Shown: piece by piece, positions 1 through 64,000 of the stretch
Numbering within the stretch: position 1 is the stretch's first letter
Layout: every line of letters begins with the position of its first letter
Source: Planctomycetota bacterium
GTDB taxonomy: Bacteria > Planctomycetota > MHYJ01 > WSZJ01
Direction: 5' to 3'
DNA length: 64,000 bases
Assembly: GCA_038060895.1 (NCBI GenBank)
Contig: JBBTCT010000022.1
Coordinates: forward strand, 32,001 to 96,000
The notes under the pieces: model-generated
Told to the model about the DNA's origin: nothing
The model's database searches: none
Seen by the model: only the letters and a program-made list of their open reading frames with translations
Position numbers and translations under genes: made by a program

Positions 1-282
1 ATCGTGGAAGGATTCCGCGAGGCGTCCATTCCCCGGGTGCGGGTCTTCGGCAGCTCGGAGCTGCCTTCCGTCAAGGCCGGTGACACGGACGTCATCGCAT
101 TCGTTTCCCGCACCCCGGCTGCTGCCCTCGCCGCGCCCGTCTTCGCGCTGACCGACGAGCAGGGCCTGTCTGATTTCCTCGTGCGCCACCTCGGGCTCGA
201 GCTTCGGGCGCCGGCCCCGCACGAGACGACCCTGCTGCGCCACGAGAGAGTCGGCACCCGCTCTTCGAGGCTTTCCGGATAG
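1..282 (+). CDS. 3' end of a MobB-like molybdopterin-guanine dinucleotide biosynthesis protein (partial)
   Basis: IVEGFR..SIPRVRVF resembles the MobB C-terminal LVEGFK..PKIEV motif; adjacent to a Mo-bisPGD enzyme operon. Confidence 0.45.
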   Translation: MVEGFREASIPRVRVFGSSELPSVKAGDTDVIAFVSRTPAAALAAPVFALTDEQGLSDFLVRHLGLELRAPAPHETTLLRHERVGTRSSRLSG

Positions 283-311
283 GACGGGCGGAGGGAACAC
301 GCGTCGAACCA

Positions 312-1910
312 CTAGGTGAGCGCGCCGGCGCGGCGACCGTTCGTCGGCTCCGTGGGGAGTTCCGTCGGAAGCGTGATTTTGACTTCCGTCCCTTTCCCCA
401 TCTCGCTTTCGATCTCCAGTCTCCCGCCATGCGCTTCGATCATGCGCTTGGAGATCGCAAGACCCAGGCCTGTGCCGCGCGTCTTGGTCGTGAAAAAGGG
501 CGAGAAGAGCCGTGCCTGGTGCTCGGGTGCGATTCCGGTCCCGGTATCCCGGACGCGCACGATTGCCGAATCGGCGGGGCTTTCGACTTCCACGCTCAGG
601 TTCCCTCCCCGCGGCATGGCGTCTACGGCGTTCTGGAAGATATTGAAGAGGACCTCCTGGAGGAGGCGCGGGTCGGCGGACAGAACGAGCGACGGCGGTC
701 CTTCGCAGCGCAATGAGATGGACGCCATGCGGTCCTGTTGCTTCACGATCGTCGTCACGCGCCCGATGAGCTCGACCAGGTCGACCACCTGGGGTTCCGG
801 CGTCCACGGGCGCGCGAAGACCAGGAGGTCCCGGACCGTCTCGTCGAGCCGTCGCACCTGCGCCAGGATCTCCGCGACGATTTCGCGACGCGGGTCCCGC
901 GCGGGGATCGCATCGGCAATCACCTGGATCGCCCCGCTGATCCCGGCGAGCGGGTTCTTGATCTCGTGCGCCACCGTCGCCGCCAGCTCGCCTACCACCG
1001 CCAGGCTTTGCGTCCTCACCAGGTCCGACTGCAGCCGCTTCACTTTCGTCATGTCCCGCACGATCGAACACCGGCCCGTGATTTTGCCCGCCTTGTCCCT
1101 CATCACCGAACTCGTGATGTTCACGGCCAGGCGGCGGCCGTCACTCGAGAAGCGCATCGTCTCCAGCCCCTGCAGAAAGCCGTCGCGCTCCACGACCTCG
1201 CGGATCTTCTTCAATTCGCCGGCGGCGCGCAGCTCCTCCGGGACGAGGATGTCGACCGATTGGCCAATGATCTCTGAAGCAGGCCAGCCGAACATCCGTT
1301 CGGCGCCGCGGTTCCAGCTTCGGATCAGGTCGCCCTGGTCCACGGTCAGGATCGCATCCACCGAGTTCTCGAGGATGCTCTCGAGGCGCTCCTTGCTGGC
1401 CCGCAGCTCCTCCAGCAGAAGAGACCGTTCCAGCGCGACGGACAGGTGGCCGGCCAGAGTGCGCGTGAAGATCGCATGCTCCCGGGTGTAGGCATTCCGC
1501 TCCCGGGAAGAGAAAAACAGGACGCCGAAGGGGTTGCCGCGGGCGATCAGCGGCAGCGAAAGTGACGAAAGCATCCCCTCCCGCACGATGAGCCGCGTCG
1601 CTTCCGACCCCGGGTTCTGCACCAGGTATTCTTCGAGGTCGGCGATAATGCGGGGCTCGCCGGTGCGAAGAAGCGGCTCGAGGCTGGAACCACCCAGGCG
1701 GGCGCTGTACCCGACATTGAGGACGGTCGCGCCATCGCTGCGGCAGGCGTGCAGCGTGAGCAGGTCGCGCGCGGGATCGTAGATCGAAACGGCCATCCGG
1801 TTGGACGGCACGACGCCGTGCATCCGCGCGTAGATCGAGTCGAAGATGTCCTGGAAGCCGCGGCCGGCGTTCAGGTCCTGGACGATCTCGTTGAAGATGT
1901 CGCTGCTCAA
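312..1910 (-). CDS. GAF-PAS sensor histidine kinase (NtrB/AtoS-like)
   Basis: AHEIKNPL H-box, NAVDAM N-box, DTGTGI and GTGLGL G-boxes, PAS motif WNRGAERMFG. Start placed at TTG 1910 because the upstream extension runs through a hairpin and a sigma54-like motif. Confidence 0.88.
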   Translation of the reverse strand: MSSDIFNEIVQDLNAGRGFQDIFDSIYARMHGVVPSNRMAVSIYDPARDLLTLHACRSDGATVLNVGYSARLGGSSLEPLLRTGEPRIIADLEEYLVQNPGSEATRLIVREGMLSSLSLPLIARGNPFGVLFFSSRERNAYTREHAIFTRTLAGHLSVALERSLLLEELRASKERLESILENSVDAILTVDQGDLIRSWNRGAERMFGWPASEIIGQSVDILVPEELRAAGELKKIREVVERDGFLQGLETMRFSSDGRRLAVNITSSVMRDKAGKITGRCSIVRDMTKVKRLQSDLVRTQSLAVVGELAATVAHEIKNPLAGISGAIQVIADAIPARDPRREIVAEILAQVRRLDETVRDLLVFARPWTPEPQVVDLVELIGRVTTIVKQQDRMASISLRCEGPPSLVLSADPRLLQEVLFNIFQNAVDAMPRGGNLSVEVESPADSAIVRVRDTGTGIAPEHQARLFSPFFTTKTRGTGLGLAISKRMIEAHGGRLEIESEMGKGTEVKITLPTELPTEPTNGRRAGALT

Positions 1911-1944
1911 GGAACCGCTTTCACGAGAGAGGTTTGAAGACAGA

Positions 1945-1960
1945 AGCAAGGCGCGGGCCG
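1945..1960 (-). promoter_or_regulatory. sigma54-like -24/-12 promoter of the kinase gene
   Basis: minus strand CGGCCCGCGCCTTGCT (GG-N8-TTGC). Confidence 0.45.
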
Positions 1961-2051
1961 GATCATTGACGCGCGGAAGCGCTTTGGAAGGGCTCCCGTT
2001 GTGTCGTTTCGCGCGAATTCCCGTCTTTTTCCGGGCCGGGTCATGTCCTTC

Positions 2052-2218
2052 CTCCGCTTTCGCTTTGGAGAGGGTCGGGAGCGAAGGAGGCGGGCGGGGC
2101 GAAGCGACACGACGGCGCTCTGCAGGCTCCACATGGAATCAACGCCTCGGTGCGCCGTCGTGTCGCGAAGCTCCGCCCGCCTCCGCAGCTCCCGACCCTC
2201 TCCAAAGCGAAAGCGGAG
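2052..2218. repeat. long imperfect inverted repeat (about 67-bp arms), REP/MITE-like hairpin
   Basis: CTCCGCTTTCGCTTTGGAGAGGGTCGGGAGC... pairs with ...GCTCCCGACCCTCTCCAAAGCGAAAGCGGAG. Confidence 0.85.
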
Positions 2219-2260
2219 CCGGCACCCGCCACAGATGCCGGCTCCTGAAGCGACAGCGGT

Positions 2261-3028
2261 TTACGCTCCGCAGCCGCTGCTTTCGATTTCTTCGGGATCG
2301 TCCTCATCGACCGCCTGAGGTTCCGGCGGAATCGGGACCGGCTCCGCGCTGACCTGCCCTGGCGTCACGCCGAGGCGCTTCACGTCCGCTCTCAGGAGGG
2401 CTGCCAGAAGCGCTCCATACGCCTGATGCAGCGGGGAAGGCGCCTTCTTGGCGAGGATCTCGCCGAAGACGGGTCCCCACCGCCCGATGTGGTCCTTCAG
2501 GAACCCACGCGCGGCCTCAAGCGTCCGCTCGGCCCCTTCCGTCTCGCCGCGTTCCAGCGCCAGAAGCTGCTTCACCGCGAGGAAATGCACGAACTCGAGT
2601 TCCAGCCAGGCGTGATCGACGCGTTCCCCGGTGCCGGGCCGCACGCGCAGGCCGAAGGCGCCGTAGAAGGCCGAGACATCCGCGAGGTCCTGCGTCTCCT
2701 GGAACGGATGCGAACTGCCGTATCTCGTTTCGTGAGGCGGGAAGGTTTCAGAAATTGTGTGCCCGTACGTCATGACATGGAGGGACTCCAGCTGTTCGTC
2801 GGTCATATCGCGAAGCTCGCGGCCCACCGCCTCAACGGCGGCTTGCACATCCGCCGCCGCGGCGTCCTCCCACAGTTGCGACAGCGCCGCGCTCGGCAAC
2901 TCTTCTCGAAGGATCTCCGCCAGGCCGGGGCGCGGGTACGCGAAAACACGTGAGAGGAACCGGTAATACGCAGCACGGGCAAAAGCGAGGTCGGACTCCA
3001 GGGCGAGATGGGCGAGCGTGGCGGTCAT
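2261..3028 (-). CDS. TorD/DmsD-family chaperone for the type II DMSO-reductase-family enzyme
   Basis: PPHETRY, LADVSAFYGAFG, ERVDHAWLELEF and FLKDHIGRW motifs; last gene of the nxr operon. Confidence 0.9.
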   Translation of the reverse strand: MTATLAHLALESDLAFARAAYYRFLSRVFAYPRPGLAEILREELPSAALSQLWEDAAAADVQAAVEAVGRELRDMTDEQLESLHVMTYGHTISETFPPHETRYGSSHPFQETQDLADVSAFYGAFGLRVRPGTGERVDHAWLELEFVHFLAVKQLLALERGETEGAERTLEAARGFLKDHIGRWGPVFGEILAKKAPSPLHQAYGALLAALLRADVKRLGVTPGQVSAEPVPIPPEPQAVDEDDPEEIESSGCGA

Positions 3029-3078
3029 GGATGTCTCCCTCAGGGGTCAACCCCGGCCAGGAAAAGTCCCGGCCTGGT

Positions 3079-4353
<1,275 letters not shown>

Positions 4354-4366
4354 GGGTGGAGCCTCC

Positions 4367-4639
4367 TTAGTTGCCCGCCTGCGGAGACGGGCTCCATTCG
4401 CGGAGCACGCCGTCGATCACCCGTTCCACGAACTCCTGCCCTCGCTCGGCCCACACCCTGTGGGTGCCGGCGTAGAACGGGTCCTGAAAGAGCCGGACCA
4501 GCCGCTCGCGGTCGAACCCGGTCAGCAGGAATTCTTCGACCACGGCCTTCGTCATTTCCTCGTCGGCCTTGGGGCCGGCGGGGATGGACATCCCGACGAA
4601 CTCCAGCGGGTCGTCCTCTTCGAATTCCTTTTCCGGCAT
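4367..4639 (-). CDS. small hypothetical protein between nxrA and nxrB
   Basis: 90-aa ORF with RBS, in operon; DDPLEFVG..EEF..LFQDPFYAGTH. Confidence 0.75.
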   Translation of the reverse strand: MPEKEFEEDDPLEFVGMSIPAGPKADEEMTKAVVEEFLLTGFDRERLVRLFQDPFYAGTHRVWAERGQEFVERVIDGVLREWSPSPQAGN

Positions 4640-4723
4640 GGTCGTTTCCCTCAGGAAAGGGCCTTTTTCCGACGTGCGCCCCGGTTCCAGGGCGCCCGGC
4701 GCTTCCTACTTCAAAACCGGTGC

Positions 4724-7700
4724 CTATCCCTTCGTCACCTTGCCCAGCACGTACTTCTTCATGAAGTCGCTCTCGCCGCCCGGCGCGAACCCGCTGGCCG
4801 CCGGCGCCCAGACTCCCTGGCCGTTCATGCCGCCGTTCTCCGCCTTCGTCACCTTGACCAGCGTCTCTTTCGGGACTGTGTTGACGGCATGGTTGTCCGC
4901 CTCGCCGCCGAAGATGAAGCCCATCCTGGCCTTGGCCTTGTGGAAGAGCGAGTCCAGCTGGTGCATCGGCATGAGCCAGCCGCGCGTGACGGACTGCTGC
5001 GAGCCGTACCGGAAGCTCGACTGGTAGCCGGTCCCGTCGGACTGCGCGCGGCCGTCTTCGCGCGTCTCGTGCGCCTTCACGGACTTCTCAGTCGCGATGA
5101 AGGGGGCGTGCTTCATCATCACGGCGCTGTACGGATAGGCCGCGTTGTACTTGGCGCGCAGCATCAGGCGACCGACCTTGTATTGCGGGTCGTCAGGCTT
5201 CCACCCGATGAACGGCCGATCCGCCGGATTCGCGTCCACGTAAACGTAGTCGCCGTCGGCAATCCCCAGGTCCTTCGCTGCCGCCGGGTTGATGTGCATC
5301 TGGTGCTCGCCCACCCCCGGTTGACGCTTGTCGCGCCGGTACGGGTCGCCGAACTGGTTGTTCCAGATGAAGTGCCAGTCCGTGACCTGCCACTGCGAGT
5401 GCGTCGAGTGGCGGGACTTCGGCGTGATGCAGTAGAACTTGAACCCCGCTTCCCACAGCGGATTCTTCGAGTTTTTCACCTCGCTCCACGGCTTCTTGAT
5501 GTTGCGAACCTGCCGTTCGTCCGCGCCCATCGCGGACTCCGGGATCCCGTACGATTCCGGCCGCACCCACGGGTTCGAACTCACGATCACGTTCGGCAGG
5601 TACGGCGTCGCTTCCGGCCCCTCGCGGTGCACGATGAAGTTCTCGCCGTACTCGATGACCTCGTCCTCGTCGTTGTAGGACTGAAGCCGGCCCGTGGGCG
5701 TGTAGAAGGGGAGGCTGTCCGCGATCTGTTCGTAGAACGGGATGCGCGGGTAGGTGCGGAAGAGGAAGAGCGCCGCGCCCGGCTCGCCGTACTTGCCGGC
5801 CATGATGTCCGAGCACTTGTAGCCGCGCGTCGTCGAGCACCCGTCGAGCAGGCGCTGGATGTAGACCTCGTTCCGGCCTTCCCGGGCGAACTTCCAGAGG
5901 TCCCCGACCCGCTGGTCCCCGATCTCGTCGCCAACGGCCTTCGCCGCGAGCGCCATGATCATCGTGTCGTCTTTGGTGTCGTAAACAGGCTTCGTCCCGC
6001 CCTTCCAGATCTGGATGAACGGATTCGAGCAGCATCCGGTGATCTCGAGGTCCTCGAACTCCAGCCAGGTGTTCGCCGCAAAGATGAGATCCGAGTACTC
6101 GACCGTCGAGTTCATCTCGATGTCCGTCCCCACGATCATCTCGATCTTCGTGTTCGTCCGCATGAGCATCTGGTACGCCCACTTTGCGTTGTTGAAGATG
6201 TTCACGTTCGTGTACCAGAGGAACTTCGTCGGCGTCGGCATGTGCGTCGCGCCCGTGAAGGACTTGCGTCCCTTGCCGGGCGTCTCAACAACGAGCGGCT
6301 TGTCGTCGTAGTTCCAGTACGCGGGTTCCTCGTCCTGCGAGTAACCGTGCGCGTGGACGTCCTTCCCGTCGATCTTGTCGTCCATCTCCGGGTGGAAGGG
6401 GTCCTCGGCGATCCAGCCCTTGAACCCGGGCCCGGACCAGGACGAGCCCTGGAAGAGCGCTGCCTTGTAGTTGCCGGCCCACGTATGCGACCCGGCGCCG
6501 GGCAGGCCGATGTTCCCGGTCAGCATGAGCGGCAAGTAGCTGGCCCGGTTCACCTCGGTCGCATGGAACCAGTGATTGATCCCTTCTCCCGTGTGGATCG
6601 CGACCGGCTTGATGGTCGCGATGTCGTCGGTCAGGCGACGGATCAACTCCTTCGGCGCACGGGTGATTTCGTGCACGCTGTCGAGGTCGTAGTCCTTCAG
6701 GTGGACGTTCTTGTAGAGGTCGAAGAGCGGCCGGACCTCGACTTCCTTCCCGTCCACCGTCTTCACCTTGAATGTTCCCTCGAGCGCCGGCTCCACGCCG
6801 AGCTTGTCCCAGAGAGCTCCGACGTCGTCGCGCGTCACGACCTTCGGCCCGTTCGACTTCGTGTCCCAGACCACGAAATCCCCGAGTTTCACGTACTGCT
6901 CCTGCGTCAGCCCGTGCTTCGTGAAACTCGCGCCCTTGCTGATGTCCGGCGAGGCGTAGTCCTTCAAGATGTCCTTCGCCTGCAGCCGCTTCAGCGTGTC
7001 CTGCCGGACGAGCAGCGGGAAATCGGTGAAGCGCTTCACGAACGCCTCGTCGTACTTCTTCTCGTCCATCATGAGCTTGGTGATCCCGAGGAGCAGCGCG
7101 GTGTCGCTGTTCGGGCGGATCGGGAGCCAGTAGTCGGCCTTGGTCGACGGCGGCCCGTATTCGGGCGCGATGACGACAATCTTCGCGCCGCGCTCCATGC
7201 ACTCGACGAAGAAGTGGTTGTCGGCGCGCTTGTTCTCGATGAGGTTTTTGCCGAGCTGGATATGGAGCTTGGTGAAGCGGAAGTCGTTCATGTCGGTGTC
7301 CGAGGTCTGGAGGCCGTGCACGAACGGCTGGCCCGGGGCCTGGTCGCCGTGCCAGGTGTAGTTCGACCAGCTGCGGGCGCCCTTGGCTTCCTTCGCGTCC
7401 ACGCCACGGATCTTCGCGTCCACGAGGGCGAGCGAATTGCCGAAACGGTACATGCCGTACTTGCCGATGACGCCGAGGAGGCCCATGCCGCCGCGGACCT
7501 TGCAGACGCGCGTGCCGGCGCCGCCGTGGTGCAGCAGCATTTCCTCGGCGTACCCCTGCGCGCGGAGCTTGTTCTTCCCTTCTTCGCCGCTGTACCGCTT
7601 GCTGATGTTCACGAGTCCCCTGGCGAAGTACTTGAAAGCGTCGTCCCAGCCGATCTTCACGAGCTCGTCAGTCCCGCGCGAATCGAACTTGTACTTCTTG

Positions 7701-8164
7701 TGGTTGTCGGGAGTGAGCTCGGGGAAGCCGTCGTCCGCCCATTGCTTCCACATCTTGCGGATGAGCGGGTACCGCATCCGGTACGGGCCGTACATCCGGC
7801 GTTGCATGGTGAATCCGTTTGAGCAGCCGCGCGGGTTCCAGTTCACCGTCGCCTTGTTGCCGTAGACATCGCCGATCCGCCCGCTGTCGTAGTTCTGCTC
7901 GCTGCGCAGCACGACCCCGTTGCGGACAAAGGCCTTCATGCGGCACGCGTGCGTGCAGTTGGGCGAGCACACCCAGGTGAAGCTCGAGTCGTACCGGAAC
8001 TGCTCGCGGTAGACCTTCTCCCAGTCGCGCGCTGGATACCCCGCCAGCGGGTCGATGTCCGGGAACGGTTCAAAGGCCCCGAGGTTGAGGCCGCCGGAAG
8101 CGAGGAATGCGGCACTTCCCGCAAGACCTGCGGACTTCAGGAAGTCGCGACGGTTAATGGACAT
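4724..8164 (-). CDS. nxrA: nitrite oxidoreductase / periplasmic nitrate reductase alpha subunit (Mo-bisPGD, Tat-exported)
   Basis: 1146 aa from MSINRRDFLK (twin-arginine); CSPNCTHAC...NPRGC Fe-S motif; WSNYTWHGDQAPG with the Asp Mo ligand. Confidence 0.92.
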   Translation of the reverse strand: MSINRRDFLKSAGLAGSAAFLASGGLNLGAFEPFPDIDPLAGYPARDWEKVYREQFRYDSSFTWVCSPNCTHACRMKAFVRNGVVLRSEQNYDSGRIGDVYGNKATVNWNPRGCSNGFTMQRRMYGPYRMRYPLIRKMWKQWADDGFPELTPDNHKKYKFDSRGTDELVKIGWDDAFKYFARGLVNISKRYSGEEGKNKLRAQGYAEEMLLHHGGAGTRVCKVRGGMGLLGVIGKYGMYRFGNSLALVDAKIRGVDAKEAKGARSWSNYTWHGDQAPGQPFVHGLQTSDTDMNDFRFTKLHIQLGKNLIENKRADNHFFVECMERGAKIVVIAPEYGPPSTKADYWLPIRPNSDTALLLGITKLMMDEKKYDEAFVKRFTDFPLLVRQDTLKRLQAKDILKDYASPDISKGASFTKHGLTQEQYVKLGDFVVWDTKSNGPKVVTRDDVGALWDKLGVEPALEGTFKVKTVDGKEVEVRPLFDLYKNVHLKDYDLDSVHEITRAPKELIRRLTDDIATIKPVAIHTGEGINHWFHATEVNRASYLPLMLTGNIGLPGAGSHTWAGNYKAALFQGSSWSGPGFKGWIAEDPFHPEMDDKIDGKDVHAHGYSQDEEPAYWNYDDKPLVVETPGKGRKSFTGATHMPTPTKFLWYTNVNIFNNAKWAYQMLMRTNTKIEMIVGTDIEMNSTVEYSDLIFAANTWLEFEDLEITGCCSNPFIQIWKGGTKPVYDTKDDTMIMALAAKAVGDEIGDQRVGDLWKFAREGRNEVYIQRLLDGCSTTRGYKCSDIMAGKYGEPGAALFLFRTYPRIPFYEQIADSLPFYTPTGRLQSYNDEDEVIEYGENFIVHREGPEATPYLPNVIVSSNPWVRPESYGIPESAMGADERQVRNIKKPWSEVKNSKNPLWEAGFKFYCITPKSRHSTHSQWQVTDWHFIWNNQFGDPYRRDKRQPGVGEHQMHINPAAAKDLGIADGDYVYVDANPADRPFIGWKPDDPQYKVGRLMLRAKYNAAYPYSAVMMKHAPFIATEKSVKAHETREDGRAQSDGTGYQSSFRYGSQQSVTRGWLMPMHQLDSLFHKAKARMGFIFGGEADNHAVNTVPKETLVKVTKAENGGMNGQGVWAPAASGFAPGGESDFMKKYVLGKVTKG

Positions 8165-9137
8165 TGGAACCCTCCTGAACCTGGGTGTTGGCGCAGCTTG
8201 CCCGGCTTGGAGCAAACCGCGTGCGAAAGACATAGGAGTCAAGGCACTGCCGGCACGCCCCGTCCGCGGGATCCCATCGCGGGAAGTCGGCGCGGACCAT
8301 GCCCAGCGTGATTTCGGGAAGAGCGGCGGCGTTGTCGTGCCACTCGAAGGTAGGGAAGCTGCAGAGCGGGCAGAGCGAGCCCGGGCCGCACGGCGATTCG
8401 GCTGCATCGATGCCGCAGAACCGGAGGAGTTTCTTCGGATGAAGCGAAAGTTCGATAAGGAGAGGCCAGGTGGCTTCCGGCGAGTTCCAGAGAGTTGCGA
8501 GGATTCGCTCGCGCGCCTCGGCGGGGAAGCCGGGATAGTTCCTCGTCACCATCGTCGCCCACTCTTCTTTCTTCGCCGCGCCGCGCTTCCCGGATCGTTC
8601 GATCGCGCCGGCAGCGACGAGATTCCAGAGAACACGAAGCCGGGCGCGGACGAGGTTTTCCTCGGCCGGGCGCGCCGCAATCCGGCCCAGCGCGCGGTAT
8701 TCGAATGCAGGCCGGAGCATGTCCTCGACGTGCTGCAGCTCGTGCCGGAAAAAACCCTCCAGCGCCGATGGGTCGTCCAGGCGGTGCACCCGGAAGAGAA
8801 TGCGAACGTGGGGTTTGCTGCCCGCCGTGACGCACAGATCGGCTCCCTCGTCAGACGCCGTCGCGCAGCGGTCGAGGACCAGCTCTTCTACCGCCGGGCC
8901 CAGCGTCGGATATCCGGCAACGGCCGCTTCCAGCGACCGGGCGAGGCCCAGCTGGCGATAGAAAACCGCGTTGGCGTCGCGGAAACCCGCGTTTCGCTCC
9001 GTCTCCTGCATGGCGTAGAACGGGTCCGTCACGACGTGGAAATCGCGGCTCCATGCGGCGTCCCCGGCGGTTTCGCGCCGGAGGATCTCCCGCGCAACCG
9101 CTTCTTCCAGCAACTCGGGGGCGTATCGCAGTTCCAC
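8154..9137 (-). CDS. hypothetical protein with HExxH motif and C-terminal CxxC pairs, in the nxr operon
   Basis: GTG start after AGGAGAG; RHELQHVEDML, CPLC and CRQC; overlaps the nxrA start. Confidence 0.75.
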   Translation of the reverse strand: MELRYAPELLEEAVAREILRRETAGDAAWSRDFHVVTDPFYAMQETERNAGFRDANAVFYRQLGLARSLEAAVAGYPTLGPAVEELVLDRCATASDEGADLCVTAGSKPHVRILFRVHRLDDPSALEGFFRHELQHVEDMLRPAFEYRALGRIAARPAEENLVRARLRVLWNLVAAGAIERSGKRGAAKKEEWATMVTRNYPGFPAEARERILATLWNSPEATWPLLIELSLHPKKLLRFCGIDAAESPCGPGSLCPLCSFPTFEWHDNAAALPEITLGMVRADFPRWDPADGACRQCLDSYVFRTRFAPSRASCANTQVQEGSNVH

Positions 9138-9148
9138 GGTTCTCTCCT

Positions 9149-10810
9149 CTACTTCAGGACCAGGCGGTACCACGTCGTGACGGACTTCTGTCCGGCGCGA
9201 TCGCCCGCGGCGCCGTCCCAGACGGCGAAGGCGAGCGGAACTTCCGTTCCCGCCTTGAGGGCGATGCAGCATTCGTCCGGCGAAGCGAGCGAGCGGCTCA
9301 TCTGGATCGCCCAGCGACCGTCTTTCCACACTCCCTTGCCCGCGACCGACTGCTTGTCGCTCTTGAGGCTCGTCAGCGTCCCGAATCCTGCGGCGACCGC
9401 ATCCTCAACCGGCGACTTGCGCCCGGGTTCCGAGAACGGGTTTCCCGCGGCACGCCCCGACTGGTACGCGGGATCGTGATCGGGCATCCCGGAAGGCCTG
9501 TTGCCCTTGTTCTCCGTCGTCTTGTCACCCTTCTCGAACGGATACATCTCCACCGCCATCCCCGGGTGGATCGTCTCCACGTCCTTCCACTTCTCGAGGT
9601 CGATCTGCCAGTCCGCCTTCCAGCTCCACACGTTCACCGGCTGGTCCTTCGAGCCCATCGTCACAGGCGTGTCCATGCCCTTCAGCGCGAACATCAGCGC
9701 CGCCGCATCCCGGAAATCCTCGGCGCGAAGCGGCACGTTGTTGTCGGCGCTGTCCTGCCACGAAAGCTGGAAGGCCACCGCCTTTCCGTCGTGTGCGGCG
9801 CGGACCCGGAGCAGGCGCGGGGCCGTGATGCGGCTGAAGAGCAGCATGAGGGGCACGTCGACCGCCGGGATCGAGTCCCAGGCCGCGTCCGCAGGGTCCT
9901 TCGGGAGAGCGGATACCTTGGCGGCGACGAGTTCGCTTCCGGCCGGAAGCGCCGCCGCGAGGGCTTTCGGCGCTTCGCCCGCCAGCGACTGCACGTAGTG
10001 CACGAGGGCCCAGCGCTGTTCGTCGTTCATCTGGTCGGCGCCGTAGGCGGGCATGGGTGTGCCGGACATGCCGGTGGCGAAGCGGAGGTAGATGTCTTTC
10101 GCTGTCGATCCGCCGCGATAAATGCCCTGGGTGAAGTCGTTCGGGCGGATTGGCTGGTCCCAGTCGTCCTTGAGGCCGGCGGCGGAGGGTCCGTCAGAGC
10201 GCCCGGTTTCGCCGTGGCACTTGACGCACCCCGCCTTCACGTACATCTCCTTGCCGAGCGTGCGGGATTTTTCATTGTCTGCGGGCTCGGCGGGGACGGC
10301 GACGGGGGTGCCGGCGCCGCGTTCCTTGAAGAAGTTGTACGGGGCGTCCATCTCGCTGTCCTGGTACTGCGCGAGCTCCTTGACGCGTTCCACGAGCGCC
10401 TTTCGGTCCGCTTCCGGGAGGTGCCGCCACGAGGGCATCGAAGTCCCGGGCATGCCGTTGGTGACGCTGGCGAGGAGGTCTTCGTCGGTCGGGAGCGACC
10501 CGCTGGGCGTCGAGCGGATCTTGAATTTCCCCTTCGAGAAGTCGCGGGGGCGCGGCCAGAGAAGGTAGGCCGCCGTACCGTCGCCCCTGCCGAGGGTGCC
10601 GTGGCAGACGGCACAGTTCGATTCGAAGAGTGCCTTGCCGTCGGCGGCCGCGTTGCCGCCGGCGCCGCCGCCCGCGCCATCACCGCCGAGCGAAACGGGA
10701 GAGGGACCCGACGGAGGTGCGGGGCGCTGCTGGCAGGCCGCGATCCAGAAGACGGACGAAGCGAAGACGGCTAGGGCCGTTTTGTTCAAGAGACTGGTTC
10801 TGCTCGTCAT
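9149..10810 (-). CDS. lipoprotein: diheme cytochrome c fused to an EbdC/NxrC-like heme b domain (candidate gamma subunit)
   Basis: lipobox IAAC; CAVCH and CVKCH; C-terminal MG..PVNVWSWKA and AVWDG..DRAGQK (Met/Lys heme ligands); RBS GGAGGAGG. Confidence 0.85.
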   Translation of the reverse strand: MTSRTSLLNKTALAVFASSVFWIAACQQRPAPPSGPSPVSLGGDGAGGGAGGNAAADGKALFESNCAVCHGTLGRGDGTAAYLLWPRPRDFSKGKFKIRSTPSGSLPTDEDLLASVTNGMPGTSMPSWRHLPEADRKALVERVKELAQYQDSEMDAPYNFFKERGAGTPVAVPAEPADNEKSRTLGKEMYVKAGCVKCHGETGRSDGPSAAGLKDDWDQPIRPNDFTQGIYRGGSTAKDIYLRFATGMSGTPMPAYGADQMNDEQRWALVHYVQSLAGEAPKALAAALPAGSELVAAKVSALPKDPADAAWDSIPAVDVPLMLLFSRITAPRLLRVRAAHDGKAVAFQLSWQDSADNNVPLRAEDFRDAAALMFALKGMDTPVTMGSKDQPVNVWSWKADWQIDLEKWKDVETIHPGMAVEMYPFEKGDKTTENKGNRPSGMPDHDPAYQSGRAAGNPFSEPGRKSPVEDAVAAGFGTLTSLKSDKQSVAGKGVWKDGRWAIQMSRSLASPDECCIALKAGTEVPLAFAVWDGAAGDRAGQKSVTTWYRLVLK

Positions 10811-10873
10811 GCTGCGCCTCCTCCGGATGGTGAATCGCGATTTCTGCGCGCGGAATGCCCGGTGAGGGGCGGA

Positions 10874-10889
10874 CGCAAATGGTGCGCCG
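10874..10889 (-). promoter_or_regulatory. sigma54-like promoter of the nxr operon
   Basis: minus strand CGGCGCACCATTTGCG. Confidence 0.55.
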
Positions 10890-10964
10890 CGGGCATTCCG
10901 CGAGTGGGGAGGGAGGTGGCGCCGGGAAGTGTGAGCGCGGGACTCCGCGAAAGGCGTGGAAAAA

Positions 10965-10983
10965 TACTTAATGCCATTAACTA
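10965..10983. promoter_or_regulatory. operator palindrome, site 1 (nxr/cox divergent region)
   Basis: TACTTAA-TGCCA-TTAACTA. Confidence 0.8.
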
Positions 10984-11270
10984 TTACTCCGGCCGCTGCC
11001 GCGAGGAGCGAGGCCAACAAAAAGGCCCGGCGCCCCGACCGGCGGGATCGGAGACGCAGGGCCGGGCGGGAGGTCCCGCCCCACTGCTATCCCGGCTGCG
11101 AAACCGGGAGGGGATTTGATTCAGTGAGGGCTCGCTCCGCAAATGCCGGGCCCTCTTCCGCCGGGAAGCGACCCGCGGGGCGCCGTGTGATTCCGCGGAA
11201 TCTTCCCCGCACGCGGCGGACTATTTCCCATCCGGCGCCGATTCCCCCTGCGCAGGTCCACAAGCCGCCC

Positions 11271-11286
11271 CGGTCCCGGATTTGCG
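11271..11286 (+). promoter_or_regulatory. sigma54-like promoter of the oxidase operon
   Basis: CGGTCCCGGATTTGCG. Confidence 0.5.
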
Positions 11287-11366
11287 ATGCCGCTCTCTGA
11301 CAATTCCACAGCTGCGCAGGACAGTCCCCGCGCGAGCACCATCAACTCCTGGAGGGCTCTTCCATC

Positions 11367-12167
11367 ATGATCCGCATGTCCCAGCTTGCCCCTGCCGTCC
11401 TTTCCCTGGCGATCGCAATTCTGGCCTCCGGCTGCGGCGATTCGAGCAGCGAACCCGGCGCGGGCGAAGGCAAGCCGGCCGACGGCGCCGGGCAACCGAC
11501 CGGTCCGGAAGTGAAAGTAGACACCGCCACCGCAGGCACGATCTCAGGCGCCGTGAAATTCGAAGGAGCGGCCCCGACCGAGCGCGTCAACTCCGCCGAG
11601 GCAGACGCCTTCTGCCACTCGAAACACCCGGAAGGGATCAAGAGCGAATCGGCCGTCATCGGCGCCGGCGGAGAACTCGCCAACGTCTTCGTCTGGATCA
11701 AAAAGGGAATCACCGGCAAATTCCCGCTTCCGTCAGAACCCGCCGTGCTCACGCAGAGCGGCTGCCGCTACGAGCCGCATGTGCTGGGGCTCCGGAACGG
11801 ACAGGATCTCGTCGTCAAGAACGACGACGACACCATGCATAACGTCCACTCCCTGCCGAAGGCCAACGAGGAATTCAACTTCGCGCAGACGAAGAAGGGG
11901 GACGAAGCGCGGAAGAAGTTCTCTTCGCAGGAAGTGATGGTCAAGTTCAAGTGCGACGCGCACGGGTGGATGAGCTGCTACGTCGGCGTCGTCAATCACC
12001 CCTACTTCGCGGTCACCGCCGCTGACGGAAAATTCGAGCTCAAGAACGTGCCGCCCGGCGAGTACGAAGTCGAGGCGTGGCACGAGAAGTTCGGGAAGCA
12101 GTCCCTGAGCGCAAAGGTTGAGTCGAAGGGGACCGCCACTCTCACCTTCACCCTGAAGGAGAAATAG
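11367..12167 (+). CDS. lipoprotein with cupredoxin-like and carboxypeptidase-regulatory-like domains
   Basis: lipobox ASGC; GCRYEPHV, HNVH and KCDAHGWM (Cys/His/Met copper-type motif). Confidence 0.8.
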   Translation: MIRMSQLAPAVLSLAIAILASGCGDSSSEPGAGEGKPADGAGQPTGPEVKVDTATAGTISGAVKFEGAAPTERVNSAEADAFCHSKHPEGIKSESAVIGAGGELANVFVWIKKGITGKFPLPSEPAVLTQSGCRYEPHVLGLRNGQDLVVKNDDDTMHNVHSLPKANEEFNFAQTKKGDEARKKFSSQEVMVKFKCDAHGWMSCYVGVVNHPYFAVTAADGKFELKNVPPGEYEVEAWHEKFGKQSLSAKVESKGTATLTFTLKEK

Positions 12168-12171
12168 CCGG

Positions 12172-12993
12172 ATGCCCAACAAGCGCGGAGCGGTCTCGGC
12201 CTGGCTGCTGGCCTCGCTTCTGATCCTGTTCACGATCCTCACGGTGGGCGCGTTCTTCGTCCTGAAGTGGCGCCCGGACGTGGCGAGCGAGCACGGGAAA
12301 GGCGTGGACAAGATGATCCTGTACATCATCTTTGCCGCGGGGTTCATCTTCGTCGTCGGGCACCTCGTCCTCTCCGCTTTCCTTGTGAAATTCGGCGGCA
12401 AGAACGGGGCGACCTACAAACCGATGACGCACAGGGCCGAGATGCTCTTCACGATCGGCCCGGTCGTCTTCATGGTCGCGGTGTCGGAGCTGGGAGTCCT
12501 CGCGATCGGCGGACCGGTGTGGAACCAGGTGTACACCCACCAGTCCGGCGACCTCGTCGTCGAGATCACGGCCAAGCAGTACGAGTGGATCTCGCGGTAT
12601 CCGGGGAAGGACGGGAAGTTCGGCCGAAAGCGCCCGGACCTTTTCGACGACCAGGAGAATCCGCTCGGTCTCGACCCGAAGGACCCGGATGCGAAGGACG
12701 ACATCGTGATCCGCGGCGCCGTGTACCTGCCCGTGGGGAAGGGCGCCTGGTTCAACATCCAGTCGTGGGACGTCCTGCACAGCTTCAACGTCCCGGTGCT
12801 CCGCTCGAAGCAGGACGCCGTTCCCGGATTGACGACCCACACGAGGATTCTTCCGACCGTGATCGGGCGTTACGAGATCTCCTGCGCGGAAATCTGCGGG
12901 CCCGGCCACTACAAGATGCGCGGGTTCGTGAACGTGAAGTCGGAAGCGGATTTTTATAAGTGGCTGAAATCGCAGGTGGGCTGGTTCGAGTAA
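12172..12993 (+). CDS. coxB: cytochrome c oxidase subunit II
   Basis: two TM helices; DVLHSF and CAEICGPGHYKM CuA motif. Confidence 0.95.
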   Translation: MPNKRGAVSAWLLASLLILFTILTVGAFFVLKWRPDVASEHGKGVDKMILYIIFAAGFIFVVGHLVLSAFLVKFGGKNGATYKPMTHRAEMLFTIGPVVFMVAVSELGVLAIGGPVWNQVYTHQSGDLVVEITAKQYEWISRYPGKDGKFGRKRPDLFDDQENPLGLDPKDPDAKDDIVIRGAVYLPVGKGAWFNIQSWDVLHSFNVPVLRSKQDAVPGLTTHTRILPTVIGRYEISCAEICGPGHYKMRGFVNVKSEADFYKWLKSQVGWFE

Positions 12994-13115
12994 CACTTCG
13001 ACTCGCCATGCGGGCTCTCTCGGGGCAGGGCCATTCCGTCGGGAAGGGCAATTCCTGAGTTCGTCGCGCCGTTCGAAGTTTTCAGCGGGATGCAGGACAG
13101 ATAGGGAGAAGCAAC

Positions 13116-14861
13116 TTGGCGATCGCGCAAGCGGCAAGGCCGGGGACTCACGAGTCTCACGTGCACGACGGTGGGCACTCGATCGGATTCGTCCGCAAAT
13201 ACATCTTCAGCACGGATCACAAGGTGATCGCCGTCCAGTACATCCTCATGGCGATGCTCATGAGCGTCGTCGGGCTGGGGCTGTCGCTCCTGTTCCGGAT
13301 CCAGCTGGCCTGGCCCGGGAAGGCAGGAATGACGCCGGAGCAGTACGTGAGCTACGTGACGATGCACGGCACGATCATGATCTTCTTCGTCGTGTCGCTG
13401 GCGCTGTCCAGCGGCCTGGGGAACTTCAGCATCCCGCTGCAGGTCGGCGCGCGCGACATGGCTTACCCGCTGCTGAACATGCTGTCCTTCTGGGTCATCG
13501 TCCCCGCGGCCGCCATCATGATCCTCTCGTTTTTCGTCGAGGGCGGAGCCGCCGCCGGCGGGTGGACCGCTTACCCGCCTCTCAGCGCGCTCTCAGGATT
13601 CGGGAAAGTCCCGAGGGGCTCGCCCGGCTCGGGGATGGGCCAGACGCTGTGGCTCCTCGCTATGGCGCTCTTCATCGTCTCCTTCACGATGGGAGGCCTG
13701 AATTACGTCGCCACGATCCTGAACCTGCGCGCCCGCGGGATGAGCCTCATGCGCATGCCGCTCACGGTGTGGACCTGGTTCATCGCGGCCCTCCTCGGGC
13801 TCCTCAGCTTCCCTGCACTTACGGCGGCCGCGATCATGCTGCTTCTCGATCGCCACCTGGGCACGAGCTTCTTCCTGCCGTCAGGGCTCGTCGTCTCCGG
13901 CCAGCAGGCCGTCAACGCAGGGGGCACGCCTCTCCTCTTCCAGCACCTCTTCTGGTTCCTCGGACACCCGGAGGTCTACGTCCTCGTCCTCCCGGCCATC
14001 GGCATCGCCTTTGACGTCCTCGCCGCCTTCTCGCGGCGCCCGCCGCATGGCTATAAATACAGCGTCGGAGCCCTGCTGATCATCGCCTTCCTCGGCATGA
14101 TCGTCTGGGGCCATCACATGTTCACCAGCGGCATGAACCCGTTCCTCGGGAAGTACTTCTCGATCTCCACGCTCCTGATCACCGCGCCTTTCGCGATACT
14201 CGGCGTCAATCTTCTCGCCTCCCTCTGGCGCGCCCGCATCCGCTTCACGACCGCCATGCTCTTCGCCCTCGGGCTCATCTCCGCCGTAGGCACGGGCGGC
14301 ATCGGCGGCCTCTTCCTCGCCACCGCGACCGCCGACCTCCACTTCCACGACACCTACTTCGTTGTCGGCCACTTCCACCTCATGATCGGCGTCGTCACCA
14401 TGACCGGCACGTTCGCCGGGATCTACTACTGGTTCCCCAAGATGTTCGGGCGCTACATGAACGAAACCCTCGGCAAGCTCCACTTCTGGGGCACGTTCAT
14501 CGGCGCCTTCGCCGTCTTCGTCATCCAGCACTTCCAGGGCTTCGGCGGCATGACCCGCCGCTACTTCGAATACTCCGCCGACTACGTCAAGCCCGCCGTG
14601 GCCCTCAATCCGGCCGTCACCGTCTTCGCGTTCCTCGCCATCGCCGCGCAGCTCCCGTTCTTCTTCAACTTCTTCTGGAGCATGTTCAAGGGGAAGAAGG
14701 CCGAAGCGAATCCGTGGGAAGCGACGACGCTGGAGTGGACGACGGCGACGCCGGTGCCGCACGGGAACTGGGACCGCTTGCCGGTCGTGTCGGGCGATCC
14801 GTACGGGTACGCGGCGGGGCCGGACGGCAACGCGCACCGCATGCAGAATGCGGAGGGGTAA
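13116..14861 (+). CDS. coxA: cytochrome c oxidase subunit I, A1 type
   Basis: TDHKVI, TMHGTIM, FWFLGHPEVY, WGHHM, HDTYFVVGHFH. Confidence 0.97.
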   Translation: MAIAQAARPGTHESHVHDGGHSIGFVRKYIFSTDHKVIAVQYILMAMLMSVVGLGLSLLFRIQLAWPGKAGMTPEQYVSYVTMHGTIMIFFVVSLALSSGLGNFSIPLQVGARDMAYPLLNMLSFWVIVPAAAIMILSFFVEGGAAAGGWTAYPPLSALSGFGKVPRGSPGSGMGQTLWLLAMALFIVSFTMGGLNYVATILNLRARGMSLMRMPLTVWTWFIAALLGLLSFPALTAAAIMLLLDRHLGTSFFLPSGLVVSGQQAVNAGGTPLLFQHLFWFLGHPEVYVLVLPAIGIAFDVLAAFSRRPPHGYKYSVGALLIIAFLGMIVWGHHMFTSGMNPFLGKYFSISTLLITAPFAILGVNLLASLWRARIRFTTAMLFALGLISAVGTGGIGGLFLATATADLHFHDTYFVVGHFHLMIGVVTMTGTFAGIYYWFPKMFGRYMNETLGKLHFWGTFIGAFAVFVIQHFQGFGGMTRRYFEYSADYVKPAVALNPAVTVFAFLAIAAQLPFFFNFFWSMFKGKKAEANPWEATTLEWTTATPVPHGNWDRLPVVSGDPYGYAAGPDGNAHRMQNAEG

Positions 14862-14863
14862 GC

Positions 14864-15424
14864 ATGCTGATGAAAATCGAAGCGTGGGGAAGGGAAGAGA
14901 GGGACTCGGCGGAGCTGCCGGAGTCGGTGCGGGCTGAGACGTGGCAGACGCTCACGTACCTGATGATTGCCGGCGGGATCATGCTGTTCACGACGTTCAC
15001 GGCCTCGTACCTGGTGCGGCGGCAGAGTCCCGACTGGGCTCCGGTGCGGTTGCCCGCGCTCGTCTGGGCGAATCTCGCGGTGGTCGGCCTGGCGAGCGTC
15101 ACGATGGAACTGGCCCGTCGCGGCCGCGCCTCGGCTCGCCCGTGGCTGGGTGCGACGATCGGGCTAGGCCTGCTCTTTGTCGCCGGACAGGCCCTGGCCT
15201 GGCGCCAGCTCGCGGCCCAGGGAGTGTTCTTGACGACTTCGCCGCAGGCCTCTTTCTTCTACATGCTCACCGCCGTGCACGCGGCGCACGTCGCGGCAGG
15301 GCTCGCCGTGCTCCTGGCCGCGTTGCGGCGCGCCGGCACGAAGCCGCTCGGCCTGTGCGCCGCCTGGTGGCACTTCGTCGGCGCCGCCTGGGCCTGGGTC
15401 GTGATGCTGCTGAACTTCTTCTAG
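14864..15424 (+). CDS. cytochrome c oxidase subunit III-like protein (first copy)
   Basis: FFYMLTAVHAAHV, WWHFVG; hydrophobic. Confidence 0.85.
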   Translation: MLMKIEAWGREERDSAELPESVRAETWQTLTYLMIAGGIMLFTTFTASYLVRRQSPDWAPVRLPALVWANLAVVGLASVTMELARRGRASARPWLGATIGLGLLFVAGQALAWRQLAAQGVFLTTSPQASFFYMLTAVHAAHVAAGLAVLLAALRRAGTKPLGLCAAWWHFVGAAWAWVVMLLNFF

Positions 15425-15427
15425 GGG

Positions 15428-16048
15428 ATGGCGATGAACCCGACCGCTGTGACGGGGCATGAAGCGGCGTCCGAGGAATCGGAACCCGGTTTCTACGGGA
15501 CGTCGTGGCAGAAGCTGATGATGTGGTGGTTCATCATCGGGGATGCCATCCTCTTCGGCAGTTTCCTCGCCGCCTACGGCTTCGCCCGCATCTCCGCCGG
15601 GAGCTGGCCCGACCGGACGCAGATGTTCAGCATGAACTTCATCACGGTGATGACGTTCACCCTCATCACCTCCAGCGCGACCATGGCCACCGCCGTCGCC
15701 GCTTCCCGCCGCGGCGACCGCAAGGCAGCCTTCAACTTCACGATGGCCACGGCCATCGGAGGCATCGCCTTTCTCGGGATGCAGGCGTACGAGTGGTACC
15801 ACCTGATCCACAACGGCGCGCGCATGGGCACCAACCCCTGGGGCGCCCCCGCGTTCGGCGCGTACTTCTTCACGATCACCGGCTTCCACGGCTCCCATGT
15901 CGCCTCCGGCGTGCTGATCCTGCTCATCACCGCGTGGAATGCGAAGCGCGGGAAGAGCGGACCCGAGGGCGTCGAGCTCACAGGGTTGTACTGGCACTTC
16001 GTCGACCTCGTCTGGGTATTCGTCTTCGGCTGCTTCTACCTCATCTAG
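15428..16048 (+). CDS. coxC: cytochrome c oxidase subunit III
   Basis: FFTITGFHGSHV, GLYWHFVDLVW. Confidence 0.93.
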   Translation: MAMNPTAVTGHEAASEESEPGFYGTSWQKLMMWWFIIGDAILFGSFLAAYGFARISAGSWPDRTQMFSMNFITVMTFTLITSSATMATAVAASRRGDRKAAFNFTMATAIGGIAFLGMQAYEWYHLIHNGARMGTNPWGAPAFGAYFFTITGFHGSHVASGVLILLITAWNAKRGKSGPEGVELTGLYWHFVDLVWVFVFGCFYLI

Positions 16049-16056
16049 GACGCGAC

Positions 16057-16323
16057 ATGAGCGACACCCACCCGGAAGCGAGCTACAGGTCGTACTGGAT
16101 TGCCTGGGGAATCCTGCTGGTCCTGACCCTGGTGATGATCTCGATTTCGAGCAAGGCGCTCCTGCTCGGCGGGATCCTGGTGAAGTCCGTCATCATCGGG
16201 GCGTGGTTCATGCACCTGAAGCACGAGCGCGCGATCCTGATCTGGAGCGTGATCGCGGGAGTCCTGTTCGCAGGGTTCCTGTTCTTCCTGATCTCGTTCG
16301 ACGCGGGGGTGTCGGTCCTGTGA
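16057..16323 (+). CDS. cytochrome c oxidase subunit IV
   Basis: three TM helices with K..I..WFMHLKHE motif. Confidence 0.85.
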   Translation: MSDTHPEASYRSYWIAWGILLVLTLVMISISSKALLLGGILVKSVIIGAWFMHLKHERAILIWSVIAGVLFAGFLFFLISFDAGVSVL

Positions 16324-16574
16324 AGCGGCTCCTTCCCATTGCGCTGTGGCTGTTGCTGGCTCCGGCGGCGTGGGCGGGGAGCTGATGAAAAGGGGACGAC
16401 CCGGGTCCGGCGGACCTGGAACCGGCGCAGCGCTCGCGACTCGGGACGCTGATGCTGATGACGGTTCCCTACCCGCTCATGGCCGGGTTCATGGCGCTGG
16501 CGTGGTGGCAGCAGCGGAAGCGGCGCGCTGCCTCCGCAGAGACAATTTGCGTGGACGGTTCCGGGGACAAGTAG
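16320..16574 (+). CDS. candidate selenoprotein (two tandem in-frame UGA), small exported membrane-anchored protein
   Basis: GTGA overlap with subunit IV; signal peptide ending AWA; TGA-TGA at 16383-16388; frame stays open through a TM helix and RKRR to TAG at 16572-16574. Confidence 0.6.
16401..16419 (+). promoter_or_regulatory. bacterial SECIS-like hairpin
   Basis: CCGGGTCC-GGC-GGACCTGG; the G-starting loop begins 20 nt after the second UGA. Confidence 0.5.
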
Positions 16575-16590
16575 TAAAGTGCATTAACTA
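16572..16590. promoter_or_regulatory. operator palindrome, site 2
   Basis: TAGTAAA-GTGCA-TTAACTA, 15 bp upstream of the start at 16606. Confidence 0.8.
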
Positions 16591-16605
16591 ATCAGGAGCC
16601 ACCTC

Positions 16606-17004
16606 TTGCGCGTCGCCATTCCGGTCACGACAGGCCAGATTCCCAATCACCTGGGCCACTGCACCTCGTTTCTCTTCGCCGACGTGGAAGAGGGCCGCGT
16701 GCTGCGCGAAGAGCTCCTTCCCAATCCCGGCCACGGCCCCGGGGGCCCTCCGCCCGCCTTCCTGGCCCGCAGCGGCGTGACGCACCTGCTGGCTTGGGGA
16801 TGCCCGCCTCCCGCCCTTGAGATGTTCGACGAGGTCGGGATCAAAGTCGCGCTCGGCGCGACGGGGGACGCGAAGGCTGCCCTGCGCGCCTGGCTCGAAG
16901 GGACCCTGAAGCCCGTTTCCGATGGCCTGGACGCCGGAGGCGGGTGCGGCCCGAGCTCTTTGGATGAGGGAAAGGTGCGCGGAGGATGCGCCGGCGGCCA
17001 TTGA
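16606..17004 (+). CDS. NifB/NifX-family (FeMo-cofactor-binding-like) protein
   Basis: RVAIP..HLGHC..F, NPGH, and a Cys/Gly-rich tail. Confidence 0.8.
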   Translation: MRVAIPVTTGQIPNHLGHCTSFLFADVEEGRVLREELLPNPGHGPGGPPPAFLARSGVTHLLAWGCPPPALEMFDEVGIKVALGATGDAKAALRAWLEGTLKPVSDGLDAGGGCGPSSLDEGKVRGGCAGGH

Positions 17005-18724
17005 GTTTCTCAGCCGCGCCGGCTTCCTGCGCGTTGTCCCCACACCCGAGGAGATCGAAGCCCTGTCACCGAAGCGCCGGAAAAAAGTCCTCCTGACCAG
17101 CGTGTGCCGCCCCCTTGGGGAAAGCGCCGGGGACTCCCCGAGCGTAGGCTACGAACTCCTCCACTGCCAGGTCACCCGCGCCCAGGGCATCTTCAGCCCC
17201 CGGTCTCACCACATTCACTTCTCCCTCGAGTACATCGCGCAGAATCTCGAAGCGCCGACGGTGGTGCTTCAGTACCCGTCGAAGCGCGAACTGATCCGTG
17301 AGCTCAGGAAGGGCTATGACGTCGTCGGGGTGTCCTTCGTCATGCCGACTTTTCACCGGATGAAGGAGGTCGTCGCCCTCATTCGGGCGCACTCGCCCGA
17401 CGCGCAGATCGTTCTCGGCGGCTACGGAACTGTCCTCGGGGAGCAGGTCCTGCGGCCGTGGTGCGACCACATTTGCCGCGAGGAGGGCGTCGGGTTCATG
17501 CGCCGTCTCCTTGGCGAGACGGAGATTCCGCTTCCGTACGACCACCCGATGATCGTCAACCCGCTCCGGGTTTTCGGAAAGCAGGTCGGGCGGACGGGAA
17601 TCGTGTTCGGCGGGCTGGGTTGCCCGCACGGTTGCGATTTCTGCTGCACTTCTCATTTCTTCGCCCGCAAACACATTCGCCTTCTTCCCACCGGTGCGGA
17701 CATCTACGGCGTGATCCGGCGGTACCTCGACGTGGATCCGAACATGTCGATCCTCGTGATCGACGAGGATTTCCTCCTGAACCGCAAGAGGGCCATGGAA
17801 CTGCGCGAGTGCGTGCAGGCGGGCGGCGTTCCGCTGAGCATCTTCGTGTTCGCGAGCATCAAGGCGCTCACCCAGTACTCGGTGACGGAAATCATGGAAA
17901 TGGGAATCGACGGGATGTGGATCGGCTATGAAGGGACGCGCTCGGGGTACTCCAAGCAGCAGGGACGGCCCGTGGGGGATATCTTCCGCGAGTTTCGCGC
18001 GCATGGGATCAGCATCCTGGCGTCGATGATCGTCGGATTCCCCTACCAGACGCCGGAGATCATTGAGGAAGAGCTGACGGGGCTTCTCGATCTGCACCCT
18101 GACCTGGGGCAATTCCTGATCTACGGCCCGTCCCCCGGGACGCCGTTCTACGAATCCGTCAAAAAGCAGGGGCTGTTCCACCAGGAGTACGTCGATGACC
18201 CCGAGCTGTACTACAAAAAAGCCAGCGGCTTCTTCTCCATGGTCCGGCATCCGACGATGTCCGCCGGCCAGATCGAGGCCGAACAGAGACGTTGCTTCGA
18301 CGAGGACTTCCGCCGTCTCGGCCCTTCGATCTTTCGCGCGCTTGAAACCTGGCTTCTGGGCCATCTGAAGCTGAAAGACTCTCCCAGCGCCTACCTGCGC
18401 GCGAAGGCGGCCAGTTTCGCCGCGGACTTGCGCAGGTCCTACCCCGTCTTTCTCGCCGGCCGCCTGCTCGGCCCGAACCGGAAGGTCCGCCGCTGGATCG
18501 GCGAGCTGGAAGCGCGAATCCACGCCGCGCTGGGAAAGCCGACACTTCTGGAGCGCGTGCAATCCGTGGCGGCGATCGGTGCGGCGGCGTGGACGGGAAT
18601 CAAACTCAAGCTGGGGCTGTTCCAGCACGTGCCGCTGAAGCGCGGCGAGTGGCGGATGGAAGAGACCCGTCGGTCCCTGTCGGCGCCCTCACCCGAAGTC
18701 CGCGTCGCCGCAGGGACGCCCTAG
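16964..18724 (+). CDS. cobalamin-binding radical SAM protein (start uncertain)
   Basis: GCPHGCDFC (CxxxCxxC); N-terminal B12-binding-like domain (DVVGVSF..IVLGG). Confidence 0.85.
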   Translation: MRERCAEDAPAAIEFLSRAGFLRVVPTPEEIEALSPKRRKKVLLTSVCRPLGESAGDSPSVGYELLHCQVTRAQGIFSPRSHHIHFSLEYIAQNLEAPTVVLQYPSKRELIRELRKGYDVVGVSFVMPTFHRMKEVVALIRAHSPDAQIVLGGYGTVLGEQVLRPWCDHICREEGVGFMRRLLGETEIPLPYDHPMIVNPLRVFGKQVGRTGIVFGGLGCPHGCDFCCTSHFFARKHIRLLPTGADIYGVIRRYLDVDPNMSILVIDEDFLLNRKRAMELRECVQAGGVPLSIFVFASIKALTQYSVTEIMEMGIDGMWIGYEGTRSGYSKQQGRPVGDIFREFRAHGISILASMIVGFPYQTPEIIEEELTGLLDLHPDLGQFLIYGPSPGTPFYESVKKQGLFHQEYVDDPELYYKKASGFFSMVRHPTMSAGQIEAEQRRCFDEDFRRLGPSIFRALETWLLGHLKLKDSPSAYLRAKAASFAADLRRSYPVFLAGRLLGPNRKVRRWIGELEARIHAALGKPTLLERVQSVAAIGAAAWTGIKLKLGLFQHVPLKRGEWRMEETRRSLSAPSPEVRVAAGTP

Positions 18725-18737
18725 TGGTGAGTCAGCA

Positions 18738-18782
18738 TTGATTTCGGGGGTCGCGTCCGAAGGGCGCGACCCCCGGAATCAA
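18738..18782. terminator. GC-rich stem-loop after the radical SAM gene
   Basis: TTGATTTCGGGGGTCGCG...CGCGACCCCCGGAATCAA. Confidence 0.6.
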
Positions 18783-18917
18783 GCGCGTCGAACTATTAGC
18801 CGCACCCGCAATTTTCCGCATCCCCGTGTGGAATTCCCCGCTTCAGGAACCCTTCGCTCCTGAATTCAACCGGGCACGCATTTGCAGGGTCTACGCGTGC
18901 CTCTTGAGGAGAATGAC

Positions 18918-19967
18918 GTGAGAGACTTCGCGCCGCTGCCAGACGACACCCGCTTCCAGGACATCCTCTACGTGAAGTCGGACGGCGTGGCCACGGTCAC
19001 AATCAACCGTGCCGCCGCGCACAACTCCTACTCGACGCACTGCCTCGTCGAACTCGAGAGGGCGTTTACCGACGCTTCTCGGGACGACCGCGTCGCCGTC
19101 GTGGTCTTCACGGGCGCCGGAACCCGGGCGTTCTGTACGGGTGGAGACGTGAAGGAGTACGCGACGGAATACGTGAAGCGGCCGCGCGACTACTGGAAGT
19201 ACATGGGGTTGTTCCGGGCGTACATCGAATCGATCATGCACTGCGGCAAGCCGGTGATCGCCCGCATCAACGGCATGGCGGCCGGCGGCGGCAACGAATC
19301 GCAGCTCGCCTGCGACCTCGGAGTGATCGCAGAGCACGCCTGGGTCGGCCAGGTCGGCACCTCCGTCGGCTCCGTCGCCTGCGGCGGCGCCACGCAATGG
19401 CTGCCGCTGGTCGTGGGAGACCGTCGCGCCCGCGAGATGCTCCTGCTCAATCCGCGAATCCCCGCCCGCAAGGCGCTGGACTGGGGACTCGTCAACGCCG
19501 TCGTGCCCAGCGTCACGCACGAAGGGAAGTTCGTCGAGGGCGCTTCGGAAGAACAGATCCGTCTCGCCCAGGACGGGAAGGAAGGCTGGAGGATCGACCT
19601 GTCGCGGCTCGACCAGAAGGTGGCGGAGTACGTGAAGAGCCTGAAGGAGAAGTTTCCGGAGTGCCTGCGTTATACGAAGGCGCAGACGAACCAGAACAAG
19701 GAAGCGATCTGGCACGCGACGGTGTCTCATGCGCAGGAGTGGCTGGCGCTGCATTTCACCAGCCCGGAGCCGCAGGAGGGGATGAAGGCCTTCGCGGAGA
19801 AGCGGCCGGTGGACTGGGTTGGGGTCCGGTCCAAGTGGGCCGACGACCGGTCGCCCGAGTATGCGTGGGGAGCGCCGGGGGCGAAGTGCGGCCAGTGCGG
19901 GTCGAATTCCATGCCCGAGGGATTCTCCTTCTGCGGGAAGTGCGGCCATGAGCTCAAAGCCCGCTGA
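18918..19967 (+). CDS. oah: 6-oxocyclohex-1-ene-1-carbonyl-CoA hydrolase (Oah/BamA)
   Basis: crotonase fold with AFCTGG.VKEYA and GGGNE; C-terminal CxxC..FCGKCG; GTG start after GAGGAG; clustered with dch and had. Confidence 0.85.
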   Translation: MRDFAPLPDDTRFQDILYVKSDGVATVTINRAAAHNSYSTHCLVELERAFTDASRDDRVAVVVFTGAGTRAFCTGGDVKEYATEYVKRPRDYWKYMGLFRAYIESIMHCGKPVIARINGMAAGGGNESQLACDLGVIAEHAWVGQVGTSVGSVACGGATQWLPLVVGDRRAREMLLLNPRIPARKALDWGLVNAVVPSVTHEGKFVEGASEEQIRLAQDGKEGWRIDLSRLDQKVAEYVKSLKEKFPECLRYTKAQTNQNKEAIWHATVSHAQEWLALHFTSPEPQEGMKAFAEKRPVDWVGVRSKWADDRSPEYAWGAPGAKCGQCGSNSMPEGFSFCGKCGHELKAR

Positions 19968-20646
19968 CCGCGGCGCGATCGTCACCGGCGGCGCTTCGGG
20001 AATCGGCGCCTGCGCCTCGAAAGCGCTCGAGAGCGAGGGCTACGTCGTCTGCCGCGTCGATCTCGCGGAGCCCGGGGACGTGCTGGGGGACGTGCGCGCC
20101 GAAGGGACGGCGCGGCGGGCGCTCGACTGGCTCCGGGAGAAGGGGACCGGACCGGACGTGCTGGTGAACTGCGCCGGGATCACGCGCGGCGCGGCGATGC
20201 CGAAGCTGACGCAGGAGGACTGGGATCTCGTCATCGGGGTGGACCTGACCGGGGCGTTCGTGTTCACGAAGGCGGTCTCGCCCGTGATGGCGGAGCGCGG
20301 CGGCGGCCGGATCGTGAACGTCGCTTCGACGCTTGCGCTGCGCGCGCGACGAGGGACGGCGGCGTACGCGGCGGCGAAGGCGGGGTTGCTCGGGTTCACG
20401 CGAGCCTGCGCGCGCGACCTCGGGCCGAAGAACATCAACGTCAACGCGGTTGCGCCGGGGCTCGTGCTGACGCGGTTGGCGGACGAGATCCCGGCGGAGA
20501 CGCGAGAGAAGCTGCTCGCGGAGACCGCGCTGGGCCGCTTTGCCACCCCGGAGGACGTCGCGGGAGTGATCGTCTTTCTCTGCTCGCCTGCTGCGCGCCA
20601 TGTCACGGGCGAAACCATCCGCGTCGATGGAGGACAACTCGCATGA
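19948..20646 (+). CDS. short-chain dehydrogenase (possible 3-hydroxypimeloyl-CoA dehydrogenase)
   Basis: TGGASGIG, NCAG, YAAAK. Confidence 0.85.
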   Translation: MSSKPADRGAIVTGGASGIGACASKALESEGYVVCRVDLAEPGDVLGDVRAEGTARRALDWLREKGTGPDVLVNCAGITRGAAMPKLTQEDWDLVIGVDLTGAFVFTKAVSPVMAERGGGRIVNVASTLALRARRGTAAYAAAKAGLLGFTRACARDLGPKNINVNAVAPGLVLTRLADEIPAETREKLLAETALGRFATPEDVAGVIVFLCSPAARHVTGETIRVDGGQLA

Positions 20647-21401
20647 GCCTGGTGACCGTCGTCCGGCAGGATCACATCGTGACCTGCTCGATTGGCAACC
20701 CGCCGCTCAACATCCTCACCTGCGCGGTCATGAACGAACTCTGCGCCGCCCTCCGGGAGACGCGGCCGGACGACCGCGTCATCGTCATCCGGGGAGCGGG
20801 AAAGCACTTTTGCGCTGGCGCCGACATTGCCGAGCACCTGCCGGAGAAGGGGCCCGCGATGCTCGAGACGCTCGGGAGGCTGTTCACCACGCTGAACGAC
20901 GTCCCCGTCCCCACGGTGGCCGTCGTGCGCGGAGCATGCATGGGCGCGGGGCTGGAGCTCGCCGCCGCCTGCGATTTCATCATCGCCGCGGAGGACGCAA
21001 AACTCGGCGTCCCGGAAATCTCGCTGGGCGTCGTCGCCCCGGTCGCCTCGGTCGACCTGCCGCGGAAAATCGGCGAAACGCGGGCCGCGGAACTTCTCTT
21101 CCTCGGCAAACCCATCTCCGGCCGGCAGGCGGGGGAGTGGGGCCTGGCCGTCGAGGTCGCGGTGGAAGCGGATCTCGACGCCCGCGCCGACATCCTGGCC
21201 GCGAAACTCGCGGCCCACTCCGGAGCAGCGCTTCGATCCACGAAGCGTTGCCTGCGCGCGGCGGGGGCAAGGCCTGTTCATGCGGACGCGCTTTCCGCGG
21301 CGCTTGGCATCTACAAGGCGGACGTCCTGCCGAGCGCGGACGGCCTGGAGGGGTTGAAGGCGTTCCTGGAGAAGCGGCAGGCCAAGTGGAGGGACCAGTG
21401 A
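20643..21401 (+). CDS. dch: cyclohexa-1,5-dienecarbonyl-CoA hydratase
   Basis: crotonase motifs HFCAGADIAEHLP and LGVPEISLGV; context. Confidence 0.8.
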   Translation: MSLVTVVRQDHIVTCSIGNPPLNILTCAVMNELCAALRETRPDDRVIVIRGAGKHFCAGADIAEHLPEKGPAMLETLGRLFTTLNDVPVPTVAVVRGACMGAGLELAAACDFIIAAEDAKLGVPEISLGVVAPVASVDLPRKIGETRAAELLFLGKPISGRQAGEWGLAVEVAVEADLDARADILAAKLAAHSGAALRSTKRCLRAAGARPVHADALSAALGIYKADVLPSADGLEGLKAFLEKRQAKWRDQ

Positions 21402-22423
21402 TGAAAGCGGCTGTCTACTATGCGGGCGCGAAAGGTCTCGAGATCAAGGACGTCCCGGTTCCCGAGCCGGCGCCCGGGGAAGCGCGGGTGAAGGTGGCCG
21501 CGTGCGGGCTCTGCCATACGGACCTGCACTATCTCGACCATGGCGTCCCGACGTTCAAGAAGCCGCCGATCATCCTGGGGCACGAGCCCGCGGGTCATGT
21601 GGACGCGCTGGGCGCCGGGGTGACGAACGTGAAGCCGGGCCAGGCCGTGCTCGTCCCGGCGGTTCTCACCTGCGGCGAGTGCACCCTCTGCCGGACGGGC
21701 CGGTCGAACATCTGCGAGCGGATGCAGATGCTCGGGAACCACATTGACGGAGCGTTCGCGGAGTTCGTGTGCGTCCGCGCGCGCGACCTGGTTCCGCTTC
21801 CCGCCGGGCTCGATCCCGTGGAAGCCTCGATCGTGGCCGACGCGGTGACGACGGCGTTTCACGCGGTCGTGCACAGGGCGCAGGTCCGGCCCGGCGAGAC
21901 GGTGGCGATTTTCGGGTGCGGCGGAGTGGGTCTGTCGGCGGTGCAGTTCGCGGCGCTGGCCGGCGCCTACGTCATCGCCGTGGATCTTGACCCGGCGAAA
22001 CTCCTGCTGGCGCGCCAGCTGGGCGCCGCCGACACGGTCGATGCGAAGGCGGATCCCGAGCCCGCGAAGACGATCAAGAAGAAGACTGGCGGCGGCGTGG
22101 ACAAGGCGATGGAGTGCATCGGCAGCCCGAAAGTCATCCCCGTGGCGCACAACTCCGTCCGCGCCGGGGGCCGGCTGGTCATCGTCGGGTTCGCCGACAA
22201 GCCGGTCGAACTCAATGCGGGGAAGATCATGTTCATGGAGCAGGAGGTCATCGGGTCCCTCGGTTGCCGGCCCGTGGATTTCCCGCGGGTCCTCGAAATG
22301 TGCGCCTCCGGCCGCTACAAGCTTGCTCCGCTCGTGACCTCGAGGCGCCCGCTCGAGCGCGTGAACGAAGCGCTGGACGAATTGAGAGCGGGAAAGAGCG
22401 TGAGAAGCGTCGTCATCCCCTGA
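21401..22423 (+). CDS. had: 6-hydroxycyclohex-1-ene-1-carbonyl-CoA dehydrogenase (Zn-ADH)
   Basis: CGLCHTDL, GHE, VPAVLTCGECTLCRTGRSNIC; context. Confidence 0.82.
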   Translation: MKAAVYYAGAKGLEIKDVPVPEPAPGEARVKVAACGLCHTDLHYLDHGVPTFKKPPIILGHEPAGHVDALGAGVTNVKPGQAVLVPAVLTCGECTLCRTGRSNICERMQMLGNHIDGAFAEFVCVRARDLVPLPAGLDPVEASIVADAVTTAFHAVVHRAQVRPGETVAIFGCGGVGLSAVQFAALAGAYVIAVDLDPAKLLLARQLGAADTVDAKADPEPAKTIKKKTGGGVDKAMECIGSPKVIPVAHNSVRAGGRLVIVGFADKPVELNAGKIMFMEQEVIGSLGCRPVDFPRVLEMCASGRYKLAPLVTSRRPLERVNEALDELRAGKSVRSVVIP

Positions 22424-23132
22424 GAGCCCGCGCCCGGCCCGCGGATCCGCCCGACCTCCTGATTTCCCTCGTTGCGGGCCTGGAACGGCCGTACGTCTTG
22501 AATTTTGCGAGCAGTTCCGCGACGTCCGGCTCCGCCAGGATCACCGGCGAACCCGCCGACAGCGCGGCAAGGAACATCGCCGCCAGCACTTCCAGTTGCT
22601 GCGCCCACCTCAACGCCTCTTCCACGGTTTCACCGATGGCCACGATCCCGTGATTCGACATCAGGCAGGCTCTCCGGTCCTCCAGAGCCTGCACCGAAGC
22701 CCGGGCGAGCGCCTCCGTGCCGTACGGGGCGTACGGAGCGCAACGGATGTCGGCGCCGCCGAACATGGGCACGGAGTAATGGAACGCGGGAATGGCAAGG
22801 CGAAGGCACGCGACGGCCGAGGCATGAAGCGGGTGGGCATGAACGATTCCTTCCACGTCCGGCCGGGCCTCATAGATGGCCCGGTGGAGCCGCCACTCGG
22901 TTGAAGGCTCAGCTCCGTCATGCCAGGCGCCGGCGAGGGAAACCCGGGAAAGGCTCCCGGGGGCGACTTCGTCGTACGGCACCGCCGTCGGCGTGATCAC
23001 GAACATCCCCGGATCCTCGAGGCGCGCGGAGACGTTCCCGGAGGTTCCGTGGTTGATGCCGGAACGGTTCATCTCCAGGGCCGCTTCGACGACGCGGGTG
23101 CGGATGGTTCGGCCGGCTGACGGCGGGATCAC
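22413..23132 (-). CDS. class II aldolase, FucA-like (start uncertain)
   Basis: GTSGNVS, PSTEWRLH, HAH, NHG. Confidence 0.88.
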   Translation of the reverse strand: MIPPSAGRTIRTRVVEAALEMNRSGINHGTSGNVSARLEDPGMFVITPTAVPYDEVAPGSLSRVSLAGAWHDGAEPSTEWRLHRAIYEARPDVEGIVHAHPLHASAVACLRLAIPAFHYSVPMFGGADIRCAPYAPYGTEALARASVQALEDRRACLMSNHGIVAIGETVEEALRWAQQLEVLAAMFLAALSAGSPVILAEPDVAELLAKFKTYGRSRPATREIRRSGGSAGRARALRG

Positions 23133-23146
23133 GGATGCACGATATA

Positions 23147-23165
23147 TAGTAAATGCCATTAAATA
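23147..23165. promoter_or_regulatory. operator palindrome, site 3 (aldolase/DUF1800 divergent region)
   Basis: TAGTAAA-TGCCA-TTAAATA. Confidence 0.8.
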
Positions 23166-23224
23166 AATGGAAACCTTCGGGGCCCAGCCGGGTTTCCATC
23201 CCGGACGCCCTTCGGAGAACCCCG

Positions 23225-24712
23225 ATGCCCAATCCCCTCGCCCCGGTCACTACCTCTTCGTGGGACCGCTCCCGCGCCCGTCACCTCCTCAACCGCGCCG
23301 GTTTCGGGATCCCGCTTCATGAGGTAGATCGCCTCGCCGCCATGTCCCCTGAGGCCGCGGTCGCCCGCTTCGTCGAATTTGAGGCGCGCCCCGACTGGTT
23401 CCAGCCCCCCGACTTCCTCCCGGCACCGTTTGATTTCGCCGCAAAGCGCCGCGAAGTCGCCGGCCTCACCGAAGAAGAACGCAAGGATCTCTTCAAGGAA
23501 CGCATGCGCGAGGAACACCAGGCAATGGCGCAACTCCAGGACTGGTGGCTCGACCAGATGCTCACCACGCTTCAGCCCCTCCAGGCCAAGCTCACCCTGT
23601 TCTGGCACGGCCACTTCGCCACGTCCGCCCAGAAAGTAAAGTCCTGCCGCAACAACTGGCAGCTCTTCCAGGTGTTCCGCGAAAAGGCTGCAGGGAGTTT
23701 CCGGGAACTGGTCCGCAGCGTCGGGAAGTCGCCCGCCATGCTCGAGTACCTCGACAACGAGAAGAACAAGAAGGGGCACCCGAACGAGAACTGGGCCCGC
23801 GAGCTGATGGAGCTGTTCACGATGGGGCGCGGGAACTACACGGAGGACGACATCAAGGAAGCGGCGCGCGCATTCACGGGGTGGATGCGCGTCGGCGAGA
23901 AGTTCTGGTTCAACGCGCACGCGCACGACGACGGCGTGAAGACGGTCCTGGGCCGGAAGGGCGACTTCGACGGCGACCAGGTTGTGGACATCGTCGTGGA
24001 GAACCCCGCCACGGCGAAGTTCGTGGCGAAGAAGATGTGGGAGTTCTTCGCGTACGAGGAGCCCGAGACTGAGGTCGTCGAAGGGCTCGCGCGTGTTTTC
24101 ACGGAGGCGAAATTCGAGCTCAAGCCGCTTCTCCGGGCGATGTTTCTCTCGGAGGCGTTCTACTCGCCGCGCTCCGTTGGGAACCAGGTCAAGAGCCCGG
24201 TGCAGCTGGTGCTCGGGCTTCTGGACGGCCTGGACGTCCCGCTGGCGCTGGAGTCGGGGCGGTTCGCGCGGCTCATCCTGACCGGGCTGGGGCAGGATCT
24301 GTTCCACCCGCCGAACGTGAAGGGGTGGCCGGGGAACCGCGCGTGGATCGACACGAACACGCTGCTGCTGCGCTGCAACGCGGCGGGAATTCTCGTCAAC
24401 GGGCTCGACCCGGAAGACATGGCGGGAGGCGAGGGGGAGGGGGCGCGCCGGCGCGGGTTGCCGCGGCGGATCCGGTCGCCGTTCGAGGCGATGAAGTGGG
24501 CGGGGCGGCGGATGGCAGGGGCGAAGACGGCGGAGGAGGCGGCGGACCGTGTGACGGAGATCCTGCTGGGCCGCAGGCCGACGGCAGAGCAGCGCACCGT
24601 GCTGGCGCGCGCGCTGGGCGCCGGGACGGGGCAGGCCTGGAAAGCGAACGAGGATGGGGTGCGCGCGGTCGTGCACCTCGTGACGTCGATGGCGGAATAC
24701 CAACTCTGTTAG
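23225..24712 (+). CDS. DUF1800 family protein
   Basis: HLLNRAGFG, FWHGHFATS, PNENWARELMELFTMG, PPNVKGW. Confidence 0.92.
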   Translation: MPNPLAPVTTSSWDRSRARHLLNRAGFGIPLHEVDRLAAMSPEAAVARFVEFEARPDWFQPPDFLPAPFDFAAKRREVAGLTEEERKDLFKERMREEHQAMAQLQDWWLDQMLTTLQPLQAKLTLFWHGHFATSAQKVKSCRNNWQLFQVFREKAAGSFRELVRSVGKSPAMLEYLDNEKNKKGHPNENWARELMELFTMGRGNYTEDDIKEAARAFTGWMRVGEKFWFNAHAHDDGVKTVLGRKGDFDGDQVVDIVVENPATAKFVAKKMWEFFAYEEPETEVVEGLARVFTEAKFELKPLLRAMFLSEAFYSPRSVGNQVKSPVQLVLGLLDGLDVPLALESGRFARLILTGLGQDLFHPPNVKGWPGNRAWIDTNTLLLRCNAAGILVNGLDPEDMAGGEGEGARRRGLPRRIRSPFEAMKWAGRRMAGAKTAEEAADRVTEILLGRRPTAEQRTVLARALGAGTGQAWKANEDGVRAVVHLVTSMAEYQLC

Positions 24713-24713
24713 C

Positions 24714-24772
24714 GCCCTTCGACTCGCCCTTCGGGCTCGACCACTCTGAGCGAGCGGAGCGAGTCGAAGGGC
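24714..24772. repeat. REP-like intergenic inverted repeat
   Basis: GCCCTTCGACTCGC...GCGAGTCGAAGGGC. Confidence 0.65.
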
Positions 24773-24785
24773 TCAGGAGGTTTTG

Positions 24786-26015
24786 ATGTCCACGAACAAC
24801 GTCGTCTTCACCCGTCGCGAGTTCATGCGGACGTCGGCTGTCGTCAGCGCGGGGCTGACGCTTCCCGCATTCCTCACCGGATGGCGTGGCCTCGCGCAGG
24901 CTGAGGAACCCGGCGCGGGCGGGCGCATCCTCGTCGTCCTGCAGTTGGGAGGCGGCAATGACGGGCTGAACACGCTCGTCCCGTACACGGACGACGCCTA
25001 CCGCCGCGCGCGGCCGACGCTCGGTCTGGCGAAGGAGCGCGTGCTCGACATCGACGGCCGCTTCGGCTTCAACGATTCGCTCGCGGCTATTAAAGGCCTC
25101 TTCGACGACGGGAAAGTCGCCGTCGTCCACGGCGTCGGCTACCCCAACCCCGACCGGTCACACTTCCGCTCCATGGACATCTGGCACACCGCCTCTGACT
25201 CGGACCGCTACGAGACGACGGGCTGGCTCGGGAGGTACTTCCACAACTGCTGCGGCGGGAAGCCGGACCCCGTGACCGGGGTGAATGTGGGGGCGAAGAT
25301 GCCGATGGCGTTTGCGGGAAGCGACGTGGGGGTCTCCTTCACGAACCCGGCGTGGTTCCGGTGGCTGCCGGGGGACGGGGCGGACACGGAGAAGGCGTAC
25401 CGGGAGCTGAACGCGGGGAAGGGTGAGGGGACGCTCGACTACCTGCGGTCGGTTTCGGCGAGCGTGGTGGCGACTTCGGACAAGGTGCAGGCGGTGGCGC
25501 GGAAGCGGCGCGCGGCGGGGGAGTATCCGCAGAGCCGGTTCGCGGACGACCTGAAGACGGTCGCGAACATGATCCTGGGTGGGCTGCCGGCGCGGGTTTA
25601 CTACGTGTCGATGACGGGGTTCGACACGCACGCGGGGCAGGCGGGGACGCAGGATCGGCTGCTGAAGGAGTTCGCGGAGGGGGTGAAGGCGTTCCACGGC
25701 GACCTGGCGAAGGCCGGGGCTGCGGAGCGCGTGCTGATGATGAGCTTCAGCGAATTCGGCCGCCGGGTGGAGCAGAACGCCAGCGGCGGAACCGATCACG
25801 GGACGGCGGGGCCGATGTTCGTGATCGGGGAAGGGGCGTTGCCGGGGCTCAAGGGGACGCCGCCGAAGCTGACGGACCTGGAGCAGGGGGACCTGAAGCA
25901 CACGGCGGACTTCCGCGCGGTGTACGGCGAGGTCGTGTCGCGGTGGCTCGGGGGGGACGCGAAGCAGGTGCTCGGGCGCGACCTGCAGCCCCTGGGGGTC
26001 GTGCGGGCGGTGTAA
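24786..26015 (+). CDS. DUF1501 family Tat-exported protein
   Basis: TRREF twin-arginine; LGGGNDGLN, RSHFRSM, GFDTH, SEFGRR, GTDHG. Confidence 0.92.
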   Translation: MSTNNVVFTRREFMRTSAVVSAGLTLPAFLTGWRGLAQAEEPGAGGRILVVLQLGGGNDGLNTLVPYTDDAYRRARPTLGLAKERVLDIDGRFGFNDSLAAIKGLFDDGKVAVVHGVGYPNPDRSHFRSMDIWHTASDSDRYETTGWLGRYFHNCCGGKPDPVTGVNVGAKMPMAFAGSDVGVSFTNPAWFRWLPGDGADTEKAYRELNAGKGEGTLDYLRSVSASVVATSDKVQAVARKRRAAGEYPQSRFADDLKTVANMILGGLPARVYYVSMTGFDTHAGQAGTQDRLLKEFAEGVKAFHGDLAKAGAAERVLMMSFSEFGRRVEQNASGGTDHGTAGPMFVIGEGALPGLKGTPPKLTDLEQGDLKHTADFRAVYGEVVSRWLGGDAKQVLGRDLQPLGVVRAV

Positions 26016-26056
26016 ATCCCCCGGAATTCCGAAACGCGGGGGCACCCGCAGCTATA

Positions 26057-26075
26057 TAGTTAATCACCTTAACTA
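26057..26075. promoter_or_regulatory. operator palindrome, site 4 (perfect), upstream of the nod-like gene
   Basis: TAGTTAA-TCACC-TTAACTA. Confidence 0.88.
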
Positions 26076-26123
26076 ACGGGGCGCCTTCCGGCGCTCCGTC
26101 CGCCCTCCAGACAGGAGCCTTCC

Positions 26124-28535
26124 ATGAACATCGCCCGATGGCTTGACCGCCGCGAATCCTGGTGGAAGGTCTTCGTCGTCATCTTCGCAGTCAGCGTCAC
26201 CGTCGTCGGCTACATCGGGTACAAGACCTACCAGTACGCCCCGCCGGTCTGCGACTTCGTGGACGAGTCCGGCAAGACCGTCTTCTCCGGCGCCGACATC
26301 ACCGCGGGCCAGAAGGTCTTCCTCCGCTACGGCCTCATGGAATACGGCTCCTTCCTCGGCGACGGCGCCATGCGCGGGCCCGACTTCACCGCGGAGGCGC
26401 TTCACCAGACCGCCCTCTCCATGAACGCGCAGTACGACGCCGAGTGGAGCGTCCGTATCCCCGACCTGGTGCAGCGCAAGGCGATCGTCGAAGCGCTCGT
26501 GCAGAAGGACATCAAGGAGAACCGCTTCAAGGACGGCAAAGTCACGGTGAACGCGGCGCAGGCGGCGGCGTTTGAGCGCCTGCGGCTGTATTACTCGCAG
26601 AAATTCGGGGCCGGCGGCGAACTGGCGGGGAAGGAAGTCTTCAAACCGGAGAACTACATCACCGACCAGGAGAAAATCCGGCACCTCACGGCGTTTTTCT
26701 ACTGGGGAGGCTGGCTCTGCTCTGCCAAACGCCCCGGCTACGAGTACAGCTACACGCACAACTGGCCGTACGACCCGCTGGCGGGGAACGTCCCGCACGG
26801 CGGTCTCGTGATGTGGAGCGTGATCGGAACGCTGGTCGTGATCCTGACGATCGGCGTGATCTTCTACTACTACGGGCGAATGGACCGGGAAGCGGTGCTC
26901 GAGCAGCAGAAGGCGCACCTGCCGCCGCTCGCGACGTCGGATGTGGTGGACCGGTTCAAGCCGACGCCGACGCAGCGCGCGACCTACAAGTTCTTCGCGG
27001 TGGCCGCGCTCCTGTTCCTTTTCCAGGTCACTGCGGGCCTGCTCGCGATCTCGGATTTCGTGAATCTCGTGAGCTGGTTCGGGTTCGACCTGCGGGCGGC
27101 GATCCCCGTCACGATTTCGCGCATGTGGCACTCGCAGTTCTCGGTCCTGTGGATCGCGGTCTGCTGGTTCGCGGCGACGATCTGGGTGATGCCGCTCATC
27201 TGCCGCCCCGAACCTCGCGGCCAGCTCGGCTCGATCAACCTGCTTTTCGCCATGCTGGCGACCGTCGCGGCCGGCGCCATCTTCGGCATTCCCCTCGGCA
27301 TCCACGGCAAGCTCGACTACGGCGACGCGTGGCGCTGGTTCGGCCTGCAGGGCTGGGAGTTCATGCAGATCGGACGAGCGTTCCAGGCCGTGCTCTACTC
27401 GTCCTTCGTCCTCTGGCTCGTGATCATCACCCGCGGCGTCTGGCCCGCGCTCAAGCAGAAGCAGACCTGGTCGCTCCCCAACTGGATGGTCTACTCGATC
27501 GCCGGCATCATTTTCATGTTCAGCGCGTCGTGGGTCGCCAGCCCGGACACCAACTTCGTCATCGCCGACTTCTGGCGCTGGTGCACGATCCACATGTGGG
27601 TCGAAGCGTTCTTCGAGTTGTTTACGACGATCATCGTCGCCTACTTCCTCTACCTCATGGGGTTCGTGTCGCACCTCGTCGCGGCGCGCGTCGTGTACCT
27701 GTCGGCCGTGCTGTTCCTCGGAAGCGGCATGATCGGGATTTCGCACAACTTCTACTGGAACGCGAAGTCGATTGAGACGATCGCGCTCGGCGGCGTCCTC
27801 TCGTCGCTCCAGGTCGCGCCGCTCGTCCTGCTCACGATCGAGGCGTGGCGCTTCCGCCACCTTCCGCAGCACTCGCTCCGCGGCTCCACCCAGACGTTCG
27901 GCCTCGGGGAAGCCTTCCTCTTCCTCGTCGGCGTCAACTTCTGGAACTTCCTCGGCGCCGGCGTGATGGGATTCATGATCAACCTGCCGATCGTGAACTA
28001 CTACCAGCACGGGACGTACCTCACCGTCAACCACGGCCACGCCGCCCTCATGGGCGTCTACGGCAACCTAGCCGTCGCCGCCATGCTCTTCTGCTCCCGC
28101 TGGAACGTCGGCCCGTCTCGCTGGAACGCGAAGCTCCTGCGCACGTCGTTCTGGTCGCTCAACGCCGGCCTCATGTTCATGGTCGTCTTCGATCTCTTCC
28201 CGGTCGGCATCCACCAGCTCGCCGCGGCCATGAACCATGGCTACGCCTACGCGCGCTCGCAGGAGTACCTGTCCGGCACCGTCTTCCAGACCCTGACCTG
28301 GCTCCGTGGCATCGGCGTCGCGGTCTTCGTCACCGGCGGGGTCCTCCCGCTCACGTGGTTCATGGTCACTCGCTGGTTCAACCTCAAGCCGCCCCAGACG
28401 CGCGAAGAGCAGTTCATCGTGCCGCCCTCCGTCCTCGCCGTCTCCAGCCCGAGCGTCCTTACCGCCCGCGGCGTGCCGGACCGGGAGCCCGAAGGCGCCG
28501 GCTTGCTGCGCGACCCGGGGAAGGATCCGCTGTGA
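26124..28535 (+). CDS. qNor-family heme-copper-superfamily protein with NO-dismutase (Nod)-type substitutions
   Basis: GDGAMRGPDFTAEALH, YTHNWPYDP, HMWVEAFFE, GISHNFYW (HH to HN), SSLQVAPL (E to Q), NHGHAA. Confidence 0.85.
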   Translation: MNIARWLDRRESWWKVFVVIFAVSVTVVGYIGYKTYQYAPPVCDFVDESGKTVFSGADITAGQKVFLRYGLMEYGSFLGDGAMRGPDFTAEALHQTALSMNAQYDAEWSVRIPDLVQRKAIVEALVQKDIKENRFKDGKVTVNAAQAAAFERLRLYYSQKFGAGGELAGKEVFKPENYITDQEKIRHLTAFFYWGGWLCSAKRPGYEYSYTHNWPYDPLAGNVPHGGLVMWSVIGTLVVILTIGVIFYYYGRMDREAVLEQQKAHLPPLATSDVVDRFKPTPTQRATYKFFAVAALLFLFQVTAGLLAISDFVNLVSWFGFDLRAAIPVTISRMWHSQFSVLWIAVCWFAATIWVMPLICRPEPRGQLGSINLLFAMLATVAAGAIFGIPLGIHGKLDYGDAWRWFGLQGWEFMQIGRAFQAVLYSSFVLWLVIITRGVWPALKQKQTWSLPNWMVYSIAGIIFMFSASWVASPDTNFVIADFWRWCTIHMWVEAFFELFTTIIVAYFLYLMGFVSHLVAARVVYLSAVLFLGSGMIGISHNFYWNAKSIETIALGGVLSSLQVAPLVLLTIEAWRFRHLPQHSLRGSTQTFGLGEAFLFLVGVNFWNFLGAGVMGFMINLPIVNYYQHGTYLTVNHGHAALMGVYGNLAVAAMLFCSRWNVGPSRWNAKLLRTSFWSLNAGLMFMVVFDLFPVGIHQLAAAMNHGYAYARSQEYLSGTVFQTLTWLRGIGVAVFVTGGVLPLTWFMVTRWFNLKPPQTREEQFIVPPSVLAVSSPSVLTARGVPDREPEGAGLLRDPGKDPL

Positions 28536-28810
28536 AATGGTTTCCCTTCGGGCCCGCGGCGCAAGAGCCGGCGAAGAAACTCCCGGTCATCGACCGCGGT
28601 CTGTGCACGGGCTGCGGCCTGTGCCTCGCCGCCTGCACGAACGGCTGCCTCGCATTTTCGTGGAGCCTCGCCGACCTGAAGCGGCCCGAGTGCTGCACGA
28701 GCGAAGGGCATTGCGCGGCCGCCTGTCCCGATGGGTTCATCGAGATGAAGTGGGTCGCCGCAAAAGGGGAGCGCGGTATTGGTGAGTGGAGCGAAGGGGG
28801 AGTCGCATGA
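28532..28810 (+). CDS. 4Fe-4S dicluster ferredoxin
   Basis: CTGCGLCLAAC and CCTSEGHCAAACP; GTGA-coupled to the upstream gene. Confidence 0.8.
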   Translation: MKWFPFGPAAQEPAKKLPVIDRGLCTGCGLCLAACTNGCLAFSWSLADLKRPECCTSEGHCAAACPDGFIEMKWVAAKGERGIGEWSEGGVA

Positions 28811-29187
28811 CCCCCGCGCGCGTTCTCCTGGAAGAAGCGCTCGCGCTTCTCCGACTCACGGAGGACGCGCCGCTCTCGGAGCGCATCGACGCCGGGGGGA
28901 TGGCCGTCGTCGCGCAGCATCGGGCCGAGGTTCGCCTTGGCGCAAGGCTGCCCGGATGGCCGGACGTCCGGAGCGAGCTTGCCGAACTTTTCGGCGCTCC
29001 TCCTTCCGCCGCCCCTGACTTCGCTTCGTGGCTCGCCGCCCTCCACGCCCGCCTCCGCCCTTCGCACCCGCAGGCCTTCGCCATCGCCCTCCTGCGCCTC
29101 AACGGCCTCGACGATGCGGGCATCGCCGCGCGCCTCGGCCTCGGCGCCCGCCTCGTCCGCCGGATCCGTCAGGACGTCCCATGCTAG
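28807..29187 (+). CDS. truncated ECF-sigma-like HTH protein
   Basis: C-terminal IALLRLNG....IAARLG..R.VRR region-4-like HTH directly before a Ser/Thr kinase. Confidence 0.45.
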   Translation: MTPARVLLEEALALLRLTEDAPLSERIDAGGMAVVAQHRAEVRLGARLPGWPDVRSELAELFGAPPSAAPDFASWLAALHARLRPSHPQAFAIALLRLNGLDDAGIAARLGLGARLVRRIRQDVPC

Positions 29188-30356
29188 TCACGCTCGCCAC
29201 CGCCGCCTGCGCCCGCGCCCCGAGAGCCGCCGGGAGATATCAGGCGTGGGCCGAAGCGCTTGGCTCCATCCGGGCGGATCCGTCGCCGGCCCGCGTGTCC
29301 GAGTTGCTTGCGACCATCCCCGAAGACCAGCGCGCCGACGCCCTGGTGGACCTCCTGTCCGAAGCGCTTCAGATCGCCTGGCGCCGCGCCCCCGCTCCGC
29401 CGCTCGCCGCGTGGCTCGACGCCATTGCGCCCGGTTTCGAACCGCCCGCCGATCTCGTGGAAGCGGAGTTCGTCGCCCGCCACCAGCCGCCGCACGGCGA
29501 TGCGCCGGCTCCCGCAGATTCCTCGCGCCTGCTCGCCGAGGGCCGCTTCATCCTGCTCCGCCGTCTGGGCCGAGGCGCGATGGGAGAGGTGTGGGAAGCG
29601 CGGGACACGGCCGCGGGCAGACTTGTCGCCATCAAGCGCTCGATCGACATGGGGATGGGGGATCGCCTGGAGTGCGAGCGGGAAGTCACTGCCGCGCTCG
29701 ATCACCCCGCCGTCCTCTCCATTCGAGAGATCGGGCGCGACCCGCAGGGCCGCCCCTTCGCGGTCATGCCTCTCGCCTCCGGCCCCAATTTTGACGAGAG
29801 CATCGCCGGCCTTCACCGGATCGCCGGCGACCCGCGGACCCTCCTCGCTCCGTTCCTCGCCGCCTGCGACGCGGTCGCCCATGCGCACTCCCGCGGCGTC
29901 CTGCACCGGGACCTTAAGCCCGCCCACATCGTCCCCGGCGCCGGCGTCCTCGACTGGGGCGTCGCGCGCCGAGCGTCCGCCCCCGACGGTCTCGTCGCGG
30001 GCACCCCCGAGTACATGGCTCCCGAGCAGGCCGACGGCCGCGCCGACGAACGAAGCGACGTCTTCGCGCTCGGCGGAGTTCTCTTTCACATTCTCACCGG
30101 CCGTCCTCCGCGCGCCTGGCCGGACGCGGTGCGACCCGCCTCGTGGGCCGAATTCGTACGCTCGGTACCACTGACCGTGCCAGGCGGATCGCATGCAGCC
30201 CTGCGGCGCGTCTGCCGGCAGGCGATGAACCCCGATCCGCGGGAACGGTTCCTTTCCGCAGGCGCATTCGCCGACCGGCTCCGTCGTTCGAGCGACGCCG
30301 CGCCGTCGTTCTGGCGGCACGTACTGGCCTGGGTGCAGGCCCCTGCCTGTTCATAG
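29181..30356 (+). CDS. Hanks-type Ser/Thr protein kinase
   Basis: LGRGAMGEV, VAIK, HRDLKP, DWG, GTPEYMAPEQ, SDVFALG. Confidence 0.88.
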   Translation: MLVTLATAACARAPRAAGRYQAWAEALGSIRADPSPARVSELLATIPEDQRADALVDLLSEALQIAWRRAPAPPLAAWLDAIAPGFEPPADLVEAEFVARHQPPHGDAPAPADSSRLLAEGRFILLRRLGRGAMGEVWEARDTAAGRLVAIKRSIDMGMGDRLECEREVTAALDHPAVLSIREIGRDPQGRPFAVMPLASGPNFDESIAGLHRIAGDPRTLLAPFLAACDAVAHAHSRGVLHRDLKPAHIVPGAGVLDWGVARRASAPDGLVAGTPEYMAPEQADGRADERSDVFALGGVLFHILTGRPPRAWPDAVRPASWAEFVRSVPLTVPGGSHAALRRVCRQAMNPDPRERFLSAGAFADRLRRSSDAAPSFWRHVLAWVQAPACS

Positions 30357-30391
30357 CCTCCGCCGGCCGCGCCATTCGTTAGGATCTCCCC

Positions 30392-31774
30392 ATGGACCGC
30401 TTCCGAATCCCGCCGGATTCATCCTGCCCGTGCGGCAGCGGACTCGCTTTCAGAATCTGCTGCCTTCGCCGCTGGGGGTCCAGCAGGCCCCGCCGGCCTG
30501 GACCCAAACGCGTCCACAGGCCGCAGCCAGGAAGGCGCGGCGGCGCGCCAACGCCGTCGCAGGTCGCGTCCGGCGGATGGTTCACGCTCTGCCTGGTGAG
30601 CGACCTGGAAGTCGAAGTCGCGCGCCTTGGGAGCGATTCGACGCCGGATTCCATGAAGAGGCTCCAGTCCATCTTTCGGGACGAGAGCCAGCCCGAGACG
30701 ATCCGGCTGATCGCCGCCCATTCCCTCGAGATGAGAAATGCCCTTCAGGACGAGCCGTCGCCGCGCGTCCGCACCGACAGGCCGCTGCCGTTCGCCGAAG
30801 TTCCGTGTCACTGGCTGCGGTTCAGCCCGGTGATTCCCGAGAAATTGGAAGCGAGCTACCAGGAAGCGGCGGGGCTCTTCCGCGAGCAACGATTCGAAGA
30901 GGCGATCCGGTCCTGGGAAGCGCTCGTGCGGGACCATCCGGAAGTCTGCCAACTCCGGGTGCGCCTTGCGCAAGCGCTGGGGTTCGGGGGCAGGAATGCG
31001 GAGGGCATCGAGGTTCTGCGGCAATCGCTTCTTGATCTGCCGGGAGAGCTGACCCCCGCCGCGCTTTTGCTCGAGGGACTCGTCAAGGCCGGGGACCTGG
31101 TCGAATCGACCCGATTCGTGCGCAGCCTGCGGGCGCCGGCGGAGCTTCACGCGAACGGTTACCTCAAGCTGCAGTACGCCCTGGGCAACTGGGAAACCTC
31201 CCTGCAGTACACCCGTCGAGCCCGGGAGCGGCTCTTTTTCGTCCTCAAGGTCACAGAAAAGTCTGACTTTCAGCAGACCGTCATGAAAGCGCTGTCGGAA
31301 GCAAGCCTGACAGCAGGAATCATGGGCGCCCGGCATGAGCGGTGCCTGGAGCTGGCACGGCATCGAGTCCTGCGCGAGTGGCCCCTGCGCCGGTACCTGG
31401 CCCTGTGGAAGCGGGACGAGCTGGAGCTGGTCGGCGCGCAGCGCAATTCGGGGACGCCGGCACCGCAAGACCTCGGCGACCTGGTCGAGGCCGTCGCGGT
31501 CAAGCTCATCTCCCCCGAATTGGCGATGGAGACCTTCCTCGATCCTCTCGACGTCACGGCGCTGCGACACCTGCTCCGCGAGGACGGCCTGCTCCCCCTC
31601 GACGAGTTCCTCAGGCTCTACGCTCCCTTGGAGAATCTGCAGGACACGACGCCTCTCGTCAGCCTCCACCTCGCCGGCTTCCTCTGCACAGGCCGCGTTG
31701 ACGGCCGACGCAGCGTCCTTATCCCGCCCGACATGAAGCCGGTGGCGGAAGCGGTGTGCGCAGGGAACCCATGA
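30392..31774 (+). CDS. SEC-C motif / TPR-containing protein
   Basis: CPCGSG..F..CC at the N-terminus; TPR-like helices. Confidence 0.7.
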   Translation: MDRFRIPPDSSCPCGSGLAFRICCLRRWGSSRPRRPGPKRVHRPQPGRRGGAPTPSQVASGGWFTLCLVSDLEVEVARLGSDSTPDSMKRLQSIFRDESQPETIRLIAAHSLEMRNALQDEPSPRVRTDRPLPFAEVPCHWLRFSPVIPEKLEASYQEAAGLFREQRFEEAIRSWEALVRDHPEVCQLRVRLAQALGFGGRNAEGIEVLRQSLLDLPGELTPAALLLEGLVKAGDLVESTRFVRSLRAPAELHANGYLKLQYALGNWETSLQYTRRARERLFFVLKVTEKSDFQQTVMKALSEASLTAGIMGARHERCLELARHRVLREWPLRRYLALWKRDELELVGAQRNSGTPAPQDLGDLVEAVAVKLISPELAMETFLDPLDVTALRHLLREDGLLPLDEFLRLYAPLENLQDTTPLVSLHLAGFLCTGRVDGRRSVLIPPDMKPVAEAVCAGNP

Positions 31775-32388
31775 AGAGCCCCATTCAAATCCTGACGGTC
31801 GGGCACTCGAACCACCCCACCGAGAAGCTCATCGAGCTTCTCAGGACGCACGGAGTGACTGCAATTGCCGACGTCCGGTCCGCGCCTTTCAGCCGCCACT
31901 CGCCGCAATTCAACCGCGAGACGCTGGAAGCGATCCTGAAACGCGAGGAGCTCGAGTACGTCTTCCTCGGACGAGAGCTCGGCGCACGGTCCGACGATCG
32001 CTCGTGTTACGACGCGGCCGGGCAAGTGCAGTACGGGCGCCTGGCGTCAACGGACCTGTTTCGAAGCGGACTTCAGCGAGTGCTCGAAGGCGCCGAAAAA
32101 CACCGCCTCGCGCTGATGTGCGCGGAGAAAGAGCCGCTGGAGTGTCATCGGACCCTTCTGGTCAGCCTCGAGTTGGCGAAGCAGGGCGTCTCGATATTCC
32201 ACATCCTCGCGAGCGGTCAGCTCGAATCGCACGACGAAACGCTGGATCGGTTGCTGCAGATGGAAAAACTGGGCGGAGCCGATCTCTTCCGGTCCAGAGC
32301 GGACAAGCTCTCGGAGGCCTGCGCGCGGCAGGAAAAACGCATCGCGTACGCCACTGATCCGAATGCCGCCCCGCAAGAAATGCCATGA
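31771..32388 (+). CDS. DUF488 family protein
   Basis: TVGHSNH, DVRSAPFSR, LMCAEK.P..CHR. Confidence 0.9.
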   Translation: MKSPIQILTVGHSNHPTEKLIELLRTHGVTAIADVRSAPFSRHSPQFNRETLEAILKREELEYVFLGRELGARSDDRSCYDAAGQVQYGRLASTDLFRSGLQRVLEGAEKHRLALMCAEKEPLECHRTLLVSLELAKQGVSIFHILASGQLESHDETLDRLLQMEKLGGADLFRSRADKLSEACARQEKRIAYATDPNAAPQEMP

Positions 32389-32455
32389 AAGTGTTAAAAA
32401 CGGGTTCACAAAGAAGTCCGCCGAAGGATGACCTCGCCATCCTCGAGCGGCATGC

Positions 32456-32923
32456 TCAGGCCCCGGCGCGTGCGGTGTCGATCGCGGTCAGCTCGACAAA
32501 GGGAGCCAGGCTCGTAACTCGTCCGTGGCGATCTCGATCCGGATCAGTTCCGACCCACGTCCACGTGGCCTCACCATCGTCGCGAATTTCGACTTCGAGC
32601 GACACGTCACCCGAAGTCCATGCGAGTCCGACGCTGCCTTCAGGTGAAGCGGCGACGAGCGGGCTTGCGAGTCCTGGGATTCCCGCGAGATCAAACACCA
32701 GTTCCCTCGCAACTCGAATGGCCTCCGCGCTAACCGGTGATCCACCGTAGCTATCCCAGTTCTCGAGGACGTTCCCCAACTCCCGGAGTTTTCGATCCAC
32801 CGAAATCTGCCACGCGGCCCACACGCGTTGAGGGTGCGCCTCAAGGCTCGGAGCTACGACCGCCGCCGGACGCACATAGCGGTTCGCGGGCAACTCTCCC
32901 GAAGTCATCGGGGGCACGCTCAT
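32456..32923 (-). CDS. hypothetical protein
   Basis: ATG with RBS; NWDSYGG..A motif. Confidence 0.55.
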   Translation of the reverse strand: MSVPPMTSGELPANRYVRPAAVVAPSLEAHPQRVWAAWQISVDRKLRELGNVLENWDSYGGSPVSAEAIRVARELVFDLAGIPGLASPLVAASPEGSVGLAWTSGDVSLEVEIRDDGEATWTWVGTDPDRDRHGRVTSLAPFVELTAIDTARAGA

Positions 32924-33392
32924 GAGTCTTTCCTTCCCTAGCGCTCGCGCTGGAACACTTCCGTAGTCGTGGCCAGGAACCCGTGAAGACGCGAGCCGGA
33001 GTCGCCGCCCTCGAGCAACTCCTCGAGGCCACCCGAAGCCTGCCTTGGCAGAAGGCCGACCCGGTTGGCGAAGGCGACGAGTACCGCGCTCAGCAGGGCG
33101 AGAGGGTCTTCGTCTCCGCGCTGACGCTCGGGGAAGCGCCGGTGCATGTCAGCGTGGTGGTGGCCGGATGGGTGAATCTGACGGGAACGGGGAGACACGC
33201 GGGCACTGGCCACAACCCTCCAGAACTTCGGGGTCCTCGACCGGAACGACAGAGAAGATGCGCGACGTATGCGCCAAGGCGGGGATTTCGCCGCCCGACG
33301 GGGATTCCGCGTGAGCGCAGACGATGGCGGCGTTCGACGCGTACAGAACTCGAGACGAGACTCATGACTTCATCTGCGACTTCCCCCGCGAA

Positions 33393-33464
33393 TTGTCGGG
33401 TGACTTGTCGGGTGACTTGTCGGGTGACTTGCCGGGTGACTTGCCGGGTGACTTGTCGGGTGAC
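33393..33464. repeat. 12-bp tandem repeat, six copies (TTGYCGGGTGAC)
   Basis: read directly; encodes (TRQV)n on the minus strand. Confidence 0.95.
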
Positions 33465-33489
33465 GACACCTTCGAGTTCCTCCGCGGCA

Positions 33490-34025
33490 GGTTTTGACCG
33501 TGGCACCGCCCCTCCAGGGTTCTCCCCTGCTCGGTCAGCCGGTACTTCTGCCGGCTGCTCCTCGGCTTGTCCGGAATGGTGCGCTCCACCCAGTTCTCGC
33601 TCAGAAGTTGATCGAGGTAGTTCCGCTGAAAAGTCTCGCGATCGCGCAACCCCGTCGCCACCTGAAGCTCCCCACTGCTCAGCGGGCCATCGATGCATGC
33701 GCTCAGGGCACGTCGTACCCAGGCGTCGACTTGTCCGGTCGCTTGTCCGGTCACGGCGACGCTGGTGCGCCCGGGACTTCGCCGGATGGTCGCGGCGAAT
33801 CCATCCGTCAGCGCGAATCCCGGATCCTCAAGTCCCGCTCGCCGGCACCGCTCGATCATGTCGCCGATCCCAGTTCCCATCCGCTCGATGTACTTCGTGA
33901 GGTAGAGCGCCTCAGCGAGAAGCGGGTTGCCGGGAACCGAAGCATGGGGACGGCGCAGTTGCGGGAGAGTGAGCGATGGCGGAAGCGTCCCGGGGTTCCA
34001 GACCTCCAATCGGTCAGTGAAAATT
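33490..34025 (-). pseudogene. C-terminal fragment of an ATP-binding (RecG-C-like) winged-HTH protein
   Basis: DRLEVWNPG.LP, NPLLAEAL..YIERMGTG, TIPDKPRS..QKY; N-terminus missing; limits approximate. Confidence 0.75.
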
Positions 34026-34203
34026 CGCCGACAAACCGGTTCGCGCAGCAGGGCACTCGAATCTCCTTCAGCCTTCTCTCCTTGATGTGGCTGTAGCCGA
34101 TCACTTTGTGGCCCTCGGCGATCATGGACGCGTCGGACTTCAACGCCCCCGCCGAAACGATGCCCGGGAGATTCTCGATGGGAGTGATGTGGTAGACCGG
34201 CAT
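34021..34203 (-). pseudogene. N-terminal fragment of a DarT (DUF4433) DNA ADP-ribosyltransferase toxin
   Basis: VYHITPIENLPGI..GALKSD..IGYSHIKERRL..VGEF, broken where VPFYF is expected. Confidence 0.7.
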
Positions 34204-34254
34204 TCTTCTGATCAGGGGCGTCACGCCGGAGAGCTTGAGGATGTCTGCCTGCAA

Positions 34255-34432
34255 AATCAAGTCGTTGCGTGTCACGAACGCGGATGGCGAGGCCGAGGAC
34301 TAGCTCGAGGATTTCGTGGTCGTCGAGGGCGTCGAGACTGGCGCGGGAGAGGCGGGCGCGGAGGCGCTGGCGGTGGCCTTGCGCGTCGTGGCGTTTGCGA
34401 GGGGCCGGCTCGACGGAGTGCTGAGTCTGCAT
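34255..34432 (-). pseudogene. N-terminal fragment of RadC
   Basis: GHRQRLRARL...LDDHEILELVL..AI..RDT; JAB domain absent. Confidence 0.7.
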
Positions 34433-34608
34433 GGCCCGAGAGCTTGCGCCGATCATTGATTTTCTCCTGAGGCCTTTCCGATTCCCCTCCGATCATTGAA
34501 CCCGGCGCAGGCTCCATATGTTCACGAAAACTTCTGTTTTGCAGAATTTATGCCTTGAAATCTGATGAAGATAGGTTATTGTTAATCCATCTGAACGAGG
34601 AGGACGGC

Positions 34609-35721
34609 ATGCCTTTGGGCGACCGGCTGCGCTTTGCACGGGAACGATCTGGACTCACGCAGTCCGAGGTGTCGCTTCGAACCGAAGTCGGGGAATCCTC
34701 GCTCTCCGAGTTTGAGAGCGGACGGCGGGAGCCAAGCCTCGGACAGCTGGAAACGCTCGCAAAGGCGTATCACCGGCCGTGGACCTGGTTCGTGGAGTCG
34801 ACACCCGTCGAGTCCGCTCCCCTCGTTCTCTGGAGACACAAGCCAACATCGGGGGCGTCCGAAGTCGAGGCGCACTTCCTCGAATTGTGCCACGCGTTCC
34901 GCCGGCTGGAGATTCTCGAAAAGGAACCGGAGGGGCCAGGGTTGCTGATGGTTCTCCGAAAAGCCGACAAGTGGACTTACTCCGACGCAATAGACCTGGC
35001 GCGGAGAGTTCGCAATTCCCTCGCGCTCGGCGACCGTCCCGGTCCTTCACTGCTGCGCGTGCTCGAAGAAGTCTGGAAACTCAAGATCTTCCACCTGGAC
35101 TTCGAGCCTGAGGGAACGGCGGCATCCCATTTTTCCGACGAGATCGGGGGCTCGATTCTTCTGAATCGCCGAAGCGTCCGGTGGCGGAGGAACCACGACC
35201 TGGCGCACGAGCTGTTTCATCTGCTCACGTGGAAGGCCTTTCACTGCGACGGCCAGGCGCCGACGGAAGATGAGTGGCGACACGAGGAGAAGCTGGCGAC
35301 AAGCTTCGCCGCGGCGCTTCTTCTTCCGGAAGAGCCGTTCCGCGCGGCAATCGCCGAGCACAGCCATGGCGGCCGAATTGATGTGGATGCACTTCATGAC
35401 GTCGCACGGTCCTTCGATGTCTCCGTAGAATCCGCAATCTGGCGATTGCACATCCTCTTCAAAGGCCCGGACGAGAGCGACGACACGCGTCGACTGATCG
35501 AGAAGGCGAAGGCTCTGAAGTCCACGCTGTCGCTACGCCAGGATTCGCCCGCCCCGGAGTTCCCGGCGAGATACGAAGCTCTGGCCTGGCGTGCCCTCAG
35601 AAGTGGGAGGCTTTCCGTGGGAGCTTTCTCACGGACGATGAATTTGCCGCGGGCAAGAGTTCTGCGGCTTCTTGGCGAGGACGAATGGAATGGCGAAGAA
35701 ATTCCGATTCCTTCTCCTTGA
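34609..35721 (+). CDS. XRE HTH plus ImmA/IrrE-family metallopeptidase
   Basis: N-terminal HTH (LRFARERSGLTQ..ESGRREP); LAHELFH; FAAALLLP. Confidence 0.9.
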   Translation: MPLGDRLRFARERSGLTQSEVSLRTEVGESSLSEFESGRREPSLGQLETLAKAYHRPWTWFVESTPVESAPLVLWRHKPTSGASEVEAHFLELCHAFRRLEILEKEPEGPGLLMVLRKADKWTYSDAIDLARRVRNSLALGDRPGPSLLRVLEEVWKLKIFHLDFEPEGTAASHFSDEIGGSILLNRRSVRWRRNHDLAHELFHLLTWKAFHCDGQAPTEDEWRHEEKLATSFAAALLLPEEPFRAAIAEHSHGGRIDVDALHDVARSFDVSVESAIWRLHILFKGPDESDDTRRLIEKAKALKSTLSLRQDSPAPEFPARYEALAWRALRSGRLSVGAFSRTMNLPRARVLRLLGEDEWNGEEIPIPSP

Positions 35722-36214
35722 TGCCGACGTCCTGATCGAGTTGTGGCGGCGCGGCGTGTGGAAACATCTCCTGACGCTCTGCGATGTCACGATCGTCGAG
35801 ACAGTGCGCCATGAGGCGCGCTTCTTTGAAGATGCCGAGGGAAGCCGGCATGACATCGACCTGGACCCGGACATCGCGTCCGGAGACGTGAAGGTCGTTC
35901 AGGTTCCGATCGCGGAAATCCAGAAGCTGATGGAAGACATTCCTGTCTCCTGGCACCCCGACATGAATCCTGGTGAAACCGCTTCGCTTGCGTGGCTGCT
36001 GGCACAGCCTCCGGAACCGGCGTACCTGGTCTGCTCTGCGGACCACATCACGTTTCGCGTGCTCGGAATGAAACGAAGATCCGCGGCCGGGATTTCACTC
36101 GAGGAAGTTCTCGCTTCAATCGGGCGCGTCCAGAAGCTCGCGAGGCACTTCACGAAGCAGTACCGCGAGGACATCAGTCGACAGGGTTTCGCGGATGGAA
36201 TCACGGCGAGCTAG
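35690..36214 (+). CDS. PIN-domain-like protein (putative toxin)
   Basis: LLLDADVLI, GE.ASLA, SAD; overlaps the IrrE-like gene. Confidence 0.7.
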   Translation: MAKKFRFLLLDADVLIELWRRGVWKHLLTLCDVTIVETVRHEARFFEDAEGSRHDIDLDPDIASGDVKVVQVPIAEIQKLMEDIPVSWHPDMNPGETASLAWLLAQPPEPAYLVCSADHITFRVLGMKRRSAAGISLEEVLASIGRVQKLARHFTKQYREDISRQGFADGITAS

Positions 36215-36313
36215 CCCGCAGACCTCGCTTCACGCATTGATTTCTTCCGCGGGGCGCGGGTGATGGTGCGATTCCCCGACCCGAACAGATTCCCGGCTAC
36301 GATGACCACGAAC

Positions 36314-37120
36314 CTACCGGCAAGCCGCCGCTTCCGCCATCCGCTTCTTCGCCCTCTGCATCCCCAGCACCGCTGCGCCGAGGGCCGCCGCGAACTGCGG
36401 GTGCTCGGGGAGGTTCACGGGGATGGCGAACTTGCGTTTGCAGGCCTCGACGAAGCCGCTCTGAAGAGCGACGCCGCCGACGAGGGTGACGGGACCGTTC
36501 AGGCCGACTTTTCGCAACTGCCCCACGGCGCGGTCGGCCATGGACTCGTGCATGCCGCGGGCGATGTCGCCGATCGGGACGTTCTCGGAAACGTGGTTGA
36601 TGATTTCGGACTCCGCGAGGACGGCGCAGACGCTCGAGATCGGCTGGATCCCTTTCGCGTCGACGGAGAGCTTGCCGAGCGAATCGAGCGGAACCTCAAG
36701 GTACTTCGCGGCCCGCACCAGGAACGCCCCGCCGCCGGCCGCGCACTTTTCGTTCGTGTGGAATTCCTTCACCTTGCCGTTGTCGCGCAGGTGGATCGCG
36801 CGGGTGCTCTGCGCGCCCACGTCGAGGACGAAGGAGGCTTTGGGGAAGAGCGTCCACGCGCCGCGGGCGGCGGCGGTGATTTCGGTGACCTGGATGTCGC
36901 GGAAGGTGACGGCGTAGCGGCCGAGGCCCGTCGTGCAGGTGTAGGCGACGTCGGAAGGCGACACCTTTGCGAGGGCAAGCGCCTCGTCCAGCACGTCGCG
37001 CGCGCCCTTGTCGAAGTCCGCGCGCGTCTTGGTGATCGCGCGCGCGAGCACCACGCCGTCGTCGCGGTAGAGGACGGCCTTCGAGAAGCCGCTTCCCAGG
37101 TCAATTCCCGCGCTGATCAT
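36314..37120 (-). CDS. bcrD: class I benzoyl-CoA reductase ATPase subunit (BcrD/BzdP-like)
   Basis: [24 protein letters not shown]. Confidence 0.75.
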
Positions 37121-37968
37121 CGTTTCGTGTCCTGAAGGCCGTCTTCCCACCCGCCGAGCACCGCTTCCTCGCACTTGCCCCTGGAAGCGGTTTCCGCGCG
37201 TTCGAGGGCGAAGAGTGCGGCGCCGATGGCGCCCATGTAGTGCGAATCCGCGCTGATGTTCAGGGGCGCCTTCAGTTTTTCCTCGAGGGCGGCGACCATG
37301 CCGACGTTGCGGGTGACGCCGCCGGTCATGGAGTACTCGGGGCCCAGGCCGATGCGCTGGAGGAGGGACATGGTGCGCGCGGCGATCGCGCGGTGGACGC
37401 CGGCGAGGATGTCGGGGACTTTCTTTCCCTGCGCGAGGTAGGACATGATGTCGGATTCGACGAAGACGGTGCAGACGGTCGAGAGGCGGACGGGGTCTTT
37501 TCCTTCGAGGGCGAGCGGGCCGATCTTCTCCAGCGGAAGGTCGAGAACCTCGGCGGAGGCCGACAGGAAGCGGCCGGTGCCTGCGGCGCACTTGTCGTTC
37601 ATGGCGAAGTCGACGACTTCACCATTTGCGCCGACGCGGATCGCCTTGGTGTCCTGGCCGCCGATGTCGATGACGGTGCGGGTGCCGGGGAACATGAAAT
37701 GGGCGCCGCGGGCGTGGCAGGAGATTTCGGTGACCTGCGAGTCGCCGAACGTGACCTTGTAGCGGCCGTAGCCTGTGCCGATGACGTAGCCGATCTGCTC
37801 GCGCTTGAGTCCCGACGAGGCGAGCGCTTCGTTGAACATCTTCTCCGCGGCTTTCGACACGTTTGCGCCGGTCATTGCGAGCGCCCGGCCGACGATTTCG
37901 CGATTGGAGTCGAGGATGACGGCTTTGGTCTGCGTGGACCCGACATCGACGCCGGCGCCGTAGATCAT
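37117..37968 (-). CDS. bcrA: class I benzoyl-CoA reductase ATPase subunit (short BcrA/BzdQ-like)
   Basis: [33 protein letters not shown]. Confidence 0.75.
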
Positions 37969-39215
37969 TGCGCCCCCCTCAGCAGTTTGCGGTGCTCCAG
38001 CGACTCAAAGAACGCGTCGATCCGGTTTTTCATCATCGCCTGCGCGTAGTAGCGAGGGTCTTCGAGGTCTGATTCGACCAGCAGCGTCGGGACTCCCAGC
38101 TCGTTGGCGAAGTAGTCGCGCATGTCGCCCTGGCCGGCGGAGAAGAGGCGGCAGCTCTTGACTGAGTGGATGACGAGCGCGTCCGCCTTCCATTCTTCGA
38201 CGTACCGGCGGATCTGCTTGTACCGGTCGAGCAGCGAGCGGTTGCAGAGGTTTTCCATGAGCATCTGTTCGGCGATCGACTCGAGCGGATTCTTCGGGTC
38301 GTGCCGGAAGCCGAACTCCCAGATGCCCCCGACCGTCGAGTAGGTGGACTGCACGGCAACGGCGTTCCACGCGGCAAACAGGTCGCGGAACTGGCGGTAG
38401 AACGGGTACGGCGGCGGCCCTTCCACGACGATGCGGAACTTCTCGATCGGGATGGGGCCCTTCTTCTCCTTTACGAGCGTCTCGTATTCCCTCACGGCGA
38501 CGTCGAAGAAATCCACGGCATCCTGCGTCCCGCGCAGGACGTTGATCGGGCCCATCAGGTTGATTGCGTCGAAGTAGGCATCCATCGGCGAGGGCGTGTT
38601 CTTGCACAGGTCCTTGCAGCGCTGCCAGCCGTCCTCGGCCTTCGCCGACAGGGCGCAGATGCCGCGCAGCTTGTCGATGTCGAACTTCTTCCCGGTCGCC
38701 TTCTCGCAGTCCGCGATCAGTTTCTTCAGCTGCGAGACGACGTATCGCACGTCCCCGTCGCTGGGCCGGTCGCTTCGCACGAACGGCACGTCGATCATGG
38801 TCAGGGGCACGCCCAGGAACTCGGAGCAGTGCTCGAACCACTTGATGTAGACGTTGCAGCCCACGAAGTTGCAGACGATGAAATTCGGCTTCGGGATCTT
38901 GCCGACTCCGGGCGCGCCTTCCCCGAACGTGAACCCGGCGTCCGCCTTCACATAGGCGCAGTTGTCGCTCGAGTAGCCCATTTCCTCGGCCTTGAGGATG
39001 AGGGGAAGCGACTGTTTGCGGATGGCGAGCTGAAGAGCGTTGACCTCGGGGAACACGGGCTCGATGTCGAACGCCCGCAGGATCTCGACGCAATTGCCGG
39101 AGATCATGAGGTACGCCGTCGGCGCGCCCGACTTCGCCGCCGCCGCGAGCCGGTCATACCACGCGCTCATCGCTTTACGCGACGCCTCGTGCACCGCCGT
39201 GCCGTATTCCGCCAT
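37965..39215 (-). CDS. bcrB: class I benzoyl-CoA reductase catalytic subunit
   Basis: [36 protein letters not shown]. Confidence 0.85.
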
Positions 39216-39278
39216 GTTCCAACCTCCGCGCCGCCGTTTTCGCACCATCCCGATCCCCATCCCGATTCCGGCCGTTCT

Positions 39279-40421
39279 TCAGTCGAACAGCAACGACTCG
39301 ACGAAGGTCTCCACCTCTCCCCGCGTCCGTTCGAAGGTCCACATCTTCTCCTCGAACTCCACCATGAGGTGGGGGATGTTCTCCTTCTCCAGCTCGCGGC
39401 GGAAAATCACGTAGTCGAACAGCGCCGGTTCGCAGAACTTTGCGGGCATGAAGAGCACCGCCTGTGCGCCGGTTTCACGCACGCGCCGGACGAGGTCCTT
39501 GTGCCGGGGATTGTCGGGGTTGTAACGCGTCGAGGACGCGCGGCCGTGTTCGAGCCACGCGCGGGCGAGCTGCCGCACCGGGTCCGGGCCTTCCGGCACG
39601 TCGGTCGAGAACCACCGCCATCCCGCGCAGAAATCGTCGTCCACGACGTAGCACCCCGCGCCCTCCAGCGTCTCGATCAGCCCGACCGGCGGCTGCTCGC
39701 AGAACGCTCCTTCCACCACGACTTTCACCCGGTCCATGCGGCGGGGCTTCCTCGCGACGAATTCCTCCTTCGCCGATTCAAGCAGCCGGGCGTGCTCGTC
39801 GGGCGGCAGCATGGTCCCCGCGCGGACGAGAGGGAACAACTCGGCCGCCCCGATCCGCTCCGGTTCCTTCGAACGCATCGCGTACAGTTCCCGCATGAGT
39901 CGCCGCGGCCGGTTGTACTCGCGGATCGCCGCCGCCACCGCCGCGTCGTCGATGCGCCGCCCCGTGCGCGCCTCGAGCCCGGTCATGACGCGCCGGTACT
40001 CGGTGACAAGGTAGTCTTCCGTTTCCGGCCCCGCCGCGTTCTGCGGCAGGTGGATGTACTCGATGTGCATCGCCGGGAAGTTCCGCTTGAACACGCTCGC
40101 GAGATTCCGCGCGACGTCGCAGATCGAGTGGAATACCGCCCCTTCCATCCCCGTAAGCCGCTTCTGCAACCCCAGTTCCAGCGAGGTCTTCGCGATGGAA
40201 CAGACGAAGCTCTGGAAGCGCGCGTCCGCGTGGACGATGTCGATGGAGGCGCCGGCGCCCATGAGGCCGACCGGAAGTAGCCCGGCGGCGCGGATGATTT
40301 CGTAAGGGGAGTAGACGGGGAAGCAGCCGAACGCGGGGGCGTCACTGCGTTTCAGGACGGGGGCCAGCCCGGCGGACACGATGGCCTTGGCCTGCTCGAC
40401 GGCTTGGGAAGTGCGTCCCAC
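39279..40421 (-). CDS. bcrC: class I benzoyl-CoA reductase subunit C (start uncertain)
   Basis: QSFVCSI, SICDVARNL, GAFCEQPP, KFCEPAL, ETFVES. Confidence 0.85.
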   Translation of the reverse strand: MGRTSQAVEQAKAIVSAGLAPVLKRSDAPAFGCFPVYSPYEIIRAAGLLPVGLMGAGASIDIVHADARFQSFVCSIAKTSLELGLQKRLTGMEGAVFHSICDVARNLASVFKRNFPAMHIEYIHLPQNAAGPETEDYLVTEYRRVMTGLEARTGRRIDDAAVAAAIREYNRPRRLMRELYAMRSKEPERIGAAELFPLVRAGTMLPPDEHARLLESAKEEFVARKPRRMDRVKVVVEGAFCEQPPVGLIETLEGAGCYVVDDDFCAGWRWFSTDVPEGPDPVRQLARAWLEHGRASSTRYNPDNPRHKDLVRRVRETGAQAVLFMPAKFCEPALFDYVIFRRELEKENIPHLMVEFEEKMWTFERTRGEVETFVESLLFD

Positions 40422-40457
40422 AACGGCGGTGGCAGAGATTTCCACGGCGAATTGCGT

Positions 40458-40473
40458 TGCAAGCGGGATGCCG
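40458..40473 (-). promoter_or_regulatory. sigma54-like promoter of bcrCBAD
   Basis: minus strand CGGCATCCCGCTTGCA. Confidence 0.6.
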
Positions 40474-40545
40474 TGCAGAGTCGAACGGTGGAGTAGAAGG
40501 TCAGGAGTGACTCCTGACAAGCTCAGGGCAACTTTCCCCTCACGG

Positions 40546-41103
40546 TCACGGTTTCGCGGCCGAGCAGCTCTCTGTCGGGCAGGAGAACCCGTGCTGCCGA
40601 ATGACGCAATTGGGAGATTCGTAGGCACCGCAATGGAGGCACATTTCCTTGCCGCTCGGCTTTTCCGTAAGAAGCAGGTCGATCGCCGCTTCCAGCCCCT
40701 GCGCGACGATCCGACGCTTCACCTCCGGAAGACCCGCCCAGAGCCTTTCGATGCGGCGCATTTTGAGCGCCTCGTGCCGGCGGACGAGGGCACGGGCCCG
40801 CGGCGTGATGAAGAGATCCTCCGCGCGGCCGTCGGACAGGCTGGGACGGCTCTTCACCAGGCCCTTGCGGCGCAGCCGGCCGATGAGCTGAGTCGCGGCG
40901 GGGGCTGACGAAGAGAGGTACTTCGCGACGTCCTGAGCCCGGCGGGGCCCTGCGGAATCGAGCCACTTCAGGATGACGATCTGGGTGAACGAGGCGCCCT
41001 CTCCGTCGGCGGCGTTGACGTCGGATTCCAGGATGCGGCGGGTCAGGTCTGCGAGCATGTGGAGGTCCCGGGCGATGCGGCGGGCATGGGGTTCGTGGGT
41101 CAT
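40546..41103 (-). CDS. MarR-family regulator with a Cys-rich C-terminal tail
   Basis: wHTH (AATQLIGRL..KGLV..DGR..IT); CLHC..NC..SC..SC tail. Confidence 0.85.
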   Translation of the reverse strand: MTHEPHARRIARDLHMLADLTRRILESDVNAADGEGASFTQIVILKWLDSAGPRRAQDVAKYLSSSAPAATQLIGRLRRKGLVKSRPSLSDGRAEDLFITPRARALVRRHEALKMRRIERLWAGLPEVKRRIVAQGLEAAIDLLLTEKPSGKEMCLHCGAYESPNCVIRQHGFSCPTESCSAAKP

Positions 41104-41176
41104 GGGGCTCCTGAGGCGGGGGATCCTGATGCCGTCGCCAGCATGTCAGGAGGTGTGTTCGCGGACCCGGTGATTT

Positions 41177-41195
41177 TACTTAACGGCATTAGCCA
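41177..41195. promoter_or_regulatory. operator palindrome, site 5 (marR/thiolase-operon divergent region)
   Basis: TACTTAA-CGGCA-TTAGCCA. Confidence 0.65.
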
Positions 41196-41413
41196 GGGAC
41201 AGCGTGAAGTTGCGCAGAAGGTGCGGGAAACCGCGCGAGCGCCGGATGTCAGAATCCGCACTTTTGCCGGGGATTCGGCGTTCACGGCCGTTTCCGGTCC
41301 TCTCCTTTCGTGGCTCGGAATTTCCATGAGCATCGCGGGATCGCAGAGATTGCGCAGGTCCGGGTGAAAGACCTCGGACGCGCCCGCCGTCGAACCAGGA
41401 GGCCCGTCAAACG

Positions 41414-42730
41414 ATGACGATTTCGGAAGGGCCTTCGATCCTGGCCGTCGCGGCCCGGATTCCCCCGTACGAATTGCGGGCCGCCGACGTCGCGCGGGCG
41501 TGCGGCCGGCCCCCGGGACCCGGATCCCGCCGGTTCGGGTCATGGGACGAGGACGCATTCACCCTGGCCTTCGCCGCGGCCGATCGGTGCCTCGACGTCG
41601 CGGGCCGTCCGGAAGTGCGTTCCCTGCTTGTTGCGTCCACCACCTGGCCCCAGGCCGTCGCACCGCAGGCCGAACGCCTCGCGACCGCGCTGGACCTGAA
41701 GCCCGACGTCGAGACCGCAACCCTCGCCGGATCTCTCCGCGGCGGAGTCGCGGCCCTTCGCATCGCCCTGGGCGGCGCGCGGCTCCCGGCCCTCGTGGTT
41801 GCAGCCGAGCGCATGGACCGGCCAGCGGGAAACGACGCGGAAGCGTCCGTGGGCGACGCCGGAGTCGCCATCCTCGTCGGCCACGGCGGATTCGCGCGGC
41901 TGGAGCGATGGACGACTCGAAGCGAGGCGGCGGCGTGGGACTCCGCCGATGTGCGCTTCCTGCAGGAGCAGGCGGCGCGGCTCGTCTCCGGGGCGCCTCG
42001 CGAAGGATGTTCGCGCGCGGCGATCTCGGCGCCCGGGAGCCGCCTCGCTCGTGCGGCGGCGCAGAAACTCGGACTGCCGGGCACCGACGCGGCGATGGAC
42101 CGGATTGGTTTCTGCGGCGCGGCGCACCCGCTTCTGGCGCTCGTGGAAGCGATGGAAGGCGCGCGCCCGGGCGAACCGGTGCTGTGGGCGGCCTGCACGG
42201 AGGGACTCGACGCCGCGGTCCTGCACGTTACCGGGGCGGCGGTCGGGAAGTCCTTTGCCGAAGGGCTGGAGCGGGCGACGCCCGTGGCGGAATACGGGAA
42301 GTGGCTCGCCTCGAGGCGCTTCTTTGAAACGGAAGCATCGCGGGAGGTGTTCCGTTCTCCTGCGATGGAACATCGCGACGAAGAGCATCTCCTGCGGCTG
42401 CACGCGGCGAAGTGCAAGGCGTGCGGCCGGCTGGACGCCTTGCCCGGGCCCTGCTGTCCCGCGTGCGGCGAACCGCGCGGGACCGGGCGCGTTCCGCTTC
42501 GCAGGACGGGAACGGTCTTCACGTTCACGCACGAGTCGTACGTGCCGACGCCGTGGCCGCCGGTGACCATGGCGGTGGTGGACCTGGACGGCGGCGGCAG
42601 GATCCTGGTCCCGGCCGCGGACGTTTCTCCGGAAGCCGTGCGCATCGGCCTGCGAGTCCGGCTCGTGCTCCGGCGCCTGCACATGGGCGGCGGGGTGCCG
42701 AACTACTACTGGAAGGCGGTCCCCGAATGA
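41414..42730 (+). CDS. HMG-CoA-synthase-like domain fused to a DUF35 Zn-ribbon/OB-fold domain
   Basis: DEDAFTLA near the N-terminus; CKACG..CPAC, GTVFTFT and YYWKA at the C-terminus. Confidence 0.82.
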   Translation: MTISEGPSILAVAARIPPYELRAADVARACGRPPGPGSRRFGSWDEDAFTLAFAAADRCLDVAGRPEVRSLLVASTTWPQAVAPQAERLATALDLKPDVETATLAGSLRGGVAALRIALGGARLPALVVAAERMDRPAGNDAEASVGDAGVAILVGHGGFARLERWTTRSEAAAWDSADVRFLQEQAARLVSGAPREGCSRAAISAPGSRLARAAAQKLGLPGTDAAMDRIGFCGAAHPLLALVEAMEGARPGEPVLWAACTEGLDAAVLHVTGAAVGKSFAEGLERATPVAEYGKWLASRRFFETEASREVFRSPAMEHRDEEHLLRLHAAKCKACGRLDALPGPCCPACGEPRGTGRVPLRRTGTVFTFTHESYVPTPWPPVTMAVVDLDGGGRILVPAADVSPEAVRIGLRVRLVLRRLHMGGGVPNYYWKAVPE

Positions 42731-43899
42731 GCGGCCGCGTGGCCATCGTCGGTGCGGGGTGCACGCCCTTCGGCGAGCATTTCGATCTCAGCTACACGGA
42801 CCTCGCCGCCGCGGCGTGCCGCGAAGCGCTGGGCGAGGCGGGAATGCGGCCGCGCGACGTCGGCGCGGCGTGGCTCGGGACGGCGTTTCCGGATGTCGGC
42901 GTCTTCCGCGGGCGATCGGGGATGGATCTGGTGGAAGCGCTGGGGCTCGGGGCGTGCCCTGTGACGCGCGTCTCGAACTACTGCGCGACCGGCGGCGACG
43001 CGATCCGTAACGCGGCGAATGCGCTTCTCGCAGGGGACTGCGACATCGCGCTCGCGGTGGGGGTGGAGAAGCAGAGGGATCGCCCGCCGCAGGAGAGCAT
43101 CGTCAAGCTGATGGTGGAGACCGGGCATCCCTACTACCAGAAGGGTTTCACGGCGGCGGGGACGTTCGCGGTGTTCGCGGTGCGGCGGATGAAGGAGTTC
43201 GGGCTGAAGCGCGAGGATCTCGCGGCGGTCTCGGTGAAAAATCATGCGCATGCGGCGGGGAATCCGCGGGCGCACCACAGGAAAGCGGTCACGGTGGAAC
43301 AGGTGCTCGCGTCCGCGCCCGTCGCCTGGCCGCTGACTCTTCTCGACTGCTGTCCGACGACCGACGGCGCGGCGGCGGTGGTGCTGGTGCGGGAGGAGGA
43401 CGCGAAGAAGTATCCGGGTCGTGTGCTCGTCGCAGGAGTGGGGTTTGCGGTGACGTCGGGGTGGGACGCGCCGTTCCACGATCCGGCGTTTGATTTCATT
43501 GGATTCCCGGCGGTCCGCGAGGCGGCGCGGATCGCGTACGCGCGCGCGGGGATCGGCAACCCGGCGCGGGACGTGCACGTCGCGGAAGTGCACGACTGCT
43601 TCACGATCAACGAACTGATCGCGTGCGAGGACCTCGGGTTCTGCGGGCGCGGGGAGTCGGCGAAGCTGATCGCGGACGGGGTGACGAAGCTGGGCGGGAA
43701 ACTGCCGGTGAATCCCGGCGGCGGGCTGCTCTCGTGCGGGCATCCCGTGGGCGCGACCGGCGTGCGCATGGTGCACGACGTCGTGAGGCAGCTTCAGGGG
43801 AAGGCGGGGAAGTGCCAGGTGCCCGGCGCGCGGGTCGGGCTGACGCAGAACATCGGTGGGCCGGGGGCGGTGGCGTTCGTGTCGGTGCTGACCACATGA
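42727..43899 (+). CDS. SCP2/archaeal-type thiolase (IaaA-like)
   Basis: NYCATG, EVHDCF, GHPVGATG. Confidence 0.9.
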   Translation: MSGRVAIVGAGCTPFGEHFDLSYTDLAAAACREALGEAGMRPRDVGAAWLGTAFPDVGVFRGRSGMDLVEALGLGACPVTRVSNYCATGGDAIRNAANALLAGDCDIALAVGVEKQRDRPPQESIVKLMVETGHPYYQKGFTAAGTFAVFAVRRMKEFGLKREDLAAVSVKNHAHAAGNPRAHHRKAVTVEQVLASAPVAWPLTLLDCCPTTDGAAAVVLVREEDAKKYPGRVLVAGVGFAVTSGWDAPFHDPAFDFIGFPAVREAARIAYARAGIGNPARDVHVAEVHDCFTINELIACEDLGFCGRGESAKLIADGVTKLGGKLPVNPGGGLLSCGHPVGATGVRMVHDVVRQLQGKAGKCQVPGARVGLTQNIGGPGAVAFVSVLTT

Positions 43900-44324
43900 C
43901 GAAACCCCCTTCCGGCGCGCGTCCGCCGCGCGTCCTCGTCGCCAAGCCCGGCCTCGACGGGCACGACAAGGGCGCGAAGGTGGTCGTGCAGGCTCTTCGC
44001 GACGCAGGGATGGAGGTCATCTACTCGGGTCTGCACGCGTCGCCTGAGGCGGTCGTGAAGGCGGCGATCGAGGAGGACGTGGACGTGGTCGGGCTGAGCG
44101 TGCTGTCAGGGGCGCACCTGCCGATCTGCCGGCGCGTCTGCGACGGCCTCCGCGGGACCGGAAAGGCGGTGGTGCTCGGCGGCGTGGTGCCGCAGGGCGA
44201 CGAGGCCGAGTTGCGCGCGATGGGGGTCGAAGCGGTGTTCCGCATGGGCGCCCCGTTCGAGGAGATCGCCGAGTGGATCCGTCACAGGACCGGAAAGTCG
44301 TCGCCGAGTCCGGCTTCGAAATAA
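43896..44324 (+). CDS. acyl-CoA mutase cobalamin-binding subunit
   Basis: KPGLDGHDKG (DxHxxG), GLSVLSGAH. Confidence 0.93.
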   Translation: MTKPPSGARPPRVLVAKPGLDGHDKGAKVVVQALRDAGMEVIYSGLHASPEAVVKAAIEEDVDVVGLSVLSGAHLPICRRVCDGLRGTGKAVVLGGVVPQGDEAELRAMGVEAVFRMGAPFEEIAEWIRHRTGKSSPSPASK

Positions 44325-45862
44325 AGCCGGTCTACACGGCCGCCGACGCCGCGGGACTCGATCCCGGACGGCCGGGGGAGTTTCCGTTCACGCGCGGCAT
44401 CCACCCGCAGATGTACCGGAAGCAGCCGTGGACGATGCGCCAGTACGCGGGGTTCGGGACGCCCGCGCAGACCAACGAGCGGTTCCGCTCCCTCATCGCG
44501 CACGGGCAGAACGCCCTGAACGTGGCGTTCGATCTTCCGACGCAGCTCGGGCTCGACTCGGACGACCCGCGGGCGGAAGGAGAGGTCGGGCGGGTCGGGA
44601 TGGCCGTGGACACGCTGGACGACATGGAGCGGGCCTTCGAGGGGATCCCGCTCGGCAAAGTGTCGACGGCGCTGACCATCAACGCGCCGGCCCTCGTCAT
44701 GCTCGCGATGCACCTCGCGGCGGCGGAGAAACAGGGCGTCCCGGCCACCGAGGTCCGCGGAACGCTTCAGAATGACATCCTCAAGGAGTTCATCGGCCGC
44801 GGCGCCTGGATCTACCCCGCGGGTCCCTCGGTCCGCCTCGTCGCCGACTCGATCGAGTACTGCGCGAAGTCCGCGCCGAAATACAACGCCGTCTCCGTCT
44901 GCGGTTACCACCTGCGCGAGAGCGGCGCGACCCCGGCCGAGGAAATGGCGCTCGCGTTCGAAATCGCCCGCGCCTACCTCGACTCCGCGATCGCCCGCGG
45001 CGTCACCGTCGACGACGTGGCCGGCAAGATCACCTTCAACCTCAACGTCTTCGGCAACCTCTGGGAACAGGTCGCGAAATTCCGGGCGGGGCGGAAGCGA
45101 TGGGCCTCGATCGTGCGCGACGAGTACCGCGCGAAGGAACCGAAGTCCGCGCAGCTGCGCATGCTCGCGGGCGGCGGCGGCGGCGGCCTGACCATCGAGG
45201 AGCCCGAGAACAACATCGTCCGCGGCGCCTATTACGCCCTCGCCGCGGCCCTCGGCGGCGCGCAGACGATGGCCCTCTGCTGCTACGACGAGGCCTACAG
45301 CATCCCCACCGAAAAGGCGTCCCTCCTCTCTCTCCGCACCATGCAGATCCTCGCCGAGGAGGTCGGCCTCTGCGACACCGCGGACCCGCTCGGCGGATCG
45401 TATTTCGTGGAAGCGCTGACGGCGGAGATGGAGAAGAAGATCGTCGCGGCCGAGAAAGAAGTGCGTGCGCTGGGAGGCGTGGTGAAAGCGATCGAAGACG
45501 GGACGATCCAGCGGAAGCTCGCGCGCCAGGCCTACGAGTCGGAGAAGCGGCTCCGCTCGGGCGAGACGCCGAAAGTGGGGGTCAACCGCCACGCCGTCGC
45601 GGGCGCGCCCGCGCCGAAGGTCGAGACGCACCCGTACGACTCCGCCTCCGCAGACCGGAAAATCGGCGACCTGCGTGCCCTTCGCGCCCGCCGTTCGTCC
45701 GACGCGGTCCGCGCTTCCCTCGACGCCGTCCGCCGCGCCGCGGCCGGAACGGCAAACCTGGTGCCGCCGATCCTCGAGGCCGTGAAGGCCCGCGCGACCG
45801 TGGGCGAAATCTGCGGCACGCTCAAGGACGTCTTCGGCGAATTCCGGGAGCCGAGATTCTGA
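44273..45862 (+). CDS. B12-dependent acyl-CoA mutase large subunit (IaaG/H-like)
   Basis: WTMRQYAGF, FDLPTQ, QNDILKEF, GYHLRE, DPLGGSY. Confidence 0.92.
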   Translation: MDPSQDRKVVAESGFEIKPVYTAADAAGLDPGRPGEFPFTRGIHPQMYRKQPWTMRQYAGFGTPAQTNERFRSLIAHGQNALNVAFDLPTQLGLDSDDPRAEGEVGRVGMAVDTLDDMERAFEGIPLGKVSTALTINAPALVMLAMHLAAAEKQGVPATEVRGTLQNDILKEFIGRGAWIYPAGPSVRLVADSIEYCAKSAPKYNAVSVCGYHLRESGATPAEEMALAFEIARAYLDSAIARGVTVDDVAGKITFNLNVFGNLWEQVAKFRAGRKRWASIVRDEYRAKEPKSAQLRMLAGGGGGGLTIEEPENNIVRGAYYALAAALGGAQTMALCCYDEAYSIPTEKASLLSLRTMQILAEEVGLCDTADPLGGSYFVEALTAEMEKKIVAAEKEVRALGGVVKAIEDGTIQRKLARQAYESEKRLRSGETPKVGVNRHAVAGAPAPKVETHPYDSASADRKIGDLRALRARRSSDAVRASLDAVRRAAAGTANLVPPILEAVKARATVGEICGTLKDVFGEFREPRF

Positions 45863-47034
45863 TGCTCAAAGGATTCCGCATCCTCGACCTGACCCGCATG
45901 CTGGCGGGCCCGTACGCTTCCATGATCCTCGGCGATCTCGGCGCGGAGGTCGTGAAGATCGAGCCCCCCGAAGGCGACGAGATCCGGAAGATGGGGCCGC
46001 CGTTCGTGAAGGGGGAGTCCGCGTACTTCATGGCGGTCAACCGAAACAAGAAGTCCGTCGTGCTCGACCTGCGCGACCCGGCCGCGCGCGCCGCCTTCGA
46101 CCGGCTCGCCGCGAAAGCGGACGTCGTCCTCGATAACTTCCGCCCCGGAGTCATGGACCGTCTCGGGATCGGCCACACCCGCCTCCATGAGGTAAACCCG
46201 CGCCTCGTCCTCTGCTCGCTCACGTCGTTCGGCGAGGAAGGCCCGATGCGCGATCTTCCCGCGTTCGACCTCATCGTGCAGGCCTGGTCGGGAGCGCTTT
46301 CGCTGACGGGCGAGCCGGGCGGTTCCCCAGCGCGGCTCGGCATCCCGATGGGAGATCTCGCCGGCGGCATGTACTCCACAGTCGCGATCCTCGGGGCGCT
46401 TCTCGAGCGCACGAAAACCGGCAAGGGCCGCAGGCTGGAACTCTCGCTTCTCGACTGTCTCACCGCCATGACGACGTACCTCGCCCAGTACTGGTTCGCC
46501 GACGGAAAAGTCCCGGGCCCGCAGGGGACCCGGCACCTCTCCGTCGTCCCCTACGGCGCGTACGAGGCCGCCGACGGCTGCCTCGTGGTCGGCGTCTTCA
46601 CGGAGCGCTTCTGGCAGGGTTTCTGCCGCGCGCTCGGTCGGCCGGAGTGGGAGCTGGATCCGCGCTGGAGCGCGAACGAGTTGCGCGTGAAGAACCGGAA
46701 GGAACTCGAAGCGCTGATTGCGGAAACGCTCGCGGCGCTTCCCGTTCAGGAATGGCTGACGCGCCTCAATGCGGAAGGGGTTCCTGCCGCGCCTGTCCTC
46801 ACTCTCGACCGGACGCTCGGCCTCGAACAGCTCCTCCTGCGGGGCATGGTCCAGCGCTTCACACACCCGGTCGCCGGAGACGTCCCGACGCTGGGCGACC
46901 CGATCCTCCGGGGGCGCCCGGGGCCGCCGCCGCTGCTGGGGGAGCACACCGAATCCGTACTTCGCGAAATCGCGGGACTGTCCGCGGCCGAAGCGGCGGC
47001 GCTCGCGAAAGGGGGGCGCGCCGCGGCGCGTTGA
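45862..47034 (+). CDS. family III (CaiB/BaiF) CoA transferase
   Basis: DLTRMLAGP, NRNKKS, NFRPG, PAFD. Confidence 0.93.
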   Translation: MLKGFRILDLTRMLAGPYASMILGDLGAEVVKIEPPEGDEIRKMGPPFVKGESAYFMAVNRNKKSVVLDLRDPAARAAFDRLAAKADVVLDNFRPGVMDRLGIGHTRLHEVNPRLVLCSLTSFGEEGPMRDLPAFDLIVQAWSGALSLTGEPGGSPARLGIPMGDLAGGMYSTVAILGALLERTKTGKGRRLELSLLDCLTAMTTYLAQYWFADGKVPGPQGTRHLSVVPYGAYEAADGCLVVGVFTERFWQGFCRALGRPEWELDPRWSANELRVKNRKELEALIAETLAALPVQEWLTRLNAEGVPAAPVLTLDRTLGLEQLLLRGMVQRFTHPVAGDVPTLGDPILRGRPGPPPLLGEHTESVLREIAGLSAAEAAALAKGGRAAAR

Positions 47035-47040
47035 CCCCGA

Positions 47041-47059
47041 TGATGAAGCACATTAACCT
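47041..47059. promoter_or_regulatory. operator palindrome, site 6 (degenerate)
   Basis: TGATGAA-GCACA-TTAACCT; the reverse complement shares TTAATGTGCTT with site 7. Confidence 0.5.
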
Positions 47060-47098
47060 TCTTGTGAGGCGGCGGCCCGCAACATTCCGGAGCCCGGC

Positions 47099-49150
47099 AT
47101 GCGCATAGGAATCGACGTCGGCGGCACATTCACGGACGTCATCGGGATCGACCGCGAAGCCCGGGTGACGGTGCGGAAGACGTACACCACGCCGGCGGAC
47201 CCGTCGGAGGGAGTCGTGACGGGGATCGGGAAGCTGCTGGCGGCCGCCGGCGCGACGGCCCGTGACGCGGAGCTCGTCGTGCACGGGACGACGATCGGCA
47301 CCAACGCGCTCCTGACGCGGAACGGCGTGAAGACGGGCATGCTCACGACGGCCGGCTTTCGCGACGTCCTCGAGATCGGCCGGGTGCAGCGCCCCGCCGC
47401 GGGCCTGTACGACATCAACGTGGACAATCCTCCGCCTCTCGTACCCCGGGCGCTCCGGCTTGAGGCCGTCGAGCGTGTCGGGAGCAAAGGCGAGGTGGTC
47501 ACGCCGCTCGACGAGGCGTCCGTCCGCGTCGCGGCCGGTGTCTTCCGCGTCGAAAAAGTCCGCGCCGTCGCCGTCTGCTTCCTCTTCTCGTTTCTCAATC
47601 CGTCGCACGAAAGACGCGCCCGCGAGATCCTCGCGAAGGAACTCCCCGGGGTTTACGTCGCGATTTCGAGCGACGTGTGCCCCGAGTTCCGCGAATTCGA
47701 GCGCTCTTCGACCGTCGTGATCAGCGCTTACCTCGCGCCGATCGTGGAGTCGTACGTGGAAAGGCTGTCGAAACGCCTTGCGGACAGCTACCCGTCGACG
47801 CAACTGCGGCTGGTGCAGGCGAACGGCGGCGCGATGCGGGCGGCGGCGGCGAAGGGACGCGCGGTGCACCTCGTCAATTCGGGGCCGGCCGGGGGCGCGA
47901 CGGCGGCGGCCTGGCTCGGGCGGCTGACCGACGAACCGCAGATCGTCGCGGTGGACATGGGCGGGACATCGTTCGACATCAGCCTCATCGCGGAGGGAGT
48001 GGCGCACGTCACGACGACCGCGAAGTTCGACGGCTACCCGATCAAGATCGCCATGGACGACGTCAACGTCATCGGCGCCGGCGGCGGGTCGATCGCCTGG
48101 GTCGACCGCGGCGGCGCCCTCTGCGTCGGCCCCCAGAGCGCCTCCGCTGTCCCCGGCCCCGCCTGCTACGGCCGCGGCGGCGCCGAGCCCACCGTCACCG
48201 ACGCCAACGTCGCCCTCGGCCGCATCAGCCCCGGGTACTTCCTCGGCGGCGAAATCGCCCTCCGAAAGGACCTCGCCGAGAAAGTCATCCGCGACCGCGT
48301 CGCCGGACCCCTCGGCCTTTCCTTCGAGGAGGCCGCCTTCGGAATCCTCCGCGTCGTCAACGCGAACATGGCCAAGGGCATCGCCGCCGTCTCCACACAG
48401 CGCGGCCACGACCCCCGCGAGTTCTCCCTCCTCGCCTTCGGCGGCGCAGGGCCGCTTCACGCGGTAGAAATGGGCCTGGACCTGGCCATGAAGCGCGTCC
48501 TGATCCCGCCTTACCCGGGCGCCTTCTCGGCGTTCGGGTTGCTCGTCGCGGACACGCGCCACGATTTCACCCGCACGGTGATGATTTCGCAGGAAGACCT
48601 GGACCCGGCCGCCCTCGGGAGGACTTTCGCAGAGCTGGAGGAACGCGGCGTCGCGGAGCTGGAAGCGGACGGGATCGCGAGGAAGGACCGCCGGGTGCTC
48701 TGGTCCGCGGACCTGCGCTTCGAGGGACAGTCGTACGAGCTGAACGTGCCGGTGGGGCGGAAACCGAAGCCCGACGTGGAGTCGATGCTGACGGAGTTCG
48801 AGAAGCTGCACGAGCGGATCTACGCGTTCAAGGCCGTGGACGAACGGACGGTGGTGGTGAACCTGCGCGTCACGGCGATCGGCGTCACGCCGGAGATCGA
48901 CCTGCCGCGGCCGGCGAAGGGCACGAAGGACGCGAAAGGGGCGTTGAAGGGGAGGCGGAAGGTGTACTTCGGCGGGAAAGGGTGGGTGGACTCGGGGATC
49001 TACGAGCGGGCGAAGCTGAAGGCGGGGAACGTCGTCGCCGGCCCCGCCGTGGTGGAGGAGGAAATCTCATGCACCGTGGTGCCGCCGGGACTGTCGCTGC
49101 TCGTGGACGCGTTCGGGGTGCTGGTCGTGGACCTGGAGGGAACGCGATGA
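47099..49150 (+). CDS. hydantoinase/oxoprolinase subunit A (ATP-dependent lactam hydrolase)
   Basis: DVGGTFTD, SGPAGG, DMGGTSFD, GAGGGS, PTVTDAN. Confidence 0.93.
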   Translation: MRIGIDVGGTFTDVIGIDREARVTVRKTYTTPADPSEGVVTGIGKLLAAAGATARDAELVVHGTTIGTNALLTRNGVKTGMLTTAGFRDVLEIGRVQRPAAGLYDINVDNPPPLVPRALRLEAVERVGSKGEVVTPLDEASVRVAAGVFRVEKVRAVAVCFLFSFLNPSHERRAREILAKELPGVYVAISSDVCPEFREFERSSTVVISAYLAPIVESYVERLSKRLADSYPSTQLRLVQANGGAMRAAAAKGRAVHLVNSGPAGGATAAAWLGRLTDEPQIVAVDMGGTSFDISLIAEGVAHVTTTAKFDGYPIKIAMDDVNVIGAGGGSIAWVDRGGALCVGPQSASAVPGPACYGRGGAEPTVTDANVALGRISPGYFLGGEIALRKDLAEKVIRDRVAGPLGLSFEEAAFGILRVVNANMAKGIAAVSTQRGHDPREFSLLAFGGAGPLHAVEMGLDLAMKRVLIPPYPGAFSAFGLLVADTRHDFTRTVMISQEDLDPAALGRTFAELEERGVAELEADGIARKDRRVLWSADLRFEGQSYELNVPVGRKPKPDVESMLTEFEKLHERIYAFKAVDERTVVVNLRVTAIGVTPEIDLPRPAKGTKDAKGALKGRRKVYFGGKGWVDSGIYERAKLKAGNVVAGPAVVEEEISCTVVPPGLSLLVDAFGVLVVDLEGTR

Positions 49151-50787
49151 AATCCGACCCGGTCACGACGCAGGTCATCCGCTACCGCATGGAGTCGATC
49201 GCCGACGAAATGGGATTCACGCTCGTGCGGACGTCCCGCTCCACGGTGATCAAGGAAATCGAGGACATCTCGTGCGCGGTGTTCGACCGGCGCGGACGGA
49301 CGATCGCGCAGGGGCACCACGCGCCGATGCTGTTGACGGGATTCGAATTCACGATGGCCGCGCTCCTGGAACGCGTGAAGGACTGGGAGGAAGGGGACGT
49401 CGTGCTGTCGAACGACCCGTACCTCGGCGGGCAGCACCTGACGGACCTGCAGACGTTCTCGCCGGTTTTCTACAAAGGGAAGCTGTCGGGGTTCGTCGGC
49501 AACATCGCGCACCACTCGGACGTCGGCGGCTCTGCTCCCGGCACCGTCACCGGCGGGCTCACCGAGATCTTCCAGGAGGGCCTGCGCCTCCCGATGGTCA
49601 AGCTGTACCGCGCCGGCGTCGAAGCGCCGGACATCTTCGGCATCCTGCGCGCCAACATCCGCGTTCCCGACAAGACACTGGGCGACCTGCGCGCCCAGGC
49701 GGCGGCCGGATTCGTTGGCGTCCGGCGCCTCAAGGAAACGCTCGAGCGCTACGGCCCCGGCGTCGTCGAGGCCGCGACGGAAGAACTCATGGCCCACTCG
49801 GAGAAGCGGATCCGGGCGGCGCTTCGAGAAATCCCCGACGGGACCTACTCTGGCGAGGATTTCGTCGACGACGACGGGATCTCAGACCAGCCGATCCGGA
49901 TCTGCGTGAACGTCCGGAAAAAGGGCGACGGCGCGACTGTGGACTTCACCGGGTCGAGCCCGCAGGTGGTGGGAAACCTGAATTGCCCGATCGCGACGGC
50001 GCACGCCGCCGTCTACTACGCGCTGATCGCCGTCCTCGATCCCCACGTGCCGCCCAATTCCGGCTGCTACCGCCCCTTCAAGGTGGTCGCCGAAGAAGGA
50101 CTCGTCATGAACCCCCGCCCTCCCGCGGCGGTCCAGGCCCGCACGAACACCTCCCAGAAGATTTCCGAGGCCACGCTCCGCGCCCTCGCGCTCGCACTTC
50201 CCGACCGCGTCACGGCCGGCTCGCACGGGAACATCATGACCAACGCCTTCGCAGGCTGGTACCCGGGGACCCACAAGCGCTTCGTCTGCATCGACATCCA
50301 GGGCGGCGGCGCTGGTGCGCGCCCCACCAAGGACGGGCGCGACGGGCAGGACTCCCACCTCGCGCGCTTTATGAATACGCCCACCGAGGCCCAGGAACTG
50401 GAATACCCGCTTCGCGTCGAGCGGTACGAGTTCATCCCCGATACAGGCGGTGCCGGGAAGTACCGCGGCGCCCTCGCTCTCCGCCGCGACATCCGCGCCC
50501 TCTCGGACATGACCTTCTCGCGCTACGCCGACCGGCAGAAGTTCCCGCCCTTCGGCGTGCTGGGCGGCAAGGACGGCTCGTGCGGCGAAACGCGCATCAA
50601 CGGGAAAAAGACGAAAGCGAAGGGGATCGACCGCCTGAAGGCCGGTGACGTCGTGAGCCTTCTCACGCCCGGCGCGGGCGGCTACGGGAAGCCGGGCGAG
50701 CGCGATCCCGAGGCGGTCCGACGCGACGTCCGCGACGGAAAGGTCACCGCAGAAGCCGCTCGGCGCGATTACGGAATCGACTCATGA
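49147..50787 (+). CDS. hydantoinase B / oxoprolinase subunit
   Basis: NDPYLGGQHLTD, HHSDVGG, EIFQEGL, GGAGKYRG. Confidence 0.93.
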   Translation: MKSDPVTTQVIRYRMESIADEMGFTLVRTSRSTVIKEIEDISCAVFDRRGRTIAQGHHAPMLLTGFEFTMAALLERVKDWEEGDVVLSNDPYLGGQHLTDLQTFSPVFYKGKLSGFVGNIAHHSDVGGSAPGTVTGGLTEIFQEGLRLPMVKLYRAGVEAPDIFGILRANIRVPDKTLGDLRAQAAAGFVGVRRLKETLERYGPGVVEAATEELMAHSEKRIRAALREIPDGTYSGEDFVDDDGISDQPIRICVNVRKKGDGATVDFTGSSPQVVGNLNCPIATAHAAVYYALIAVLDPHVPPNSGCYRPFKVVAEEGLVMNPRPPAAVQARTNTSQKISEATLRALALALPDRVTAGSHGNIMTNAFAGWYPGTHKRFVCIDIQGGGAGARPTKDGRDGQDSHLARFMNTPTEAQELEYPLRVERYEFIPDTGGAGKYRGALALRRDIRALSDMTFSRYADRQKFPPFGVLGGKDGSCGETRINGKKTKAKGIDRLKAGDVVSLLTPGAGGYGKPGERDPEAVRRDVRDGKVTAEAARRDYGIDS

Positions 50788-51269
50788 GCGCGATTCCCGA
50801 CGGCCTCGCCTTCGAACCCGGCCGCATCACCCTTCGCGGCGTCCGCTTCCTCCTCGTCCGCCCCGAGACCCTCGTCGGTTTCCAGAAGGCGGTCGAGCAT
50901 GAAGCGGGTGAGATTGCGAAGCGCAGTCTGATGGCCGGCGGCATCGACGGCGGCGGCCGGTCCGCGCGGCGCCTGCGCGACGGCGGGCTGAAGGGCCGGG
51001 AGGTTGTCGAGGCGATGTGCCGCATGGGAACCGAGATCGGTTGGGGGAGGTTCCGCATCGAAGGATTCGCGGACGGCGGGTTCGAAATGGCGATCGAGTC
51101 GTCGCCGTACGCCGAGGCCTACGGGCCCTCGCCACATCCCGTCTGCCATTTCCTCGCGGGAGTCGCGCAGGGCATCGGGGAAGCGGTGTACGGCGCGGCG
51201 GCGGCCGAGGAGATCGCGTGCGCGAGTGCCGGGGCGCCGGCGTGCCGGTTCGAGGTGAAGAAGCGATGA
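50784..51269 (+). CDS. stand-alone V4R-domain protein
   Basis: GWGRF, PVCHF..G, EIACASAGAPACRF. Confidence 0.85.
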   Translation: MSAIPDGLAFEPGRITLRGVRFLLVRPETLVGFQKAVEHEAGEIAKRSLMAGGIDGGGRSARRLRDGGLKGREVVEAMCRMGTEIGWGRFRIEGFADGGFEMAIESSPYAEAYGPSPHPVCHFLAGVAQGIGEAVYGAAAAEEIACASAGAPACRFEVKKR

Positions 51270-52390
51270 TCGAATTCTCCCCGGAAGAAACCGAGTTCCG
51301 CGCTTCAGTTGCGCGCTTCGTGGACGCCGAGATCGTCCCGGCCGCCGCGGCGCTGGACGAGCGGCAGGAATTTCCGCGCGAGCTGTTTCTGCGCATCGGC
51401 CGGCTCGAGTATTTCGGCCTGCGGTACCCCGAGGCCGCGGGCGGCAGCGGCGCGGGGTTCGCGACGTACTGCATTCTCGCGGAAGAGCTGGCGCGCGGCT
51501 CGATGAGCGTCGCGGCGATGACGGCGATGCAGGCGATGATGGGGACGGACTTCCTGTTCCGCTTCGGCACGCCCGACCAGCACGAGCGGCTCTTCAAGCC
51601 CGCGCTGCGTGGGGAGAAGATCGGCGCGTTCTGCCTGACCGAACCGGACGCGGGGTCGGACCTCGCGAGGATCGCGACGACGGCGAAGGAGACGCCTGCG
51701 GGCTGGCGGCTCTCGGGGAGCAAGTTCTGGGTCACGAGCGGGACCGTCGCGGACTTCTTCACGGTCGCCGCTTCGGTCGACAGGACGAAAGGGCTCAAGG
51801 GGCTGAAGTTCTTCCTGGTCGAGCGCGGCGCGCCCGGGCTCGTCGTCGGGCGCAAAATAAAAACATTGGGCAACTGGGGGGGCGAGACGACCGAGCTGTC
51901 GCTCGACGACGCGCCCGCCGCGAAACTCGGCGACGCCGGTCTCGAAGATCTCGGCAAACTCCTCAACCAGATCCGCGTCATGACCGGCGCGCTGTCCCTC
52001 GGCCTCGCCCGCGCCGCGCTCGACGAAGCCACCCGTTACTCGAAGGAACGCATCTGCTTCGGCCAGCCGATCGCGAATTTCCAGGCTCTCCGCCACCTCA
52101 TCGCCCAGTCCTGGGCCGACCTCGAAACCTCCCGCCTCGCGGTTTACCAGGCCGCGCGCATGATCGAGCGCAACCAGAAGTGCGGCGCCCAGGCCGCCGC
52201 CGCGAAACTCGTGGCCTCCGAAATGGCCAACCGCGCTGCCGACACCGCCCTGCGCGTCCTCGGCGGCGCCGGATTCGCCATGGAGCACGCCGCGCAGCGG
52301 TATTATCGCGACGCGCGGTTCCTGCTCATCGGCGGCGGAACGTCCGAAATCCTCCGGAACGTCATTGCGAAAGAACTGCTCGGCGACTGA
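51266..52390 (+). CDS. acyl-CoA dehydrogenase (IaaF-like)
   Basis: FCLTEPDAGSD, GSKFWVT, R..FGQPI, YRDAR..IGGGTSEI. Confidence 0.93.
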   Translation: MIEFSPEETEFRASVARFVDAEIVPAAAALDERQEFPRELFLRIGRLEYFGLRYPEAAGGSGAGFATYCILAEELARGSMSVAAMTAMQAMMGTDFLFRFGTPDQHERLFKPALRGEKIGAFCLTEPDAGSDLARIATTAKETPAGWRLSGSKFWVTSGTVADFFTVAASVDRTKGLKGLKFFLVERGAPGLVVGRKIKTLGNWGGETTELSLDDAPAAKLGDAGLEDLGKLLNQIRVMTGALSLGLARAALDEATRYSKERICFGQPIANFQALRHLIAQSWADLETSRLAVYQAARMIERNQKCGAQAAAAKLVASEMANRAADTALRVLGGAGFAMEHAAQRYYRDARFLLIGGGTSEILRNVIAKELLGD

Positions 52391-52441
52391 AGCGCAGACA
52401 AGAGACTCGCCATTCCCGCCATCCCTGTTTCGAGGTTCACC

Positions 52442-53146
52442 ATGACGCCGGAAATCGCCGCTCTCAAGCCTGCCCCCGTCCAGGTTTTCGTCGTCCCTCC
52501 CATCCCACCGCCGCAGCGCCACCCGATGATCTTCGGCGCGTTCGAGAAACTCGCTCCCGGGGAATCGGTCGTGCTCGTCAACGACCACGACCCTCGCCCT
52601 CTCCACATGCAATTCCAGACCCGCTGCGCCGGTCGCTTCGAATGGCTCTACCTCGAGTCAGGTCCTTCGCGCTGGCAGGTCCGGATTCTGTGCACGGCGG
52701 CGGCGCCCGCCGGGGCCGCGCCAGCGCCGGCTCTCGCAGGAGGTTGCGGTGGCCATGGACCCGCGGCCCCGCCGGCGGCGCCGACCGTCTTTCGTCCCGC
52801 GGACCGCGCGCAATACCGGCCGGAGAAGTTCAACCCGCTCGTTCTCGCGCAGACGCCGCGCATGAAAGTCGTCCTGGCGTGCTTCGAGCCGGGCCAGTTC
52901 ATCCCCGTTCATTCACCCGGAATCGATCTGGCGCTCTATGTCATCGAGGGGCGCGGCACCTGCCAGGTCGGCCCTGAAGAACGCGCCGTCCAGGCGGGGG
53001 ACCTCGTCTGGGTGCCGGCGGGCGAGAAGCGCGGCATCCGCGCGGAGACCCGGATGTCGGTGCTGCACATGGTCGCTCCGCCGCCGACCGACGCGGACCA
53101 CTCCGAAGTGCACACGGGAATTGCCCGGGGGACCTGGAAGAGCTGA
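52442..53146 (+). CDS. DUF2249 plus cupin domain fusion protein
   Basis: RHPMIF..F..L.PGE...VNDHDPRPL; cupin motif FEPGQFIPVH. Confidence 0.82.
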   Translation: MTPEIAALKPAPVQVFVVPPIPPPQRHPMIFGAFEKLAPGESVVLVNDHDPRPLHMQFQTRCAGRFEWLYLESGPSRWQVRILCTAAAPAGAAPAPALAGGCGGHGPAAPPAAPTVFRPADRAQYRPEKFNPLVLAQTPRMKVVLACFEPGQFIPVHSPGIDLALYVIEGRGTCQVGPEERAVQAGDLVWVPAGEKRGIRAETRMSVLHMVAPPPTDADHSEVHTGIARGTWKS

Positions 53147-53320
53147 GCAAGCGAGGGGGGACGGAGGCCGCCGGATGCCGACGGCGAGTCCCGGCGACCC
53201 GTTCTCGAGCGGCCCTTCAGGGCGCCATGAAGAATGGGTGATGTTTTTCCCGATCCGGAAACCCGTACCGCTCCGCGCCTGTATGAGCGCGGTGGCGGAA
53301 TGAAAAACAAGGAACCTCAC

Positions 53321-54040
53321 ATGCGTGTTGCCGCTTCAGCTCTCCTTGTCCTGCTTCCCGTCACCCTGCTCGCCCAGGAGCCTCCCGCGCCTCCGTCCCA
53401 GAAGGAGGCCGACGCGCGCGTCGCCGCGCTGAAGGAGGCGTACAAGGGGGACTCCGACGCGGCGAAGAAAGAGGCGATCGCTGCGTGCGCCGACTGCCCG
53501 CACGCGACGGTCGCAGCCGCGCTTGCGCCGCTGCTGGTGTCCGGCGCCGACGAGCTTCGCATCGCCGTCGCCCAGGTCCTGGGGAAAATGGCGGGCTTCG
53601 CCGACGCCGCCAGGGCGCTTCACTCCGGCCTGAAACCCAACGAAAAGCAGGACAAAGTGCTGCGCGCCGTATTCGAAGGGATCGCCCGCGTCGGCCACGC
53701 CTCTTCGGTCGGCATTCTCGAAAAGTGGATCGACGACCGGCTCGACCTGCGCGACTCGGAAGAAGTGCCGGGCGTGATCCTGGCGTTCGACGTGCTGGGA
53801 TTCCTGAAGTTCAAGGCGAGCGTGGACGTCATCCTGGAGCTGTGCGACAAGAAGAAAGTCTCGGGCGAAGGGGCCGGGACCGGCGGCGGGTACAAGCTGA
53901 AATGCGGGAAACACGCGGAGGCCGCGCTCGTGCGCCTGACGGGGCAGGAAGCGTTCGGCGACGTGGAATTGTGGAGGGACTGGTGGAAGAAGCACGCCCG
54001 GGACTACAAGGACGACATGAGCCCGCGGGAAGGCAAGTAG
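53321..54040 (+). CDS. secreted HEAT-repeat-like protein
   Basis: signal peptide; helical repeats; LVRLTG..FG...W..WW tail. Confidence 0.7.
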   Translation: MRVAASALLVLLPVTLLAQEPPAPPSQKEADARVAALKEAYKGDSDAAKKEAIAACADCPHATVAAALAPLLVSGADELRIAVAQVLGKMAGFADAARALHSGLKPNEKQDKVLRAVFEGIARVGHASSVGILEKWIDDRLDLRDSEEVPGVILAFDVLGFLKFKASVDVILELCDKKKVSGEGAGTGGGYKLKCGKHAEAALVRLTGQEAFGDVELWRDWWKKHARDYKDDMSPREGK

Positions 54041-54087
54041 GGAGGATCTCCCGACTTGTTGCGGGCGGCGCGCGAAGAAGGGCCAGT

Positions 54088-54168
54088 CGGTAGGGGGTAG
54101 TTGGTAGGGGGTAGGTATGTCTCCTGCGACAGCGGTCGTTCCTACCCACTACCCCCTACCCCCTGCCG
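54088..54168. repeat. inverted arrays of heptamer repeats, (GGGTAGG)x4 and (CCTACCC)x4, between convergent genes
   Basis: read directly; imperfect units. Confidence 0.8.
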
Positions 54169-54171
54169 TTC

Positions 54172-54612
54172 CTACTTTGCAGCGAATAGCTTCGCCCCCA
54201 CGATCTCCACCAGGATCTCCGGCTGCGGACACGCGTGACCTTCGCCGGAACCGCTTCCTTCTCCGCCCTTGGCCGCTCCCATCACGCGCACCACGCCCTG
54301 CACCAGCACGCGCTGCCCGACGCAGTCTTTGGGGAAGAGGACTGAATCGTTGAGGCTCTTCGCGATCGTCTTTCCCTTCCCGTCATCGACTTCCACCCAG
54401 CAGCCACGGCCCTGGCAGACGCCACGGACGGTGCCCTCGATCTGAACTTGCTTGCCCTTGAGCGCCTCGTTGAGGTCTGCCACCGGAGTGACGGTCCCCC
54501 TGTCGAACTTCGCGCCGCCTTCCCAGGCCGCCGCAGAGGGGGTTTCTTCCGTGGTGCTGCAGGCCGCGAGGACAAGCGCCGCCAGGCAGGCCGTTGCCGT
54601 TTTCAGTCTCAT
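54172..54612 (-). CDS. DUF4920-like lipoprotein
   Basis: lipobox LAAC; VCQGRGCW; FPKD. Confidence 0.75.
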   Translation of the reverse strand: MRLKTATACLAALVLAACSTTEETPSAAAWEGGAKFDRGTVTPVADLNEALKGKQVQIEGTVRGVCQGRGCWVEVDDGKGKTIAKSLNDSVLFPKDCVGQRVLVQGVVRVMGAAKGGEGSGSGEGHACPQPEILVEIVGAKLFAAK

Positions 54613-56612
54613 TCGTTTCTCCTTTGGAGGGAATCGTTGCGGATCACCAGCGCGTCCACGCCTTTCAGGCTTTTCGCGGAAGCGATCACAGGGTTGGCGT
54701 CAACTTCGAGAACATCGGGGTGCCTCTTCATCCAGCGCGCGAGCGCTGCGATCGCCCTGGCGACTGCGGGGATCGCTTCGGGAAGCCGCGCGGCGAGGCG
54801 TGCGCCCGCTTTTGTTTCGGCGATCATCGAACGCGCTTCGGCCGCCGTGACCGCGCCGACGCGGAGGGCGACGTCGCGAGTCTGTTCGGTCCAGATGCCA
54901 CCGCTTCCGAACATCACGACCGGGCCGAACGTGGGGTCGCGGCGGGCGCCGATCAGCAATTCGTGGCCGCCCGGAGGGAGCATTTCCTGCACGACGGCTC
55001 CGGCGCCGAAGGCGCGCTCGAGTTTTTTCCACGCGGCGGCGAGGGTCTTTTCCGTGACGCCGAGGAACACGCCGCCGCGTCCCGACTTGTGGGGGCCGGC
55101 GTGAAGAGCCTTGAGGGCGACGGTGCCGCCGAAGCGGCGGAGGAGGCGTCGGGCTTCGGCGAGGGAGGAGGCGGTGGCCTGGCGGCACATGGGGATGCCG
55201 GCGTTTTCGAGGAGCTTTGCAGACTCGTACGGGTCGGCGGCGCGGCCCGCGGCGGGCGCGGCGGGTTCGGCAGGCTGGCTCGCGCCCCGGTTCAGGAGGG
55301 CGAACGCGCGGACGGCGCGCTCGGGCGTCGGGAACACGGGGATGCCGGCGTCGGTGAAGGCTTTCTGGATCAACGGAACGTCGAGCGTGAACGCGAGCAC
55401 GGGGACTTTTGCCTTCGCCTGCGCGAACGCGGCGCCGAACTGCAACCGGTCGAGGCCGACGTTGATGGCAAGCAGGGCGCCGATCTGCGGGTCCGAGGCG
55501 ACGGCCGCGACGGCGGCGGGGAAGCGTTCCGGGTCGCACTGGGGTGTCATGTCCACGGGATTGCGGAGCGCGCCGAACTCGGGGACGAGCGCCTTGAGAG
55601 CGGTCTGCGTCCCGGGCCCCAGCTCCGGCATCCAGACGCCCGCTTCTTCCGCCGCGTCGGCCGCCGCGACGCACGGGCCTCCCGAGATCGTCACGACCGC
55701 GAGCCCCTTCCCCACGGAAAGCCCTTTCGGATACGCGCTGTACGCCGCGAGGGCGTCGAAGAATTCGTCGGTGTCGCGGGCGACGACGGCGCCCGCCTGC
55801 CGCAAGGCGGCTCGGACGACGTCGCCATCGCCGGCCATGGAGCCGGTGTGGGACTGTGCGGCGCGCCGGCCCGCGACGGTGCGGCCCACCTTGAAGGCGA
55901 CGACGGCCTTCGTGCGGCAAAGGCGGCGGCAGGTTTCGAGAAAACGCGGGCCGTCCTTGATCTCTTCGACGAAAAGGCCGACGACCTCGGTGCGAGGGTC
56001 CGACTCGAGCCAGTCCATCACGTCGGCGTGGGTGATGTCGGCCTGGTTGCCGATGGAGGCGAAGACCGAGACGCCGATCGAGCGCCGGCGGAGTTCGCCG
56101 AAGAGGAGCCCGCCGTAGGCGCCGGACTGCGAGACGAACGCGAGGTTCCCCTCGCGACGCGGCAACTCCCAGAAGTAGGTCGCGTTGAGCCGGCCGGGGA
56201 GGTTGTAGACGCCCATGCAGTTCGGTCCGAGGAGGCGCAGGCCGGACTTGCGGACTTCTTCCTGAAGAGCCTTTCCGTCGCCGCCCATCTCCCCGAATCC
56301 GCTTGCGAGAATGACGGCCGCCTTCGAACCGCGCGCGGCGGCGTCGCGGATTGCGCCGGGCACGCAGCGGTTGGGTATGGAGAGGAGCACGAGGTCGGGC
56401 GCGACCGGGAGCGAGCGGACGTCGGGGAAGACGGTTCTTCCGAGAATCTCGCCGCCGGACGGGTTGACGGGGAAGACCTCTCCTTCGAAACCGTAGTCGA
56501 GCACGTTCTTCAACAGGACGTGCCCCAGCTTGGCCGGGTCTCGGGAAGCGCCGACCACCGCGATGGAGCGCGGGCGAAACAGCGGGTCCAGCGCGCGCGA
56601 GGGCGCGGTCAT
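54609..56612 (-). CDS. ADP-forming acyl-CoA synthetase (CoA-binding plus ATP-grasp fusion)
   Basis: PRSIAVVGAS, GPNCMG, SQSG, SHTGS, DPTFGP. Confidence 0.92.
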   Translation of the reverse strand: MTAPSRALDPLFRPRSIAVVGASRDPAKLGHVLLKNVLDYGFEGEVFPVNPSGGEILGRTVFPDVRSLPVAPDLVLLSIPNRCVPGAIRDAAARGSKAAVILASGFGEMGGDGKALQEEVRKSGLRLLGPNCMGVYNLPGRLNATYFWELPRREGNLAFVSQSGAYGGLLFGELRRRSIGVSVFASIGNQADITHADVMDWLESDPRTEVVGLFVEEIKDGPRFLETCRRLCRTKAVVAFKVGRTVAGRRAAQSHTGSMAGDGDVVRAALRQAGAVVARDTDEFFDALAAYSAYPKGLSVGKGLAVVTISGGPCVAAADAAEEAGVWMPELGPGTQTALKALVPEFGALRNPVDMTPQCDPERFPAAVAAVASDPQIGALLAINVGLDRLQFGAAFAQAKAKVPVLAFTLDVPLIQKAFTDAGIPVFPTPERAVRAFALLNRGASQPAEPAAPAAGRAADPYESAKLLENAGIPMCRQATASSLAEARRLLRRFGGTVALKALHAGPHKSGRGGVFLGVTEKTLAAAWKKLERAFGAGAVVQEMLPPGGHELLIGARRDPTFGPVVMFGSGGIWTEQTRDVALRVGAVTAAEARSMIAETKAGARLAARLPEAIPAVARAIAALARWMKRHPDVLEVDANPVIASAKSLKGVDALVIRNDSLQRRNE

Positions 56613-56679
56613 TGCCGGATGTGCCGTTGCGCTGCCCGTCACTTGCGCCTCCGTTCTGAAAGGAACGAAACTCTCGCTT

Positions 56680-57066
56680 TTACAGGACGGCAAACCCCTC
56701 GATTTCCACCTTCGCTCCCGCTTCCACAAACCCCGCGACCTGCAGGCACGTCATCGCGGGATAGTGCTTCCCCATGATCCGTTTGTACTCGGGGCCGAGC
56801 GACTTGAGCGACGCGTTGTACTCGTCCTTCGAGCCGATGAAGATCGCCAGCCGGACGATGTTCTCCGCCCGCCCGCCCGCGGCCTTCACGACGTCCACCA
56901 CATTCTGAAGCGCCTGCGCGAACTGTTTCACGAAGTCGTCGCCGACGAGTTTCGAATCCTTGTCCCATCCCACCTGACCGGCGACCGCGAGGAACGTTCC
57001 CGTCGCCTTGACGCCGTTGTTGTATCCGAGCGGTTTCGCCCAGCCGGGCGGATTAACGATTTCCAC
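56680..57066 (-). CDS. RidA/YjgF family enamine/imine deaminase
   Basis: PPGWAKPLGY, AGQVGWD, HYPAM, VEIE. Confidence 0.9.
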   Translation of the reverse strand: MEIVNPPGWAKPLGYNNGVKATGTFLAVAGQVGWDKDSKLVGDDFVKQFAQALQNVVDVVKAAGGRAENIVRLAIFIGSKDEYNASLKSLGPEYKRIMGKHYPAMTCLQVAGFVEAGAKVEIEGFAVL

Positions 57067-59251
57067 GAAGGGCTCTCCACACTCTTTCAGGGGTCATCGG
57101 GAACTCGCGCATCCGGACGCCCGTCGCGTCCGCGATCGCATTTGCAATCGCCGGCCCGATCGGGACGATCGGCGCCTCGCCGATGCCCTTCGCGCCGAAC
57201 GGCCCTTCGGGATCGTTGGTCTCGACGAGGACGGTCTCGATCTCGGGGATGTCGCGCAGTCCGGGCATGCGGTAGTCGAGGAAGAACCCGTTCTGCATCT
57301 TGCCGTCTTTGAGGACGCACTCTTCGAACAGGGCGTAGCCGAGGCCCTGGATCACGCCGCCTTCGACCTGCCCTTCGGCGTGCATCGGGTTAATCGCCTT
57401 CCCGATGTCGTGAGCCGCGACGATGCGCTTTACCACGACCTGCCCGGTCTCGGTGTCCACCTCGACCTCGACGCCGTGGCAGCCCCAGGTGTAGGCGGCG
57501 GAGACGTTGCCGTGGTTCGCCTTGTCGACCATCGTCGTGGGCGGGTCGTAGAAGACGCTCGCGACGATGAGGCGGCCTTTCTGGCGGAAGTGCTCGGCGC
57601 GGACGACCTTGTCGATCGACGCGTCGGCGGGGAGTTTCAGCGCCGCGCGGGCGTCCTCGATCTGCTTCTTTGCTTCCTTGGCCGCAAGCCGCACGGCGTT
57701 GCCGGCGATGAAAGTCGTGCGGGAGGCGTGGACGCCGACGTCCCAGAGGCGGATGTCCGTGTCGGCTTGCGTGGCGACCCGGACCATGGACACGGGGACG
57801 CCGATTTCGTCCGCGGCGATCTGGGCCATCGCGGTCTCCATCCCCTGGCCGATGTCCGTCGCGCCGACGATGACGACGACCTTGCCGAAATCGTCCACCT
57901 TGACGGTCGCGCCGCAACCGTCGCTCCGGTAGATGCGCGCGCCGCCGCCGACGTGGAACACCGCCGCAATGCCGATCCCGCGCCGCAGGTGCGGCAGCGC
58001 TGAAGCGGCCGGCCGTTTGAGGCGCGTCCTCACCGCCTCCAGGACTTCCTTGAACCCGCACGACGTGATCCGCCCGCCCGCCGGCGTCGTCTCCTCGGAG
58101 CGGTTCGCGTTTTTCAGCCGGAAATCGATCGGGTCGATGTGAAGCGCCTTCGCCAGTTCGTCCATCTGGGATTCCATGGCGAAGAGGAGTTCGGGATTGC
58201 CGAAGCCGCGGAACGCGCCGGTGGGCTGCGTGTTCGTGCAGACGGTCCGCGCCTTGTAACGCGCTGCGGGGCACTGGTAGAAGTTCCCGAAGGTGTTGAC
58301 CATGACGACCGGCGTCATGGCGCCCCACGAGACGTACGCGCCGCAGTCCACGAGGATGTCGGCGTCGCGGCCGAGCAGCGTGCCGTCGGCGGCCGCGGCC
58401 GTGCGCAGGCGGACGACGGTCCGCGGCCGGACCGGGTCGGTCTGGAAGTCCTCGTCACGCGAGAAGACGATCCGGACGGGCGTTCCGGTTTTCTTCGCGA
58501 GAAGCGCGACGATCGCCTCGTGCGGGTAGAGGTCGAGGCGCGCGCCGAACGCGCCGCCGATGCACGGCTGGACGAGCCGGATGTCCGCCGGAGAAATGTC
58601 GAGGGCTTCCGCGAGGTCGCGCTGGACGAGGAACGGGATCTGCGTCGGGTCGTGGAGCGTCAGACGGCCGTTCGCGTCCCACTCGGCGATCGCTCCGGCC
58701 GGCCCGAGGCACCCGTGCTGCTGCGCCGGCAGGATGAACGTCCCTTCGACGATCTTCGCCGCGTTCGAGAACGCTTCCTCGATCTTCCCGTGCTCGTAGT
58801 GGTGCGTCTGGACGAGGTTCGACCCGCGCGCTTCGTGCAGGACTGGCGCCCCCGGCTCCAGCGCCGCCTCCATCTCGTACACCGCCGGAAGCGGCTCGAT
58901 CAGCACCTTGATCCGCTCGCACGCCTCGATCGCCGCTTCGATGTCCGTCGCCGCGACCGCCGCGAGCTCGTCGCCGATCCGTCTCACGCGGTCGCCTTTC
59001 AGTGCCACCTGGTCCTTCGAGTACCCCCACACCTTCGCCGGGATGTCCTTCGCCGTCAGGATCGCCCGCACTCCCGGCACCTTCCACGCCTCCGTCACGT
59101 CAATCGACACGATCCGCCCGTGCGGCACCTTGCTCCGCAGGATCTTCGCCTCGAGCATCCCCGCCAGCCGCAGGTCCTGGACATACCGCGACTTGCCGGT
59201 CGCTTTGTCCGCCGCGTCAAGCTTGGGGACGCGTTGTCCGACGCTCTTCAC
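57053..59251 (-). CDS. xanthine dehydrogenase-family molybdenum subunit (candidate indoleacetate hydroxylase)
   Basis: GGAFG, AFRGFG, DIGQG, GQVEGG, AKGIGE. Confidence 0.92.
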   Translation of the reverse strand: MKSVGQRVPKLDAADKATGKSRYVQDLRLAGMLEAKILRSKVPHGRIVSIDVTEAWKVPGVRAILTAKDIPAKVWGYSKDQVALKGDRVRRIGDELAAVAATDIEAAIEACERIKVLIEPLPAVYEMEAALEPGAPVLHEARGSNLVQTHHYEHGKIEEAFSNAAKIVEGTFILPAQQHGCLGPAGAIAEWDANGRLTLHDPTQIPFLVQRDLAEALDISPADIRLVQPCIGGAFGARLDLYPHEAIVALLAKKTGTPVRIVFSRDEDFQTDPVRPRTVVRLRTAAAADGTLLGRDADILVDCGAYVSWGAMTPVVMVNTFGNFYQCPAARYKARTVCTNTQPTGAFRGFGNPELLFAMESQMDELAKALHIDPIDFRLKNANRSEETTPAGGRITSCGFKEVLEAVRTRLKRPAASALPHLRRGIGIAAVFHVGGGARIYRSDGCGATVKVDDFGKVVVIVGATDIGQGMETAMAQIAADEIGVPVSMVRVATQADTDIRLWDVGVHASRTTFIAGNAVRLAAKEAKKQIEDARAALKLPADASIDKVVRAEHFRQKGRLIVASVFYDPPTTMVDKANHGNVSAAYTWGCHGVEVEVDTETGQVVVKRIVAAHDIGKAINPMHAEGQVEGGVIQGLGYALFEECVLKDGKMQNGFFLDYRMPGLRDIPEIETVLVETNDPEGPFGAKGIGEAPIVPIGPAIANAIADATGVRMREFPMTPERVWRALRGNR

Positions 59252-59654
59252 GGATCGCCTCCTGGATCTTCTTGTACCCCGTGCACCGGCACAGGTTCCC
59301 CTCCGGCACGTCCTCCGTCTTCGCCGCGAGGATCATCCCCGGCGTGCAGAACCCGCACTGGATCGCCCCCTTCGCGATGAACGCCTCCTGCATCGGGTCG
59401 AGCTTTCCATTCTTCGCAAGGCCTTCGATCGTCGTGATGGAAGCGCCTTCCGCGTCCGGGGCGAGAACGAGGCACGAGACGAGCGGCTTGCCGTTCACGA
59501 GCACGGTGCACGCGCCGCAGTCTCCGGTCGAGCAGCCTTCGCGCACTCCGGCGAGCCCGAGGTCGTTGCGGAGGACCTCGAGCAGCGTCCGGTGCGGCTC
59601 GATCTCGAGCGCGACAATGTTCCCGTTCACCGTCATCGTGAGACTCCGCTTCAT
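59217..59654 (-). CDS. XDH-family 2Fe-2S subunit
   Basis: GCSTGDCGAC, QCGFCTPG, NLCRCTGY. Confidence 0.93.
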   Translation of the reverse strand: MKRSLTMTVNGNIVALEIEPHRTLLEVLRNDLGLAGVREGCSTGDCGACTVLVNGKPLVSCLVLAPDAEGASITTIEGLAKNGKLDPMQEAFIAKGAIQCGFCTPGMILAAKTEDVPEGNLCRCTGYKKIQEAIREERRTTRPQA

Positions 59655-60427
59655 GAGGCCACCCTTTCCAGCGCCCGCCTCACGAGCACGCGCACCATCT
59701 CCCGCCGGTATTCCGCTGAGGCCCGGATGTCGTCGATCGGCGAACAACGCCTCACGGCCTCTTCCACCGAGGGCGGCACCCGGATCGGAGTCGGGGAGAC
59801 CGCGCCAAGCGCGAGCCGCACGTCCTTGCCGACCGCGGCGCACGCGACGCTCACGAACGCGAGGTCCATCGCGCGGCGCGTGCAGAACTTGATGAAGCAG
59901 CCCCTGGCCGTCGCCGCGGGGATGCGGATTTCTTTCAGGATCTCGTCGGGTCCCAGCGCAGTCTTCCCGGGTCCCAGGAAGAACTCCCTGAGCGGGATCA
60001 GCCGCTCCCCCCGTGTCCCCCACACGTTCAGCGTCGCGTCGAGGCAGAGCAGGGGAGGCGCGAGGTCCGCCGCGGGGGATGCATTGCACAGATTGCCGCC
60101 CGCCGTCGACATCGCCCGGACCTGCGGCGATCCCATCTCGTGCACGGTCTCCACGAGCATCGGCCAGCGATTCGCCACGATTTCCGATGCCGCCAGCTCG
60201 TCGAGCGTCGTGAGCGGCCCTACGAACACGTGATCGCCGCGCTCCTCGACCCCGCGCAGCCCACCGATCCGCTTCAGGTTGATCACCCGGTCCACCGTCC
60301 ACTCGCGCCGCTTCAGCCGCACGAGCAGGTCCGTGCCGCCCGCCAGCAACCGGTTTCGCCCGGGGCGCGCCATCAGCGCCGAGGCCTCTTCCAGCGTGCG
60401 CGGCTCTTCGTAGTCGAACGCTCTCAT
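59651..60427 (-). CDS. XDH-family FAD subunit
   Basis: AGGTDL, GGNLCNASPAAD, DDIRASAEYR. Confidence 0.92.
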   Translation of the reverse strand: MRAFDYEEPRTLEEASALMARPGRNRLLAGGTDLLVRLKRREWTVDRVINLKRIGGLRGVEERGDHVFVGPLTTLDELAASEIVANRWPMLVETVHEMGSPQVRAMSTAGGNLCNASPAADLAPPLLCLDATLNVWGTRGERLIPLREFFLGPGKTALGPDEILKEIRIPAATARGCFIKFCTRRAMDLAFVSVACAAVGKDVRLALGAVSPTPIRVPPSVEEAVRRCSPIDDIRASAEYRREMVRVLVRRALERVAS

Positions 60428-60948
60428 GCCTTCTCCGCGCCTTTGAGGAACGCCTGCCGGTTCGCTTCGACCGCTTTCGGCGGCGAGAGCTTCTCGAGGG
60501 CGGCGAGCAGGGAAGCGCGCGCCGGGAAGGCGCCAGGCGCGGCGGTGGACGAGAAGCCGAGGAGTGCGATGTTCGCCGCGCGGGTGGCGTTCAGCTCCCG
60601 GGCGATCGCCGACGCGTCGAGCGACCGCGCGCCTTCGGCCGCCGTCGCGTTCACGAAGCACGCGCCGCCTTCGCGCAGGAACGACCGCGCGTCCGCCAGC
60701 CGGGTCACGTCGATCGCGACCGTCACATCGGCTTTCCCGCGGCGCACCAGCGGCCCCTCGAACCCGCCGATCTTCACATGCGACTCGACGGCGCCGCCGC
60801 GCTGGGACATCCCGTGCGTCTCGCTGACGATGGCGTCGCGTCCCTCCATCTCCGCCGCTTCCGCGAGGAGCCGAGTGACGAAGAGAATCCCCTGGCCGCC
60901 GAGGCCGAAGATGACGATCTGGGAACGCGTCGCGGCGGCGGCGATCAC
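60424..60948 (-). CDS. iorB: indolepyruvate:ferredoxin oxidoreductase beta subunit
   Basis: GLGGQG, SETHGMSQRGG. Confidence 0.88.
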   Translation of the reverse strand: MIAAAATRSQIVIFGLGGQGILFVTRLLAEAAEMEGRDAIVSETHGMSQRGGAVESHVKIGGFEGPLVRRGKADVTVAIDVTRLADARSFLREGGACFVNATAAEGARSLDASAIARELNATRAANIALLGFSSTAAPGAFPARASLLAALEKLSPPKAVEANRQAFLKGAEKA

Positions 60949-62756
60949 GTGAGCGGGACCTCCTTCTTCAGCGGCAGGATCGCGTCGGACGGGCACATGT
61001 ACACACACTGGCCGCAGTCGATGCACTTCGTATGGTCGATCACCACCTTCCCCGTCGCCCGGTCCTTCACGAGTCCCGGGCACTCGCACATCTTGAGGCA
61101 GTAATCGCACCCGTCGCACAGTCCCGAGTCGATCTCCACGGGCGTCCGGACCTCGGGCGGCTGGTAGAGCGCGCAGGGACGCCGCGCGACGACGACTGCG
61201 ATCCCGCCCTCGGGTTCCTTCGTCCAGGCCCGCGCTTCCTTGAGAATCGCGATTCCGCCCTCGACGTCGTACGGGTCCGTCGTCCGGACCCATTTGACGC
61301 CCACGGCCCGGCAGATGGCCTCGATGCTCGCGCCGGCGTCCGCGGGCGTCGGCTGCGCGCCGGTCATGGCGACGATGCCGTTGTCGGAGACGACGCAGAC
61401 GAAGCGTGCGCGGGCGGCGACGGCGTTGAGAAGGGCGGGGATGCCGCTGTGGAAGAACGTGGAGTCGCCGATGATCGCGACGATCGGGATGTCTTTTCCA
61501 TCGAGCCGGTGCGCGCGCCAGAAACCTGTCGCCATGGTGATCGACGCCCCCATGTCGAGGCAGGTGTCGATCGCGCGCTGGTTGGTGCCGAGCGTGTAGC
61601 AACCGATGTCGCCTGCGAAGATGGCGCCCGGCATCGCCAGCTTGAGCTCGTAGAAAACCGAACGATGCCCGCACCCCGGGCAGAGGCGGGGGGGAAGCGG
61701 CGCCGACGGCGGCGCGGGGGGCGGCGGCCGGCAGCCGAGGAGGCGGGCGACGACCTCGGGGGTCAGCTCCCCGTGCCCGGGCACGTGGCCGGTCAGCCGT
61801 CCCTGGACATCGCGCCGGTCCGGGATCTGCATCTCGATCGCAGCATCCGGCTCCTCGATGACGAGCACGCGGTCGTGGCGCGCGACGAAGCGCGTGACGA
61901 GGCCGAGGGGAAGCGGGTACGGGGTCCCGATGCGGAGGACGGGGATGTCGAGCCCTTCTTCGGCCAGGACGTCGCTCACGGCGGCGGCCACGCAACCGCC
62001 GGCGATGATCCCGAACGGCGTCGGCCGCGGGTCTTCGACATTGAACGGCGACGTCTCGAACTCCGCGCGGATCGCCTCGAGCTTCGCGTTGAGCTCCGCG
62101 TGAAGCGGCAGCCGGAACCGCGGCGTCGCGGCCCAGCGTTCGGGGTCCTTCGAGAATTTCGCCGGCCGCGGCCGCCGGTCGAGCGGCCCGGCATCGATCG
62201 CCTGCCGCGAGTGGCAGACGCGCGTCGTCGGTCGCAGCAGGACCGGGAGCCGGTGCCGCTCCGACAATTCCATTGCCGCCATCGCCATCGCCCGCGCTTC
62301 CCGCGGTGTCGACGGGTCGAACACGGGGGTCTTCGCGAAGATCGCGAAGAGCCGCGTGTCCTGCTCCGTCTGCGACGAGTGCGGCCCGGGGTCGTCGGCT
62401 GCGACCACCACGAAGCCGCCTAGGCATCCGGTGTAGGCCGCCGAGAGCAGCGAGTCGCTCGCGACGTTCAGACCGACCTGCTTCATTGCCACCGCGGTGC
62501 GCTTCCCGCACATCGACGCCGCCAGAGCGACGTCGAACGCGATCTTTTCGTTCACGGACCATTCGGTGGCGACTGCGGCGCCGAGGGCGTCGCGCTGGCG
62601 CACGATCTCCTCGAGGATCTCGGTGCTGGGCGTCCCGGGGTACGCGGTCGCGACCTCGCAGCCGGCCTCGATCAGGCCGCGCGCAATGGCGCCGTTGCCG
62701 AGAAGGACTTCCCGGGCAGGCGCCGAAGTCTGTTTCAGGGACGTGTCGGGGTCCAC
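60945..62756 (-). CDS. iorA: indolepyruvate:ferredoxin oxidoreductase alpha subunit
   Basis: YPGTPSTE, SQTEQD, CPGCGH, GDSTFFHSG, two C-terminal 4Fe-4S motifs. Confidence 0.92.
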   Translation of the reverse strand: MDPDTSLKQTSAPAREVLLGNGAIARGLIEAGCEVATAYPGTPSTEILEEIVRQRDALGAAVATEWSVNEKIAFDVALAASMCGKRTAVAMKQVGLNVASDSLLSAAYTGCLGGFVVVAADDPGPHSSQTEQDTRLFAIFAKTPVFDPSTPREARAMAMAAMELSERHRLPVLLRPTTRVCHSRQAIDAGPLDRRPRPAKFSKDPERWAATPRFRLPLHAELNAKLEAIRAEFETSPFNVEDPRPTPFGIIAGGCVAAAVSDVLAEEGLDIPVLRIGTPYPLPLGLVTRFVARHDRVLVIEEPDAAIEMQIPDRRDVQGRLTGHVPGHGELTPEVVARLLGCRPPPPAPPSAPLPPRLCPGCGHRSVFYELKLAMPGAIFAGDIGCYTLGTNQRAIDTCLDMGASITMATGFWRAHRLDGKDIPIVAIIGDSTFFHSGIPALLNAVAARARFVCVVSDNGIVAMTGAQPTPADAGASIEAICRAVGVKWVRTTDPYDVEGGIAILKEARAWTKEPEGGIAVVVARRPCALYQPPEVRTPVEIDSGLCDGCDYCLKMCECPGLVKDRATGKVVIDHTKCIDCGQCVYMCPSDAILPLKKEVPLT

Positions 62757-62794
62757 GGGCGTGATTTTATCCTCGGGGGAACGGAGGCGATAGG

Positions 62795-62813
62795 TGATTA
62801 ATGTGCTTAATTA
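62795..62813. promoter_or_regulatory. operator palindrome, site 7, upstream of iorA
   Basis: TGATTAA-TGTGC-TTAATTA. Confidence 0.72.
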
Positions 62814-62823
62814 ATGTCTCGTG

Positions 62824-64000
62824 TCACAGGACCGCCTGCGGCGCGACGTCCCGGCCTGGAGTCGAAAGCCGCGCGGGCTCATGCCCCGGCAGGTGTGTTT
62901 CGCCGCGCCCGCCGCGGACTCCGGCGGGAGCTTTTGCGCGCGCCCGGAAAGTGGCAATTCCGAGCGTGGCGAAGAAGAAGACAATGGAGGCGGCGTTGAG
63001 GAGCCCGCCCCACTGGCGGCCGGGCATCCAGGCGGTCGCGTCGGCGACAAGCCGGACGGCGAGAGTTGCGTGGAGGCCGGCGAGAGGGAGGTACAGGAAG
63101 CGGGTCCAGGCGGCAGGGAGACCGGTGACCGCGGGGAGGATGACGGGTGCGTGTGCCATGATCATGCTGAAGACGAAACCCAGGAAAATGGCGTGGTAGG
63201 CGAAATCCCGGCTTAGCGCGTTGCGGGCGAGATCGGGCGCCCAGCCTGTGAGAAAGACGCCCGCGACGGCCAGCCAGGCATATCCGGAGAGAAGGCCGGT
63301 GGCGATGAAGCGCGGGAGGCCGGCGATGCGGACGGTGCGGCGTGCGACGTCGAAGCGCAACAACCAGACGGCGAGGACGGCGAAGACCACGCCGAGGGCG
63401 CGCAGGCCGTGCGGCGGGTCGACCGTCGCCCAGGCGAGTGTTGCGCCCAGCGCGGCGACGGCGGTCACGAATGAGATGGTCGCGAACCGCGTCAAGCGCG
63501 TCATCCGGCTGAGTTCGAGTCTTTCCGCGGCGATCGTCAGCACAAGGAACCCCATCCACCACGGCACGACCTTGCTGATCGGGCTCCCGAAGAACCACAG
63601 CGCGTTGCCGGCGAGCCAGCTGACGGCGCCCAGCGTGATCACGGCGGAATGCAGCACGGGTTGGCGAACCAGCACCACTCCCGTGACCAGCGACAGGATT
63701 GCCGCTTCGGCGACGAAGAACCCGCGGGCCCACCGAGGGTCAAGCGGGCTCACTTCCGGCAGAGTCCCGAAGAGAGCCACGGCGCCGAGGAGCGCGAAGA
63801 CGGGAGTCAGCCAGCCCCACCACCGGCCTAGCGCCACGGCCCGCTCCACGCCGATCACGCCGCCCAGGAATCCGCAGACGACCAGCGCGCCGTGAATTTC
63901 CGGCATCCGCTCCCACGGCACAGGCCATCCCCACCCGATCCGCACCAGCCCGCCCCAGAGCGCCGCCAGCAGCAGGACGACGAAGAGGCCCAGCAGCGGC
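62824..64000 (-). CDS. polytopic membrane protein, NnrS-like (5' end outside the window)
   Basis: HG.L.VCGFLG..I..ERAVAL, LTIAAERLEL, HAIFLGF..SMI.AH; many TM helices. Confidence 0.65.
   Translation of the reverse strand, partial: PLLGLFVVLLLAALWGGLVRIGWGWPVPWERMPEIHGALVVCGFLGGVIGVERAVALGRWWGWLTPVFALLGAVALFGTLPEVSPLDPRWARGFFVAEAAILSLVTGVVLVRQPVLHSAVITLGAVSWLAGNALWFFGSPISKVVPWWMGFLVLTIAAERLELSRMTRLTRFATISFVTAVAALGATLAWATVDPPHGLRALGVVFAVLAVWLLRFDVARRTVRIAGLPRFIATGLLSGYAWLAVAGVFLTGWAPDLARNALSRDFAYHAIFLGFVFSMIMAHAPVILPAVTGLPAAWTRFLYLPLAGLHATLAVRLVADATAWMPGRQWGGLLNAASIVFFFATLGIATFRARAKAPAGVRGGRGETHLPGHEPARLSTPGRDVAPQAVL

Follow-up and report, generated by a model that had tools for sequence, protein, structure and literature searches.

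A Planctomycetota-branch Nod-like gene of the qNOR-type NO reductase family in a genome region with NXR and aa3-type oxidase genes

What does a gene encode that looks like an NO reductase but carries the active-site changes of an NO dismutase (Nod)? We know of no Nod enzyme of any clade that has been characterised, and Nod-type genes nevertheless serve widely as markers for "oxygenic denitrification" and dark O2 production. Examples include a Hydrotalea nod in anoxic groundwater (bioRxiv 10.1101/2022.08.09.503387) and nod counts from cold seeps (PMC11828985), as given in the accessible parts of those reports. The question arises for a gene in the window, the whole 64,000-nucleotide stretch of Planctomycetota DNA analysed here, which the original prediction had described as a qNor paralogue and putative NO dismutase of the Methylomirabilis kind or, failing that, as a member of a less-studied Nod sister clade.

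The gene (Table 1) has an AGGAG-like ribosome-binding site ~9 nt 5' of its ATG and a GC3 of 0.93, matching that of neighbouring genes. Its product is laid out as an N-terminal transmembrane helix followed by a NorC-like periplasmic domain and a COX1-type membrane core, with matches over cut-off to PF22085 (residues 45-216, E 2.2e-46) and PF00115 (residues 286-733, E 1.7e-40); an NCBIfam search returned no family match. The best solved-structure match by HMMER was the qNOR of Geobacillus stearothermophilus (3AYF_A, E 3.3e-140), with query residues 16-761 aligned to chain residues 27-774 over 746 residues, and a motif search of the translation found no heme c motif (CxxCH) in the periplasmic domain. 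A NorB cytochrome c-like N-terminal domain that lacks this motif, joined to a COX1 core that can be aligned to solved qNORs, places the protein in the qNOR-type NO reductase family, and the match to 3AYF settles its fold.

Table 1. Features of the Nod-like locus and its surroundings; positions are counted from the first letter of the window.
Feature	Position	Strand	Remarks
Kuenenia-type NXR genes	2261-11020		1773 bits to 7B04_B
aa3-type oxidase (cox) genes	12172-16048		between the NXR and Nod-like loci
DUF1800 gene	23153..24712	+	PF08811, E 6e-116; leads the conserved pair that precedes the Nod-like gene
DUF1501 gene with Tat signal	24783..26015	+	PF07394 and TAT_signal; 108 nt upstream of the Nod-like gene
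AT-rich perfect palindrome	26058..26074	.	6-nt arms, 5-nt spacer; ~50 nt 5' of the start codon; candidate operator
Nod-like qNOR-family gene	26124..28535	+	803 aa, ATG to TGA, uninterrupted in translation
Former quinol site in membrane core	27051..27065	+	Ser310 and Asn314 codons
Ser310 codon TCG	27051-27053	+	replaces qNOR His328; His310 in 0/120 homologues
Asn314 codon AAT	27063-27065	+	replaces qNOR Glu332; Glu314 in 0/120 homologues
Asn542 codon AAC	27747..27749	+	replaces FeB ligand His560 of G. stearothermophilus qNOR; Asn in 120/120 homologues
Gln563 codon CAG	27810..27812	+	replaces qNOR Glu581; Gln in 120/120 close homologues
Val732 codon GTC	28317..28319	+	replaces quinol-binding Asp746; V/I/A/T in 120/120 homologues, Asp in none
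Ser/Thr kinase gene	29028-30356		downstream of the Nod-like gene

Alignment to 3AYF revealed which parts of the qNOR active site are kept. NORs have six conserved metal-ligand histidines, which we take to be two for heme b, one for heme b3 and three for FeB; five are retained as His336, His490, His541, His637 and His639 (His355, His508, His559, His651 and His653 of 3AYF), so that both hemes, b and b3, keep their ligands and FeB keeps two of its three histidines, and the sixth, His560, is Asn542. Glu512 and Glu516 are likewise kept, as Glu494 and Glu498. Glu581, which is implicated in catalysis in qNOR, is Gln563, and the trio His328, Glu332 and Asp746, the quinol-binding residues of Geobacillus qNOR (PDB 3AYF), is replaced by Ser310, Asn314 and Val732. 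The residue-level claims of the original prediction proved accurate: the strings GISHNFYW(NAK), SSLQVAPL, AGLLAISDF and (W)VEAFFE all occur in the translation, and the Asn and Gln codons lie where it had placed them. The protein has all three hallmarks of canonical Nod, since its substitutions equal the signature set out in the available text of Ettwig et al. 2012 (PMC3413370): one FeB His changed to Asn, a nearby Glu changed to Gln, and a proper quinol site absent.

These substitutions are not peculiar to one copy. Among the matches listed, the 120 best homologues, 65-100% identical to the window protein, all carry Asn542 and Gln563 and have all seven retained ligand and glutamate positions intact. 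Heme b is an electron-transfer cofactor, and the conservation of both its ligands in each of these 120 sequences is an observation that speaks against disproportionation. The gene is under purifying selection and is selectively maintained, with dN/dS (Nei-Gojobori) of 0.06 against the orthologue in genome G229 (803 codons) and 0.18 against that in G197 (801 codons). The Nod-type changes are therefore beyond chance, and the invariant binuclear-centre ligands, together with these ratios, indicate a working metal site.

We placed the protein with a FastTree phylogeny of 120 rows and an IQ-TREE phylogeny of 67 rows, in which CBE69496.1 represents M. oxyfera Nod and NP964 (L006) the Gamma-type Nod, standing in for the HdN1 sequence. 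All 70 His-Asn proteins formed one clade in FastTree (support 1.0) that held no His-His row, none of the 50 rows outside it was His-Asn, and IQ-TREE recovered the same clade with an SH-aLRT of 100. In both trees it divides into canonical Nod, with M. oxyfera, and a second group. Canonical Nod comprised 19 rows in IQ-TREE (SH-aLRT 90, or 100 with a 3-row sister "V" group), and the window protein fell in the second group within a 13-row Planctomycetota-type clade (SH-aLRT 100), which FastTree also set apart from canonical Nod. It branches outside qNOR (SH-aLRT 100), and no branching inside canonical qNOR was seen. The expectation of a Methylomirabilis-kind dismutase failed, as the protein lies outside the clade of CBE69496.1 and NP964 in both trees and shares only 42% identity with M. 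oxyfera Nod, against 64-90% between a canonical Nod query and its listed canonical relatives. The fallback of a sister clade of unknown function, marked by FYWNAK and EAFFE, is supported by the trees and the motif table, and it holds because the second group includes a fully supported Planctomycetota-centred branch to which the protein belongs. That branch is separate from the Bacteroidota Nod-like group, with which the protein therefore cannot be placed; a Bacteroidota-side group is its sister in the best trees (SH-aLRT 94-96; FastTree 0.981), but an alternative joining the Planctomycetota-type clade directly to canonical Nod was not rejected by the AU test (p 0.241). Close relatives carry the host labels Planctomycetes/Planctomycetia, Verrucomicrobiota and Ca. 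Scalindua, and Scalindua-labelled sequences occupy two tree positions, one with the window protein (P0084) and one with the Bacteroidota-side group (L030). We are highly confident in the identity and clade placement taken alone, that is, in a Planctomycetota-centred branch of the His-to-Asn, Glu-to-Gln qNOR-type subfamily. The trees also suggest that the whole set of Nod-type changes arose once, in an ancestor shared with canonical Nod, and that the entire His-Asn superclade has an NO-reductase ancestry.

The host MAG (5.4 Mb, GC ~66%, 86.5% complete) holds the window gene as its sole qNOR-family gene, and so the description as a "qNor paralogue" stood with respect to family but not with respect to a second copy. 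We found no nirS, nirK, nrfA or nosZ (TIGR04246) over cut-off in this 86.5%-complete MAG. TIGR04246, used in place of PF18764, which had matched no control genome, detected nosZ in 2 of 13 relatives, both of them same-order genomes, and in none of the eight same-genus genomes, the host included. Genes for a Kuenenia-type NXR and an aa3-type oxidase lie in the same window (Table 1). NxrA was also present in four of the five other genomes holding the Planctomycetota-type gene (six holders examined, with the host), against a background of 67 of 301 genomes in a sample of the phylum, and three other Planctomycetota carry canonical qNOR genes at a distance of 1-6 kb from NxrA-like ones; NO-handling genes thus recur near NXR in this phylum.

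We tentatively read the gene as encoding a functional Planctomycetota-branch Nod-like enzyme that carries out a quinol-independent, redox-neutral conversion of NO, a statement that as a whole falls just short of what we would call probable. NO would still be bound and converted at the heme b3/non-heme-metal centre, but without electrons from the quinol pool. The reaction may be the redox-neutral disproportionation proposed for Nod, 2 NO -> N2 + O2, and N2O + O2 would also be possible. Given a single ancestral origin with canonical Nod, disproportionation is the most economical reading, and the fact that electrons and protons have lost their entry points speaks against a quinol-driven reduction of NO, by the reasoning in the accessible text of Ettwig et al. 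2012 (PMC3413370), who there call the idea of NO dismutation speculation themselves. Because NirS, NirK, NosZ and any other NOR were not found in the host MAG, and a periplasmic Kuenenia-type NXR and aa3-type oxidases were, the enzyme would likely serve to scavenge or detoxify NO supplied by neighbours or by side reactions of nitrite. Any O2 released could be used by the nearby oxidase.

The rival that survives best is an NO reductase (2 NO + 2 e- + 2 H+ -> N2O + H2O) serving NO detoxification with a donor other than quinol, for instance a cytochrome of the periplasm or some other redox protein that docks close to heme b; we consider it possible, if on balance doubtful. It would account for the strict conservation of the heme b and heme b3 ligands and of Glu494 and Glu498 in all 120 homologues, and for the qNOR-like residues of the window protein at positions altered in canonical Nod. 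It also agrees with the available text of Fuchsman et al. 2017 (PMC5723336), where qnorB-like genes are argued still to make N2O, their depth maxima fall together with an N2O maximum and nosZ is present in many of their hosts, and with Bacteroidota sister-clade genes that adjoin nos or nor genes in the portions at hand of PMC11828985 and Elbon et al. (10.1101/2023.11.21.568154). However, no donor gene is evident beside the window copy, whose neighbours encode DUF1800 and DUF1501 proteins and a Ser/Thr kinase, the periplasmic domain has no CxxCH, the catalysis-implicated Glu581 is Gln throughout the 120 homologues, and the nosZ that would consume N2O was detected in two same-order genomes but in none of the eight of the genus.

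The neighbouring genes bear on a further rival, in which the protein is not catalytic toward NO and instead senses or binds NO or O2, or acts on another small-molecule substrate, with DUF1800 and DUF1501 partners that would indicate an unrelated periplasmic process. The DUF1800-DUF1501 pair lies upstream of the Nod-like gene in five of eight lineages examined, with DUF1800 homologues in this position at L101, L102, L104, L032, L034 and L047. The best genome-wide match to the window's DUF1501 protein in genome G053 is the copy beside that genome's own Nod-like gene, and the window's genome holds only five DUF1501 paralogues. The true start of the DUF1800 gene is probably further downstream, as its ORF overlaps a divergent aldolase gene by 7 nt. 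Sequence searches found no solved relative of either protein, and the literature naming both is scarce and includes nothing on function. The Ser/Thr kinase was dropped as a candidate partner because the genome holds 87 paralogues of it. The sensor or other-substrate rival also draws on the lack of N-oxide genes directly adjoining the Nod-like gene and of any biochemical study of the clade in the literature covered, which took in few subscription journals. We consider it quite unlikely, as the binuclear-centre ligands are invariant with dN/dS at 0.06-0.18, the whole superclade would descend from NO reductases according to the trees, and NXR genes lie in the same region.

An ordinary quinol-dependent qNOR or a true Nod of the Methylomirabilis/HdN1 clade is highly improbable and is contradicted by alignment and trees: the best solved-structure match is a qNOR, source databases label the relatives "nitric oxide reductase subunit B" and the three Nod hallmarks are shared, but the three quinol-site residues, His560 and Glu581 are all replaced, the protein branches outside both groups, and its identity to M. 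oxyfera Nod is far below the range among canonical Nod relatives listed.

The upstream palindrome offers a candidate operator. Its core pattern has a single occurrence in the 5.4-Mb genome, and near-identical palindromes stand in the same position in G229 and G197, but it is absent at L034, L104, L047, L032 and L105. Rfam gave nothing in the window at gathering thresholds, and a scan of positions 22000-30500 found no promoter-like sites and four terminator-like sites against 4.7 expected. Two aquifer metatranscriptomes (X9 and X12) yielded short contigs 99-100% identical to the window and evenly spread over 16-34 kb, at a depth of 2-3 that equals the level of a DNA run from the same study (X11), and so they demonstrate no transcription. 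A sediment metatranscriptome (X20) held fragments at 93-97% identity that cover just the conserved core and probably stem from other organisms.

Returning to the quinol-independent, redox-neutral Nod-like enzyme, a bolder extension can be drawn that we think unlikely. Planctomycetes from anoxic groundwater that bear NXR but lack nir genes might dismutate NO and pass the O2 to their aa3-type oxidase in a private "dark oxygen" respiration. The NO would be formed incidentally as the periplasmic NXR turns over nitrite, or would be made by neighbouring cells, and the Tat-exported DUF1501 protein and its DUF1800 partner might help the enzyme as accessory or maturation factors not recognised before.

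The literature covered, in which subscription journals were sparsely represented, yielded for no Nod clade a biochemical or assay study, or NO dismutation by purified protein. Nod sister clades may do something other than canonical Nod, and caution is due before such genes are taken as proof of N2 + O2 formation. A sole NOR-family gene in a genome with NXR and aerobic oxidases, in which NirS, NirK and NosZ were not found, is one data point, more in keeping with NO scavenging than with a role in a denitrification chain. Handles for experiments are offered by the DUF1800-DUF1501 pair that recurs next to the gene and by the palindrome conserved upstream of it within the genus.

Compared with the qNOR of G. 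stearothermophilus (PDB 3AYF/3AYG), the window protein has the same two Pfam domains, the heme ligands and the equivalents of His508, His559, Glu512 and Glu516, but differs at His560, Glu581, His328, Glu332 and Asp746. With M. oxyfera Nod (CBE69496.1; PMC3413370, in its available text) and Gamma-type NP964 it has in common the qNOR architecture, the FeB His-to-Asn and Glu-to-Gln changes, the loss of quinol-binding residues and a common origin, yet it forms a separate clade. Canonical Nod reads VEVTFEV, HNFYWIAK and TGNHAHAAMFGVKG where the window protein reads VEAFFEL, HNFYWNAK and TVNHGHAALMGVYG, and GVKG where it has GVYG. The window protein is thus qNOR-like at VEAFFE, FYWNAK and GVYG, an observation that also speaks against disproportionation. 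Unlike holders of canonical Nod, its host has no nirS or nirK that we could find in the 86.5%-complete MAG, and no setting of methane or alkane oxidation was apparent in it.

The Bacteroidota "unknown Nor-related" or Nod-like cluster, named in the accessible parts of Zhu et al. 2020 (PMC7338807) and Elbon et al., is represented in our trees by Algoriphagus, Allomuricauda, Flavisolibacter, Maribacter and Saprospiraceae (L011-L057). Cultured carriers of the sister-clade gene include Algoriphagus aquaeductus T4, Flavisolibacter ginsengisoli DSM 18119 and Allomuricauda sp. M10. VEAFFE, HNFYWNAK, S-x-L-Q and TVNHGHAAL are common to this cluster and the window protein, but the latter is sister to the group and not within it in both trees (AU p 0.241 for the alternative), and many Bacteroidota-side sequences (e.g. 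L011-L018 and L030) have a His at the His328 position, which none of the 120 Planctomycetota-type homologues has.

The closest likeness is to the "Planctomycetia-type Nod" of Elbon, Stewart & Glass (bioRxiv 10.1101/2023.11.21.568154) and the "qnorB-like OTU I" of Fuchsman et al. 2017 (PMC5723336), and Planctomycetota "nod" genes also appear in the portion available of a Nat Commun 2025 report (PMC11828985). The window gene is a further member of this already published clade, which is not itself new; the two are equated by published description, not by reference sequences, because the OTU I and Scalindua japonica sequences were not in our tree. Both have Planctomycetota hosts, Nod-type active-site substitutions, a separate clade and no recognisable functional gene neighbourhood, and the ~40% identity to Alpha-type/canonical Nod in the accessible text of Elbon et al. 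is close to that of the window protein to M. oxyfera. The published OTU I is marine in the available description, whereas the window copy comes from a high-GC (~66%) MAG, and groundwater is the label of the sequencing runs in which it is best represented.

We detected a single qNOR-family gene in the host Planctomycetota MAG (5.42 Mb, 47 contigs, 86.5% complete; one match in a protein search), and it encodes a protein with the active-site residues of Nod, the putative NO dismutase. The reading frame is unbroken from ATG to TGA (803 aa), follows an AGGAG-like ribosome-binding site about 9 nt 5' of its start, and has a GC3 of 0.93, like neighbouring genes. A NorB cytochrome c-like domain (PF22085, residues 45-216, E 2.2e-46) precedes the COX1 core (PF00115, residues 286-733, E 1.7e-40; the other two PF00115 matches in the MAG are Cox1 genes), CxxCH is absent from the periplasmic domain, and no NCBIfam family matched the protein. 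The closest solved structure was the qNOR of G. stearothermophilus (3AYF_A, E 3.3e-140, query 16-761 against chain 27-774). Read off the printed alignment with 3AYF_A, the qNOR residues His560, Glu581, His328, Glu332 and Asp746 are replaced by Asn542 (codon AAC), Gln563 (codon CAG), Ser310, Asn314 and Val732, respectively, while His355/336, His508/490, Glu512/494, Glu516/498, His559/541, His651/637 and His653/639 (qNOR/window) are retained; individual histidines are assigned to hemes as in the NOR structure literature. The motif strings and both codon positions quoted in the original prediction were all correct.

These residues are conserved well beyond this genome. A word-indexed search scored 8000 candidates, with 2105 at E <= 0.001, and the best 120 of the 2105 are about 800 aa long and 65-100% identical to the window protein; where labelled, they come from Planctomycetes/-ota, Verrucomicrobiota/-ales, Ca. 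Scalindua and Gammaproteobacteria MAGs. Across an alignment of these 120 relatives there is no variation at Asn542, at Gln563 or at any of the seven retained ligand or Glu positions, and none of the sequences has His at 310, Glu at 314 or Asp at 732. The dN/dS of the gene is 0.06 and 0.18 against its orthologues in two genomes of the same genus, G229 and G197, and it is under purifying selection. The unusual residues are a fixed trait of a large family, reflecting neither chance nor decay.

Canonical Nod references were reached with two queries: a 42% identical cluster representative led to a family that includes Magnetovibrio and is partly labelled 'nitric oxide dismutase' by JGI, and an Acidobacteria locus led to M. 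oxyfera CBE69496.1, which we take to be DAMO_2434. A scan of named genomes returned at least 599 stretches, of which 590 were confirmed and 80 kept, including ordinary qNORs, five Planctomycetota, many Bacteroidota (Algoriphagus, Allomuricauda, Flavisolibacter, Maribacter, Saprospiraceae, Lewinellaceae) and NP964, a MAG with a Gamma-type Nod to which Elbon et al. refer. Three states could be told apart in a motif table of 116 rows: qNOR, marked by HH, E and the quinol His; canonical Nod, marked by VEVTFEV, HNFYWIAK, STLQVLP and TGNHAHAAM; and a third, common to Bacteroidota and Planctomycetota sequences, marked by VEAFFE, HNFYWNAK, S-x-L-Q and TVNHGHAAL. Two Planctomycetota His-Asn variants, L112 in G294 (qNOR-like VEGFFEV with HNFYWNAK and STLQVLP) and L113 in G061 (VEATFEV, HNFYWIAK and STLQVLP, near canonical Nod), may, judged by these motifs, be intermediates between clades.

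Phylogenies placed the window protein outside both canonical Nod and qNOR. A first IQ-TREE run (LG+C20+F+G4 PMSF, short search, SH-aLRT) had 70 rows; the second had 67, with seven qNOR rows on long branches removed and four Methylomirabilis-group rows included. NP964 stood in for HdN1 and a Neobacillus qNOR (P0126) for Geobacillus, whose own proteins were not rows. With 67 rows, SH-aLRT was 100 for the clade of all His-Asn proteins, 90 for canonical Nod (19 rows including M. oxyfera; 100 with a small sister group), 100 for the window's Planctomycetota-type clade (13 rows), 92 for a Bacteroidota and Scalindua-like group, and 94 for the union of the last two. FastTree (120 rows by 784 columns) gave the same topology, with supports in the same order of 1.0, 1.0, 1.0, 0.932 and 0.981, and one clade took in all 70 His-Asn rows and no His-Asn protein lay among the other 50. 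A tree in which the window's clade attaches straight to canonical Nod is not rejected by an AU test (lnL difference 7.76, p 0.241), so the three His-Asn lineages are close to a trichotomy. With M. oxyfera Nod the window protein shares 42% identity across 761 positions, and with the qNOR-type representatives in alignment A1 it shares 32-38%. Branching within canonical qNOR, which the original prediction had named as one outcome against itself, was not found in the trees; the alignment bears out its Nod substitutions, the trees do not make the protein a Methylomirabilis-type Nod, and its hedge towards a Nod sister clade was correct, given the VEAFFE/HNFYWNAK state and the separate Planctomycetota-type clade. 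We regard the identity, integrity, signature, selection and clade placement of the protein as firm.

Host labels were at odds with clade at three loci (L020, L024 and L043): a Flavobacteriales MAG with a canonical-Nod-type gene, a Thermoanaerobaculia MAG with a gene inside a Bacteroidota subclade, and a Melainabacteria MAG with a gene on the Bacteroidota/Scalindua side. Horizontal transfer or binning error could explain these misfits.

Features of the window around the Nod-like gene
Feature	Position	Strand	Remark
GAF-PAS histidine kinase (sensor kinase)	312-2132	-	
NarJ-like chaperone	2261-3028	-	
4Fe-4S subunit	3079-4353	-	
Tat molybdoenzyme NxrA, 1227 aa	4724-8407	-	Kuenenia NxrA 7B04_B, 1773 bits, full length
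Cytochrome c + EB_dh NxrC-like protein	9149-11020	-	
coxII-coxI-coxIII (aa3-type) operon	12172-16048	+	between NXR cluster and Nod-like gene
Class II aldolase	22413-23159	-	divergent from DUF1800 gene
DUF1800 gene	23153-24712	+	directly upstream pair, first
DUF1501 gene with Tat signal	24783-26015	+	directly upstream pair, second
Perfect AT-rich palindrome	26058-26074		unique in genome
Nod-like gene	26124-28535	+	
Asn542 codon	27747-27749	+	
Gln563 codon	27810-27812	+	
Region missing from G197 and G229	~30392-36346		
BadF/BcrAD-type ATPase, two HGD-D genes, MarR gene	37117-41103	-	

The genes at 2261-11020 make up a full periplasmic NXR cluster of the Kuenenia/Nitrospira type. The MAG has a second cox operon on contig C27 (~15.8-21 kb). 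Among 300 other Planctomycetota species genomes, 56 carried some qNOR-family gene (E <= 1e-50) and only five the window type (G229, G197, G245, G053 and G025; 67-96% identity). NxrA was also present in four of these five, on the same contig as the Nod-like gene in G229 (at ~17 kb, the distance also seen in the window) and G245 (at ~49 kb); across the phylum sample, 67 of 301 genomes had an NxrA match (E <= 1e-150). This co-occurrence is only a hint, because three of the six holders, the host MAG included, belong to one genus. Linkage of qNOR to NXR recurs in the phylum: canonical qNORs (HH, E) have an NxrA-like gene 1-6 kb away in three genomes (G172:C20, G146:C9 and G037:C55; L106-L108), the quinol His being seen in two.

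In G197, G229, G053 and loci L032, L034 and L047, or five of eight lineages with the genus counted once, the Nod-like gene is preceded at 0.1-3.4 kb by a homologous DUF1800-DUF1501 pair with order and orientation kept; none was found in the examined flanks of L029, G245 and G025. In the window the gaps are 70 nt within the pair and 108 nt to the Nod-like gene, which a Ser/Thr kinase gene follows. The linkage looks real, since the window's genome has only five DUF1501 and four DUF1800 paralogues and the best genome-wide DUF1501 match in G053 is the one next to the Nod-like gene of that genome. G229 and G197 both carry the palindrome at the corresponding position. The called aldolase and DUF1800 ORFs overlap by 7 nt at their 5' ends (23153-23159); their true starts are probably further in, because residues 22 and 44 are the first that Pfam matches cover. 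Downstream, the ~6 kb missing from the syntenic same-genus regions looks like a small inserted island, encoding SEC-C/TPR, DUF488, Fic-like/HATPase_c_4 and HTH-peptidase M78 (ImmA/IrrE-like) proteins, and between 34 and 36 kb GC falls to 0.60. Beyond it, the ATPase gene and both 2-hydroxyacyl-CoA dehydratase-like (HGD-D) genes recur in G197, G229 and the distant G025, where they follow the Nod-like gene within 2-5 kb.

The enzyme would still act on NO at the heme b3/non-heme-metal site, and it would not use quinol. As the substitutions have a single origin in common with canonical Nod, we lean towards the redox-neutral chemistry proposed for Nod. Nearly as likely is a putative N2O-forming reductase with another electron donor; Fuchsman et al. 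2017 (PMC5723336) argued that N2O may still be the product of qnorB-like genes. Searches of the 86.5%-complete MAG found no nirS above cut-off, and nirK (48.8 bits against a cut-off of 296), nrfA (19.9 bits) and nosZ (22 bits against 625, two same-order genomes exceeding 770) all fell below theirs. None of the five other holders had nirK above cut-off, and G053 had a fragmentary Cytochrom_D1 match (26 bits, 75 residues) just above the Pfam cut-off. With Nir and Nos genes not found and NXR and aa3 oxidases present, NO scavenging is the most plausible physiological role of the predicted enzyme. In a sediment metatranscriptome (run X20), 93-97% identical short contigs covered the conserved catalytic core only (window 27150-28112; word depths <= 68); these probably derive from related Nod-like genes of other organisms and are no evidence of the window gene's expression.

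The window protein is a further member of an already described family. Ettwig et al. 2012 (PMC3413370) define putative NO dismutases by exactly these residue changes and term the dismutase idea itself speculation. Fuchsman et al. report from many bacteria 'qnorB-like' OTUs that have the Nod active site, Planctomycetota and Bacteroidota genes are annotated nod from the same residues (PMC11828985), and NXR-type genes are already reported in non-anammox Planctomycetota without nir genes (PMC10732223). Elbon et al. (bioRxiv 10.1101/2023.11.21.568154) describe OTU I as a 'Planctomycetia-type Nod' that shares ~40% identity with Alpha-type Nod and lacks an informative gene neighbourhood; they treat the Bacteroidota 'unknown Nor-related' genes, a cluster also named by Zhu et al. 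2020 (PMC7338807), as separate from it.

Follow-up and report, generated by a model that had tools for sequence, protein, structure and literature searches.

A likely iaa-type gene cluster for anaerobic degradation of tryptophan-derived indoleacetate in a planctomycete

The window analysed here, 64,000 nucleotides of contig JBBTCT010000022.1 from a Planctomycetota MAG (assembly completeness 86.5%), was scanned with Pfam and NCBIfam profiles and enzyme classes were assigned from the matches. Positions 41414-62756 hold two convergent, translationally coupled operons, plus-strand then minus-strand; through most of each, neighbouring genes share 1-4 bases where one stop codon meets the next start codon. 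Directly upstream (36314-41103) lie a four-gene operon for a bcrCBAD-like aryl-CoA reductase and a MarR gene. The enzyme classes listed in the preliminary description of this region were all located by the scans, apart from an AMP-forming CoA ligase, which is absent from the cluster. None of the subunits of IOR, BCR, the hydantoinase or the acyl-CoA synthetase reached its NCBIfam equivalog cut-off.

An IaaF-type acyl-CoA dehydrogenase (51266..52390, plus strand) served as the marker for our comparisons. Its sequence contains LLIGGGTSEI, with GGG at the place taken by YEG in other acyl-CoA dehydrogenases; the four other readable paralogs in the genome have YEG or FEG. According to Schühle et al. 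(2021, PMC8360864), the GGG active-site motif is the mark of IaaF, a decarboxylating benzylmalonyl-CoA dehydrogenase; every enzyme in the IaaF subclass carries it, and all are said to be encoded in iaa-type operons. The motif was common to 120 of the 120 best database homologs, two of which (65% and 57% identical) are benzylmalonyl-CoA dehydrogenases by JGI name. It was likewise present in all 80 loci of a comparison set anchored on this dehydrogenase, which came from other genomes, mostly Chloroflexota and Planctomycetota MAGs (individual loci carry L numbers).

Other genes of the plus-strand operon encode further enzymes of the proposed route. The first (41414..42730) fuses a PhlA/HMGCS-like N-terminus to a DUF35 (Zn-ribbon/OB) domain (Pfam OB_ChsH2_C, residues 360-420) and matched PhlA (9skh, 5m3k), HMGCS (6esq_I), the DUF35 domain of ChsH2 (6ok1_B) and DUF35 of 6esq_E in the PDB. 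The same fusion occurs in one frame in L005 (60%) and L003 (57%), and it is a probable scaffold partner of the adjacent SCP2-type thiolase of the BbsB or archaeal type (42727..43899). This thiolase passed the cut-off of PRK06157 (405 bits against 403), scored 205 bits with the NCBIfam BbsB model and matched 7yvy, 6esq_A and BbsB 7pxp_C; the cysteine of its NYCATGG, aligned with CASGG of thiolase 7yvy, is presumably the nucleophile. A two-subunit mutase follows, with a B12-binding small subunit (43896..44324; Pfam B12-binding; TIGR00640, 133 bits, above cut-off) and an IaaG/H-like large subunit of the methylmalonyl-CoA-mutase family (44273..45862; MM_CoA_mutase, 610 bits). The large subunit was 55-65% identical to IaaF-linked mutases of other phyla and 46-47% identical to the genome's own two paralogs. 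The family III CoA-transferase (45862..47034; CoA_transf_3, 420 bits; closest solved chain 9br6, a succinate-hydroxymethylglutarate CoA-transferase) was 71% identical to its counterpart in L005, 49-51% to those in L055 and L071 and 25-31% to those in other loci.

Hydantoinase/oxoprolinase A of the ATP-dependent lactamase type (47099..49150; Hydantoinase_A, N- and C-terminal domains) and hydantoinase B (49147..50787; Hydantoinase_B, 596 bits) follow. Their nearest named family is caprolactamase, an ATP-dependent lactam hydrolase, which they matched under the NCBIfam cut-offs (alpha, 618 bits against 1000; beta, 307 bits). A small V4R-domain protein (50784..51269) comes next; V4R genes were found in at least 21 of the 80 anchored loci, directly after HydB where gene order was examined. 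Beyond the dehydrogenase are two proteins without an assigned role: a DUF2249 and cupin protein (52442..53146), which had no match in any of the 80 loci, and a HEAT-repeat protein (53234..54040; HEAT_2), matched among them in L001 and L006 only.

The minus-strand operon begins with the alpha and beta subunits of indolepyruvate:ferredoxin oxidoreductase. IorA (60945..62756) matched the full TIGR03336 (IOR_alpha) profile at 608 bits, just under the cut-off of 651, while IorB (60424..60948; Pfam POR) scored 133 bits with the NCBIfam IOR beta model PRK06274.1-2 (cut-off 227). These are followed by the FAD subunit (59651..60427; FAD_binding_5, CO_deh_flav_C), the 2Fe-2S subunit (59217..59654, start chosen; Fer2, Fer2_2) and the Mo subunit (57053..59251; MoCoBD_1, MoCoBD_2, Ald_Xan_dh_C) of an XDH-family enzyme. 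The nearest solved chain to the Mo subunit was the alpha subunit of 4-hydroxybenzoyl-CoA reductase (1rm6, 386 bits), then CoxL (284 bits). Since this closest relative acts on an aryl-CoA, CoA-bound intermediates, as in Fig. 1 of PMC8360864, would fit. The window XDH was 46-53% identical to cluster-linked copies in other phyla and 33-35% identical to paralogs in its own genome.

Downstream are a RidA-family imine/enamine deaminase (56680..57066; Ribonuc_L-PSP) and a fused alpha/beta ADP-forming acyl-CoA synthetase (54609..~56642, start uncertain between 56612 and 56729; CoA_binding_2, Succ_CoA_lig, ATP-grasp_5), which scored 383 bits with AcCoA-syn-alpha (cut-off 567). IorAB, this synthetase and RidA had been described as additions to the known pathway, and all three are indeed encoded in this operon. 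RidA was found in four of the 80 loci, three from the same genus (96-97%) plus L077, and the synthetase in one (L001). The last gene encodes a DUF4920 protein (54172..54612), the N-terminus of which looks, by eye, like a lipoprotein signal.

The reductase operon, also on the minus strand, has the gene order C-B-A-D. The BcrC-like subunit (39279..40445, start uncertain, candidates 40262-40445, open frame to 40628) scored higher with benz_CoA_red_C (293.5 bits, cut-off 421.15) than with HadC (213 bits), as did the BcrB-like catalytic subunit (37965..39260) with benz_CoA_red_B (319.5 bits, cut-off 486.55) compared to HadB (196 bits). For BcrB the nearest solved chain was MbdO of 3-methylbenzoyl-CoA reductase (9g87, E 1.6e-85), against E 1.5e-47 for HadB 3o3m. 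The ATPase subunits are BcrA-like (37117..37968; BcrAD_BadFG, 231 bits; CoA_E_activ, 256 bits; benz_CoA_red_A, 212 bits, cut-off 578) and BcrD-like (36314..37120, start chosen; BcrAD_BadFG), the latter assigned to class I aryl-CoA reductases with 199.7 bits for the generic CoA_E_activ and, as its best equivalog-type match, 162 bits for benz_CoA_red_D (cut-off 313). This was the only such reductase found in the 86.5% complete assembly, and a search of the same assembly gave no match of the AFOR/BamB type. The reductase genes (36314-40628) adjoin the cluster but fall outside the range 41414-62756 originally given for the route. Between the reductase and plus-strand operons is a MarR-family gene (40546..41103, minus strand; Pfam MarR), the likely regulator of the cluster; a 78% identical copy adjoins Bcr genes in L070.

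Neighbourhood counts over the 80 anchored loci are lower bounds. The B12 small subunit was present in at least 57, the mutase large subunit in at least 42, the XDH Mo subunit in at least 48 and HydA and HydB in at least 36 each. IorB was found in at least 31, IorA in at least 30, BcrB/C in at least nine, a glyoxalase-fold epimerase-like protein in at least 39, MaoC and SDR proteins in at least 21 each, thiolase in at least 20 and an AMP-forming ligase in at least four. Dozens of loci in other phyla show the same enzyme classes around the marker, so their grouping is not due to chance; together with the GGG motif, this synteny of mutase, CoA-transferase, hydantoinase A/B and XDH supports the earlier iaa-type reading. 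A class I/II aminotransferase occurs in at least 49 of the loci, a same-genus relative among them, and with the IorA count this supports the previously suggested entry from tryptophan, which would reach indoleacetyl-CoA by way of indolepyruvate. IorAB-like genes are also found in the aerobic iad locus of Variovorax, so they do not by themselves establish indolepyruvate as the substrate.

The window differs from the common cluster in several parts. Its CoA-transferase is another family III type (25-31% identical to the common one), the SCP2-type thiolase and the PhlA/HMGCS-like::DUF35 fusion stand in place of the conventional thiolase of related loci, the synthetase and RidA are added, and ligase, aminotransferase, hydratase and dehydrogenase genes are lacking. 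In the ligase-bearing L076-type cluster, which in our judgement most resembles the published iaa layout, the XDH and hydantoinase are of other subtypes, 35-37% identical to those of the window.

We consider it likely that an anaerobic route of the iaa type is encoded at 36.3-62.8 kb, leading from a tryptophan-derived indole-3-acetyl group to 2-aminobenzoyl-CoA and acetyl-CoA and on to ring reduction. Most likely a groundwater planctomycete uses it for the anaerobic breakdown of the indole side chain, from tryptophan or from indoleacetate, a plant hormone. The substrate is suggested by gene content, and the putative orthology to Iaa proteins draws on a single motif, on names assigned automatically and on synteny. 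The pathway is of a known kind; its host is less familiar, and some of its parts have been exchanged.

IorAB would decarboxylate indolepyruvate oxidatively to indoleacetyl-CoA, or the ADP-forming synthetase, in reverse, would activate free indoleacetate; either would replace the AMP-forming ligase IaaB. The three-subunit Mo enzyme would then hydroxylate C2 of the pyrrole ring, and the caprolactamase-like HydAB with its V4R partner would open the lactam to (2-aminophenyl)succinyl-CoA at the expense of ATP. After the CoA-transferase had shifted CoA to the other carboxyl group, the B12 mutase would rearrange the skeleton to (2-aminobenzyl)malonyl-CoA, from which the IaaF-type dehydrogenase would form 2-aminocinnamoyl-CoA by oxidation and decarboxylation. 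This is the sole step with a tested sequence signature; the others are proposed from gene content. 2-Aminocinnamoyl-CoA would pass to a hydratase and a dehydrogenase whose genes lie elsewhere, the thiolase, held by the fusion protein, would release acetyl-CoA and 2-aminobenzoyl-CoA, and the adjoining ATP-dependent reductase would dearomatise the aryl-CoA.

The hydratase/dehydrogenase step had already been noted as not visible, and we found neither an enoyl-CoA hydratase nor a 3-hydroxyacyl-CoA dehydrogenase in the cluster or in L003, L005 and L006, its closest relatives that share the module. Homologs of the cluster-type aminotransferase, MaoC and an iaaB-like ligase were not found anywhere in the genome. 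The window's only candidates for the missing pair or for a lower benzoyl-CoA pathway are an Oah-like crotonase, an SDR and a Dch-like crotonase at 18882..21401 (plus strand; ECH_1, adh_short, ECH_1), whose membership in the system is uncertain. The two crotonases scored 202 bits with dearomat_oah (cut-off 464) and 163 bits with dienoyl_CoA_hyt (cut-off 292.5), respectively, and the first is the best Oah-like match genome-wide.

There is a small but real chance that the same enzyme logic serves another substrate, in which aryl- or alkyl-succinyl-CoA would come from another N-heterocycle or lactam, such as a different aryl-pyruvate-derived acid or an environmental heterocycle; the mutase would rearrange it and the GGG dehydrogenase, with a specificity unlike that of IaaF, would decarboxylate the product. 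IOR-family enzymes are generally broad in aryl-pyruvate use, and those here fall under the equivalog cut-off. The XDH, hydantoinase and CoA-transferase subtypes differ from those of the L076-type cluster, GGG-type genes across Planctomycetota vary widely in profile score (439 to 692 bits), and IaaF accepts medium-chain alkylmalonyl-CoAs at low rates (PMC8360864). However, ring hydroxylation, lactam opening and aryl-succinyl-to-benzylmalonyl rearrangement after an aminotransferase and IOR are jointly explained only by an indole ring, an aryl-CoA reductase adjoins, and the GGG subclass is tied to iaa-type operons in that source.

It is improbable that the two operons are separate, with IorAB and the synthetase gaining ATP from the oxidation of aromatic amino acids to aryl acetates, the XDH serving another purpose, the plus-strand operon by itself handling an aryl-succinate-type compound, and adjacency being incidental. 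Fermentative archaea and clostridia are known to gain ATP by pairing IOR with an ADP-forming synthetase, and the rarity of the synthetase and RidA among the related loci marks them as lineage-specific additions. Yet in the window the IorAB and XDH genes form one uninterrupted, translationally coupled series, and about 30 loci from another phylum have IorA-IorB-XDH beside the genes for IaaF, the mutase and the hydantoinase. We assign an almost negligible chance to a biosynthetic role, in which the cluster would supply extender units of the benzylmalonyl-CoA type or a product derived from anthranilate. Polyketide synthesis is known to use benzylmalonyl-CoA as an extender unit and PhlA/PhlC-like proteins, by their PDB names, act in 2,4-diacetylphloroglucinol biosynthesis, but Pfam scans of the window and flanks gave no polyketide synthase or NRPS domains, a ring reductase adjoins, and the IaaF reaction is reported to be irreversible in the degradative direction (both statements on benzylmalonyl-CoA and IaaF from PMC8360864).

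Two metatranscriptome libraries from one aquifer sample contained contigs matching both operons, with 24 of 26 and 14 of 16 contigs at 99% identity or more and some depth in 24 of 30 and 21 of 30 bins. This gives a weak hint of expression; the contigs of the RNA libraries may be carried-over DNA. The preliminary description overstated its case in calling the pathway unusual for a planctomycete: of 401 Planctomycetota genomes sampled, about 31 carry the marker dehydrogenase gene, which is uncommon in the phylum but not exceptional.

The acyl-CoA dehydrogenase of the cluster (51266-52390) carries the signature of IaaF, the decarboxylating benzylmalonyl-CoA dehydrogenase. It reads LLIGGGTSEI, with GGG where YEG would be expected, and its C-terminal part is RFLLIGGGTSEILRNV. 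Schühle et al. state that every member of the IaaF subclass has GGG and is encoded in an iaa-type operon, and that at this site the remaining acyl-CoA dehydrogenases show YEG or a motif much like it (PMC8360864). GGG was found in all of the best 120 homologs (120/120) from a collection of 5.8 billion proteins; the closest of these are Planctomycetota MAG proteins (94-95% identity), and two homologs, 65% and 57% identical, carry the JGI name benzylmalonyl-CoA dehydrogenase. The four readable paralogs in the window's own genome have YEG or FEG, and whole-genome tblastn (5.4 Mb, 86.5% complete) found no second IaaF-type gene. A homolog search seeded with the protein of a Syntrophorhabdaceae locus (L076) returned, among the matches listed, proteins of Syntrophorhabdaceae, Syntrophus and deltaproteobacterial MAGs only. 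No iaa cluster was found in a plasmid collection by protein search; a Massilia putida plasmid match (43%) lies in a beta-oxidation/ETF context that has neither mutase nor hydantoinase and was set aside.

Because the G+C content of the window is 60-71%, genes were picked by third-position G+C and then confirmed with Pfam and NCBIfam. Three adjoining transcription units make up the cluster. BcrC-, BcrB-, BcrA- and BcrD-like genes occupy 40445-36314 on the minus strand, and a MarR gene on the same strand (41103-40546) lies ahead of them. The plus-strand unit (41414-54040) encodes, in order, a fusion protein, a thiolase, the B12 subunit and large subunit of a mutase, a CoA-transferase, the hydantoinase subunits HydA and HydB, a V4R protein and the dehydrogenase, and ends, after short gaps, with a DUF2249-cupin protein and a HEAT-repeat protein. 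Convergent with it on the minus strand, the third unit (62756-54172) encodes IorA, IorB, the FAD, 2Fe-2S and Mo subunits of an XDH-family enzyme, RidA, a fused ADP-forming acyl-CoA synthetase and a DUF4920 protein. From the fusion gene through the dehydrogenase gene, and in most of the IorA-to-DUF4920 unit, successive genes share 1-4 bases where the stop codon of one meets the start codon of the next. These gene calls bear out the coordinates and gene list of the preliminary description overall, except that the AMP-forming ligase is absent and the reductase genes lie just outside the range it gave. A search of 41050-41450 gave no inverted repeat, and thus no obvious MarR operator there. The gene immediately upstream of IorA (62824-63999, also minus, continuing past the window end) encodes a multi-pass membrane protein that Pfam did not match and that could be a transporter of a pathway substrate. 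A stretch of lower G+C (0.60) between a kinase region and the reductase operon (33362-35721) encodes a Fic-like_C/HATPase_c_4 protein and an HTH + IrrE/M78 peptidase protein, and is possibly a small island of mobile or defence genes.

An alignment of the dehydrogenase family was scanned against one genome per species, which gave 329 relatives, and the best 80 loci were kept. Having been ranked by similarity to the window's protein, these loci give an uneven picture of the family as a whole. Most are from MAGs of Anaerolineae/Chloroflexota and of Planctomycetota, and the remainder comprises one record each of Myxococcota, Acidobacteriota, Bacteroidota, Syntrophorhabdaceae, Thermodesulfobacteriota and LCP-89 and one unclassified record. 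GGG was present in 80/80, and no Aromatoleum locus was among these best 80 of 329. The window proteins were compared with the 80 loci by tblastn (E <= 1e-10, half of the query covered), and because many of the loci are short contigs the counts are lower bounds. The B12 small subunit was matched in at least 57 loci, any family III CoA-transferase in at least 51, the XDH Mo, FeS and FAD subunits in at least 48, 45 and 41 respectively, the mutase large subunit in at least 42, HydA and HydB in at least 36 each, IorB and IorA in at least 31 and 30, and V4R in at least 21. Matches to the BcrB/BcrC-like proteins were found in at least 9, to the BcrA-like protein in at least 8, to the fusion protein and to the SCP2 thiolase in at least 5 each, to RidA in at least 4 and to the ADP-forming synthetase in at least 1.

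The typical order in Chloroflexota is IorA, IorB, XDH (FAD, FeS, Mo), a class I/II aminotransferase, a glyoxalase-fold protein (both assigned with Pfam; the latter is possibly an epimerase), CoA-transferase and IaaF, followed further on by the B12 small subunit, mutase, HydA and HydB and sometimes then by BcrC, BcrB and ATPases. A MaoC dehydratase, an SDR and a conventional thiolase are often found downstream of IaaF. At thresholds of at least 35% identity and 60% coverage, the aminotransferase was present in 49/80 loci, the glyoxalase-fold protein in 39/80, MaoC and the SDR in 21/80 each, the conventional thiolase in 20/80 and an AMP-forming ligase in 4/80. The clusters of Anaerolineae/Chloroflexota and of other Planctomycetota (L008-L075) have a core in common with the window, including HydB and, in some, V4R and the BcrCBAD-like genes, but they usually add the aminotransferase, the epimerase-like gene, MaoC, the SDR and the conventional thiolase, all five of which the window cluster lacks. 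Whole-genome tblastn of the window's genome (5.4 Mb, 86.5% complete) gave no homolog of the cluster MaoC, the epimerase-like gene or the conventional cluster thiolase, and its best match to the cluster aminotransferase was only 33% identical.

The preliminary description had suggested entry of the route from tryptophan. That proposal gains comparative support, since the related loci are usually joined to an aminotransferase (49/80) and to IorAB (30-31/80) and rarely to a ligase (4/80). In the window, IorAB has the expected architecture by Pfam, with TPP and 4Fe-4S domains in the alpha subunit and a small POR-gamma-like beta subunit; the NCBIfam scores are below the cut-offs for both IOR_alpha (608.3 vs 650.9) and beta (133 vs 227). 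Pfam revealed no AMP-binding gene in the cluster that could encode an IaaB-type ligase, the ligase of L076 had no homolog by tblastn in the 86.5%-complete genome, and the ligase of another locus (L044) had a best match of only 25%. What the analysis shows directly is which genes are present and how they are arranged, the IaaF motif, the synteny across loci and the family to which each protein belongs; from these we infer the substrates, the order of the steps and the replacement of IaaB by IorAB. The ADP-forming synthetase might either activate free indoleacetate for one ATP-to-ADP step or release indoleacetate with a gain of ATP. Among the 80 loci the synthetase and RidA are limited to the window's genus, save for one RidA match, and we therefore regard them as add-ons.

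Several modules of the window are of a different type from those of most relatives. Its CoA-transferase, a possible counterpart of the phenylsuccinyl-CoA transferase IaaL, belongs to family III (Pfam). It shares 71% identity with the L005 enzyme and 49-51% with those of L055 and L071, but only 25-31% with the transferase type of 49/80 loci; the window-like type occurs in 3/80. Among solved structures it comes nearest to succinate-hydroxymethylglutarate CoA-transferase, and benzylsuccinate CoA-transferase stands lower in the list. The thiolase is an SCP2-type enzyme resembling BbsB and the archaeal thiolase. We take the Cys in its segment NYCATGG to be the nucleophile. This Cys aligns to CASGG of thiolase 7yvy. 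Ahead of the thiolase lies a 438-residue protein with an N-terminal part like PhlA/HMG-CoA synthase (HMGCS) and a C-terminal DUF35 part like BbsA, ChsH2 and the archaeal scaffold; the same fusion is a single frame in L005 and L003. No Cys was seen in the alignment of the fusion protein to PhlA, including at the presumed position of the catalytic Cys of HMGCS. An SCP2-type thiolase, a DUF35 partner and an HMGCS/PhlA-like protein also occur together in BbsAB, the archaeal thiolase/HMGCS/DUF35 complex and PhlACB (PDB 7pxp, 6esq/6et9, 5m3k and 9skh), but in the window the HMGCS/PhlA-like and DUF35 domains are joined in one protein.

The hydantoinase A/B pair, which would open the ring, was recognized at family level, with caprolactamase as the nearest NCBIfam family. 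It is of the V4R-associated subtype, whose members in various phyla are 51-59% (HydA) and 63-68% (HydB) identical to the window proteins; those of the second subtype, to which the ligase-bearing L076 belongs, are 35-40% identical. The two-subunit B12 mutase (IaaGH type; Pfam, NCBIfam) sits in the same coupled operon as the dehydrogenase, and mutases linked to IaaF in other phyla resemble it more than do the paralogs in its own genome. In three MAGs of the same genus (L001, L002 and L007), hydantoinase, IaaF and RidA/XDH-Mo are 90-97% identical to the window and V4R 78-85%, while the mutase is only about 80% identical. In place of the window's MarR, fusion protein, SCP2 thiolase and own transferase (40546-47034), L007 has an aminotransferase, the common CoA-transferase and a conventional thiolase. 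The cluster is thus mosaic even within one genus, which suggests recent module exchange among these MAGs.

Neither an enoyl-CoA hydratase nor a 3-hydroxyacyl-CoA dehydrogenase was found in the upstream or downstream flanks of the closest module-sharing loci (L003, L005 and L006). An SDR in the window was considered for the missing dehydrogenase and rejected, as its identity to the Chloroflexota cluster SDRs (42-51%) is no closer than that of other SDRs in the genome. A cluster on another contig of this genome (C7, 108001-126000) was considered as a source of the missing steps and dismissed for want of any link to iaa genes; it encodes a thioesterase, an AMP-forming ligase, GNAT, creatininase, SDR and NUDIX proteins, a methyltransferase, a RidA paralog (50% identical), a crotonase and an acyl-CoA dehydrogenase with YEG.

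The gene order in Thauera is bcrC-B-A-D. The four Bcr-like genes of the window, which encode two HGD-D-type subunits and two BcrAD-type ATPases, have the same C-B-A-D order. The BcrB-like protein scored 319.5 bits with benz_CoA_red_B and 196 bits with the dehydratase HadB, and among solved chains it lies closest to MbdO, a subunit of 3-methylbenzoyl-CoA reductase (E 1.6e-85, against 1.5e-47 for HadB). Since the NCBIfam scores of all four subunits are below their equivalog cut-offs (A, 212/578; B, 319.5/486.55; C, 293.5/421.15; D, 162/312.85), we file the enzyme as a class I BCR-family aryl-CoA reductase with a putative substrate. It has its subunit set and gene order in common with the class I benzoyl-CoA reductases BcrCBAD of Thauera and MbdONQP, but not their equivalog-level scores, and it might act on 2-aminobenzoyl-CoA instead of benzoyl-CoA. 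The 86.5%-complete genome gave no match of the AFOR/BamB type and, by whole-genome tblastn, no second BcrB/C. The same Bcr and MarR set (78-91% identity) lies beside an IaaF-type gene of another clade in a Planctomycetia MAG (L070), and BcrB/C-like genes follow directly after the hydantoinase in 8 Chloroflexota loci.

About 16 kb upstream in the window is a 361-residue Oah-like crotonase, the best Oah match in the genome, with genes for an SDR and a Dch-like crotonase behind it; all three score below cut-offs. This trio (18882-21401) might belong either to the lower benzoyl-CoA pathway or to the side-chain steps that the cluster lacks, and is the candidate for the hydratase and dehydrogenase. 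It is preceded by Nitro_FeMo-Co-like and B12-binding radical SAM proteins, and together the genes at 16606-21401 (plus) are possibly an unusual lower benzoyl-CoA set with an SDR in place of the zinc alcohol dehydrogenase. Past the window end, the same contig (96001-116000) carries an ApbE protein, a very large cytochrome-c protein in a 1348-aa frame and genes like RnfC and RnfD. Ferredoxin reduced by IorAB could be re-oxidised by Rnf, which could also give low-potential electrons to the reductase.

The pathway type is already known and the window holds a variant of it. For the Aromatoleum iaa pathway the outline followed here is that of PMC8360864. Its enzyme list is said to be given in Ebenau-Jehle 2012. 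Compared by enzyme class, Aromatoleum aromaticum EbN1 and A. evansii share with the window the GGG dehydrogenase, the two-subunit B12 mutase, a family III CoA-transferase, hydantoinase A/B and the XDH-family enzyme. The window differs in having IorAB and an ADP-forming synthetase where Aromatoleum has the AMP-forming ligase IaaB, another type of family III CoA-transferase, an SCP2 thiolase paired with the PhlA/HMGCS-like::DUF35 fusion, and RidA and V4R in addition; its regulator is a MarR protein, its host is a planctomycete and not a betaproteobacterium, and no IaaM binding protein was seen in the cluster. In Ferroglobus placidus, Aklujkar et al. 2014 reportedly proposed tryptophan degradation via transamination and indolepyruvate:ferredoxin oxidoreductase. 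The window shares with that proposal, by its description, the idea of tryptophan entry through IOR, although F. placidus is an archaeal hyperthermophile and the window's host a planctomycete.

Anaerobic breakdown of the indole side chain was studied biochemically in Aromatoleum, where it ends in 2-aminobenzoyl-CoA, which enters the benzoyl-CoA pathway as we propose for the window, and clusters are also reported in some sulfate reducers and one archaeon (PMC8360864). The same paper states that the iaa operons of F. placidus and sulfate reducers carry their own ETF genes and that the natural electron acceptor of IaaF is unknown even in Aromatoleum (PMC8360864); the window's genome, unlike those, has a single ETF pair, on another contig. 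Our literature search gave no earlier account of IOR- and aminotransferase-linked iaa clusters in Planctomycetota or Chloroflexota and no description of the thiolase/fusion module in an iaa context; it covered neither Schühle 2016 nor Aklujkar 2014, which may bear on this.

IorAB-family enzymes yield the thioester directly. All three subunits of the XDH-family molybdenum hydroxylase are present at family level, and the solved chain nearest to its Mo subunit is 4-hydroxybenzoyl-CoA reductase alpha (386 bits vs 284 for the next). The legend of Fig. 1 in the published scheme has the route start from indoleacetyl-CoA (PMC8360864). Taken together, these three points make a CoA-bound version attractive. 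IorAB would make indoleacetyl-CoA directly, so that free indoleacetate and a ligase would not be needed, and the molybdenum hydroxylase and the lactamase would act on thioesters. The BcrCBAD-like enzyme would be a dedicated 2-aminobenzoyl-CoA reductase. RidA might assist in hydrolysing the enamine/imine product of this reductase, so that ammonia is set free and an Oah-type ring hydrolase receives its substrate. That the cluster and its relatives in Anaerolineae and Planctomycetota form a self-contained, fully CoA-bound route of complete anaerobic tryptophan mineralisation, with dedicated reductase and RidA steps, we nevertheless consider rather improbable.

We know of no enzymes identified as removing the amino group of 2-aminobenzoyl-CoA; were the CoA-bound route real, it would put names to them. 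If the cluster does encode an iaa-type route, CoA-bound throughout or not, uncultured Planctomycetota of groundwater and similar habitats also have this capacity, and Anaerolineae have it more often. Their clusters mostly include an aminotransferase and IorAB, and tryptophan derived from protein, not auxin from plants, would then be the natural substrate. 2-Aminobenzoylacetyl-CoA is unstable. The variant offers a candidate thiolase module for this intermediate, a candidate reductase for 2-aminobenzoyl-CoA and possible candidates for early steps on CoA esters.

The records of the nearest loci are titled as Planctomycetota, Brocadiia or Planctomycetia MAGs, and Pfam identified DUF1501/DUF1800 pairs, which are typical of Planctomycetota, in the window. 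With the family profile, 31 matches at 439 bits or more were found in 31 of 401 sampled Planctomycetota genomes, the window's own included. Sixteen fetched matches at 439-514 bits had GGG in 15 cases and were unreadable in one; among four matches at 402-409 bits, one had GGG and the others GEG or YEG. The gene was present in 3/3 other sampled genomes of the genus and in 3/3 sampled of the order. It is thus a minority trait in Planctomycetota and not an oddity, which qualifies the earlier remark that such a route would be unusual in a planctomycete.

Near-identical DNA was found in groundwater and aquifer metagenomes of several studies. Contigs of two metatranscriptome libraries from one aquifer sample matched both operons, with at least 99% identity in 24/26 and 14/16; some depth was recorded in 24/30 and 21/30 bins, and the 6 and 9 bins with no RNA-library contig are uninformative either way. 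This is a weak hint that both operons are expressed, with the caveat that the libraries may include DNA. Elsewhere in the window, a cytochrome c oxidase (subunits II, I and III) and a nitric oxide reductase of the NorB type that carries a cytochrome c-like domain are encoded at 12172-16048 and 26124-28535 (plus), and the host looks like a respiring and not a fermenting organism. A type II DMSO-reductase-family molybdenum enzyme (3079-11020, minus) has a 1227-aa alpha subunit that scored 368 bits with TIGR03479, 188 with EbdA and 149 with NarG, all below cut-offs. Its beta subunit is an Fe-S protein, and its EB_dh haem subunit is fused to two cytochrome c domains; the enzyme could serve respiration in the manner of Nar/Nxr or act as an anaerobic hydroxylase.
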